Shown here piece by piece: positions 1 through 64,000 of a DNA stretch of 64,000 nt. The translations under genes were made by a program, and so were the position numbers. The notes beneath the pieces are model-generated. The model worked only from the letters and a program-made list of their open reading frames with translations, was not told where the DNA came from and searched no databases. The stretch is from Thalia democratica (taxonomy: Eukaryota): the NCBI GenBank assembly GCA_965202585.1, contig CBDBBG010000121.1, forward strand, positions 1 through 64,000, written 5' to 3'. Positions within the stretch are counted from its first letter, which is position 1; each line of letters opens with the position of its first letter.

Positions 1-1043
1 TGAATAAATTTTAAAATAACTTGCTACAAAAATTGATTACTTTTTTAACTTACTATTAAAATTTCAGTACTAAAATTAAAAGTTTTGAATCTAAAGAGCT
101 AGTTTTAGCTAGAATAGCAAAGTTTGATTTGTTTGTTATCTTTATAAAAAAAGAAACTACTTTTAATAAAAATTTTAAGTTTAGGTTAATTTAAAGAATA
201 ATTTTTGTACAGTGAGATTAAAACTGCATCACAGTATGAACTGTTTATTTATTATTTGTTTTTTTTTTGTTATTTATCTTTAAATTATGTTGTTAATATT
301 TTTTGTTCTTATTATCAATTTATTTTTATTTTATTAGCAGTTATTAATTGCTATTTTTGCTACTATTTGTTTATTCTTGAATCATTATCACTATAAAACA
401 GGTTTAGCTTTATGGTTTGCTAACAAAATGTTAGCATTTGTCCTTGTAGAAAATTCTCTCATAAGTTTATACTACTGCGGTGCACTAACTGGTTGCGTAC
501 TGTTTGAGTGTAAATTCTTATGAAGTTAATGAAGTTATAAAATTTTTCCTTATGGAGTTTTGCATCAACATTGGTGCACATTTGAAATCACGCACCGAAT
601 CAGTATACTGGGTAATTTCCCTAACTTGTCACTAATTAGTATTGATATTTCGTTTTACTTTTCAAATACTAGAAAAACTTAGTTGAAAAACGGCAAATTA
701 ATAAGAAAAAATAAACAATTAAGAATAAAGATATTACATTTTTTTTACTTCTTTTTTTTTTGGGTGACACGCATGCGCCAGCGTCCCTCCCCACGCTACG
801 CCCCTACTAGGTATAAAACACATTGACTAAAACATGAAAAATAGATAGTACTAAACAAAGTTTTTAACTTTCGTGTTTGCTGTCTTGTTTTGCTTTGAGT
901 TTAGTTTTGATATAAAAATTTATGGCAATTGATTCATATTTTTTCCTTTTCGCTTTTCTTGTTAAGTGATTCAATCCTATCTGTTTTATTTATTTAGATT
1001 TTTTCTAAGTTACAAGTTCTAACTAACGTTCAATTTAATTTTC

Positions 1044-1057
1044 TTATGACGTCATAA
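1044..1057. promoter_or_regulatory. Perfect CRE-like palindrome TTATGACGTCATAA
   Basis: 14-bp palindrome containing TGACGTCA. Function and target gene unknown. Confidence 0.3.
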
Positions 1058-3424
1058 TGTGTTGCCTCTGAAGTAGAGTAGGCTAAAAACAGGTAAATGT
1101 TTTAAAAAGACAAATAATAATATTGTTTTTATTCTAAAAGTGCTAGACAACTTAATACTTTTTAAGACTTTGTATAGTAGTATAATTGTAGTTTATTTTA
1201 CAGAACATATTAAATATATTTCAGTTTAAGCACTTTAGTGAGTAGTTTTAACCTACTTTTTATTAGAAGATTTTATAGTAAAAAATAAAACAGAAGACTT
1301 TAAATGTGTTCATTTAATGTTTGAAAACACAAAATTAAAAGTAGACTACTTTTCTTTAAACCTAAACTTGAGTTTAAAAAACAGATTAAATTTTGTATAG
1401 ACATTTATACTAATTTTTTTCGCTTGAAACATTAAAACCAGGTTAAATTTTTACCGACATGTTAGTCAAAAAATAAAACTACTTAATGTTAACAGGCAGC
1501 ATTAAACAGACACAACTTAAAACCTAAATACGTACATAAACTTTCCAGAAAAAGACTAGACGTTCTAATTAAATTAAAAAAAAACGTCAACAGGTTATGG
1601 AATATATGATGTAGAAGGTAAGGAACAAGGACATTATAGTAACTGCATGCAGTGCATTCGTAATCCAGCAAACAATCAAATTAACCGCTGTACCCCGACT
1701 TGCCACGAGTTTTATACTAGATACTGCTAAAAATAAATTACTCGGTGGAGTAAGATATACTTTTGCCTTTTTAAACTTTACTGCATACAGCTCTTCTATG
1801 GAACAATAATTGTATATATTGAAACCAAAGTTTTAAACGTATGAACTATTACTTTTAACAGCTAAATGTTAAAGAGTAACCCTAACGTGTTTATAATTTT
1901 ATTTAAATAAATTATCTTCCAGTCAATAAAAACTTCATTAATGTTTTTTTGTAAATAAACCAACAATAGTCATTTTATTCTTTTGCTTTTTCGAGGTATT
2001 TTAAGAATAAAAGTAAATCAATGTACGTATTTGTTTTTATTTAATTTAAGTTATGATAGAGAAAACAGTCTTATAACTGGTTATAAATGCATCTGTACTA
2101 CTAAAGTAAGAATTTATACATTGATTTTTTGTTAAAATTAAAAACAGTCTAAATTTAAATTGAAAGAGAAAATTATTTGACCACAAAGTATCTTTTTTTA
2201 AGATATAAATTTTAAACGATATACTGTTTGAACAAAAAATCTTTAAATTTACGATTTCATTCGTAAAACTACTTTTAAATGTTGCTTTTAAAACAAGCTA
2301 AAATTTTACAACAAAATCGTAAACCAATTGTTTATAATAAAAGAATTCTTTTTATACAAACAGAAATATTTTATCTAAATTTTTGTTTTATAGTGAAATA
2401 CTTTAGTAAGATTACGTTAAATTTTAGATTTTAATATGTGCAAATATTTAAAAACTATTCAGCTTAAAACTTTGTAGAAAATAATGATACGTTAAATGAA
2501 ATTAACTTAATTATCTGTTGAGTTTTCTTAATAAACTATTTTTGCCAAAGTTGCCCGTGACATTTTTTTTTAAACTTTAATAACTTTGTTTATACAGAAT
2601 TTCATTTAAAAACAATATTTTATACTACCATACAACTTAAATTATAGTTGATTTGTTAGTAAAACATAAAATATTGAAAATATCATTTAAAATGTAGTAC
2701 ATTTTTTAAAATAAATACACTAAAATTCTAAATAAACTAACTAATTTTAAAACCATATAAAATAAAAACAAAAAAAAAATTCGTGCTGTATAGAAAACAT
2801 TTAGTTAAAAATTATATTTTCTAAGATACAGAAATACCGTTTTAACTTGATAAAGATAAATTTTACAAAAACTATGTTTACTACTGGGAAGTTTAAGGTT
2901 CATATATAAATATTTTAACATTGCTTTTTCTGGTAGTGATTTTTTTCGTAATGTTTTTGAGGCAGTCAAACTTTTTGACCGTTTAAATACCTTTTTAAAA
3001 GTGCTTGCCTGAAAGTTTTTGTAAATTAATCTTTTGAAGTATATTTGTTGCCTAAAATCACATTGTATATTTTCACAAGTTTAATATAGAAATCCGCTTT
3101 TTCGCTTATTTATATCCACAAATGTGCATAAAAAAAGACTCTGGGTAACATTAAATTAAGTATTTTACACACAAAACAAAAACAAGTAGTACATAGTGTT
3201 TTTTTTTTTTTTATCACAATAAGATTGTTATTACAATAAAGCAAAAAAAAAAAAGAACTCTTAAAAGTTTAACTATTGTAAAACTATTTACTAAGCCTAG
3301 TTTTTTGTAAAAAGCAAATCATAAAAATGAAACAAAAAAAAAAACAAAATAATCACAAGTTTATCTCAACAGTATTCAAAAGTCGTATGCAAGTGTACTT
3401 GTAGAAAATCCTCAATCAAAACAG

Positions 3425-6400
3425 CTACATGTACGGGATCTCGGGACCCTCGAGATCCCCGTGAGCCTTCTTCCTCAGCAACGACGTTTTGCACGGTCCG
3501 CTGATCAGGGAGCTGTCGATGTGATCTTCGGACGGCTTCTCCTTCCACGCCGCTGATATCTGTTGTTTGTTTCAATACACGTTTTATTTATGTAGATTGT
3601 AATAGAGCGATTTTATATAGCTCTGTTATGAGTCCGCTTTTTTTTACAAATTACACGTTTACTGATGACTATGTTTATTGTAAATTGTTTTAAGACGGTT
3701 GTAATAAATATAAAGTTTATTATAACAGTAGTATATACTTTGTTGTTATAATTAACATACTAACAGTTTAACCTGTTTCTACTGTAGTACGATTTCGTAA
3801 CAAAAAATGTTAAATAAATGTAAGATTTGAAAAAATATTCAAGACACTTAATTTTAATTGTATTTTTATCTTTCCAAACACAAAAATAGAATTTTCGCTA
3901 AAAGTAAATATTACTTTTATCGTTTAAAACAACTTATAAACTTTGATAAATTATTCTGGTTACCTATCTTTTCAAATATAGTTTAATTCTACGAGCTTTT
4001 TAAGATTGAAGGATTTTTAAGATTTCGAAACAAATTAGTTAATTTACTAAATGAAGCCACCAGGATTCAAACCTCTTCATTTCTCCTCATCACCCTCTTG
4101 ATGTTCCTCCCGGACACTTTTTGAACCTCCTCCTTGTTCCAACCCCTCATCAGGAGTTCCGCTATCAGCTGCGGATACTTGGAAACATCCTCCAAACCTT
4201 CCGGTGTGCTGAAAAGTTTTAGTTGTAGTTTTTTGTTGGTTAGCTGAAAAATACTAGTTTTGTGTTGAAGTAGGGTTGAGAGAATTTTATTTTCTTAAAA
4301 CTATTATTTCAAATGTTCGCACATAAAAGAAAATAATCAAGCTTTAACATATTTATAGTGTTATGTAGCCTATCTAGGTTAAAAGTCTATTTAGGTTATT
4401 TAGTTTAAACACTTATCTAGACTTAACAGTTAGACCAATGATATCCATTGTTGAATTAAAACAAACTTTAGTGTTAATCTACTAAATAATACCTAGAAAA
4501 AGCAGCTGCCAGCACAAGTTGTACGTGTACAAACAAAAATCTAAACAAAATAAGTAAATAAAAGAATCGAAAATTACATACGATCCGACACCATCGTAAT
4601 CTCCACCGATGCCAATATAATCAACACCAATGAGGTTCTTTACGTAATCGAAATGGTCTGAAATATTACTTTGTACATCAAATTGTCGAATTAGTTTATA
4701 CAATACATTCGTTTAGTTAGGATACATTAAATCAATAACTATCTGTTTTATTAAGTTAAATTTTGTATTAGTAAATAATTTGTATAAGTAAAATAAACTA
4801 ATACTTTGCCTTGAAAGGTTTCTACACTTACTTCTAAGCCATTGATATTATGAGAATTAGCAAGAAATTACAAAACAAGACTTATCTTAAAACTTATCGG
4901 CTTAAACTTGAACGTAGAAATTACTTTATTGAATTCATTTATACTATATACTTCAGTTTAAAGTTGTTATTTCTTGTTTACATCTAAGGGTGATGATTTT
5001 AGTTTTTTTAAACTAAAAAACTAACTGACAAACAAAAAAACCTAATATTTATGTTTTCAATGTACTCAAATTGTATGTAATGGTCATTGTTGTTGGAAGC
5101 TATATATTCTATTTTATAAGATGTATTTAAGCTATAAGACATAATAAAGCTTGACGACATAAAAAAGTTTTAAATAAAAATAATAACTATCATTAGTTGG
5201 TTTTGCAAGTTTTTTAAAAAGTTATAAATAAAGTTTATAGAAACTAATTGTTTTAACCTGCAACTTCGGCAAGAGTTGCATTTTCATTGCAAGAGATGTA
5301 ATAATTGTAAAAATTTATCATCAAAACTCCTTCGTTTTCTTTCTGAATTTTGATTAATTTATCTTTGTAATAGTCGTACTTAAATACATTACATCACAAA
5401 CTTTTCTACAGAAAAATAGCAAAACTGTTTAAAAGCATGTATTAACAAGTTTAAAGTGAAAATACAAATACTTACTTTTATAAAAAAATGTTTTTTTTGT
5501 TTAAAATATACTATGACTGGGTTATAAAAAGTAATTAGTATTACGTTTTGCTTTGTGAGCAATATAAGTTACATTTATTCTGTAACAAAGTGATATCAAG
5601 GCTCAAGCTATTTAGCCATATATCAAACAATTAAGTTCACGAAATATTTTTATAAGTTAAAACTGTTTAAACTTTTGCATTTATACACATTGAGTTTTTA
5701 GTTAAAATCTGTACACTTATGGTAAGAAAATTCAATTTTGTAAAAAAAAAAATCTAAAACCATTAAAAAAAAACTTACAATTTTGACAGTTTATAAAGGT
5801 TATTAAACCCAATTGTTAGCGTTTATTCACCATTTGATTATTAAAAACTCAAACTTATATAAGAAATATTCAAAAAAAAAACGAAGTAATTTAAAGTAAA
5901 AAAGTTTTAACAACTTCAACTTCAAACTGACCAGTTTGAGCAGTATGTGGTCCGGCACGTTCCTGCCCGACCCGCACTCAGACCTGGCGGAGGAGTGGCT
6001 GTAGATGACGGGTGACACCGAAACCGCCAGCGCGTCCAGCATGGTCTGGTCGGACACGTGGGACAAGTCAACCAGCATTCCCAGCCTGTTCATTTCCAAC
6101 ACCACTTCCTGTGTGCATGTGAAAAAAAAACTGTTTGTTTTTTGCATGAACGAATACAGAATATTTAACTTTGTGATTATGTGTGTGATGCAATGTTCAT
6201 TTTCAATACCACTACATGAGAAGGTTTGTTGTGTGAAAAAAAAGCACTAAACTTTATTTTATCATAAATAAAAAAATTGTTTATGTGTATCATGAATTTT
6301 TTCTGTCTGGAACATAACTAATGGCCGTTGTAAATATTTACTTAGTCTTTGTAAAAACTTTATCAATACTGTTTTTATGACTGGAAATAATAATATTTGT

Positions 6401-9400
6401 TTATAAAGTTTTTAAAGAGGGGGAAAGTTGTTTTTTTTTAAATCAAAACAAACTAATAAATAATAGAATAATGTTTCAACATTACGTTGACATCTGAATG
6501 TAAATAATCTATTAAAAACTACTGCAATAAAAAAAAAACTGTATATGAAACTTAAAACCTTAAAAAAAAATATTAAAAACAGTTAGTTTTAAAATCAATT
6601 TTAGATTTTTTAGCGTACTCTTTTTTAGTTTTTGTCAGACTTAAAAAATATCATTTTCTAGAAACTTGTCTTAATATAGATTAACATTTTAAATAGGTTA
6701 AGTGTTATAAATATAACAAAACAGTTTTGTATAAGTATTTTGAAGATTTATATATTGTTAAACTGACTTATATATTTTATGTATTTTGAAGTAAATATTA
6801 AATATGTCTAATAGAATAACACAATTTAGTTTGAGTATTATTAAAACAACCAACTTTTCCAAAAGATGTGAGGCCTTGAGTAGGGTTGTCGGTGTTCCAA
6901 GCAGTCGCCCTGGAAAATTTAAATAAATAAGGTTTAAACTTAATTAGAATTTGATTAAGGAAGTAATTTATTGAAATATAAAAAAATAAGTTTTAGTCTA
7001 TCAACTTTCATATGCTCTTTGTTTTTTACCTTTTTTAATAAAACAATAAATATGTATATTTTAAATTATTTAAGTACACTTTAATTAAACTATTTAATTT
7101 TTTTTATTTAGTTTCAACTTGTTATCTACAGCTATTAATTAAATGGATCAAAACTTTTTTCAAAGTTTCGTAGAATAGATTTTTATTATTTGTTGCTCCT
7201 TAAATTTAGTGGCAAATTTAGCATTCTTTTTATATTGTTTGTAATCTATAATCAGTTCTAAAACAATAAATCTTTGACTTTTATTAGTTAGTGTTCTCAA
7301 ACTATTTTCCACGGAAAAGTTCTGCGCGTCCAAACTGTTAGTACGTCCATTTACAAAACATTGAGTATTTCATACTTTGATAAATCATATTCTTATAGGT
7401 AACAAATTTAAAACCATGGAATATCGCAGGAATGCGTCAACGTCATGTATCTCGCTCCTAGTAAATAAAACATCCGCAAGGTGGCCAGTGAGCTGTCGAT
7501 CATGTGACCTCCCTCTACGCCAATCGTTGAAGCGATCTTTCCGCGTGACTGCGCTTCTTCTATTTCTATTAAGAAAAAATTGTATAGTGCAGTAAATAAA
7601 ATTTTAGATGACTTATACAATTTAAAAACACCTTATATTAAAACTAACCCATGTTAGGTTCATAAAAACCTTTACTTTTGACTATGCTGATACATTTTAA
7701 GAAGATTTACCTATGTAACTTACCCTTAACTTACATAAAACAAAACAAAGTTATCAGCCAACCTTTAACGTTGGTGACGAAAACGAGATCATCAGGATAA
7801 TAATCGATGAACCTCCTGATCGTGTCGAACTGCTCCAAACTTTGACGGATCGCATCTTTTCCCGATGAACTGCATGTCCCGTAGCAGGCCCAAAACTTTT
7901 TTACAATATCAAATAAAAGCTAATCCATTAAAAATGAATACTTTATGTTGACGAGTAACTACTATATGGTGAAACAATGCTTAAAAGTATAGAGGCTTAA
8001 CATTGGTAAATTAGCATTAAACTATATAGTTTAAAGCAAATCACAACTTAATTTGTTTATACGTTGTTATTATACTAAAAAAAATTCGTTTGATAAAGTT
8101 TTAATTATGGTAAAAAGTTTTGTAATTGAGGTAAACATTGACTTTTTTCTAACCTGCGCACCGACCCTGCCTTCCCTAAGTCTGGGTATGTCTGTGTGAG
8201 CCGGACCGCCGTACACCTGTGACAGGTCCTGATCGAGGTCGACATCGTTGAACTTGTTGTCCAGTTGTCCTCTCAACTGCCACGCCCAGTCGTTGTGACT
8301 GTCATTTTTAAATGATATATAAATGTTTGTTTTGATAATTTGAGTACATTTTACACTATTTTAATCCTTGTATGGTGTTTTTAGAAAGATATGTGTTTAT
8401 TTTTTCATATATAGCTTCTACTTTCGTTTAATATTGTATATGAAAAATTAGTAAGATAAACTATGCTAAAAATATAAACTATATTGTTTTTGTATATTAT
8501 AAGGCAAGCAGCATCCTAAATAAAATTTTTAAGTACTTTTCTAAAACTAATTAAAATAAAAAGGCTAATGATTAAAATATATTAATTATCGTAACTATAT
8601 ATTAGTTAAAAGAAAAACACAACTGTGAATAAAATTTAGCTATAAAGGGTGATTTTGTGTATTAATGATATTATTATAAAAAAGTTTAAGCCGATAAAAA
8701 GTCATGTTAAAGCCTTACAAATCATTCTATGATAACAATTTAAATTTTTTTCTCTTTGCCGATTGACAATATGACGTAGTTATGTTTTATTCATAACAGA
8801 TATAAAAATTGCAAAATTTTCGTAATCAACACAAAAAGTTAAGACCTGATTGCAGACATATTAAAAAAAGCCAGATTTTTTTATGTTTACTAACCCATCA
8901 AATATAGGTTCTTCGTCCAGATAAGCATTAGCAGCACTCAGGTAATTGCCTTCCCCGGAGAGCGGTATCACTATTGCCAGTGATATCGACAATGCCACCG
9001 CTATGCTTACTGTTGATTTATAAAAAGTTTTTTTATGTTGTTACATTTAAAAAAGTATTAAAAAATTGAAGATCGGCCTTTTAGTTTTGTATTTGTACCA
9101 AATGAAACTAAAAGGCCGATTTTAAATTTTCTTAAATTATTATGAAATTTATTATTATTATATGATGATATGTTTTTTTAATGGTTACAAAAATAAAAAA
9201 ACAGTTTAAACAGAAAATATGTATACTACACAATTTTTATAAAATAATACATTTCATAAACACAGTAAGTATAATAAACAAAAGTGATTTTTAAACTAAC
9301 ACAAAATTGTTTTAGCTAAAGAATTAGATAGTGTTTATTATTCTTATCTTAATTCAATTTACTTGAAGTGATAATTGATTCATTTAATAAAATCCTTCGA

Positions 9401-9585
9401 TACAAACGTATAAAATACGATACTGATGAGTAAGAAATTAATTAATTTTTTTTTTAAAGTTTATTTAGTCATGCATTTGTACTTACATGTTTTAATTTTA
9501 TGCATACATTGTTAGATTAGGCAACTAATTCTAAAACGTATAGTAGGAACTTACCAAACCCAAAAACTAAAACTTTAGTTTGCAT
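3425..9585 (-). CDS. DPEP1-like: Membrane dipeptidase (peptidase M19, renal-dipeptidase-like), complete, 11 coding exons, 412 aa
   Basis: Exons in transcript order: 9585-9555, 9009-8895, 8298-8154, 7895-7763, 7565-7415, 6909-6855, 6108-5932, 5342-5258, 4657-4582, 4208-4073, 3559-3425. All are GT-AG with compatible phases and sum to 1239 nt including TAG. There is an in-frame stop upstream of the ATG. M19 motifs: [71 protein letters not shown]. Confidence 0.95.
9062..9130. repeat. Near-perfect inverted repeat (hairpin) in dipeptidase intron 1
   Basis: atcggccttttagttt (9072-9087) pairs perfectly with aaactaaaaggccgat (9105-9120). The loop contains a further atttg/caaat pair, and imperfect pairing extends outward. 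Confidence 0.85.
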
Positions 9586-11144
9586 TTCTTTGTAGATTTG
9601 TTAACTGTATAAAAAATCAATACTAATAAATTAAAAATATACAAACTTTATAAGTTTTATAAGTTTTCAGTACGAAATAGTTTCTTAACTACTTTTTTTT
9701 CTCACAAAACTAAAATTAATGCACTTTTAACTTCAATTCAATGCCTTTTAAATACTTTTTTAATGTTTTACTTAATAAAACCAACATGTATTGTCTTTGT
9801 TAATGTTTAAAAGCTCTAAATAACAAAACTGTTACATGTTCGGTTTAAATGTTTTAAAGTTTTGTTATATGAAAGAAACTTATGATCACAAATAAACTGG
9901 TTAATAATTTAAAATAAAAATATTTGTTTTCAACGTTTAAACGAAAATATTTGCTTAATTACATGAAAGACAAATAAAAAATCTCCTACTTAAATAAATA
10001 GTGTATAATAGATAAAAATACTTTTGTTAAAACTTCAAAGTATTCAACAGGTGTTAGAATATTATTTTGATAAATGCGAATTTATATAAAGGTTTGTTTA
10101 TTTTGCACTTTCTATACATTATCTTTTGTTGGTAAAACAAACAAACTCATTGTTGTCCGAATTAAAAAAAACCTGCTATGTATTATTTGGACTTCGCTAA
10201 CACTTTTGTTAAGGTTATACTTAAGCAATTTTTGTGTTTTTTTGCTCAATGTACTAATTTGATAAGTTTTTTTTTGTTGACTTTTTTAAAATTATTAGTA
10301 TTAAAATTCTTCTTAAAATATATTTCTTTATAACTTTAGCATTTAAAACTAGCGACCTAAACAAAATAACTTCATAAAACTAAGTGTTTTTGTTTTATAA
10401 GCTTTAGTTTAGTAAGTCTGTAAGATTTTGACAAACTAAGCAAACAAACTTGGTGAAACAATTTCGGCGCTCTCAAAATTAAACATATGGCCAAATTTAT
10501 TTTACTTAAATACATAGTTAAACAAAACTACCTTTAATTTAAATCGATGAACTTGAAGTTAATAGTTTGACTGTTGTCGAAATATTAAGCATTTTAAATA
10601 AAATTAATAATAATTTTGAAAGTTATAACATTTTCAAAACTAACAATTATTGAATGGTAATTGTCGTTGTTCGAAGTTCTATAATAAAGTACCAAAATTT
10701 TCTTTAAAAAAAAAATAATTAAATCTTAACGTATTTGAAAAAATATTTCTTAAAAGTTTTAAGTATTTATTCGCAAAGTAATTTCATAATCATACGGCTG
10801 AATAAAGTTATATATCAAACGAATTTTCATTTTAAAAGCTTATTTATTTAATTCTAACGCTTACTATTTTGTTTTTGTTTCCTTTTAATTTAAATAAAGA
10901 AACATTTCATAGTTGATTAACAATTTTTTTTTCTACTTGTTTTTAAATCAAAATATTAAAACAATTCTATGAACTACAAATTATGAAAAAAAAAACATAA
11001 AAACATGCATCTTAGTTTTATATATTTTAATTTATGTAACCTAAAATCTCATAAGCAAAACTAACATGCTGTTATTATCATGTTGTAAACGTTAATTGGT
11101 GAACTTATAACACAGTTTCATACTTAAGTACCAAAGCTTTTAAT

Positions 11145-12100
11145 CTGAAAAAAAAGTGGAGTGCAGGACTATCGGTGGGTTAACGATGCAAGCATCAAAT
11201 GTTACCAAGGTACGTTTGAAAAATGTTTTGTAAAATTCTACTTATAACTATTTTTAAATTTAAATTATATGTCTTATTTAGATATTAGATTACTAATTAA
11301 GTCGTTTTACACACAGAGTGCAGCATTATTTTAACTGTAGATTTCGCAACAGCGTAATTTGATATAAGAACACCCGTCAGCCCGATCTCCTAGGTTGATT
11401 GTGATTATGGGTTTTCCCCAATTTCGAATAAGTCGGCGTAGTGCATAACTTTCGGGAGGGTTAACGAGGCAAGTACCAAATATTACCAAAACATGTTTTA
11501 AAATAATTTTGTAAAATCCAGTTATAAATATTTATAATTTTAAACTAAATGCCTTATTTAAATATTTGATTACTAATTAAGTCGTTTTACACACAGAGTG
11601 CAGAAGCATTTCAACTGTAGATTTCGCAACAAAGTATTTTGATATAGTAATATCCGTCAGCTTGACAACTTACAATACATATGTTGATTGTGATTGTTAT
11701 TATGGGTATTCCTCAATTACAAATAAGTCGACGTAGTGCAGGATTTTCGATGGGTTAACGAGGCAAGCATCAAATTTTACCAAGGCACGTTTGAAAATAA
11801 TTTTGAATTTATAAATATAAAGTATGTGCCTTATTTAAATATTAAATTACTAACTAAGTCGTTTTACGCACAGAGTGCAGCATTATTTTAACTGTAGATT
11901 TCGCAACAGCGTAATTTGATAAAACGACACCGGTCATCCCGATCACTAACAATACCTAGATTTAATATTTTTGCGAAGATAGCTATTTTACCAGCACTAC
12001 ACGCAAAAAAGTGGAAACTAAGGTTGATTCGACTCTATTGTAATGCAACGATGAAATTGTTGGCATGTGTAGAAACATTCAGACCTACAAATACACTTAC
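11145..12100 (+). pseudogene. Tandem array (about 280-295 bp period) of decayed sushi/CCP-like phase 1-1 exons with their introns
   Basis: Units start at about 11161, 11441 and 11736. Acceptors ttttacacacag|AG TGC precede 11317, 11597 and 11874; donor caag|gtacgt is at 11210. Copy 11317-11490 (174 nt) reads ECSIILTVDFATA*FDIRTPVSPIS*VDCDYGFSPISNKSA*CITFGRVNEASTKYYQ. The first copy ends RWVNDASIKCYQ. This fits the sushi pattern C..C-x-x-G-F..C..W..C, with stops and lost donors. Confidence 0.7.
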
Positions 12101-15100
12101 AAAGTATTTTACACTTTGTTTGTAAATAGTTTTTATCTTCAAAAGCATTGCTCACGGAACTGGTGTATGTTTCAAGTTTGGGTTATTTAAGATATAAAAG
12201 TTTGATTATGAATAACAAAGTTATGATTATTTGAAAAATAATTAAATTAGGAAAAGTAGTGCTCTGTTTAACTTAATAATTTAAAATTAATTAGTGATCA
12301 GCTCAATTAGAAGTATAAAAAAAGATTGTTACTAACTTTATTGACCGAAATTTGACCTACAAGTTTGAATGATAGTTATTCAAAACTGTTTCAAACTAGT
12401 TTGATATGAATTAAAAATAAACTTTTAAATAAAACTTCCATTTTAACCATATCATTTTTAAATTTAATTATCATACTTTTAAAGTAAATAAGGTTTTACT
12501 AGTAAAATAAATGACGAAGCTTTGATTAAGTGTAAGTAATTAATTTAATGATGAGAAATATAAAAAGCAAGCCGTTAACTACAGTTTAATTTTATTTTAA
12601 TGTTTAAATTTTTTTCTGTATTTTGTTTTCAATACTAATTTTTAAAGATTTAACTTTGGATTTTTTATCTTAATTTTTTGTTTAGCGTAACTACATTTAT
12701 AAAAATCGGTTTGTCTATATACTATCAATATTTTGTTGAAACACATTTAACTTAATTGACTATTGACTAAGAGCTCAAATTTAGCTTTTCAAATTTTATT
12801 TTTACTACTGTTAGAATTTTTTTCTACAAATAGTCGTTTTAAGTCATGGCAAAAAACAAATTTTACCAATTTTATCTAATTTTTTTAAATGTATTAATTG
12901 AATTAATTTGCTACTAACAAACAATTCAACTTCAAAAACTAATAAAAGTTTTTGTTTGAAGTTTTTTAAAACGTACTTTTAACCAAATGCTTTTCATTTA
13001 AACTCTTTACCGATAGTATAGTATTTTTAAACTAACAAAATAACTTAAAATATTATAATCATTCTTTTCCGTGAATGTTTAAAAAATTTATTTTTAATAA
13101 CTTTATTTCCATGGGAAAAAGTGATTGTTAAGACAATAAGATAGATTTAAAACTAAATTTTAAAAAGTTAACGAACATTAAAATAGTTTGTTTTTGTAAA
13201 ATATAGACAACGAAACAGTCAGTTTGCGTGTCAAAAGTTCAAATAAAAAATATTTAACGCTATTTTTTTTAATTTACAATAAACTGGAAGGTTAAAAGAA
13301 ACTATTCTATCAAGACTTTTTAAATATTATATCACATAAGCTATAACAACATTTATATTTTTATATACCAGCTAAGTAGTTTTTTGAATAATAAAAAAAT
13401 ATCGAATGACCTGATGTAAAAAAAAGATCAAATTAAGTTATTACTGAATAATAATTAACTTTAATAGTTAGGTAACAGAACAGTTATTTCTCATATTAAA
13501 GTTTTTAAGAATAACAAAGATTTGAAAACAGTTTAGTATAGTCATATTACTAAGTTATTTATACTTTTTTTTCTTTTAATATTAATAATTTTCTAAATTT
13601 TAAAACTTCACAGACTAAACTTATGAATTTAATTTATTTATAATGCTTCTATAATTTACCTTGGCAGCCTTCGCTTAATTTAAAGCATATCGGATATACT
13701 GTTAAATGCCTGACTTAAGTAAACAATCTTTGCTTTTATTTTAAATTGATATTTTCACTTAATTTAGCAAAGACGTTTTAGACTAGTTGAAGTAAAAGTA
13801 CTTGTTTTAAAAAGATTATTTAAGTTATTAGAATAACAAAAAAAAAATATCTAGAAAGTTGTATTTGTAACTTTAATCATTTTTAAAGTGTTCAAAAAAA
13901 AACTGACTTAAGTATTTAATTCATTTATGCTGAATATTATTTTAGATAAAACTTGCAGTACCTTAAAAAATAAAACGTGTTTTAATTCTTGTATTTTATA
14001 TGAGCATAAAACAAAAACATATTTAAAAAGTAAAGCTTCTAACCTATTATTCAATACGGTATATAAGTAATATCGTTAAATAAATTACTTAATTAAACTA
14101 GAAAAATCATATGGTCTTAAAGAAAATGTTCATTACCTGTACTTTTCTTTAAAATTTACACTACTACTTTTTATATGTGAATTTTTGTAATTATGCTTTT
14201 AGTTAACAATTAGTTTATCACAAGTTACATACTCTAAACAATAAGTAAAAAAGATAACAGTCGATGCGAATTAAAGTATTTAAACAAACAAATTTGGTTT
14301 ATAAGTGTTTACGTTTAATTTAATAACGGTTTAGTTATTGCCGAAAACTAACGATTTACGTACAAATACAACAGAACAATATATCCGCTACAAGGCGCAA
14401 ATGAGCAGCTGGTTTTGTTAGCAGCAGACGGAGCGTGAATTCAAAGCAGGGAATACAATACAATGTGCTATACAGCCAAAGGGCACACACGGCAGTGCAA
14501 TTGATTAACAATGTTAAGCTGATTTATATTAGAAAATATTAGTTTGAGAATAAATTGAAAAACTTGTTTTTTTAAGTTTTAATTTGATTTATGGAATTAC
14601 ATTCTTTTAAAAATTTAGCAGGTAGTTAGCAAAGCAGCAATAGATTGATTAAAAAAATTGAAAAGTTTATTCAGGGTTGCTCGAGTAGCCGGTGTCTTTT
14701 GTTGATTTTTGAAATATTCGCTTACACACATTGTGTTCTGTTTGTACACCTTGCTAGTGAATAGTTTTCAGCGGTAATGAAATATCAGTTTGAATTATAC
14801 TACGCTTTACTTTTGTTTGAATTTATTTACGGTCTGGTTTTGTGCACAGTTTTGGTGAAACATAAAAATAATTTTTTATTACTTTTATACAACAATACTT
14901 TTTTTTGACTTGTTTGTCAAAAACTCTTTTTTACTACAGATATTTTTAACAAATTACCTTTGGATGCATTGGTATAATTAACTAAATCTTTATTTAGTAA
15001 GTTTTATCTTACACTTACATGCGTACAATAGAACTAATTTCCGTTTTCTATTTTTCAGAAATTGAATAATGTTTAAGTTTACAAACTAAAATGTTTTTTG

Positions 15101-15877
15101 TTTTTATTATTTCAAAATATTCAATAAGTTACAAAACATAAGTTACTTCATTTAATTGATATAAAAGTTCCGATGTTTATTAAAGTCCTTTCTTTCGTTA
15201 AATTTAAAATCAAAAACAATTTTAACCAGCACAAATGCTTAAGTCTTTATATAAAATGAAATTAGTTTGAAAAAGTCTTACAAACAAACTTAAGATACAG
15301 CCAATAATTTATTTAAATTTTACATAAAGTAAATAAACATAATAGATTCTATTAGTGCTTCGGTATAAACTAATTGAAATTTATACTACAATAGAAATCA
15401 AGAAACTTTTTGAAATGACTTTTTCTTATGGGTTTATTTGTTAAATATTTTTACCTTTTGTTCAAACTTGAAAAAGCACAAGTTAAATTACATAAAATGA
15501 ACTTCACAACATTATGTTTTATATCATAAACAAGGAAAAACAAAATAGAAGCGACATTTCTTAGGCACATTTTTCTACTAAAACTTTAATTTTATGCAAA
15601 TACCTCGACCATTTAAAAATAGAAGTTTCAGTCGAACACGTACCTACAGCTACATGGATATGAATAGCACGCATTCTTCTACTTATGAGCGCTTAAAACC
15701 AGAAATTTTTCAGCTTTAATTCTCAGCAAGGCGACCACGTAAAAGGGTTACGCCCAGTGCAAAGCTACCAGAGAAATTTTGCAAAAACTTTCGCGTTAAA
15801 ATCGTCACGTTTACGGCTGAAATATCGGAAATTTCACATCAAAAGTTGACTTTTTGTCTTGTTCTTTAATTACCATA

Positions 15878-15905
15878 ATCTATCTATCTATCTATCTATC
15901 TATCT
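15878..15905. repeat. (ATCT)7 microsatellite
   Basis: Direct reading: seven ATCT units. Confidence 0.95.
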
Positions 15906-18287
15906 AATCATTTAGTCGTAAAATTGAATTGATATTTGTAGTAAAATGCTTGTTATGTGGTAGTTTGTAAAGATAATAAGCATAAGTGAATTTCAAAAGA
16001 GCCTTATATAAACATTGGTTGTTTGTTTTCTTAAGTCAAAACTGGAGTAAAACTTTATTAGTTAAACATGGTTCACCAAATGAATAAAAAATATAATAAA
16101 CATTTTTTACGCATGCAATTTTACTTTCAGATGTAAAGTGATAAGCTAGAGAGTTTTTGAAACTGCATTATTAATTTTTTGAAAAGGTGTTTTGTTTACC
16201 TTAACTTTGTTTATATTTTAGTAAAAAACAGTTTATTAAATCCTTAACAAAATAAGTACATTTAAAGGCAACTCGTGTAAAACAGAAATATTTTTGTATT
16301 ATGTGTTACATAAGTTTTTACTTCTTCAAGAAAATAAAAACTTTAAAACTTTTTATTATGTTTTGATTTAAAACATATTATTAACCGGTTTTTATTTTTA
16401 TTTTATAAAATTAGCTAATTCAAGGTAAAAATACAGAAAGAAAAATGTTTAACTTCAAGTTTACATAACTCCTTCACATATACATGTTAATCAAACATAA
16501 CATAATTTATCAGAACTGTTTTTAAGTTTTATTGAAATAAAACCTTAGCTTTTAAAAAATCTAACATTTTGTATTTTGCATTTAACATGTATGTTAAGGA
16601 AATAAAATAAAGCATTTTATCGTAAATATTTCGTTACATTTATTTTATTGTGAACATTTCTATTTGTTTAATTTTTGTACAACATATTTTATAATTGTGT
16701 TTGTTTTTTGTAAAGGTTTTAATGTTCGGCATTTTAAATTAAACCAAATTTAGCTAAGAATGTGTTTTATTTGTTTTTATACTTTTTTTTTCACAAAGTT
16801 TGAGAATTATAATAGTTAAAATATTTATATTAGTTTGTATTAGATGTGTTTACATATATGTAAAAAAATATTTCTCAAAAATAAAAACATGATTTATGTA
16901 AAAGTAAACGTTTTAGAAGTTTGCGTTTTGGTTATAGATTTAACTCTAAATTAGTAAACATGTTTAACTAGTATAATGCTGTTTTATAACCTTTAGTTAA
17001 GCTATTTACTAAAAATTTGCTTAAAACAGTTAAAGAAGTTGTTTGTATTATTTTTTTACTCGACAAAAATCTAAAAATAACTAAGTAAAATGAATTAAAT
17101 AAAAAGCGAATAAATCAAATATAAATTAATAAATTAATAGTATTGTTAGTTTTATGAGTCAAACAAATACTGCTTAAATATAAAGTGACTCATCTATAAA
17201 AGTCAAGGTCAGTGATAAACATCCAATTAGAGAGTTAAGAACTCAAAATTAAAGAAAACTAGTAACGCCTATTTTGGTTATTGCAACACAAAAAGAAATA
17301 CTTAACTTTTTATGTTTGAGTTTAAAACTAGAAAAAAATAAATATAAAAAATATTTTCACACATATTTCGCTATGAGTATTTCGTAAAACCGCGCAAAAC
17401 AGTTAATTCTAGTAATTTGTTTTTTCTTCAAACTAAATTAATTAATGCCAACAATCGGTGAAATTAATGCCACACTTCACGGAATGTTGCAATTCGTATT
17501 TCTCCTCTTAATCTTTCCACTTTCTTCTAAATACTAGTCAGTCTAGTGACAGCTGCTGCATTTTACGTCATTATCAGTCAGTTTTTATCGCTAGCTTGCT
17601 TCATTGTTATAAGTACGAAAAATTAGACAGTAATTTATTAGTTTTGCAATTTATTTAGGTGTAAATGTGGTAAAAAAAACAAATTCATGTTTTAGTATGC
17701 TTTTTGTATGGTCACAGTAGTTTTTATTTGTAAACATTGTTTGTTTTATATATTTCTATTATATACAAAGACGTGGTTTAGTTTGTTAATGTTTCTTTTT
17801 TAGTTAAAGAGGTATAAATGTTTAAAATCGTTTTTAAACATTTCAAGTAATTTTTGAGAAAAAAAGAGTCTGTGTTTTGCTTTGAGAAAAAGAAACTTTT
17901 TTAAAACATAATTTTTTTGGATATTTTGCTTAAAAATATAAAAATGAATTAGTACAAAATATTAATTATAACTAATACCTTAACACTTTTCTATACATTA
18001 AACATACCTGGTTTTGTTTATAAAGTTTAGTTTAATAATTAGTTGAACTTCATTTATTTAAAAAAAATTTTAAATTAAAGAGTAGAAGTTGAATGCTTTT
18101 ACAACATATAGATGCAATTAAAAACTATTTAAATTATCGTAACAAGATTTAAATTAAATAATAATCGTTTCTTTTTCAGCTTTGGGTTTTTTTGCCCTTT
18201 TTGTTATCCGAATAACTTCGGTAACTACTTGTTAGTAATTTGCACATTCAAATAGTTCCAAGATTCTTGTTTTTTATTTTGTTCCAG

Positions 18288-18352
18288 CACTGATGAAATT
18301 ATTTTAAGGAAATTCAAGTAAAGAACATTCAAGTAAAGACAAAGTTTACAAG
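18288..18352 (+). other. Candidate non-coding 5' UTR exon of the integrin gene
   Basis: Strong acceptor ttttattttgttccag and donor aag|gtaagg. If spliced to 21757 it places in-frame stops upstream of the ATG at 21779, as expected for UTR. No transcript evidence. Confidence 0.4.
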
Positions 18353-18412
18353 GTAAGGGAGTCATAAAATTTTCGTATAAAAACTAAGTAGATGTAGAGT
18401 CATAATGTAGAG

Positions 18413-21400
18413 CAGGGGTCGGCAGGCAGTTGGTGCTCGCGGGCCAAATTTCAAGTTTCCAAAATCTTCGCGGGCCGCAGTTTTAGTTTTAGTGACATTT
18501 GAACAATTTTTTTAATTTAGTTTTAGTCACATTAAAGAAAGTTTTACTTTTGTTCACTTTATTAATTTTAATGATATTTAGCTACACATAGAATGCCTAT
18601 TTTAATTATAAATATTTATTGGAATAAAATTTACATTGACAAATATACTTAAGTCTTAATTAACTGTGTACTATTTTCAACATAATTAATGCTCAAATAC
18701 TCTAATAAAGTACTTTATTAGTAATTAATTAGCTTTTAACATAGTTTTCACTTTTAAAAAAAGTGCAAAACCTTGCAATTAATATAGCTCAGATACCTAA
18801 CTAAAACATCATCAGTATAAAAAGTACACATTGTATAAGTAGATCAGAAAAAATTACAGCTAGTAAACTACACTACAGTCATAAAAACTGTTCTGAGAAT
18901 TGAAAGATCTATTTTAAGTGTTTGAAATAAATGTTTACCTGAGTTTCTTTTAAATGTCTCAAACAGGTTTAAACTAGTTTGAATTTTTCTAATGTTTAAA
19001 CTAGACTGTATGTTTGGCAACCCTTTTTAAAATAAAGTCACAAATTAAAGAAATAATAAAGTTTATTAGCTGTGAATTAAATATATAGCAAAAATAATAT
19101 CATAAGTCAGCTTGAATGGACAATTACGTTTCTTAAACATTTTCAACAAAATTTAAAAATTTGGTAAGCCATTAATAAAGTAGAAAAACTTAACTTTTTA
19201 TTGAACATTTTAGCAATTCTTTATCTGCAATAAATATATTGTATTTAAAGAATAAATGTGAAATATATGATGAGCTATAAAAACTAAAAAACGTTAGTTA
19301 GGAGTTATTGGGAGAAAAAAAATACAAATAGCTATAGTTAGTTTCAACAAAGCAAATGATTATATTCAGTAACTACAGACTGATCAGAAAAATTGTTAAG
19401 ACAAGCTATAAAGTAGCAAAAATACTTACTACAAAGAAGATACCATTTAGAATTAAAATTTTTCTTAATAATTTAAAGTAGTAGGTAGTAAAATTTTTTT
19501 GTTTATTTCTTCAATGTTAACCAGAAGTCGTGTTTAGTAAATCTCTAAAGATTATAAAGCAGCATAAATCAAATTAGAACTTTAATCAATCTGTTAAGAT
19601 GGGAGACCTTGTACAACAAATATTGCTCATCTGAGAGTTTTTATTAAAAGTGTTTCTACTGATTTTGATTTTTTAGAAAAGTTTCTAGGTTTAATTCCAA
19701 TGCACAACAATAGGTAAATGCGTTTTAAAAGCAAAGATGAATTGCACTTACATAAAGTTTTCAAAAGTATAACTTTCTGCTTCTTTTTTTGGTATAAAAT
19801 TAAATTATATGTAATAAAAAAACTGTCTTTAGTAATGTAGCAATACTGAATAGATATTGTTAAGCTACTTTTAATGTGTTTATAAACAGTATCTATATAG
19901 TAATTTTTTTTGTGTCAAACGAAATTTCATTACTTTACACGTAAAAATTGTTTAAAATGCCAGTTTTTTTCACTATTTCTCAATTTCAAGGTTTTTCTAG
20001 AATTTTTAAGCATAAATATTCAAATTCAAAGCTTTTCCGGGATTCAAGTTTTTTAGCAACACTAATTGTTCACACCTATATGTATACAATTATAAAATTA
20101 ATGTTTCAAATTTTATCAGCTGCAAGACTTAAAGTTTAACATATCTTATAATTCAAACCGACACTGTAAGTTGTACAAAACATACATCATTAATTTAATT
20201 TGCCTGTCATAAAGCATAAAAGCCAGCATAAATGACCAAAAACTAGCCTAATATTTTGGTACACAAATATTTTTTTAAACAAAAAACTGAAAAATGACTA
20301 ATTTGACTTTATATTTGAAATCTACAGATAGTCATAGTTTAAGTGTGTGGCAATGTATAGTTGTTTATTTGCTTGATTTTGAACTGTATTGATTAACAAT
20401 ATACAAACCTTATAAATTTACCATCCCTAAATTTAGCTTGTATTAAAGAGGTACTTCAAAAAAGCAGCCACTGTGTATATTAGTGCAAAAAAATTAACTT
20501 AGTTTGTCGAAAAAACATTGTTTGAATTATGAAAATGTATACCTATCAAATAATATTTTAATTTATATAATGTATTGTTTTAAATGTGTTTTTACACACC
20601 TAGATACTACATGTATAAACAATAATTTTAGAAAATTATGAATTAACTAAACTTAATCCAATTTAAGCATTAAATAAAACGTGGTTTAAAATGGGAACCG
20701 CTAATTTCCAACCCTCGATCATAACCCACCCGATCAAATCAATCCGAGAACCGCTTACCAACCAAAGGTTAGGGGTAACAGTGAAAGTAAAACATAAATT
20801 ATAGTAAAAAAAAAATACTAGAAATTAAAGGAATAAATAAAGAAAGTTAAATATATTTTCGAGTGGAAATTGTGCGCGGGTAGGACTTAATCGGGTGGGA
20901 AATGATCCTAGTGGGAATTGTCAGTATGCCCATTAGAATATGAGCATCTTTGTACATTTGTGTGCATAGGAGTTTAAAGTGCTAAACTATTTATAAAAAA
21001 ATCAAAATGTGTGAAAATCAAAATAAAATAAACTTTTTTTCTTACTAATATGTTATTTTAGATGTTTTTGTGCACAATCAAATATAACTTTTGGTAATAA
21101 AACATCTATAAAAGAAACTTAGTTTTAAAAAACATGTAAAAAACACCTAAACTTGCTGTTGTAAGAGGAAAGTTATGATGAAACTGAAAAAAAAAACCTA
21201 GTGGAGTGCTAATCTGTCTTTTTTACATTTTTAAGCTGATACTGTAAAGTTTTTTAGTTGTTTTAAAATGTTAAACAGGGACTTAAAACGAAATTAATTA
21301 AATTAAACAAAATCCAAAATAAGTTTAACTTAAAATATTTTTTGCTCAGCGGGCCATATTTACATGCTCGCGGGCCACAAAATTTTGTTCCGCGGGCCGC

Positions 21401-21491
21401 ATTCTATTCAAAAAATAAACGTTCTCGCGGGCCGCAGATTTACTCTTCGAGGGCCGCATTTGGCCCGCGGGCCGCAGTTTGCCGACCCCTG
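18413..21491 (+). mobile_element. Degenerate hAT (Charlie/SPIN-like) DNA transposon, 3079 bp
   Basis: TIRs CAGGGGTCGGCA / TGCCGACCCCTG. 8-bp TSD ATGTAGAG on both sides (18405-18412 and 21492-21499). Multiple subterminal GCGGGCC motifs. Transposase relics IVKTSYKVAKILTTKKIPF (19392-19448) and DGRPCTTNIAHLRVFIKSVSTDFDFLEKFLGLIPMH (19598-19705) resemble GTF2IRD2/SPIN-type hAT motifs. No intact ORF. Confidence 0.92.
20691..20933. mobile_element. MITE-like element with about 50-bp imperfect TIRs nested in the hAT relic
   Basis: The left end atgggaaccgctaatttccaaccctcgatcataacccacccgatc aligns with the reverse complement of the right end (atgggcatactgacaattcccactaggatcatttcccacccgatt). The ends are GC-rich around an AT-rich core. 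Confidence 0.6.
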
Positions 21492-21778
21492 ATGTAGAGT
21501 AACTGTTGTAACTGCTTTAGTTACATTTAAAATTGTCTGTAAAATTTTCTGGTCAAATTAATTTATTTTAGAATATATATCTTGATTTTATACAAGATAC
21601 AACTTATAAATTTCGTTTCTAAAATGTAGCTCCCTTTTTAACTGTAACAGCTTTTTGCGTAATCATTAACTAACCATTTAAATTAAAACTAAATTTAAGG
21701 CTTAGCTGTTTTACCTTTTACTTAAAAACATGAGTTTACAATTGTTTTTATCACAGGAAAGAAATCAAAGAAGTAAAT

Positions 21779-21872
21779 ATGAGGTTTGCCTCATTAGGAA
21801 GCATTTTCCTTGCTCTACTATTGTTGTTAAGCTGCCACAATACTAATGGACAAGATTCTACTGAGTCTAAAG
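21779..21872 (+). CDS. ITGB4-like: Integrin exon 1: start codon and signal peptide
   Basis: Acceptor tttatcacag at 21756. [24 protein letters not shown]|QDSTESK. Phase-1 donor matches exon 2. Confidence 0.85.
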
Positions 21873-24800
21873 GTTAAAAATACTCGTTTAATGTATTTAA
21901 ATCTGTGATTGGATATGCTTCAAAATTTGTTAGAAATTAGTTCCAAAATAACCAAAATGATTGATTAATATATTGTTGATTTGATTTCCTTTAAATCTTT
22001 AATTAAACTCAACAGTTTGACTAGTTTTTGAAACACTAGTAAATGAAAACCAAAACAAATATTATGGATGAAGTTTATAATTTTAAATTATTTTAAATCT
22101 TAGTTTAATTCGACCGTGAAATTTTTGTATTTATTTACTAAAATAATTTAAATGTATGGAGAAAGACAAATATTTGACATATGCTCGTTAGAAAAGTTTA
22201 CCTTAAGCAAAGTTTAACTTGTTTTGACTTAAATTTGCTTTGATTGTAACATTTTTTGGTTTTGTATCTTTCTGAAAAAAATTTGCTTTTAAAAAACGGC
22301 ATTGTTCAAGCTTTAACATTAAAGGTTAAAGCATGATTTATAAGTAGTTAAAAATTAAAAAACTATACAACAAAACATATTTTTATTTTATGCTGAAGTG
22401 TTAATATAAAACGACAAAGTAAATAAAACAAAACAATTTTTTATAAAGATTTTGTGAATGTCTTATGTGTAACAGAGATTAAAAATAGAATAAATTGTAA
22501 AAATTAAGTTTATTTTTTATTCAAATCCTTGCAAAAAATACTATTAAATGTAAAGTTTAAACAGCTGACTAAATATTCGCTAAAGATAAACAAATGACAA
22601 AATGTATCAGTGTAAATAAATCTTTTTTGATGTATAAATGGTAAGAAGCAAAATTATTTTGCGGTTGTTATTTTTAAGACAGCTAAATTAATATTTTTTA
22701 TTTGTTTTAAAACATACAGAGTGCATAAAACCAAAATAATCCTTAAAATGGAAACTTTGCATTGAATAGATATTGTCACGTCTTAATTTAGTTAAACTGG
22801 TATGATATATATTTTTTCAAGGATATATTTTTAGAAATTGTTTTTTAAATTTATTGAGAAACTTTTAATACTTATTCATTCAAGAGTACGTATTTTTAAA
22901 CAAATCAGAATTAAAACAGTTTCGAGTTAAAACAATGCTTTTTGATATAAATTATCTGTGAAAAAACTATTTTGACATAAAACTGTAAAAAATACTAAAC
23001 TTCATTAATACGAAACTCAAAAGAAAAGTTGTTTGTTTCATAGTGAAAACAGCTAGTGTTCAAAATATATTTTCCAGATATTTCTGTACTACGTGCTGCT
23101 TTTATTTGCTATTATTACGTCACAATCTAAACAATCAGTTTGTTTCCCCATAGTACGAATTTTACACAGCTAATCAATTATGCTTTTTCTTAGGGGTTTT
23201 GTACATTTTTTGATTTCTTGTTCAGTTTTTAAGGCACAAAATATTTTATTCATTGCGAAGAAAGCTTTTATGATAAAAATTTGCAATTGTTTAAATACAA
23301 ATAATAAATGTTGTGAGTCAAACTATAAAAAAACGTTCCTGTATTTGTTTTATCACAGTTTTATATTTAAATGATCAAAAGCGAGGGTTTTTTTTTGACA
23401 AACATAATTTAATAATATGTTGCTTAGTAAAACATTTATAATAGATTACTGTAATTTCTTAACTAAAAGCCTAGTAGTCACTATTTTAAGGACAAGTTGA
23501 GCTTTTAAGATGTACTTAATCTATGGTGTCTTGTGTTTTTGTTTACTAGTCCTTCAAAATAAAGTAAATGTTTATCACTTTGATACTTATGTCGGATAAA
23601 TACTCAAGTATTTTTAAACAGATAAAGACAAAAAGTAACCGCAGAACCTTTTTAGTAAATTAAAAAACTAATAATTTTTTTTAGTAACTATTTTAATAGT
23701 TAAAGAACATCTGTGAGAAATATACTATCTAAGACAGAAATAATAAAATAGATAAAAACTGTGAAGAAATAACAAAAAAAAACGAAATAATTTTTTTATT
23801 TCAGATGTGTGCAAAGCATCCGCTGGATGGCAATACTCCGCCTCCTCATCCAGGTATTTCTCCTCATCATCAGGAGGAGGTTTCTCCTACTCCATGTCGG
23901 AGTTGAGTGTCATTTGCGGGGATTCCCTCGTTCCGCAAGAGTGCATCAGAGCGCATCCGCAGTGCCAGTGGTGCGCGCAAGAAGTAAATTGATTTAATTG
24001 ATTTCAAACTATTAAACTTTGTTGACCGAATATTTAAAGTGATTTTTATTTTAGGTTAATGAAAACTTTTACATAAGTTTACCAAGTATTTATAAAACTT
24101 TTCAACTATTTTGATGCACAAAAATTACTTTAAACCCATTTTTTAAGTCACATTTTTAACTCATAGTTTTATTTTTCCTTCATATTTTGGTATTTATCTT
24201 GGTTCATTCTTAACTTTTATACTAATTAGTAACATTTTACAAACAAAACTTTTCAATCATTTTGTAACAGTCTTAGTTTATTATCATTCACGTTTGATAA
24301 CTTAAAATGTTATTACTTTTCATCAGTTGTTTCTTCAAAAGATCTTTGATAAAACTAAATTTTATAATAATCTTTATAAACCTCAACATAGAGAAAAACT
24401 TGAATTTTTAGTTTAAAATCCTTTAACTTTAGTGAAAGCTTGCTTTTAAGTAAATACGTTTAAAGTTGTGGATATGTTTTAAGATAAATAAAACTTCACA
24501 AAGTTAATAGAGTTTTTATTTCAAACTGTTTTTACTACTTCAAATGAAGCAGTTCAACTAAATTGCAGTCAAAACTTAAAAAAATATTTTAAATAATTAA
24601 AAGTTTTTTTATCTAATACAAATTAGTTCATGATATTTATATCTAGCTTAAACTTGAATTATATAATATTTTATGAAGATTTATTGTCCAAAATTGTATT
24701 CTTTAACTGTAATCCATAGTAAAACGGAAAAACCATAAAACACATAATTTATACTCTATACGGCTTTAGTATAAGATCGAAATTCCTGATATCATGTTCA

Positions 24801-27800
24801 AATATCCCAAAGTCATGAAGCGTAAGAACAACTATCAATATGTTTAAACTTAGAATTTGTAGAATTTATGTTTGATAAAGTGAGAGTAGCAAAGTAGCAA
24901 AAAAACGTTTACTAAGTAAAACAGGAGTGATAGGTTGCTTATCTTTTAAAAGATAGTTTGAAAACTTATGTAAATGCTAAACAATGTTTTCTGAAAAAGC
25001 TGTTTTAAACAAAGTTTTTATTCAGCTAATCAAATAAATCTGCATTTTTTCAAACTGAATAAAATACACAATAGCTTTGTTAATAAAAAATATTAGTTTG
25101 TAAATACAATATTTATGTTTTAAAATGTCGGTAAAAATTAATTTATTTTAAATATAAAAAAAAAAAACCCTTACAATCTACGTTTATAAAGTAAAACTCA
25201 ACTATAAGTGACCTTTTTAAATTTTTTTTATTAAAAACGATTTTTGTTACAGCTATCTGTATACATGTTTTTGTTTTGACTGGAATAAAATACGACTTCT
25301 GTGTAATTTAAAATATTAGTTTGTAAATACAATATTTATGTTTTAAAATATCAGTAAAAATTAATTTATTTTAAATAACAAAAAAAAACCCTTACAATCT
25401 ACGTTCATAAAGTAAAACTCAACTATAAGTGACCTTTTTAAAAAAATTTTGTTAAAAATGATTTTTATTTTAGCTATCTATATACATGTTTTTGTTTTGA
25501 CTGGAATAAAATACGACTTCTGTGTAATTTTCATATTAATGGTAGAAGTTTAGACACTTATTAAGCTTCATCAACATTAAACAGGGATTTAAAAAGAAAA
25601 GATGCAATGTGGAGAGCGTGCTGCAAGAACAAAACTGCACTCAGTTGGAAGTTGTCAAGTCGGAAGCCAAAGGGGATTATTATAAAGGCGAATACCAGCG
25701 GTTTAACGCAAAATCTTCTCAGGTGGGTGAAATTTCGGAGATTTAAATTTTTCCACAAAGAGCAAATTATAAGCTCAGTTACAATAAATTATATGGTGTT
25801 AAGTAACAAACAGATGAAGTAATAACTATCTTTTATTAAAAAAATAAAATTTTTCAATTTGTTAAAATTTGTTTTTAAGCGAGTGTTAAAATAGAAAAAC
25901 AATTCAATCTAGTGTGTAAGAGTTTTTAAAGCATCTGTGTATTACTTAGAAATAAATTAAGTTTTAAAAAAAGATACCTTAGTTAAGGTTATGATTTGAA
26001 ATACTTATGCGTGCTTTTGTTAAAAGCAGAAAGTTTTAAAACCGACCGTCTTTTACGATAAAAATATGTGATAAATAAGAACATATCGTTGCAAAAACTT
26101 TATTTTAAGCTAAATATAAGTGGCTATCAAAATAAATTTTATGATAATTTGAACTTCAAAACCTATTTTTAGCACAAAATATTACCAGCATAATTGCTGT
26201 TCAGTTTTTATTCGCTCAAGCATAACGAAATTTACAGGTTATTAAAGGTTAAAACGCTTTGAAATAGCAATAATTTAACATAAACTAAATAAAAAACTTA
26301 AGCGTAATTTGTTTAAATTCGCAGCTTTATTTAGATTAAAACATAAACATAAACAAACTAAGTTGCAATCTAGGTAAATTAAAAGTTGTCAGAAGATACG
26401 CTAAACTAATTAATTAGATACAAAGTATTCTTACACGTGGAAATAATGTATACAAATATAATCAACATTCAATTATGACGTATAGCGATATCAGATAGTT
26501 TATCTTTGGAAAATGACGCAAGCTTACAAGCTCTCGAGATAGACAAAGTTGTTCTCTTTTTTGCACAGATAAAATTTATTTGTGATTGTTATGTATACAA
26601 GTTGATAACTGATTTATATAGTTCGAACAAGTTAAGTGATTGCTTATTCGTAATCGTTTTGCTCAATTCTTTTTATATGCAACCTTATTTAACAATAATT
26701 AGTCATTTTTCAGGGTTGAATCAATACAAAATAGTTGTGTAAAGTAGAAAAACTTTATTTAAAGAAATTTACTCTATATTTATTAATACTTTATCAGTTT
26801 GAGTTGACTTTCAAATTTAAATTTCAATGTAGAAATATAAACTAAACAAGTAAAAAAAAAACTTAAAGCTGATTTTTAAGAAAAAATGAAAAAAACAGTA
26901 AAAACGTTAGTATAAAACAGGTTTATACTCCAAAACCAAAATTCTTAAAAATCTTAATTTAAAACTAAAACATCTTAATTTGTGGTTACTTTGTTTAAAA
27001 AGTAGTACTTGATCTAGATAATATAAAAGATGAATTACTACTTCTACAAACATTAAACGAGTTTACTTTTTATTATTTCTGCTATAGGCGCAAAACACAA
27101 TTCTTTAAACTAGTTATAAATACTCGCCAGACAAGCGACAATAAAATCTTGATTGAAAAGTATAACCATACGATAATTAATCATAGCTTTATTATTTAAC
27201 TGTTTCATCTTTATCTTCAACAACTCCTTTTAATAGTTATATTTTTGATTTTTTTTGTTGTTATGTAAAAGTTTTTAGTTTTATATTTTACAACATTTAT
27301 AAATTGGTCTTGAGATGTATATGACTATTCTAAATATTCTTTTATATCAATGATAGTTATGGTTATACAAATGCTTCCATGAACTTATTGTTTTAAATAC
27401 AACATTGAAAATTTATGCAAGTTATCACCAATTTTAGGATAGTAATTTACCTTTATGGTTATTAAAGCTGTTAAAACTTTTATCTATTAGTAAAACATTA
27501 CGAAACTTGTAGCATTCTTTAGAAACAAAACTTGCAGTTAGTAGAGCTTTTAAAAACTTTTTTTAACTACCATCGATTAAACATTTAAAAAGTTAGCAAA
27601 AAATTTATTAGCTTCTAAATCAGTTGTTATACAGGTAAATGTACGCATCGGTGACACAGTACCATTTAAATTCTTAGTTAAAGAACCAGAAGTCTACCCC
27701 GTCGATTTGTACTACCTTATGGACCTTTCGTTCAGTATGAAGGACGATTTGAAAAATGTTAACAAACTCGCAATAAAAATTGGTTTGTTTTGTTTGAACT

Positions 27801-30800
27801 ATAAAAAAAGTAACAAAGTTTTATATTATTTTTGCACGCTGAGTTTTACAAAAATTATAACACTTTAAGTCAAACAAACAAAACAAAAGTTACTGTCTTA
27901 AAATAATTTTAAATGTATTTTTAAATAAAAAATATTTAATTAAGTTTTACAAAGAGTTTATAAGATTTTTAGTGATTTTTAAAACAAAAACTTTTTAAAT
28001 ATAGTATCAAATTTTTTCACTAATACTTCTTCAGTTGAAACACTTAAAATGCTGACATCTGGAGCCGACGGAACCGTCAGATTGGGATTCGGAACTTTTG
28101 TTGATAAAGTTCAAAGCCCCATGACACAAATGACACCTTACAAGTTCGTTGCATTATTAACACTATTAATTTAAAAACAAAATCAAGTTCTTTTGTTGAA
28201 ATAAAAAGTTAACATCAAATTATTTTCAAAGTTGTTCATATTACTCGAATTTAAAATTTTTATCAAAAAATTAGTTTTACTGATCTGCTGAAAATCAAAC
28301 AGACCTAAATATGACAATTACGGTGACTTAGGACTAAAATTTGGTTTACAGAGCTTGACACTTAAAAAAAACTATCGTTTGAAGCAATATGTAAGGTTTT
28401 CAACAAAACTCCAATTTCTTCATTTACAAATATTTTTCAGACTGCAGCACCCATACTTTAACGACACGGAGCCACCCTTCTTATACGAGAACAGGATAGG
28501 AATGACAGACAACATCACCCTGTTTCAGGAAGTCGTGGGTGACGTGAAAGTTTCAGGTAACCTCGATCCCCCAGAAGCCGCACTAGATGCCATGTTGCAG
28601 GTATGATTGATGTTTTGGTTGAAAACTTTTATAATTGCTACACTATAATAAAGATTGAGTTTGTAGCATCGTTATGAAACAGTTCCGTAGACTTCTTCTT
28701 AGGCTGTAATGTATTTTATAAGAACATTGTTGTCACACTATCTATACTTAACAACTAAAAAATCCTAAAATGTTGGTCGTTTTATAACTTACTTATAGTA
28801 ACAACTTTTTATTAATTCCACGCTTTAAGTAGTAAAAATAATTTAAACATAACTTTTATAACTCTAATTCAAACTCCATAATTTACCAGGTGGCGAAATG
28901 CAACGATCTGATTGGTTGGAAGGGTGAAGCTTTGAGGTTGATGCTGGTTGCCACGGAATCGGCTTATCACTACGGGGGTGACGGTATGGACAAGATGGCC
29001 GGGTTCACCAGGAGCAACGATGGTGAATGCCACACGGACAAGGAAAACGGAAAGTTAGTTTCTTATAAGGGGAATTAAATATGATTTTGATTTGTTTATA
29101 ATTTTCATACTTATAATTTACTTGAACTTTTATGGTTGTTTACTTCGATTTATTGGCTAGATAAAAGTTACTATGTTTAATGACATTTCAATCCTCTTTG
29201 ATTTTAAAACTGTGAAGTTATTTTAAGTTTGATAATAAAGAAAAAATCTTAACATTTATTTGTGCCTGTTATGAGCATTGTTGTTGAAATTGTGCCAACT
29301 TTCGATTTTTGAATGGTTTTAGGATTAATTAAATTTATCAAAAAAGTTATTTTATTAGTTATTTTTGTGATTTTAACACAATATAATTAATCAAAACTTT
29401 AAATACAAAAAATATCTTTTAAACTCTAACTTTTAAGAAAAAATTTAAACAAGTTTTAAGGTATTAATTTTACAGATATATGGACGATGGAACAATGGAC
29501 TACCCAACAATCACACAAGTAGTAGATGCAGTAGAAGAAAGCTCCATTACACCGGTATTTGCTATCGGAAGAACTTACGAAAACATGTACCAGGTTATAA
29601 GAACTTTTTTTTACTTATATTGTAGCATTATTACTTTTCACAGCTTTTAATACGATTATGAGCACCATGTAAGATTTTTAATGCTGGAGTTGTTTTATAC
29701 TCAAAGAACTTTTGTTTATTTTATTAATAAGACTACTGTACAAACCGAACGACTAAGATAATACAGTGTCCATCAATTGTTTATGACGCAGTAAATATTA
29801 AAACTTAATATTGCTAAAGTTTAGGTTCGTTATTTTTTTTTGTATGTGTTGATTCTATTTTTTGAATATTAGTAATAGAAGTTTTTAATCACCAACGTAG
29901 TGGAATTATTCTACAAAAAATTTTATTATTGTTTAATCAAATTCATAAAAAATCAAAGTTTTTTTAGTTGTTGTATAACATCTTTTATTTCACTTAAGCA
30001 ATTTTTGAATTTATTGAAAGTTATATGATTTATTTTTATTGTCTAAAATCTATTTAAATTTACAAAAAATAGTTTTCCATTAGTAGTAACTTGTTATTTG
30101 ATTGCCTTAATTTAAATATGTGCTTTGAGTTATAAAAAACTACATACTTTCACAGTTAGTTCACATTATGAGGCGAACATTTAAAGCTTAAACTGTCAAA
30201 TAAGACAAGTTAAAAACACTTTTCTTCATACATAAACCAATCTAACGCGCGTAAACAAAACAATTTCTACATCAATTTTATGAATGAAAATAAGCAAGCT
30301 CTGAGTCATTTTGAGATTTGTAAACAACAACTACAAAAAACAATTTAAAATCTCTGTCTCAAGTATCTAAGTATGTATCAACAAACTTAATTCAGTGCTT
30401 ACCAAAATCACAAACAGTTTTAAAATATTATAAAAGTTTGGTTTAAACCTATACAACTACTTTTATCTTAATAGTTGATGTTTTGAAAACTATATGCTAC
30501 TTAAGTTTGCTAAGCTAGTTTGGTGTTTATTCATTATTAACAATTTAGGTAACATTAATTAACAAATGTTCTAAAATTTAATGCGTTATTTTTCTAACAG
30601 CACGTCTCGAAGAATGTATTCAAAGGTTCAACATTCGGAGTATTAAAAAACGATTCAAGTAATATAGTAGACCTCGTTGAAAAGGCGTATCTAGATATTT
30701 CTGGTTCGTTTTAAATAAAACTCTTCAACTTTTATATGTATACTAACGTATTTGTTACAATTAAATAATAAGTTATTTTTTTTCAACAAAGTACCATAAA

Positions 30801-33800
30801 AAAATAGTTAAAGAACTAAATTTCTAAAATAAATTGTCTTTTTTAGTAGTGAGATAAGAATTTAACTATATCCTACTGATTAATTACATAATTTATGAGC
30901 AAAAGTAATTAAAAAAAACCTTATTGTAATACTTGCAAAAACAGGTCAGCAAGATCTTAGGACAGCCAATCCAAACGAAGATAACTTGTGTGTGTGGTAT
31001 GATGTACAGTTACCTTACAAAGACGTAAAAGATACATTGGAAGTTTCAAACGCTGTTGTCACAAAACTCAAGTCCGGTGACGAGGTAAGCGTGTTGTGAT
31101 AACGCAAAGGTGTTAGAGGTCTAACTAATCAGTTTAAACAGAGTTTTCATTGTTACTTTATTAAATGTGCTAAGCTTAGTTATCAAATGGTACATCAATC
31201 CTCTTTATAAAAAAGTATAGGTGACTTGAAAACATAGTTTAAATTTTTACGTTTTAAAATATATACAAGGTAAAATACGATATGAACATCAATGCGAACT
31301 TGGAAGCTTGCGATAAATCAGCTCTGAACTGTTCAGGAGGCGTCATCAGCCTGAAAACTAGGAAGTACGAGGAAACCTTACCTGTTGAAACCACCATACT
31401 GGCTGCATTCGGCTGCTCTGAATTTGTTGAAGTAATAAATTGAATACTTGATCACTTTACATTGTTGTTTTTGAAAACTAAGAATAACTATAAGTTAATT
31501 GTACATTAATTTCGAGGTAAAAATGTTGATATATTAACATAAGTGTTGTTAAATTTTGTATAATATTTAAAATATCAGAAAAAAAGATAACAGTTTTGCT
31601 TTGCTTATGTATTTAAAACCAAAGGTCTAATAAAAATTTTTTAAATTTACACAATATATCTATACATTTTTTAACATGCAGTGAAAAATTTTTTTTATAG
31701 GAAAACAGTGCAAAATGTAGTGGCAGAGGTAACTTCTCCTGTGGTATTTGTTTCTGCCCTACAGGCTGGCTCGGTATTGCATGCGAGAAAAGCACGATTC
31801 CTAAAGGATGCATTGGTCCTGACGGAAAAAAATGTTCAGGTTAGTTTTTGTAGATTTATAATTTTCTCATTAGTTAGTTTTAACTTGATAGTCATTTTGC
31901 CATAAAACATTATTTAAAAAACCTTTAAAGAGATACTTAATTCTGTGTTAAAATTGCGGGTATTTTTTTCTAAGCTTTGTAAGTTACGCTCGATCTCATT
32001 TATTAAAATTTAGTTTAGTGTTTAAACTTAGTAGTGTGAAACTTAAGTCTGGTTTTATGCTTAGTAAACTAATTTAATTTCAGTATAACAATGCGTTAAA
32101 AAAAAAATTTATTTTAAACTATATACATATGTTTATAAACCATTATATTTCAAAACATTTTTTTGAAAGTTTTTGGTAAAAAAAGTAAGTTTAATATCTA
32201 ATTTAACTTTTAGTGAAATAAAAACTTCATACCTTAGTCGTCTCTAATTATATTTTTATTTAGGGTGAGCTAAATGTTCAGAAATAACATATTTTTTAAA
32301 AAGTGCATTAATATAACTCTTGTTTAAAAAGATATGTAACTATGTTGGAAAAATATGATGTTAAAAACAAACATTAATCAGTTATTGTATTAAAAATTCT
32401 TATATTAGATACAAATGTTTGACATAATATAAAGTATTTACTTTCAGAGCGAGGCGATTGTTCACCGATAACGAACGAGTGTCAGTGTTTTCCCGGGTAC
32501 AACTATAATAAGGAGCGGATATACGGGGACTTCTGCGAGTGCGATGAGTGCCCGAAAAACGCGGGAGTCGTCTGTAGTGGACACGGAACGTAAGTTAAAC
32601 TTTCTTATTAATTTTAAGAGTAGTAATTACATTTTTTTTAAGTATACTTTTGTATACTTTATAGAGTTTGTTTTTATATTTTACAATACTGATGAGCTTG
32701 GTGTAAAAATAAATTCAAAATAGTTTGAGAGTTGCTAAAAAACATTTATCACTTTTCTGTACTTTTGTGCAAACAGTGATTTTCTGAAAATATGCGTATA
32801 TCAATTGATTTCTTTAATATATTGCCTAGTACCTTTCAGTTTTAGTTTTTATATAACAGTTAAGGTTATCTAATTTAATTAAAAGTTCATTGTTCATACA
32901 AAACCACCATCACTACGAAAAATTTATGCTTTACTAGTTTTATACAAAAGCTTCCACATTCAAACTGCTACAGTTTATTAAAACTTCACCTTTTTACAAT
33001 TCCAACCAAACAGGCCGACCAAGGTGAGAGAGTGCGGGTGCGAGTGCTTGTGCGACGAGGGTTGGGGCAGGATCGACTGCAGCTGCAGCATGTCGCGGCT
33101 CACGTGCACCTCTCCCGCGGGGGCCATCTGCAGCGGGAAGGGCGTCTGCAAGTGCGGGACCTGCAAGTGCGAGACCGGGTACACCGGGCCCTACTGTACC
33201 GAGTGCATAGAAGGACCTAACAATGTTAGTTGCTTGCAAATATTGTGAATATGTTTGGTTTTTAAATCGTTGTGTTTTAAGAAGTCAATAAAATATTAAT
33301 TTTGGCTGAACTTTTTTTTTTGTTCTTTTGTTTTGACTGTTTACAAGTTAATTTGAAAATAAAGGTGTTTGATTATATGTATAACAAATGAAAATAACAT
33401 TTAAAAACTTTATCTGCAACTTTTTAATGAATTGTAGATTTAAGCAAATGAAAATTTTACAACTTTTGTTTATTTTAATAACAAAATAAAAACTTTAACT
33501 GGCATCTAAAATATTTTAAGTTAAGTTACAAAAATTTATAAACTGGAATAGAACTCTTTAAACAAAGTTTAGACATAAAAAAATGTGTTTGTAGAGAACT
33601 TTTACAAAAAGTGTATCTAATCTATATATTCATACTCAAACGACAATATAATACAAACTGAAAAATATAAAGTGGTACAAAAGTTTTACAAAACCTAAGT
33701 TTTGTTTCACTTTAACCCAACTATGCTTTACACAGGAATGTCCAAGCTGTGACAAGTTTGAGAACTGCGTCAAATGCACCATGCACGGTACCGGACCTCT

Positions 33801-36800
33801 GCGAGAAAGCTGCGCGGAATCGTGCCCTCATCCCATACAAGCAGCAGATGTTTACTCACTCGACGACGGTTGGTCTGCAGAATAATTACTCATGCGTGCA
33901 ATAATCTATTTGAACTTGAAAGTTTACTTTGAACAAAAATGTGAACAAAAAGTTTTTTAACAACTAGCTAAACCAATTTTTTTTTATTTCAATTGAGTTA
34001 CCCAACAACGCATAAAACTTTAAACCAATATATAAACATATATTTTTTTAAACTAATATTTTGACATTGAATTTTGTAGAAGTACTTGACCGTGTGAAGA
34101 ATAATTAACTTCTTTTACGCTTTAGCATTCAATGAAATAAAATATCACCCGGAAATAAGGCACACGTTAACGAAGTGTAAAATTTATTATCAATTTGCAG
34201 AGGAAGCAGATAAAAGGGGTATGACGCTGTGCAGTAAAACTGACCCGCTTGACGACTGTGCTTTTTACTACGAGTTTGCCACCATCGGAGATGACGAGTA
34301 CACTATCATTGCTGAGAAAAATAAACGTTTGTATTATATGTATTTGGTTCTGTTTAGATTTGTTCAGTTTTGTAAATAATCGCATATACTAAAACAATTT
34401 TTGATAAAAGTGTTTTGACGTTAGAAATATGTTATAAACAGTAAAAAATAAAAAATTGTTTGTAAAGTTTTACGTGAAAAAGAATTCTTTTTGAAATGAA
34501 ACTTTTGTATTGTTTCGTTGTTTTTAAGACACGAAAAACTTAATAACAGATTAATTGAACTTTTGTTTAAATTGTAAACTTTAACGTTTTTACATTGCTT
34601 GACACAAAACCGATTTTTTTTTTATAAAAGCAATAAAATAAAGTTAACTCTAAAGTCCTTTTCTATTTAAACTAAAAATCTATTCAACAGTAATGTAAAC
34701 AAAACAAACCATTTTAAGACTTTGGAAATTTAAAGTTAAAATTTATTTAGATTAATTATTCTACTCTCTACTAAACATTCTTTTTTTTTTCGTCAAAATT
34801 TCATTTGAGCAATGTAGTTGTCAATAAACCAAGTAACTTACAAACAAAACATTCCCTTCAGGTTGCAGGAAATCATACTCCTTGTTGATAATCCTGTGGT
34901 GCGTCCTTCTCTTCCTCCTCATCGGGTTGATCCTCCTCTGCTGCTGGAGGTGCTGCGTGTACGTCATAGACAAGGAAAAGGAGAAAACGTTTTTGAAGGA
35001 GAACATTCCATTACCGACACTCATACCCCTCGTTCCTACTATTGGCGCAGGTTTATTTTTATTTATACAAATTTTAAATAAAAGCTTAACTAGTTAAAAA
35101 ATTTGTTTTAAATTTTTTCGGACATATTTAAAAAACCTTTTTCTTTTTTTTTTTAATGAACAACCACATTATTTTATTTACTACGTAAATAGTAATGTTT
35201 GAAATGTTGAATAGTAATGTTTGAAAAAGTCTTTTTAAATGTTATTTGTAAATATCTAGGAAGCGTGATTGAGTTCATCAAAGCCAAGTACCTGATGAGA
35301 AAGAGCGACAAGGTGGCAATCATCCCTGTAAGAAGAAGTTTTACTCGCGGGGAAACCCGGCTCAACTACCGCACTTACAAAGGTTTGGCGGGAAGTTGTA
35401 ATAACTTATTAATTTTTCAATATGTAAGCTAAAATCTAACTTTTACTAATAAGTAACTTATTACACTAGTTGTTTTGAATATTACCGGTTCATTTATCTT
35501 TAAATGTTTTATTGTTAACGATGTTTCAGTTGTTGTTGAGCTGATTATACTTTTGTTAACCTTTGCACTAGATATACATTTTTTTAATTTTACACTTATC
35601 AACATCGTTGAACATTAGTGCATTGGTATTGCTTTAAGTTTGTATTAATCAATTTCATCACAGGTTCTGCTGAAGACAACGATTTTGAAGTTTTGAGTCA
35701 AGGTGAGGAAGGAACCATGATCAGAAAACGAATCATGTCAAGAGAAAGGTTATTTGCTTTAAATGAAAGTATAAACTGTTTTCTTGTTTAATGCTGTATA
35801 GTTTTTAAATTCTAACTGTTAGACTAACAGTACGGAAAATAAGAATATGATAAAACCGAAAAAAAACTATTAGTTGATTCTATTATCATGATGCAATGAA
35901 ATTTTATCACCGTCTTAAAAAGGAGTGAAAAGATCTAACAAGGTTCCTATATTAAAAATTAATCATAACTAAAATTTATCAGTGCAAGCCAACAAGAGTC
36001 AGAACCTCTGTTGGGCGCCGGCCAAGTTCAAGAAGAGAGAATAAAGAAGGTTGAGACTGGAGTTACTCAGAGCGGAGTGCATTTCGAGGTCTTGGACGAA
36101 AACGACCAGAATCGTCCGTTAGTCCAAGACGATGAAGCTTTCCAGCAAGAGGAAATCAGCAGTTACGGAATGGGAGAAGTTGTGTGAGTGTTTGTTTTAA
36201 GAAAAAGTCATACTTATAACTATGTTTATAATCTAAGTTCAGGTTTACTTTAATTTAGCCTTTCTTTAAACGTTTACGGTAGTTTATATAGTTTGTGAAA
36301 AAATCTATTGTATTATTTTAATTTAAAATTTTTAACAATAATCTTGATTAATTTTTATCAGTTAGCACTTTTTCTGTAGTTTCAAAGACGGTGAGGAATA
36401 TGCAAATATCGAAATTCCCCTAATATACGATTTCGAAGGTAAGGAGGACGCCTTCTGGGTGGAACTTTACAATCAGGAGAGAGGAACAGCACTTGGACTG
36501 AAAAGAACTAAAGTTGTTGTTATCAAGGATGAAGGTTAGCATGTTTTATTGTTATTATTACAATTTTAATAGTAATAACTGTAAACTAATTTAATCTTTT
36601 TGACTTTAATATTTTTTAGACTTATGGTTTTATTTACTTTTAACTAAAGAAAATTGTATCTTAAGTATTCCTGTTGCAACCTAAACATAATAGAAATTAA
36701 GCAGTTGTATTCTACAATTGTTTTGATACCATAAAACTTAGAACCAAACAGACCACGGAATAATCGGATTCCCGAAACCCAGCTACGTGTTCAAAGAGAA

Positions 36801-39800
36801 CGATGGAATCGCTAAAATCCCCATCCACAGAACTGTTGGCATGGACGGACCCGTTAGCGTTGCCTGGGTTACTAGGGACATGTCGGCGTTGGCAGGAACC
36901 CATTTCGTCGGAGGAAGGGGCGTGTGCAATTTCGCTGATGGACAGGTTTGATTTAATTTAATGATTATTTTAGCTTTGATTTTGTTGTAAAGTTTAATGA
37001 AATACTTTACTATAGTTATACTTATGTATTTGAATTATAAAGTGTATTTATATTCAACATGCTTTGTATAAAAGTTTATTAATGTTTGTTTTGAAATTAA
37101 ATGATATATAACAATCCACGAAAATAAAACATTTAATAATAACACAAAAAAGTTTTTGACAAAATTTTAAGTTGTTTACAGCTTAAGGCTAGGTTTTAAA
37201 GAAGTTAATGTTTTGATATTTATTTTTGTAAGCAAATTTTATATTGTTATAATTTATTTAATAAAAAAAATTATAGTGTTACGTAAGGATAAATTAAATT
37301 TTGGAAAATATGCATTTAGTGATTTAATTGCTTTTTAATTTTGCATATTGTGTGTATATTATAAATTTTAAGTATTTCTTTTTGTAACTGCTGTTAATTA
37401 TCATTTTTAAAGGATTAATTCAACTTTACTCGTTTAAAAAGTTTGAGGAGTTTGCCAAAAAGCATTAAAAACTAATTCAGTTCAATGTTTTTTGTACTCT
37501 TCTCCTTTTATCTGTTTTACGTATATTTAAGTGGTTGAGTTATGTTTCGGAAAACTTTAAACACTACTATAACGAAGTGTTTTTATTTAAGAAGTATTAA
37601 AAAAGTAATAAAAAAAATATAGGTGACGCAAACAATAGAAATCCAATTGATAAACGACCACATATACGACGAGAATGAGAAGGCGTTCAACATTCAACTG
37701 GAAGATGTGAAGGGTGGCGCCGAACTGGACCTGGACCACTGCATGGTGACCATGCTGTCCGATGACGAGTGCCCGCTTGTACAATTTCCCAAGGACGCCT
37801 ACCCCTTCATGGGTTCGTTGATTGATAATTAATTAAAATAATAAAAACAATCTAACGAAGTATATGACATATACAGTGTATGCCTTTTGACTGATAGAGC
37901 TTAAACAAAACAAGTAATTGTAAGTTCAATACTCGTAAAAGCAATACTTTTATATAAAATCTTATTACTTGGATTTATCGTGTTTCCCGCTATAAATTAT
38001 TTTTTAGTCACAATGTAATATTTTTAAAACAGAAATGATTGACATAACTAGTGACTTTTTACAACCTTTTTAGTGTTAAAAATAGATATCTAAAATATTA
38101 AATAACCTAATTAACACTTAAAACGTGTTTGTTTAAATGTAAATAACAACTCATAACAGAGAACTGCGGTGAAGCTGACGTGACAGTGTTGCGTACAAGG
38201 AGCACCAGAGGTATATCGATGGTGAAATGGCACACAGAAGACGACACTGCAATTGCTGGAAAGGACTACGTACAATCATCGGTTTGTTGTTAAACAATTT
38301 TAGGTTATATACACTTTATAGAAAAGACAATAAAAAATAGCAAATTTTGGTTGTTTGATGCAAAAGTCATCATGGAATAAAACAGAGAACTTTGATAATT
38401 AAAAAAAATCTTATCACAGACAAATTAACAAAATTTATCATAGATTTTTAAAAGCTAATCTAATTTTTGTGACCCAAATGCTATATGTAACCGTATGTTC
38501 GTGTGCAAGTTTGAAAAAACTTTATCACAAACTAACAGGGAGTAGTAACGTTCGAGGATGCAGAAACGGAATCCCACATATTCGTTCCAATCATTGATAA
38601 CGACGAGTACGTCACAACAGGAAGATCGTTCAGAATCGTTTTATCTGATCCGTCAACCGGAACAAAACTGGCACCGCTCAACACCGTCAACATTTCCATC
38701 ATCGAAGATGACGGTTTGTGCTCTCAGTTGTAAATAACCTGTAAGCTTAGACGTTTGCAAACTCGCAAAATTACATATTTAAGTATATTAGCTCTTAAAT
38801 AAAAAGAAATGTAGAATGAAACGTTAAATTATGATTGATTTGTCTAGTTCATTTTTCGGACTTTTTATAAATTTTTGCTACTACAAGGTTTTAAGAAAGA
38901 GATTTAGAATTAGTTTATTTTTGTCATTTAACGCTTCGAACTTAAAGTGGCCGAGTATTACATCTGTTGTGTAAACATAACACTTGTACTTAAAATCTTA
39001 AAATAGAAAACAAGTACAAAACAAGCTATACATAAAGAAAATAAATAAAACACTTTAAGATAAAATATAAAAATCTTTATCACAAAAAAAAAAATCTGGA
39101 AAAGGGAATACCTAGCTTAAATTAAAAGCTAATTTACAGTCGCACACATATTCTATTCCACCGACCGCGAATTCTATCAAGAAACAAGAGAACGCTTTCA
39201 AATGAAAAAAATGCTAACCTCAAATGACATTTAGATAGGAAATGCGCCCGTGGCTAAAACATAAAGTAGCATAACTTTTATTAAAATCGTAGTTTTGCAA
39301 GCCTACATGAAACTGTTACACTAGCTTTTGAAATGATTTTTAAAAATGTTGAGAACTTGAAAAGTGTCTGAAAAAAGCTAATAGGTGATTAAGCGCGCTT
39401 ATTTTGTACTTGTAAAAATATCTGTCTAATTCGTATTTAATTGCTCGTGAACTTTCAAAAACCGCATTAGATAGCGATTGTTGAAGTACTTATTTAAATG
39501 ATTAAATCAATTATAAAAAAATCTCTTTAAACACTGAAACAACACAGTTTATTTTTTACCAAATTGCCGATACTTAAAAACAGTTTGTTTTATATTAAAA
39601 AACAGATTGTTTTCAAAAGCTTAATTGTTTTTACTTGTTATTAAAAACTATGCACGCTTTTTACAAATTTATTTTTTACTAAAACGTTAATGACTGAACT
39701 GCTTTTAAAATTAGAAAAAAAACTAAAAACAAATTATTTATGAGACCAAAAATTAGTATCTGCGAAATTTATCTAAAACTTGTACAGAACCCGGAGTGTT

Positions 39801-42800
39801 TGAGTTTTCGAAGCCGCTGCTCATAATGAGATCGCACAAGACCCTCGGGAGACTGACCATTATCAGGTCTCTTGGATCAGACGGCGAGATCAGAATCCCA
39901 TGGATACTTTCTGCCAACGAAGGAAACGTCGAAGCTATTCCAGATGGTTTGTGTTAAATTTAATTTTTTTGTAGGTGAGCAGAATAGTCAAATAGAAAAA
40001 CTATTTGATTTTAAATTTAAGTTGAAGATCAAATAGCCAAGTTTTAAACTATATGCAAAAATAACAGCAACTTTGATCTTCAACTTAAAATTGAAATCAT
40101 AGCATGAAGTTGCATAACTTTCTATTTAGAAATATGTTGTATTGTTTAGTTATTTTAAAAACAAATCAATTTAAAAATTTTAGTTAAAAATTAACATCTT
40201 AGATATCATAAAGTAAATCAAAAATTGCATTGAATTATTAAACATATACAAAATAAATTATATTACCCAAAATACAAATTATAAGCGATTATCTCATGTT
40301 TGCCGACGCCACTGGAAATAAACAGGCGAAACCTCAAATATTCAAAATTTGAAATATTCGGTTACTTCCGTCCGCAATTTATTCTACATGCCAAAGGAGA
40401 ATTTCTTCAAAGCGTTTTAATTATTATTAAATCTTATTAGATAAATTATTTTGTGGTTTACAGAAGAATATGTCGAAAAATATAACCTTTTTTCAACCTT
40501 TTTGTAAAATTTATGTAACAAATGCGTAACAAAAGACAACTTCACAGAATTTTACTTATCAAATTAAGAGTTTATATTAAAAATATAAACGTAAACAAAT
40601 TCGATACTAAATACACTTAAAAACGCTTTTCGTCATGTAACTAAAGGCCTTCTGAGCATGAAAGGAGAAATGTTGTTCGGCAACGGAGAAATAAGCAAGC
40701 ACTTGGACCTCGACTTGTCGGAATATAAAGTTGTCGAGGATATCTCATTCTTGTGCTGCATGCTCCCACCTAGCGGAGGGGCGAAACTAGGCGTTAAATC
40801 GAAATCAGTCGTTCGTGTGTTCGCTGAAGAAGGTTTGTGTTGATTGATTTTAACCTGATATAGTAACATTAGTTTACATAATTGATGAATAATTTGTTTT
40901 ATAAGATGTTTTCATTATAAAATCTTTCTAAAATGTTTATATTCTACATTAACTACAAAATGATAGTTGTGGTGCAAATCAGTAAAAATAGTTTTTTTCC
41001 ATAACTTGTTACGAGTTTTACACAGTTATTTAAAAGCTTTATCAAGTTTACATAAATTTAATTTTTCACAGAAATTAAAACGAAAATAGATCTCAGTTTT
41101 CAAAAGTTTAGAATAAGCACAACTATATTAGCTTGTAACTTTCGTAACTGAATTGTTTACTAATAAATACTAATTGAAAACATGTTCTAGCAAAAAGTCA
41201 AATTTGTTCAGATCTCGGAACAATTTCGTTCGCGCAACCCAGTTTCGATGTCATGGCAACCCAGGGAATAGTGACCTTGTTGGTAACCAGATCAGGAACC
41301 TGCGAGAATGCTGCATTTGTTATTTGCGAGACTGGTGACGGAACCGCTCAGAGTGGACTTCACTACAGAGGTGAGTATACTATAGTTTAAAAAAAAGTTT
41401 ATTTGTTGTATACTTATTTAGTACGCTTTTAAACGCAGAAAATAAAAATATTTTTCAAAAAAATAAAATTGAAAAGTTAAGAATTTTACAAAGAAAATTA
41501 GCTTTTGTTTTTCTATTGGATAGACGAAACAGAGCATAAAGTTTTAATGCGAGTTTCAAAAATATACTTTTAAACAAAATTGGCGATTTGCTGTGTGTTT
41601 ATTTAAAATATTCTTACATGTTCAAAAGCAAATCCTTTTACTTCCATTAAATTTACCCAAAACCACGAGTTCATTTAAATTATCCGCGTGTGCAATGCAA
41701 ATTATTTTATGGATTATCGAAACCGATTATTTGCATTTTTGCTGCAACGTGCTTCGCGCTTGAGTGATTGTTCAAGCACCGTTATGACGTAATAACACAC
41801 GTGTTTGTAATTACCGCCTCAACACAGAGAGGTGTTACATTCAAGTGTAGTTCAAATTTCGTTGATTTACCGCAGCAGCTTTTAAACCGGTTTCGCACGC
41901 TTTGTATTTTTTAACAATTTTTTAGTAGAGCTTGGTTATCATTTAAAACGTTTTAAACATTTTTTTGTGTTTTAAAAAGAAATTACAATAGCCATTGAAC
42001 TGTAAATCAAAGATAATAATTTAGTTAAGGAGTCAAAGCTTTCAAATGAACTAAAATTTTTTAAGTTTATTTATAAATATTATGTTGTCAAAACTTGTCG
42101 TTTTTACATAACAATACGAATGTAAAGCTGACCAATATACAATGCTTATTTATTTTTTCTAATTTGATAACGATGCTTACGATAATTATATTAAATAGAC
42201 TGTAAAATACGGTAAAAAAATAAATAAAACCTTTAACTCAATCTAAACAAAAAAAGCAATAATTCTAGTTTAATGCAAATAAGTAAATTCACAGGTGGCA
42301 AGATGAGCGTGGTGTTCGATACTGGCGAGGCGACGAAGCAGGTGCAGATTGCAATATACAACGACCCGAACCACCAGGGTGTGCTGAACTTCACCGCGAC
42401 ACTGCACGGGTCGCCCGGTGGACCCAGCATTGGCGATTCTGGCAAGGCGCAAGTTAACATGACTTGCGTCTCTGCAGGTTTGATGGTTGAAAATAAACAA
42501 GTTTAAAAGTTGATGTGATATGCGCTTAAAGAATAAAAACACTTGATACATCAAGCTTAAACTAAAGCCTAAAATTATCAAAACGGTTTTTGTTTAAATA
42601 AGTATGACTTTTGTTTAGAATTGGTTGTGATTCTGACTTACAAGCCCTTATAAAAGTTAAGTTTTAAATTTCTATTAAATTTGTTTAAGTTTCGATGTGG
42701 AATAAAATGCTTAAAAGTTTCGAATACACAATTTAGTTTTTTAAGTTTTGAATAAACACTTTAGTTTTTTAACTTTTCAATACAGTACAAAAATATACAT

Positions 42801-45800
42801 TTTTTTTGTTTTAACAAAACAACTATTAAAATAACTTCAGAAATATCTTTAAAACAATACTTGAGTTTTCTAAATGTTTAAAAAGTATTTTTTTATAAGA
42901 ATGAATCTCATACGAAAAATAAACGTTTTGTTTTTTTTTTTTTTTTGGTATTGTTAATTTGAGATTTAGGAAATAGTATAAATTTTAACACCAAGTTAAA
43001 CCAAAGATAGAAATGAGTTTAGTTTAGAAGAGTAGTAGAAACTACAGTTTTTATTGTGTAAACATAAATTGATCGCTTAAAACTGTTTAAAATTATTCAA
43101 AATAGTATTTAGTTATACTGCTGTATTTTAAGAGCTTTCAAAATACTATATTTTTTTAACAAGTCTGTTGTCAAATTAATTTGATTTTAACAAAAGTATA
43201 AATTTAGCTATAAATTTTTTTGAAAGTTTTGTAGCAAACAAATATTTACTTATCTGATCCATTGTGCTTTCAATTTTAATGCGGTTTCGCTAAAAAGTTT
43301 ACTACTTTAGCAAACAACTGAAACCACTGCTCTAAAGCAAAAAGCTCTAAGTAGCCAACACTTTTATTTGTCTATTGAAAGGCAGAAGTTACAGAAAATA
43401 GTAAAATAAATCACTTTTTGACATTTTATACGGGATTACTGGTCCATTATGTAAAACATGATAAATTTGGTTGTGAAATACCAAGACATAACACTTCGTG
43501 ATGTATTACAAATGTATAAAGTGCGGTTGGATTGAATATCAATCTGTAGCTGTAGGCTATACGCTTGATAGCTTTAAATCTAAGCGCTAAGGAATTTGTG
43601 AATTCATCTCCATAAAGATTAAATTGCGTCGCGCTAAGAAGCCATTATCACGTAATTACATTTTATTACGAGGGCTTTCCAATTTAACATTGAATACACA
43701 CTTGACAGCTATTGCAAATTACTTGAAAAAACTACACAGCTATGCACAGCTGAGAAATAACTTTGATATTTTTTTATTATCATATAATGTTAAATTAGTT
43801 TAACCAAACACCATTTTTAAGAACTGCTGTAAATTGAGGTAAATTTTAACTTAAAAAAAACGACGAAATTTTTCATGTTATTTAGATGTATTTAAATACT
43901 TTTAAACAGCGGTTTTTGATAAACTACAAAAATTAACAATATTGTCTTCTCTAATGAGCACAAATATTGTCTTACTGATCTATAAAACTTATGTTTTACT
44001 GGTATTTGTTTAAAAAAGATGCTTATACTCAAACAACTTTTTTGGTAGAAGAAATGCAACAAAACTAGTAATTTTAATGAACTATTTTTTAGTGTTAATA
44101 TATATATACCTATGCCGACTAAAACAAAACTAACTTTTTGAAAAAAATCGCGAAATTACCTAAAATTTAGAATTAGTATAACCTTTTTACAAAAGGTACC
44201 TATGACTTTATTTATACAAACAGTTCCAGTGATACCTGTGGGTCTTGCTCCAACATCGGGACCTTGCACTGTTGAATTTGCTAAAGGAAAATACATTACA
44301 AGAAGAAGTGCCAAGGTGAAATTTTGCATTTTACTTTTGTTGAATGTGAACTCGACACGCTAAATTTATAATAAGCTTACACTCTAGTGCAGTGAACTAT
44401 ACCAAAATAAAAATGTAAAATATACTGCATATTAGATAAAACTTTATTATGGAAAATATAAGCTAGCTACGCTACAATTTTTTGGTGATTCACTGTGTAT
44501 TTTAAACAACATATAAGTAGACATTTTTTGTATTTGAACTGAATATAAAATTTTGACATGAAATTTTAAACAGTTTTCTTTTTCAGTAAAACAAATATGT
44601 TATTTTAAGTTTTTTAACAGAGTTCAGTTCATTTGGTCAATCGAAAAAGTTAACCCCAATAAAAGTAACCAAGATAAAAAAAAATGAAAAATGTATTTTT
44701 TACGCAGAACTTGCGCATTCCAGTACATCGTTCTAACACCGAAGGATGCTGCGAGGCCACTTGGGTTTGTGACGTCACTGAAGACGATCTTGACGTCATA
44801 ATCAAGGTTGAGGAGAACAAGAGAAAGTCCGTCATTTCCATGATATCAGCATCTTCTCTTCAGTCCTCAGGGGAAAACTCATCCGACGAAGATGGTCTCC
44901 TAACTGGAACGGTTTGTTGAACAAAATTAATTTTAATGACAATATCTGTTTTAGACTGTGAATGATTAATAAAACAAATATAATACTGTGCGCATAATTT
45001 CTTATTAGTCCTCATGAGTACTTTGTGAATTGTTTTCGAGTTTAAGCTTACAACATGCAAAATAAATTTTAATTGTTTTTTTTTAATAAAAGTTTCTTAA
45101 ATGAAAAAAAAATCTTAGTTTAAAACGATATTTTGAGTAGACTCTATTGCAACATTACGCATTAATAATTCAAACAGCACCTTGTCCTTATCAAAACAAC
45201 TAATTTCAGATAAGATTCGAAGACGGAGTGAGCACGGTTGAGATCGAACTCCCACTGAGAGCAAAGAAGGCGTCAACTTCCCCGCAGAACGAAGCATTGG
45301 TCAGCTTGTCCGGATTGAGGTGGGTTGAAACCGACAAAGATCCCGAAGACTTGAGGTTGGGACTCAAAGAGGCTCAAGTCATCATACTCAACGATATCGG
45401 TGAGGAAATTCAAACTGATTTATTCAATTAACCATAAAAATTAGTATAACAAGTTTATTACTAAGATTACAAGTCTTTGATCAATTAAGTTGTTTTTGAA
45501 CTCTACAAAGTAAAAGCTAATTAAAGTACATACAAAACATTTAGATGGTTTTATCTAATAAAGTATAAGTACTTTTTTACTATTATGAAACAGTTAAAGA
45601 AATAACTAAACTTTCAAATCAACAATACAGACGCTGGAACGCTGGGATTTTCCAAATCGACGTACTCAGTGAAGCAGAACGAAGGAGTGATCACCGTTCC
45701 GGTTCACCGACTTGGCGGCATGGACGGAAAAGTGGCTACAAAATGGCGCACGACGGAAAAGAGCGCGAAGGAGGGCAGAGATTTCGAGGGAGGAAGCGGA

Positions 45801-48800
45801 ACCCTCACCTTCCTCCACAATCAGGTTTGAAAATAATAAAGTATCTATCATTTTAAAGAAAATATTGTATATTAGTGCTAATTAAGTTGTTTTTATATGT
45901 TCGGAAAATATGATTTTGATATAATTTTATTAAAATTTTTTAAATTGTCCGTTTTAGTTTTATCAATCCTGAACTTATTATTTTTTTAAATACCAAAAAA
46001 CTATATTTCAGTTTCGTAAACATCTTAACTTACTTTAGAAAACTGCAATACTTAAAAAGTGTTCCATATAAAACAGTTACTGAAAGTTTCCATTTTATCG
46101 TTAAAAAAGATATCTGTATAGGTACAGCAAACAATAGAGCTGAAGTTGAAGGATGCCATCAGAGATGACAGCGATGAAAGAAAATTCACGATTGAGTTGT
46201 ACAAGATAAGAGGAGGTGCAAAATCTGGGTTGAGACAAGCAACTGTTTACATACTTGCTGATGAAGGTATTGTGTTTTTATATGTATAATAGAAATCTAC
46301 TTTCACTTTAGAAATGTTAAAAAGTTTTATGCAACGTTTCAAACTGTCTTTTAAAATTTTGACTTGTTTATTGATAACAAGTATAGAAATACTTTTGTTT
46401 TAATAAACGAATTTTAACAACTGACCGTTTTATTTAAAATAAATATATACTAAATATATACAATTAATAAATAAGTTAGCTAGAGTATGTTTTACCTTTT
46501 AGTTAAGATAATTGAACTTAATTCCATAAAATGTTTGCAAAACACCCGCAAAAATCAATCAAATTTAAAAAGAAAAACTAAAATAAAAAAAGATACAAAA
46601 ACTTGTAGATACAAGAAAAAATCTCAAATTTTACAAAACAAAATGTTTTTAGATCGCAGCATTGTGCAGTTCAGCAAGGAATCATACCCGGTTATAGGAA
46701 ACGCAACAAGCGTCAAAATTCCCATCCTCCGCACTGGAAGTTGTCAGAAGAAATCAGTTGCAGTTTACAAGACTGTTGAGGGAACTGCGAAGCCTGGTGT
46801 TGACTTTGATGATAAACAGGTATAATTGTGCAGTAAAACTATAAACTAAAGTAACAGACAAACAACTTACTAAATTTAGAAATTTTATACTAATTTTGGT
46901 GCTAGGTAATGTTTTAAACCTCTGTTTAATTGATAAGTTTTATTACTTATCAGTAAAGTGATACTTTAATAAGTCCTTAATACTTAAAGTTTATAATTAG
47001 TATAACTTATGGTGTACTATAGGTATAAATTACATTATTGTAACTGTAAAGTATTATTGCTTTTAAATGTTACATGTTTTTTTGTTATACAAGAAAGTAT
47101 TTTAAAATCTAAGATAAATTCTTACACAATAAACCACTTTTTTAAAACTCTTATTACATTATTAGGACTACGTGGTGTTTGAGCCCGGTATGACTCGTGC
47201 CACCATTGAAGTTGGCTTGTCGGGTAAAGCTATTGAGGCTAAGGAGTTCACCGTGGAGCTGTCAACCGATGCTGAAGATGAAAACGCTCCTCAAGATAAG
47301 GATCTCGGTAAATCCGTGCTGGGAGCTGTGAAGACGGCAACCGTGTCTATTGTCAGCGCCAGAGGTTTAATGATATTTTAAGTATTTTTTTAAACTTAAA
47401 ATTTATTTCAAAGCATTTTAAAATAAAGGTTTAAATAAGACGTGTATTGTTAAAGTACACGAAGAATAATACTTTAAATTGAATTTCATAAATACATAAA
47501 TAAAATATCAAAAAAATTCAAACTATTATTGAGGTAGTAAACAAAAATTTATTTCCTTAAGTAAGTTTAACAAAAGTTTACTAGATATTCAAAACAACAA
47601 CCAGTTTAGTTATGCAATTAAGAAATTTTGTTGAACACAGAACCAGGTCAGTTCGACTTCAGCAAGCCGTCGTTCGTGTTCCGAACCAGCAAGCCGGTCG
47701 GAATGGTCCCCATAATCAGGTCGGGTGGCACGGACGGTCAAGTTGATGTACCGTGGCGCATCGAGTCACTCGACAAACCTTCGCCGTTCGCCGGTGCCGA
47801 GGGAATACTCAAGTTTCAGGACGGGGAAGTCACCAAGAACGTGGAGATCACGCTGGAGGGCGTGCCTAGCGACGAGTTCGTCATGGTGCTGTTGCCAAGC
47901 GACGACGGCTGCCTGGTGCTGGGCAGCTCGACCAGGGCTACTGTGACCATCATCGGTGAAGCAGGTTTGTCGAACTTTAAAACATTAATGAGATTTAGAT
48001 TTTTAAACTCTATTGAAGGACTGTGTTTTTTAAATATTATTGTTTTTTTTTAAATAGACACTAAAGGTGTTAAAGTTATTTTATTTTTTGTAAACTCTGT
48101 CTGGTTCTTCAAGTTCTAAATATCAAAGTTTTTATATAATCTAAAGCGTAACACTTGTACCTAAATAGTATTAGTTTAATAAAGTTTATGTTTTAGCTTG
48201 ATCAACTATTGATTTTGTTTCTTTTGTACTAACAAAATTATTTGTACTTTAAAATAATTCACAGAGGAGCCAATGATAGTGATGAGAAGGCCTCAGCTGC
48301 AGCTGAAGTCGGCCGAAGTGGTCGAAATCACCGTGTTACGTCACGGAAACGTCAATGACGTCACTTTTGTCGGCTGGGAAAGCGCTAACGGAACGGCCAT
48401 CGAAGGTGTCAACTATTTGGGCGGATCCGGTAATTGCTAATATATTTTGAATTTTGTTTGTACATTTTGTATGGTACTTAGTGTAAAAAGAAACTGTTTT
48501 TTGATAATTTTAATAGTAATAAATAAAACTTTTGTCAGAACATACGTAAATTTTTGTAACTTTTCTTGATTCTAAAAACTTATACTACCGTGAACTGAAC
48601 AAAATATCATAAATTAACATTTGCTTGTTTAAGAAATAGTATTTTTAAAGTTTTACTTCAATTGTTGAATTTATTTAGGAAACATGGTGTTTGATCCTTA
48701 TGAAACAAAGAAGAAGATCCTGATACCAGTTTTGAAATTGTCCGAAGAAGAACCAATAAACTTCACAGTCACTTTGTCGCATGTTCGCGGAATCGGTAAA

Positions 48801-51800
48801 CTCGGTTCATCCAACTCCACTGAAGTTATACTCGAACCATTAGAAAGTATGCAGCTTGTATTTTTTGGTTTCGTGATGTTTATAACATTTATTTTTACTT
48901 TACAGAAATCACACTTCAAGGCGAAGCAGCTCCAATGCCACAATCAGGTAAAAATTTATTAATTTATTTTAAATTGAATTTTGTTCTAGTAAATAGCATA
49001 AAATTAAATTAATTTTTGTAATAACCAAATCAAAACTTAATGTATTAAGCAAATATAAATTAATACTTCAAGTACCAGAACATCTGGCAATCAAACGAAA
49101 CTTAAACTAACAAATCGTAAACTACTGTAAGTTAAGATTGTTAAAATTTCCAAGTAGATGTTTATCATTCGAACAGACATAGAAGTAGAGTTCGTGCGCA
49201 AGAGGTACTTGTTCCGCCAATCGCAACCGTCAGCCCTCATAACAGTCAAGCGTTCCTCATTCGACGGCCCCTGCACCGTTCAGTGGCAATCGGTGAACCT
49301 GCACCCCTTGTTCATGGACAACTACTCTCCCATCAGGGCCAGGCTGGACACCACGATGTCGTCGACGGGCTTCAGCGAGCACGACGACCAGTCCATGATC
49401 ACTTCGCAGGGCCACAGGAGCGTGACGAGCATCGGGGACGTGCTGGATGAAGATCAGATCGATTGGGGATCCGGTTGGTGTTTTGTGTATAAGTTTATGC
49501 TGGTTTTTATCCTTTTTTAGTTTATTAATGTGTTTAACCGTAATCTCAGCCTGTTTAAATATGTAATAGTATTTTATGTCAGCTAAAGCTCGTTCTTTTA
49601 ATTTTCAAAGTACCTTGATTACTATATGTCTTTAGAAAGCGTTGATAAAGTTTTACTACTCTAATCAATGAAAACCAATCTTGTAACAACAACAGTAAAT
49701 AAAACTCATATTGCTTAAAAGGTTCAGTGACATTCGAGGACGGACAAGAGGAAGCGAACATCGAAATAGTTTTGGGCAGGGAGATGCCGATGAGGGAGAT
49801 GAGCTTCAAGTTGGAACTGTTGGACCCACTTGATGATAACGTGAAACTCGGATTCCTTCCCACAACCCTCGTGACTGTCATCAGGGATAAAGGTAAATTA
49901 TGTGCAGTGTAGCATATGTCTTTTTAAGTGGTCATTTTATTTTAAACTGTGTAAAGCTTTATATTATGCGTTGCCCTTTTGAATATAACTTTCTGGGTAA
50001 TATTAAGACAAAACATCAGTATTGTTTAAAATAAGAACTTTAGGAAAAGTGGTGTTTTTAAAAATTAAGATAAAAGCCGAACTCACAAAAATATCATATT
50101 ATTCTACTTTTATAGACGCGGGAATTGTTGGTTTCCCCAACTCAAGGTACGGCTACAACGTTACCACGGAAATTATTTTGGTTCCGGTTCAGCGAACATC
50201 CGGGGCCGACGGAACCATTTCAGTTTCGTGGAGCACTAAAGACGCAACTGCAGTCGGTGAGTTTCCTTGTGATATTGAACAAGTAGAAATATTTTTTGTG
50301 GACTTAATCTTTCTTCAACGAGTCAACTACACGAAACATATATAAAATAGTTTTTAGATGATTGTTTGTCAAGTTTTTAATTGTTTTAGTTTATAAAATA
50401 CAATAAACTGAATAATAAACTCATCAGGTGGCAAGCACTACCTGCCAGCGGAAGGAAACCTGGTCTTCCAGGACGGTGAGGTGAGAAAGGAGATAGAACT
50501 GAAGATGCCGGTGAGGGTGGAGTTTTTTGAAGAAGACGAACTCGCATTCCACGTTGTACTCAGCAATCCCACAGGAGGTGCTAATATCAACGTGGCCGAG
50601 ACTAAAGTAGTCCTTGAAAACGACCTGAGTGAGTTTTATATTGGTTTTAACAAAAACAAATAAAAGTTATGAGCTTAATTAATCGCAAAAAATTACTAAA
50701 ATTAAAACAAAAATTAAAATTCTTGTTTATAAATTGAAAAAAAAAATTTAAAGCACAAATAGTTAAAAAATGTACAATAATTACATTAATTTTTACACAT
50801 TAAGCTTACGATTATTTGTATCTTAAATAGTTTATTTTTAAACTTAGTGAATTTTTTTTTTTTGAAAAACTAAACTTTTACTTGGCTATTAAAATAATTT
50901 AAAACTTTTTAACTACTCTACAGTTTTTTATCTTGTTTGAAACTTTAAAAGTGTATATTACAAAAATACAATAAGAAAGTTAAAAAATAGTTAAACGATT
51001 TTTGTCAACTGTTTAGTAGAACGACTAGTATCACTTGTCAAATATTTTTTTCCAAATAATCTACAACTATCGATAATAAATAATTTACAAAATACTAAAC
51101 TATTAAATCGTGTATTTTAGAATTGTTATTACCTGTCAAGCAGTTTCGTCGTATAAAATAGCTAATTATTGAATAACCTAAACACAGCTCGCGGTGAACT
51201 TTCGTTCGAGGCGGACAACGCCAGTTTCAACCAATCAGACGGAAGCATCACCCTTCCAGTCCACCGCAGCAAGGACCAGAGCGGCATAGTGACGGCGTTC
51301 TGGCAGGCGAGGGGAATGCCCGGTAAACCGAGGTGCAGATACGAGGGAATGAACGGTACCGTTGTCTTCAATGATGGGGAAAGTGTTAAAGGTGATTGTT
51401 TTAATTGATGCGTACAAAAACGTTTTTATTATTATGAACGGTGAGGTGGTGTTTAATAATGGTGAAAGTTTGTAAAGTGATTGTTAATTTTGTTTTTTTT
51501 TATCTGGAGAAATATTCACAACTTTCATTGATAGTTAGTTATACTAAGAACATCAATGTTATTCAAACTGTAAAATGGTTCAGAAAAACAACATTATAAA
51601 AAACTTAATGACTTCTTTAATGGCTGAATTTAAAAATAGTCCGTTGTGGTTTAATTCTATTAATAAACTAATTTGTAAACATTTTCAATATTAACAGATA
51701 TAACAATCAAGTTGGTGCCACAAGTTCAATCAGTGACTACCGACCACGTGGTACTCGAAATTGATCCACCTAGTGGTAGAGCCTTGTTAGGGGAATACCC

Positions 51801-54800
51801 TGATTGCTCCGTAGTAATCAACAACGACGTTTGTGAGTAAAAAACAGCTTTTGTTGAACTTAGATAGAAAAAAAGTTCTAACTTATAAAACACAAGGCTA
51901 CTCAAGAATTTTTATAGAAAAAAGAATAATGATCAATAACAGAAAACTTGTTTTGTTACGTAATATATAGATGTTTTTTATAGTGTTTTACTTTAAAACT
52001 CGTTTTTTTATCACTTGTTAAATAATTTCAATGGTGTAAAATGTTATAAAGTAAACAAATTATCTTGAATGTAACATTTATTAAATATTTTTTAAAGTTT
52101 AAACATTTTAAACTTCAGTCCCAGGAAACTTCAGTTTGGAGCACAGTGACTACAAGTTCCAACAGAGCGAGGGTAAAGGAATTGTTAAAGTTTTGAGAAC
52201 TGAAGGAAAACGCGGCAATGTTTCACTCTCTTGGAAGGTTTTGATTGTTTATCATTAAAACTACAAACTATCTCAAGTTTTGTGAGAGATCTTAAAAAAA
52301 ATTTTTTTTTAATAAATAGTCATGTTTCAAAAATTAACATTTTCTTGTTTTTAAACACATTAGTTTATAAAATAAGTAAATAAACAAAGTTGAAACAACA
52401 TTGAGCTGCTTTGTAAATTTTAAGGAAGTTGTACTAACATAGAACACTAAAAATAACTATTTTAGTTACAATGTTTCTCTATAAATTGGTTTAAACAAAA
52501 TTTAAAGTTACTTTTAACTTTTCAAAACTTTTGCAAATACTAATTTTCACATTAATTGTTTGCAATAAGTTATGATAAAAACATCCCATTCAGATCGTAC
52601 CAGCTTCAGATGCTGCTTCATTCTCCACTATGATTGGACAAAACGGAACAATTGAGTTTGAAGACGAACAAAGCTTCGGTGAAATTGAAATAAAATTCCC
52701 TGAAGACACAGTCGAGGAACAAGAAGAGTTAGTTTATTTTGTTTTAATAGACTATTTTTTGACATTTAAACTTTGTAAAGCAAGTATATTTAGAGTGATA
52801 CTTTTGTAATACATCACTTGCTTAGCTTTTTTCATCTAGACTATATGTTTAATAAGAAAAAGAGTTACAAGTGGCGCTGTTGTATTATTCTGGATGATTA
52901 TGACAATTAATTACTTATCATTACTATAACAAAGTGTTGTATTAGATTTTGACAAAGTGTTTCAATCAACAGAGTGATGATAATGCTTCTGCCACCCGAC
53001 GGAAGAGCTGACCTTTTGGACCCATACAAATCACATTTACTGGTGGACAACGACCTCCAGTGTTCAATCAATTTCACATCTGATGTTTATAACATTCGTG
53101 GAGATGTGGACAGCTTTTTGTTGCCGCTTGTGAGGGACGGACCCAAGTACAGACCCATCACCGTCGCGTATAAAACTATAGGTGATTAAGTTTATTGTAA
53201 AGACCATTTAAAATTGTAAAAATTTTATAATAAGTCATGTTTTTATTACTTTATTGCATTGAACTAACTAAGGTATTAATATTATTTTGTAACGGCACAA
53301 AACCTGAGATTCTTAATTACAATTGTTTTTAAATTAAAATTTAACTTAATTATCATTTTTACATTGTTTAAAACTATTTATTCAAAACCGTACTTACCAT
53401 AAAACTTTTAACAAAAGTAAATCACCACACAATATCACTATAATCAAAAACAGACGGAACAGCTATTGATTGCAAGAATTTCATCGGAGGTGACGGAGAG
53501 GTCGAGTTCGGACCTGGTGAGGTGAAAAAGGATATTTTGCTGCCTGTTATGAACGACAACCAGGGAGGTGTACTCACATTCAGCTGTCAATTGACCAACG
53601 TGCAGAGCGGAGGTCCCGGAAAGATCGGTGTCATCGGGGACTGCACTGTCAATATTGAGAACATTCCTGGTCAGTTCTAATAAAATGTTTTAAAATAACG
53701 AGATATTGATAGTTTGCGCGTTAACCAGTTTTTTTGTCATTCATACTCAATTGACGAATTTTTACTTTCAAACGACAAAAATTGTGATGTGAATTTATTC
53801 CTTTAACTGTTTAAAAGCTTTCTTATTTGATTACTTTTATCTACAAAAAGTATCTGAAAACTACAAAACAAAAACATAGGCTGAATTGTTTCACATTTAA
53901 CCGTAATTTACTGTCTTTACAATATCAATATAAAAGTATCCTTCCAAATATCTAATATTTTTATTTTAACAGCTGCCGGTCGCGTGGATATGTCATCTCC
54001 TGAAGTGATGACGAAGCAGAGCAGCGGAGTGGCGATGATCGGAGTGACAAGATCTTCAGGTAGGAAGGGAAGAGCGGAGGTTCCGTGGTTCGTGGAAGTC
54101 ATACAGGGAACGAGTAAGGAGGATGATGACCACTACAACAAATTGGAAGGAAAAGTTGGTTTTTTGAAAAATTATTTTAAATAGTTACTGTTCAAAATAC
54201 TTTTTTAGTGTTTTATTCATTTGTTTTAAATGTTCATTTTTCAATGAATGTTTTTGAAATACAATTTTGTTAGAGCACTATGTTTTTTTGTTAATTTTGA
54301 TCAGTTAGTGTTATTTAAGTAGATAAAGCTATACAATGTTATTTTTTGTTATTCAAGTTATCCAAACACGTTTGTATTTTCTTATTTTAATTAATCCCCG
54401 TGATAGTTTAAATCTAAAAGTTATTTTTGTAAACTAAATATAACTAAAGTACATTTGTTTCATGTACAAAGATTATAAGCTATACATTCTTTGCAGCTCA
54501 TCTTCGAGGATGGGGAAACGGACAAAGTGATTGACGTCACGTTGAGCGACAAACCAAGCAATTATGACGTCACCATACTTGACGTCACATTGATGACGCC
54601 GATTTCACAAGACGGTGTCGTTCTCGGTGATTCCCCAACTTCGAGAGTAACCGTCGACAATGACATCGGTTATTTTTAACTTATATACAAGTAATGTAAA
54701 GGGTAAAATTAAGTTCTTAGCATAAAGCATCAGTCTTTTTATAATTGTTTGAAATTCGCTTTTTGATTAAGCTGAAAAAAATAAGCTACATGATTAAAAC

Positions 54801-57800
54801 TGGGTTTACTAATAAAACTTTGTATATTTTGATAATTTAAAGTTTTGACAACGAAAAACTCTTAAAAACTATTTAAAACAAAGCTGTATCTTAAAACTTT
54901 ATATAAACAAAGCAAAATTTCCAGACGCGGGCGTGATTGAAACGGAGCAGGAGCAGATAATAGTGTTTGGAACCGACGCAAACGTCAGGATCCCCATCCA
55001 GAGAAACGGACCGGGAGTCAGGTTTCCTTCTACTTGCACTTGGGAAGCTGAAGACGATACCGCAATCAGGGGCAAGCACTACAGGGCTTGGAAGGGAATC
55101 ATTGAGTTTGAAGAAGGAGAAAACAAGTTGGTGTATATTAAAAAAGAAAATTCTTAGTTTTGTAGTTTTATTTTGCAACATTTCGTTTTGAAGTTTTTTA
55201 TGGTCTATGAGCACAGAATGTTTGGAAAAGGTTTTTAACTTGTAAATGAAGGTTACTTACTATTTAACGATGTATTGTTTTTTATGTTTAAAAACAAAGT
55301 GCTTTGGTATAATGTAGATAAAGCTAACATAACTTTTATTAATACCAATGATTAAAGCTGTTTTGTATTTAGATTCAAGTTTTTAGTTTTAAGCTTAATT
55401 TTAAAAGTTCTGTTAGCTATTTCCTTATACTACTAACAAAATCGATACAATTTAGCTTAGATTGTTTTCTATAAAAGTTTTAAAAATTAAAAGTAGTAAA
55501 AAGATATAGCAACAGTGGTAAAACAACAACTTTCATCAACAGAGGTGAAATTGTTATTCCAATCGCTAACGACCCGAGTGGTGACGTCATGTTTTTCAAC
55601 GTGAAACTCATTGAAGCGCAAAATGGCGCGAAAATTGGACCAATGAAAAGCACGCAAATTATGATCGATCACGTTGAAGGTTTGTTTACTTTAACTACAT
55701 TTAAACATATTTTGAAAAAAACCTAAATATTTAAATCATTTTCAAATGATGTTTAATAATAAGAAAAAGTTCTAAAATAAAACAAAAACTTATTTATTAA
55801 AATTTTTTGATACAGTTGTTTTAAAACACAAAAGTTGTAAAAGAGTCTTTTGAAAATAATTATTGTCTTTAATAGAAACACTAACCTTTAATTTTTTTTT
55901 ATAAAAATAATTCATTATTATATTAGTATAACACTTAACAATATGTTGTTTAACGATTAAAGATAATGATATGTTATTTAAAACTCTAAACCGAAAATAA
56001 AACATAATAATAATTTCAGAAAAGACCCAAGAAATTCTCGTACAACGACCTTGGAGCCCGGATGTGAACGTCGCTGGCAAGATATCATTCAGTGACGTCA
56101 CAATGAAAGTGCAACAGAGCGAGGGAGAACTGGTTTGCAAGGTTTTGAGAAGTATTGAGAATGAGGCGAAGGGAAGGGTTGTGGTTCCTTGGAGCATCCA
56201 AGGAGGCGGTCCTTTGTACGAGGTTTGAAATTGAAGCAAATTTTCAAATGTTTTACTATGTTTTACCAATAATCAAAGTTTAATAGTTGAAAGCTTAAAA
56301 CAGTTTTAAAAATAGTTAAATAATGTTTTGTTTGTAATCTATAAGGTAAACTATACTGTCCAAAGACTAAAAGTGGAAGTATTTAGCTTTTTACAGTTTT
56401 GTAATGTTATAAAGGTTTATAGAGTAAAAACGTTTCATTTAATTTGTAAAATAGGTAGAATGGGTTATTTTTAAACGACTAAGTTAACTTGATAGTAAAC
56501 GACTTTTTACTACATTTTAGTTATTCATACAAATTTAATAAATGACAGAAACTTTTCGGACAAGAGACTTTCAAAGAAGGTGAAACGGAAAGCCATATAA
56601 AAATAGAGCTGACAGACGCGCCTCTCCAAGATGAAGAAGACAATTTCACGTTTGTTTTCCTTACAACCTGTTACAAGTTTTAACTACTTTAAATCAACTG
56701 CTGCAAATTCATGATAAATTATGTTTAAAGTCTGTATAACAAGTTGTTGTGTTTATTTAAACTAAGTAGCAATTTATTAGCTACAAATAATTTATTGATC
56801 AAGATTAAATTCAGACAGCAATTATTTTTAGCTTAAGGTTTTTATTAATCAGTTGTTTTAAAATATAGCTACTGCCTTTAAAATAACAAATAAGTTTTAT
56901 TGCTTAAACAAACAGAATTGTGCTCGGCAAACCAACCGGAGGATTTGCACTTGACGAAGATGCAAGCGAGTGCAAGGTGACGGTTGTGAATGACGTCACG
57001 AAGGGAGAAAATAAGCTTCGATAAAGATCAGATCACCGTGGACCAGTCGAGTGAAAAGATCGTCATTCCAGTGCACAGGACTATCAATAATAAAAGTAAG
57101 TGCATATAAACACATTGGAAATAATAGTTGTATCTAACTACTTAAGCTTTATAACTTTTTGTAAGAACAGAGTCTAAAGTAATACTTATGTTAAAGCATT
57201 TAATGAAATGATCAACAAAAGTTAAAATCTTATGTACAATATATTTTAGTTAAAATTACTAGAAACATTTTATAAAAGTGTTGTAGTGGTTTCGATATTA
57301 TTACGAAAATAGCTTAACTTATTTGTTAAAAGTTTTAACCACATATACAAAAATCTATAAATTAAAGTTTACAAAACTATATTTTTTACAGAGAAAGTTC
57401 GCGTTCAATGGAAAACAAAATCTGTTGACGGAAAAGAAAACGGTTTCGACAACTTGTCTGGAATTGAGACGTTTTCAAGTGGCGAGGACCTTTCTCACAT
57501 CGAGATCAAGATCGATCAGAAGCCGCTGGAGAGTTCACAAGACACATTCGTCGTTGAGCTGATCGAACCAAAGAATATTTTCGCCACTTTGGGAGAAATT
57601 CCAACGTGCAATGTTACGATAAACAACAATATTGGTTAGTACTTAAAAAGCTTACAGGTATTTTTTTGTTTTATATATGTAATTTAAAACCCTTATATAA
57701 ATTTAATGTGACTAAGAAGATATCAACAAAAAAACAAACATTAAATTAAAAGCTCTTTTAAAGTGAACAAAACTTAAAAAAGTTGGGAAAAAGTTTTATT

Positions 57801-60800
57801 ATTTTGAATTATCTCTTAAAATTTATAAACTCATAATGCAATTAGTTTAAAATAGTATAGATAAAATGTATCAAATCTCCAAAAAAGTTATAAAATATTC
57901 GAGAAATAAGCTTCATGTTAAAACAGTTGCTTATATTTTAGCACAAGCGGTGATAGACTTGAGTGAAACGAGCAAGCAAGTTAAACAGAGCGACGGCAAA
58001 TTGCAGCTGAAACTATTGAGAACAAAACAACCGCTAGGTAGCGTGCAAGTGCCATGGAGAATTGAACCTGATAACAACGATTCAGTTTACTATGATATAA
58101 CAGGTCTATATGCTTGTTATTTAGTACTACATGTAGTAATTGTTGATTTTAATATAACTCTAAAAGCTTTAACTTTTTTTATTGAAAAAAAAATTGTTAT
58201 CGAGTTTATCAAAAAAATTAACAGTTTAAGAAGAACATTTTTACTAATTTTAACTTTTTGTTAAAACCGTTTAATTATTTTAAGTTTTTAAACTTTTGAT
58301 AGCTGCTATATCTAACTCAGAAAATAATCGCATAAAGCCAAAAAAAAACAAAGTACTCTTTTTAATAACTACTTCGGAGCAAAATGTTTAGTTAAAGTTC
58401 GAAAATAATGAAACTTAACTGTGACGTCATAGGAGACGTGTTGTTGCGCGATGATCAGATGGAGCAGGACATCGACATTCTCCTCCCAGAACTTCCACTG
58501 TCCAACAGTGAGGAGAAGGTGAAAGTGGTGTTGGGACACCCCATCAAATCTGCAGCCGTCCTCGGACCTAACCAGAGCTGTGACGTAACAATTCAACACG
58601 ACCTTGGTAAGAATTAATATGTTTTTCTATTCATTAAAATCTAAACGTAGTAATTTTATTAAATTATATATGAAAATTATTTGATTACTAATGAATACCG
58701 ATTAAGACATCGCAGAATTTTATCAGTTGAAGAAAATATGATTGAAAATAAGTACCTGAAAGTACTTTAAACGATTAGTTTTAAACACTATAACAGCTTT
58801 ATACTTAATTAATAAGTACTTAATTAAACTATCAGGACAAGGAATAGTCCAGATGGCGGCGGATGAAGTGACTTGTTCAAGCGAAGATGGAGAAGCTGTA
58901 GTGATTGTTAAGCGGGAAGTCGGAAGCGCTTTTCCCGCCGAAATTGATTGGATCGCCGAAGACGAATCAGCTGTTTTCAAAAACCATTACGAAATCAATG
59001 AAGGTGAACCTAGAACTGTGTTAAAATCTAAAAACTTCATCTCGAAAGTTGTAGTGATTAATCTATTTTAAGCAGTAGTGTTTAGATATGTCTTGCTTTT
59101 TAGCATTTAAATTTTATTTTAAGCTATCTCTAGCTACTTTAGACAAAAACATTTGTAAGCAGTATACTATATGGTACTTTATTGTGAATAAATTTGCACA
59201 AAAACTATGTTTTTATACAGGTACCATCAAGTTAAAGTCTGGAGAGTTGCAAAAAGCAATAAGAATTCCAGTTTTTAACGACCCAAGTGGTGAAACGTTT
59301 ACTTTCAACGTCAATTTGCTTGAAATCAGGGGCCGTGACGAACTCGGATTCAAAATCAACACTCAAGTTTCAATTGAAAACACTCCAAGTAAATACACAG
59401 TATTTTCTATAGTTTGATAACATTTGAGTTTGAGCTGAATTAACACAAAGTATTTTTTTAATCCACATAAAATTTTAAATCAAATTAAGCTCTATTTGTT
59501 GTAAATTGATGCGATACAAAACCAATTAAGAAGATTTATTTAAGTAAAACTATTCTTTAAACATACCTGTTTTGACCTAGAATGTTTAAAAAACACAAAG
59601 TAAAAATCATTTTTACATTCATCTAAAACAGTAGCTAATTTTAATTTTAAGTTTACAATAGTTTAAACCAGTGGTCGTCAAGGTGTACACTGGTGCACAT
59701 TAGTGTACACAAAACTTTTTTTGGGTTGCACGAAATTTTTAGGTACACGAAACTCATTAAAGGGGCACGAAATTTTGATATTACAAAAAAAAATACATAG
59801 AGTTAGGTTAAGTATGTAGTTAATGTTTAATAAAGTATTTAAAGAATACTAAACTTGGGATTTTGTAGTAACTGCGGAGAAGTGTTCAATTAATAAATAT
59901 TTAGGACAAAGCCATATAACTAAAACATCATTGTGAAAATAAGGTAAAACAAATAAAGAGGTCAACTAAAAAGAGTATCAAATTAAAAATTTCAGCTTCA
60001 GTTCTTAAATGGTTTGCATGTAAATACAAACTGAGTTATGACTTTTAAGGAGAAATGCACTAGTAAAAAAATTTACGTAGTCCCGTCACTAGCGGTGCTT
60101 ATTGAAATTAGATCTTGTTGTGCACCAATTGTTATTTTTTACAGCTTTGCGTACACAGAATTTGATTAGCTTGACGACCACTGGTTTAAACTGTTCTAAA
60201 TTATTTGACTTGCAAATTATTAACCTTAAAACTTTTCAGTGCTCCCCGGACCGGTGTTGGACTTCAAAGCGGGTCTGAACACTCCACAGACCATTGGAGC
60301 TTCGTGGTCTGCTCCTGAAGCAGGCGGTTGTCAGGATACCGGGTTTCATACTGGGACAAACCTGAAAACATCAAACAAGTCGAAGTCGCCAACGACGTGA
60401 GTAGTAGTAGGCCTTATTTACTTCTTTAAAAGTTATTAGTATTGTGTAATTGTGATATTGTAATTTTTAGAGATTCTAATAACTTACTGAAAGAATAAGA
60501 TGATTAATAAATGTATAAAATCTAACAGATCAATGAAATAGAAATAGAAGAAGTGAAGGCAAACACACATTACCAAATCAATGTCAGACCTTTTAATTCT
60601 GTTGGTAACGGACCTATTTCAGAAACACTCACAGTTGATACTCCACCAGGTATATTGTGAATTTACAATAAAGTTTTTAGTTATTTACAAGTAGTTTAAA
60701 TATTTACGATATTATGTAAGTAGTCTGCTTAAGAATGAATTTAAATAATATCCTATTATATATGTACTTTTAGGATTTTCAATTGCTTTTATTCATTATA

Positions 60801-63800
60801 AGTTTTAATTAGTTAGGCTTTCATCAAATTTTGATTTTGTTAGAGAATAGATAATTTAAAATTAATTTGAAACTTTTTTTGAAATTTTTAAACAAATACT
60901 TTATAACAAGCACTCAATCTAAGTTTTAATGACAGTGCACGGTGTGATTTCGGTGGCTGAAGACAAGATCGAGTTGAAACAGACGGACGGTAAACTGAAG
61001 TTGAAAATACTGAGGGAAGGTGAAAACAGAGGTAGGGTTGTTGTGCCATGGATGGTGAAAACAACACTGCCCAAGTCCGCTTACAAAGTTGGTGATACTA
61101 AAAACTTTAATTTTTAAAGACATATTTTTCGATAATTTTTTTCATATTTTTGGTGTTACGTTTTTTAAATGCGAACAAAGGTTTTAGAAGTGTGTAAAAA
61201 AGAGTTTTATTTAACTAAAACGATTAAAGTTACTTTTTTTATCGTTTAAAATACGTATGTATATATTTAGATGTTAATAATAACTAAATATTTTAAATCT
61301 ATTTATGTTCTGCAGAACTTTAGCGGTCATGAAACATTCAAGGATGGCGAAAAAGAAAGCACAATTAAGTTTGATTTACCCAGCAATCCTCAAAGTAACG
61401 AAAAAGAAGACTTCAGGTAAAATCTGAATAAAGAGTTAATGTATATTTAGATTTTCCATAATGATTAGAAATAAAAACAGTTTTGTATAATTATAACAAC
61501 TAATCAACTTTGCGTCTTGCATCAAAATCATAACTAGTTGTTTTTTAACTATAACTCAAGCTCCCTAACGATATCTGTTTTAGTAATGTAAAATAAGATT
61601 CTTAAATAAATCTTTAAACATCAATTCAGCATCATACTGGGTCAACCCACCGGCGGTTCGGTCCTCTCAGACAAGGCCGAGTGTCACGTCATAGTCACGC
61701 ACGACATCCAGCCCGGAAAAATACAATTCCACAAACCCTCGTACGAGTTCAACCAGACAGATATGGAGGTCGTGGTGAAGGTGGTGAGGTCAGTGAACTG
61801 CAGCGGAAAGGTCAGGGTTCCGTGGAGGGCCATTGTTGAGGACGATCAGTTTTCGCCCTACATGGAAATCGGGGGTCACGAGACCTTCAAGAGCGGCGAG
61901 GAAGAATCTCACATCAAAATCAAAATTCCACAGGTGAGGATCTTTTAACCTTCTAAAATATATTTATTACAAGTTTTTCTACAACTAAACCAAGCTTTAC
62001 CTTTAAAGGAATAAATGAATATAGTTAAAAATTTATTGCATTCGCTTGATTATAAAGATTTTCAGTATTCCTTTTTTAATGCTGTTTTTGATTACTTTAG
62101 TAAACCGTAAGGTTTAGCAGTTCTGTGAGTAAAAGTAAAAACAGCACAAAATACATTTAAAATTTTACAGGATCCGCGCCCTGTCCTCAAGGACAATTTT
62201 AAGATCATCTTGATGAAGCCAAAACCTGCTAGCAGCATCATTGACGCAGATTGCAGTTGTGACGTCACAGTTGTGAACGACATAACACCGGCAGTCATTG
62301 AAATGCTGGAGGAGGATGTTAAGGTGAAGCAGTCGGATGGAGAACTGTCATTACACGTGCTCAGGAGCGAGGAACTGAAGGGAAGGATCGTGGTTCCGTG
62401 GAAGATCTTGCCGGAAAGCGACGACTCCGTTTACATGAACGTCACAGGTAATGAAAAGTTATTGATAATAAACACTTAAAAAAGTTTGAGCAACTAGCTG
62501 TTGTTAATCATCAATATTTTGATTTGCTTAATATACATGTCTGTGATTATGTTTTTACATTCAAAATTTTGTTTTTTAATTTCATTAGAGACTTGTATGA
62601 TTTGATAAGTCTGCTAAAGTTATAATACATAAAGTTTAATGCATAATTTTTAATATAACATAGTTAAACTTTTTTTATTTTGCATAGATTACAGATGGTT
62701 AACAAAATAAATATTACAGGTGAAGAGACATTGGAAGACGACGAAGAGAGATCAACGATTGAAATCCAACTTCCTCAACTGCCTCTGTCCAACACAGAAG
62801 AAACTGTTTCTGTTGTGTTGGACGAACCGTACGGTTCACCCGGAAAACTGGGCAACAAGAGAAGCTGCATCGTTACTATCAGACACGATAAAGGTTTGCT
62901 GAAAGTGATACTGTTTTACTACTTGACACAGACTTTGATTTTACTTAGATGTAACTTATGATATTTTTACTGTACACAATGAAAGTTCTAAAATATGTTC
63001 AAAACAAAGTTCATATGATATCAAAAATCACTTTTTATCAGTATCAAAAAAGCAAAACGTAATTTTCTAAAAACTAAAAAGATATTTTAATTGCATCTGT
63101 AGCTTTTGCGCACCTTATAGTTATACCCAAAAGTTTTAAACATAAAACCTAAAAGTGTCTTTAGTAGTTTTAATATAAATTCAATAAAAAACTCACAGGA
63201 GAGGGAGTCATTGAAATGGAGAAGGCGCAGGTCACATGCAAGAGTTCAGACGAGGAAGTAGTAGCTGTGGTGTTGAGAAAAGAAGGAAGAGGTTTCGCAA
63301 ACGAGGTCGAATGGACTGCTACTGATGGCAGCGCTAAAATTGGTGAAAACTATGGACTCAACAAAGGTATGTAATTGAGGACTATCATTTTGACTCAAAG
63401 CTACATTCACGTTTTTATACCAAACTTGTAATGTTACAACTAACAGTTAGTAAAACTGTAGATGTATTTAAACTATTGAAGTGCTGAAATAAAAAAAAAT
63501 GTTAAAACATTTACATTACCAAACTTAAGTAGAAAATAGTTTTTGTTTATACTCCCATCTGCTACTAAAACTAAAAAATAAATTTTTTGTTATGTTTTTG
63601 TGAATAAAAAAAATATTAACAGGAGTGGTGAGCTTCAAAGCTGGAGAAGCTTCGAGCGAAATCAGGATCCCTATTACTAACGATCCATCGGGAGTTGAGA
63701 GAGATTTTGTTGTTAGTTTAGGCGAAGTTGGTGGCAGAGATGTTGCTGGAGAGATCATGTCGACGAAAGTAACCATCTCTAATGAAGCATGTAAGTATCT

Positions 63801-64000
63801 CAACATTGTAGCTAATGCTAGATTTTAGTACAAAACATAATATTTAAATATGTTATAAACAATATATTAAGATTTACAATTTATAGATTTACCTAGTTTT
63901 TAAAAATAAAAACAATCCATAAGTTTGTTCAAACTTTCTAATAATTTCCAACAGTGCTGCCAGGTGGCAGTCAGTAACTTGGAAGGTGAACTCGCCAGTC
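21779..64000 (+). CDS. ITGB4-like: Giant integrin beta subunit, beta4-like ectodomain, cytoplasmic tail of at least 25 Calx-beta plus FN3 domains; 3' incomplete; three 1-nt frameshifts in the distal part
   Basis: 72 coding exons traced with GT-AG sites and continuous phase, about 11,860 nt. Order: signal peptide, PSI, hybrid/betaI ([43 protein letters not shown]), 4 I-EGF, beta-tail, TM, then repeated Calx-beta (F-x-x-x-x-Y..R..G..W/Y.T.DG.A..DY/F..G.l.F.DGE..I.I..F.v.L..LG..V.I.ND) and FN3. Confidence 0.93.
23805..25722 (+). CDS. ITGB4-like: Integrin PSI domain exons (23805-23983, 25585-25722)
   Basis: [15 protein letters not shown]|[18 protein letters not shown] is the PSI cysteine pattern. 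Confidence 0.9.
25087..25530. repeat. Two-copy intronic tandem duplication, about 223-bp unit
   Basis: aaaatattagtttgtaaatacaatatttatg...gactggaataaaatacgacttctgtgtaattt starts at 25087 and again at 25310, with few differences. Confidence 0.92.
27635..31431 (+). CDS. ITGB4-like: Integrin betaI (VWA-like) and hybrid domain exons
   Basis: Exons 27635-27782, 28035-28143, 28441-28600, 28890-29053, 29476-29593, 30601-30703, 30945-31084, 31270-31431. [21 protein letters not shown] is intact. Also [37 protein letters not shown]. Confidence 0.95.
31701..34326 (+). CDS. ITGB4-like: Integrin I-EGF1-4 and beta-tail exons
   Basis: Exons 31701-31839, 32448-32589, 33014-33224, 33736-33868, 34201-34326. 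[52 protein letters not shown]. Confidence 0.95.
34862..35050 (+). CDS. ITGB4-like: Integrin transmembrane and juxtamembrane exon
   Basis: [40 protein letters not shown] followed by a Pro-rich linker. Phase-1 donor to the first Calx-beta exon. Confidence 0.93.
35260..42477 (+). CDS. ITGB4-like: Calx-beta domains 1-5 (cytoplasmic)
   Basis: Exons 35260-35382, 35664-35748, 35983-36183, 36380-36534, 36752-36945, 37623-37812, 38160-38281, 38539-38713, 39788-39946, 40647-40832, 41212-41370, 42295-42477. Example: [37 protein letters not shown]. Confidence 0.9.
44224..48947 (+). CDS. ITGB4-like: Pro-rich linker, Calx-beta domains 6-10 and second linker
   Basis: Exons 44224-44315, 44708-44911, 45210-45399, 45631-45824, 46122-46266, 46653-46819, 47166-47364, 47641-47964, 48265-48429, 48679-48846, 48906-48947. 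Confidence 0.9.
49177..55679 (+). CDS. ITGB4-like: Calx-beta domains 11-17
   Basis: Exons 49177-49473, 49722-49892, 50116-50256, 50428-50628, 51188-51391, 51698-51832, 52119-52237, 52594-52727, 52973-53181, 53454-53669, 53973-54154, 54497-54668, 54925-55126, 55543-55679. Confidence 0.9.
56020..60649 (+). CDS. ITGB4-like: Calx-beta domains 18-21 and FN3 domain 1 (two frameshifts)
   Basis: Exons 56020-56222, 56549-56649, 56916-57095 (+1 A near 57010), 57392-57634, 57942-58103, 58433-58606, 58836-59003, 59221-59388, 60240-60396 (-1 nt near 60329), 60529-60649. FN3 motifs: [34 protein letters not shown]. Confidence 0.85.
59669..60183. mobile_element. Non-autonomous hAT element (MITE), 515 bp
   Basis: Perfect 14-bp TIRs CAGTGGTCGTCAAG / CTTGACGACCACTG. 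8-bp TSD GTTTAAAC at 59661-59668 and 60184-60191. No coding capacity. Confidence 0.95.
60936..64000 (+). CDS. ITGB4-like: Calx-beta domains 22-25 and start of FN3 domain 2
   Basis: Exons 60936-61087, 61316-61416, 61630-61933, 62171-62447, 62720-62893, 63199-63366, 63623-63790, 63955-64000 (partial; apparent +1 G near 63966). Confidence 0.87.

Follow-up and report, generated by a model that had tools for sequence, protein, structure and literature searches.

The window, i.e., the whole stretch of 64,000 nucleotides that was analysed, holds on its forward strand a long gene model that starts with an ATG at 21779 and is still open at 64000, its C-terminus lying beyond the edge. Exon models obtained by GT-AG dynamic programming, and then refined by hand, join 70 GT-AG exons into one open reading frame (ORF) of at least 3,926 amino acids without a stop. 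Iterative retraining of the exon finder over-fitted and filled introns with micro-exons, and a stricter single pass was used instead; several short exons that the first model contained (48906-48947, 59672-59692, 57032-57095 when taken as an exon of its own, and 63955-64000 when forced as the end) were removed or fused with others. A scan of the 64-kb window for tRNA genes gave none.

Exon 1 (21779-21872) provides, upon translation, the start codon and a signal peptide, which is the N-terminal segment of highest hydrophobicity, and ends at a GT donor. The following 15 exons (23805-34326, forward strand) encode the PSI, hybrid and betaI domains, four I-EGF-type repeats and the beta-tail domain of an integrin beta ectodomain. 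The Integrin_beta VWA family of Pfam (PF00362) matches three single exons (E values of 4.6e-10, 2e-11 and 2.1e-13), other exons being matched by PSI_integrin, I-EGF_1, EGF_integrin and Integrin_B_tail, and integrin beta proteins also match the ectodomain exons when searched against the window by tblastn. These Pfam matches bear out the complete ectodomain described in the sequence-only reading. Metal-site motifs of the betaI domain can be read in the translation, both the MIDAS sequence DLSFS (DxSxS) and NLDPPE. The betaI domain with its MIDAS, the PSI domain, the Cys-rich I-EGF repeats, the beta-tail domain, a single transmembrane (TM) helix and a membrane-proximal segment containing an Asp are all present. 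Pairing with an alpha subunit and binding of a matrix ligand are predicted.

The TM exon (34862-35050, forward strand) encodes a helix of 22 residues, the only one in the model (residues 763-784), and a short membrane-proximal segment. No NPxY motif is present in this exon, nor is any N..Y/F found within the first 80 residues of the tail. A phase 1 intron of 209 bp (35051-35259), with its donor GT at 35051 and its acceptor AG at 35258-35259, connects the TM exon with the first Calx-beta exon; the in-phase splice proposed earlier is, thus, readable in the sequence with its sites, exact length and phase. When the donor at 35051 is read through, a stop appears after ~15 further codons with an AATAAA nearby, and given these two elements a short-tail isoform ending in this intron may exist.

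The same elements could also mark the end of a separate gene, namely a short-tailed integrin beta finishing in the intron after 35050, followed by an independent cytoplasmic Calx-beta/FN3 giant that would start at or after 35260, for example as an operon cistron receiving a trans-spliced leader at the AG at 35258-35259. In-frame ATG codons are found at 35217 and inside the first Calx exon (YLMRK), and operons with trans-splicing are known in tunicates, a point of relevance if this genome is a tunicate's. Nonetheless, such an arrangement appears very improbable considering that (i) the first Calx strand starts exactly at the exon start and initiation at MRK would truncate the domain, (ii) the two exons are just 209 bp apart, (iii) in two related proteins, P0148 and P0186, no interruption separates ectodomain, TM and Calx domains within the ORF and the TM motif is the same, (iv) vertebrate beta4 shows the same order of parts, and (v) the short form would carry no known integrin tail motif past the membrane-proximal segment. 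A predicted splice from TM to Calx exons is, on the contrary, supported indirectly by the splice phase and by ORF continuity in P0148 and P0186.

These relatives, together with P0185 and P0025, come from Logan/ENA contigs (metagenome, SRA) named L001-L004; they form the sister group of the window protein (support of 100/99), are 27-37% identical to it and derive from compact genes, whose introns are short and very few in number. P0148 is an uninterrupted ORF of 1,875 amino acids, which aligns colinearly with the window model over the ectodomain and the TM and on into the Calx array (E value of 3e-157, with 27% identity over 1,783 columns). Its TM motif GILLLCCWQC is close to that of the window protein and a Calx-like strand soon follows. 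In both P0148 and P0186 further Calx exons lie downstream, the contigs showing 14 and 15 Calx HMM matches over ~10 kb on one strand. The 15 matches belong to L004, where an intron of ~75 nt between two ORFs splits one Calx domain. No FN3 was detected in the available portions of the relatives. As a separate observation, a tetraspanin ORF sits between the Calx ORFs of L001, while the distal ORFs of this contig (12329-15244 and 15316-16314) show no Pfam match and no similarity to the window model, being uninformative on the C-terminus.

An HMM built from the window detects 25 tandem Calx-beta units downstream of the TM, the number initially noted, with Pfam Calx-beta (PF03160) matching single exons (E value of 5.8e-11 on an exon holding half a domain). 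The Calx-beta consensus is kept across the 25 units, which are only 20-30% identical to one another, and 35 of the 53 cytoplasmic exons begin in phase 1. Domain 1 occupies four exons (35260-36534) and begins ~35 residues past the TM; an acidic insert of ~50-80 residues splits it, giving two HMM matches (hmm 2-82 and 44-106). Within its first exon, positions 35262-35375 are matched in tblastn by the Calx domain of sturgeon beta4 (P0036, residues 903-940). Domains 2-21 (36752-59388), assigned by Pfam on exons and by the HMM, mostly take two exons each with phase 1 boundaries in most cases, and are joined by short linkers except at three places, where 19, 23 and 100 residues intervene; the stretch of 100 residues is an FN3 domain. 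Domains 22-25 (60936-63790), whose last exon ends in phase 1 at a GTAAGT donor, pair one-to-one with domains 18-21 as paralogues with 36-49% identity. All these domains lie on the forward strand.

In total, the part of the tail that the window encodes amounts to 3,142 residues without a stop, in agreement with the earlier estimate of more than 3,100 not yet ended at the edge. A cytoplasmic disposition of this tail is predicted and follows from the signal peptide and single TM, as well as from its low cysteine content (1.15% versus 6.7% in the ectodomain), which is what the sequence-only reading had held on placing the array inside the cell.

An AlphaFold model of domain 9 (47643-47963), with a pLDDT of 93.6, was compared with the PDB using Foldseek. 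The best matches were 2QVK, 2DPK and 3FQ4 with TM scores of 0.80-0.82, these being the CBD1/2 domains of NCX and the Calx-beta domain of beta4, the latter (3FQ4) scoring 0.82; domain 9 is accordingly modelled with the seven-strand beta-sandwich fold of Calx-beta domains. By analogy with CBD1 and CBD2, the array might serve above all to sense or buffer cytosolic calcium at an adhesion receptor, and not as a passive mechanical tether. Calcium binding by these nearest solved folds, the acidic character of the tail (pI 4.74), and the retention in many units of acidic residues in the E-F loop and of Asp/Glu right after the last strand would all be consistent with such a role. On the contrary, the acidic loop residues at calcium-site positions are only kept in part across the 25 units, in well under half of them at most columns, and the Calx-beta domain of beta4, the nearest by lineage, is reportedly stable without cations (Alonso-Garcia et al. 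2009). A predominantly calcium-sensing array is considered rather unlikely. The tail as a cytoskeletal tether or spacer is a reasonable possibility, if somewhat short of an even chance.

Regarding FN3 domains, two had been claimed initially, of which one stands as complete. It is encoded by two exons on the forward strand (60240-60396 and 60529-60649), the second of them matched by Pfam fn3 with an E value of 0.0029, and each of the four FN3 domains in lamprey beta4 is among its matches in a local phmmer run. The other comprises ~15 residues at 63955-64000 on the same strand, beginning with LPG and proposed as a possible first exon by analogy with the sequence from 60240 onward; as assembled, its frame is shifted by 1 nt relative to the donor at 63790. 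The intron preceding the FN3 exons contains a high-copy repeat (59600-60199) that lies outside the protein and shows a summed contig depth of 27,000-76,000 versus ~80 in its flanks.

Two sites, which the sequence-only reading had not noted, break the frame of the model in its assembled form. An extra A at 57008 (forward strand) disrupts the exon 56916-57095, which without it reads as a continuous domain sequence, and 4 nt are missing behind 60328 in the FN3 exon, whose reading is restored upon correction. Run searches listed no RNA run; they gave three other DNA runs from two samples (X1-X3), DNA-like in that introns are covered and splice joints absent, which were used to evaluate indels and single nucleotide polymorphisms (SNPs). 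At full depth in X1, X2 and X3 the extra A is absent and the insertion behind CCCG is present, so that three of three runs carry the frame-restoring form at both sites. These are the only exonic indels between 56000 and 61990, and both restore the domain-consistent frame; between 34000 and 39900 all listed indels of X1-X3 are intronic. The assembled sequence at 57008 and 60328 may represent a defective haplotype or an assembly error.

Such frame breaks would also be expected if the locus were a decaying copy, either a pseudogene or a defective allele with two frameshifts, the functional copy being elsewhere. A possible third break at 63955-63965 could be added to those at 57008 and behind 60328, and a 4-nt indel is atypical of homopolymer errors. 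However, X1-X3 are intact and in frame at both sites, no other in-frame stop interrupts the 70 exons, and their splice sites are intact. Moreover, the listed exonic SNPs are strongly biased, with 17 synonymous versus 5 non-synonymous changes, indicating that the gene is under selection, and the bias includes the distal exons (9 versus 4 in 56079-57354). Decay of this copy is, therefore, judged improbable.

Altogether, phase-consistent splicing, the 17:5 SNP ratio and the uninterrupted ORFs of P0148 and P0186 favour the single receptor proposed by the sequence-only reading. On these sequence data, the locus very probably comprises one gene for a type I integrin beta of the beta4 lineage, with a full ectodomain, a single TM and a giant cytoplasmic Calx-beta/FN3 tail.

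The beta4 affiliation, likewise suggested earlier, was evaluated through phylogeny. In a careful unrooted tree of ectodomains (IQ-TREE, 39 rows, 200 bootstrap trees) the window protein, P0186, P0025, P0148 and vertebrate beta4 lie, apart from the other beta subunits, on one side of a branch with support of 100/99, found in 100% of the 200 bootstrap trees, while a quick tree of 55 rows gave an SH-aLRT of 97 for the beta4 grouping. Together with the match of sturgeon beta4 to the first Calx exon, this placement upholds a beta4-lineage receptor.

Searches for similar proteins returned few candidates. A phmmer search with the betaI exon against 1.84 billion representatives yielded no protein from the source organism and no integrin of more than 2,000 amino acids except P0105, from amphioxus. 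This entry was discarded as a giant integrin, since its integrin alpha domains precede an integrin beta domain, as in a merged model, and it has no Calx match. Word-based searches with the P0148 tail and P0186, of limited sensitivity and length-bounded, retrieved vertebrate beta4 and no named invertebrate protein combining Integrin_beta and Calx-beta; no Ciona protein was among the search matches.

In the literature, no paper describing an integrin beta with a giant Calx-beta tail was found, and the possible novelty noted initially holds to that extent; it does not extend to the neighbourhood of Calx-like sequences and an invertebrate beta4 gene, seen already in 2005. In that work Ci_beta5 of Ciona was identified as a beta4 orthologue, and within the 10 kb of genomic DNA on its 3' side the authors mentioned 'short ORFs homologous to' the domain of beta4 and the Na-Ca-exchanger, an arrangement similar to the one presented here (Ewan et al. 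2005, PMC1145181). An extended Ci_beta5 tail was left undecided, the mention being made with data not shown and giving neither domain count nor gene model (PMC1145181).

Vertebrate ITGB4 shares with the window protein its lineage by the ectodomain tree, the order of integrin beta ectodomain, TM, Calx-beta and FN3, and a cytoplasmic tail without the canonical arrangement of talin-type motifs. Integrin beta tails usually have ~50 residues and that of vertebrate beta4 ~1,000. ITGB4 and the window protein differ in that the ITGB4 tail presents one annotated Calx-beta and four FN3 domains within its ~1,000 residues, while the tail of the window protein exceeds 3,100 residues and holds at least 25 Calx-beta domains. 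With the HMM derived from the window, two Calx-like domains are recognised in the beta4 of fish and sturgeon. In addition, ~35 residues lie between the TM and the first Calx domain in the window protein versus ~270 in the fish and lamprey beta4 compared. The beta4 tail binds plectin, BP230 and BP180 and nucleates hemidesmosomes; no equivalent of, or homology to, the connecting segment of beta4 was seen in the window protein. CBD1 and CBD2 of NCX/CALX are also cytoplasmic and have the same fold (Foldseek E value of 3e-09, TM score of 0.80), but they are two calcium-sensor domains in the loop of a transporter and form no extended array attached to an adhesion protein. Long tandem Calx-beta arrays do occur in the adhesion-related proteins ADGRV1, FRAS1/FREM and the sponge aggregation factor MAFp4, all of them extracellular, whereas the array of the window comes after the single TM in a type I receptor and is accordingly predicted to be cytoplasmic.

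The features above allow a mechanism to be proposed. Paired with an integrin alpha subunit and bound to matrix outside the cell, the window protein would not couple to actin via talin, because the NPxY talin-binding motifs are missing. Its tail would instead form a long acidic rod built of modules, with an extended length of the order of 100 nm, that connects the membrane with partners in the cytoskeleton or plaque. The spring- or tether-like role in the epidermis, in place of or beside a plectin linker, that the sequence-only reading put forward would be conjecture of the same kind. A single polypeptide might, in this way, perform part of the spacing and linking that vertebrate hemidesmosomes divide between a shorter beta4 tail and plakins. 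The giant array suggests that the vertebrate beta4 tail, with its 1-2 Calx-beta and four FN3 domains, is a shortened version, for which reduction from an array of this kind is the simplest account. Extending this idea, and on balance doubtful, the ancestral beta4-type integrin could have had a giant Calx-beta/FN3 rod as its own linker, the vertebrate tail with its plakins having arisen later by reduction and outsourcing; a hemidesmosome-like anchorage would then be built from one receptor exceeding 430 kDa, whose rod might become stiffer or looser depending on cytosolic calcium.

Inside-out as well as outside-in signalling centres on integrin beta tails, among which that of beta4 has been regarded as the sole long exception. 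With a tail three times that of beta4, made nearly entirely of Calx-beta, the protein encoded here would be the largest integrin subunit known to us, and its array would be the sole long one of Calx-beta domains known inside the cell. Repeat loss from an ancient array, already diverged as indicated by the low identity of its units, would offer a concrete way in which the beta4 tail could have arisen, and the evolution of hemidesmosome-type anchorage before the plakin-dependent hemidesmosomes of vertebrates becomes testable. The locus also bears on the question raised in 2005 (PMC1145181), offering an answer to whether a beta4 orthologue of invertebrate chordates has an extended tail.

GC values of 0.22-0.35 (2-kb windows) mark the window as AT-rich, and it resembles animal DNA in which short exons are numerous; on its + strand, stop-free segments from ~21,700 on read as an integrin beta followed by a long row of Calx-beta half-domains. 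Exons were sought by GT-AG dynamic programming, with coding segments of the window itself as the training set. A first model joined the ATG at 21779 to the window end with no stop, and a stricter pass with homology bonuses gave 70 exons, the last one closing at a GTAAGT donor at 63790. The frame is shifted in the assembly near 57008 (...VNDVTKG / KISFDKDQ...) and near 60328 (SWSAPEAGG / LSGYRVSYW). Only odd splice choices, which cut domains, could bridge these two places, and inspection by eye revealed frameshifts within otherwise continuous exons. Over 56000-61990, the assembly was compared with contigs (95-99% alike) of three public DNA runs from two samples: at 57008 the assembly carries an extra A, with one base fewer in all three runs, and behind 60328 all three contain a CCCG, four bases missing from the assembly. 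Both indels are exonic and frame-breaking; the remaining ones listed for this interval are intronic, as are 12 of the 12 listed for 34000-39900. Once both were mended, the model encodes 3,926 aa in 70 exons, free of stops and with every phase consistent. Thus, since all three runs differ at both places, the mended model lacks stops and the other listed indels are intronic, the population carries an intact gene, and the two frameshifts belong to the window assembly or its haplotype, reflecting either an error of assembly or a haplotype that is defective in the sequenced individual.

Of the listed SNPs in 34096-37444 and 56079-57354, 22 fall within model exons, 17 being synonymous and five non-synonymous. 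This ratio is far from the ~1:3 expected without constraint and indicates that the predicted frames are translated and under purifying selection in proximal and distal parts alike.

The sequence-only reading had proposed a complete integrin beta ectodomain and transmembrane (TM) segment spliced in phase, across a 209-bp intron, to Calx-beta exons, and, with the frameshift caveat, this architecture is recovered. Pfam searches with single exons matched all three families expected, namely Integrin_beta VWA (on three exons, E 4.6e-10, 2e-11, 2.1e-13), Calx-beta (E 5.8e-11, 1.4e-05, 5.9e-04) and fn3, together with PSI_integrin, I-EGF_1, EGF_integrin and Integrin_B_tail. The protein begins with a signal peptide, has 6.7% Cys in its ectodomain and contains a single TM (763-784). 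Its TM exon ends at 35050 (...ACT ATT GGC GCA G|GTTTAT), the acceptor side of the intron reads ...ATATCTAG| and the next exon of the model, joined in phase 1 from 35260, has the opening strand of a Calx-beta domain right at its start. The tail was predicted to exceed 3,100 aa and to remain open at the window edge; indeed, it amounts to 3,142 residues within the window (1.15% Cys, pI 4.74), for a product of at least 431 kDa.

With an HMM bootstrapped from a unit that lies in one exon, 25 tandem Calx-beta units are found, the number first counted, with mostly short linkers and longer gaps of 19, 23 and 100 residues, the last being an FN3 domain. Their consensus is the textbook Calx-beta pattern; units 1, 6 and 11 are long, unit 1 being split by an acidic insert. 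Unit 9, encoded by a single exon, yields an AlphaFold model (pLDDT 93.6) matching NCX CBD2, CBD1 and the beta4 Calx-beta domain (3FQ4: TM 0.82, rmsd 2.4). The units are old, with pairwise identities mostly of 20-30%. A weak period of five is displayed by units 1-15 (e.g., 2/7, 42%; 1/6, 35%), and a four-unit repeat is clear at the array end (18/22, 42%; 19/23, 36%; 20/24, 49%; 21/25, 41%), a complete FN3 following its first copy and a possible FN3 start its second. Two FN3 domains had been claimed: the first stands, its corrected version matching all four FN3 domains of lamprey beta4 (local phmmer) and its second exon matching Pfam fn3, while the second is reduced to a possible start, the last 46 bases of the window, whose frame is offset by 1 nt from the donor at 63790.

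Used as a phmmer query, one betaI exon retrieved P0148, a relative of 1,875 aa from three Logan contigs, which is colinear with the window model across ectodomain and TM and on into the Calx array (E 3e-157 over 1,783 columns). It is one unbroken ORF on its contig (L001), with GILLLCCWQC as the counterpart of a 10-residue TM motif of the window protein and a Calx-like strand within ~30 residues; the ORF closes mid-Calx domain, and more Calx ORFs lie downstream on the same strand. The layout is the same for P0186, a relative on ENA contig L004, whose ORF likewise breaks off within a Calx domain; the following ORF resumes that domain (...IEIELYANQQQRDEG / FKVVLEDPG...LVTIIDDDD) beyond a stretch of ~75 AT-rich bases with GT...AG, with 15 Calx matches in all on the contig. 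These ORF layouts place ectodomain, TM and Calx array physically in one reading frame in a sister lineage almost without introns. The alternative of two genes, or of a trans-spliced operon, presupposes a downstream protein whose first domain is entered within its opening strand and a 209-bp spacer accommodating all the signals, and is considered very improbable. That the window locus would be a single receptor gene is, by this indirect evidence, well supported. On that strand of L001, a tetraspanin ORF (6449-7459, Pfam E 5.5e-15) separates the P0148 ORF from the next Calx ORFs and probably sits within an intron; its position is curious because CD151, a tetraspanin, is a partner of alpha6beta4 in hemidesmosomes.

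Assignment of the window protein to the beta4 lineage, already put forward from sequence, is well supported by phylogeny. In a careful IQ-TREE analysis (39 ectodomains, 677 columns, LG+C20 PMSF) it groups with P0148, P0186 and a further relative, P0025 (100/99), and this group shares one side of a branch with vertebrate beta4 of lamprey, hagfish, sturgeon and teleost (100/99; 200 of 200 bootstrap trees), protostome and deuterostome beta1-like subunits being on the opposite side of the unrooted tree. A quick tree of 55 rows concurs (97), and by tblastn the sturgeon beta4 Calx domain matches the first Calx exon of the window. With the window-derived HMM, a second Calx-like domain (i-E ~1e-14) was observed right after the annotated one in teleost (P0071, 1107-1206) and sturgeon (P0036, 1021-1121) beta4, versus only one in lamprey, which hints at stepwise loss of units in vertebrates. 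The amphioxus database model P0105 (2,761 aa) has integrin alpha domains (FG-GAP and Integrin_A_Ig_1) that precede an integrin beta VWA and four FN3, and it gave no Calx-beta match; it is probably a merged gene prediction and could hide a beta4-like gene.

In the searchable literature, intracellular Calx-beta domains are confined to NCX and, as a single domain, beta4, all arrays being outside cells (ADGRV1, FRAS/FREM, sea-urchin ECM3, sponge aggregation factor). Vertebrate beta4 is thus described with one Calx-beta, in contrast to the 25 tandem units here, and is the only reachable named database protein combining Integrin_beta with Calx-beta, though automatic genome annotations may already hold such models. 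Novelty nonetheless has to be qualified: no description of a giant Calx tail on an integrin was found in the literature searched, but Ewan et al. 2005 (PMC1145181) identified Ciona Ci_beta5 as the beta4 orthologue, could not decide whether it has a long tail, and mentioned, as data not shown, short ORFs resembling the beta4/exchanger domain in the translation of 10 kb located 3' of this gene. In the window gene, by contrast, the array is joined to the receptor in the model. As far as could be found, such an integrin was foreshadowed in 2005 and never described.

The receptor head is complete. The tail, cytoplasmic by topology, consists of folded beta-sandwich modules strung together by linkers that are mostly short, and it lacks a talin-type motif, no N..Y/F being present in the 80 residues after the membrane-proximal segment. 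Such a tail might form an extended or semi-flexible rod on the order of 100 nm (by our estimate, at least 26 modules of ~4-5 nm), which could anchor the receptor, itself bound to matrix, on structures deep in the cytoskeleton or determine plaque spacing, replacing or supplementing plakin linkers; this mechanical role is conjecture. Calcium sensing by the tail is a secondary possibility: the nearest folds to the Calx unit are calcium sensors, but acidic site residues are kept only in part across units.

Upstream of the integrin gene, stop-free segments on the - strand (3369-8360) read like a membrane (renal-type) dipeptidase gene. Just 5' of the start codon (21267-21494), GPQ.F.PRAAF-like strings repeated in two frames suggest a short inverted or tandem repeat near the promoter, possibly a small mobile element. 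Finally, the intronic segment 59600-60199 is a very high-copy repeat, with summed contig depths of 27,000-76,000 in all three DNA runs versus ~80 around it; it gave rise to a 21-nt exon in the first exon model, which was dropped.
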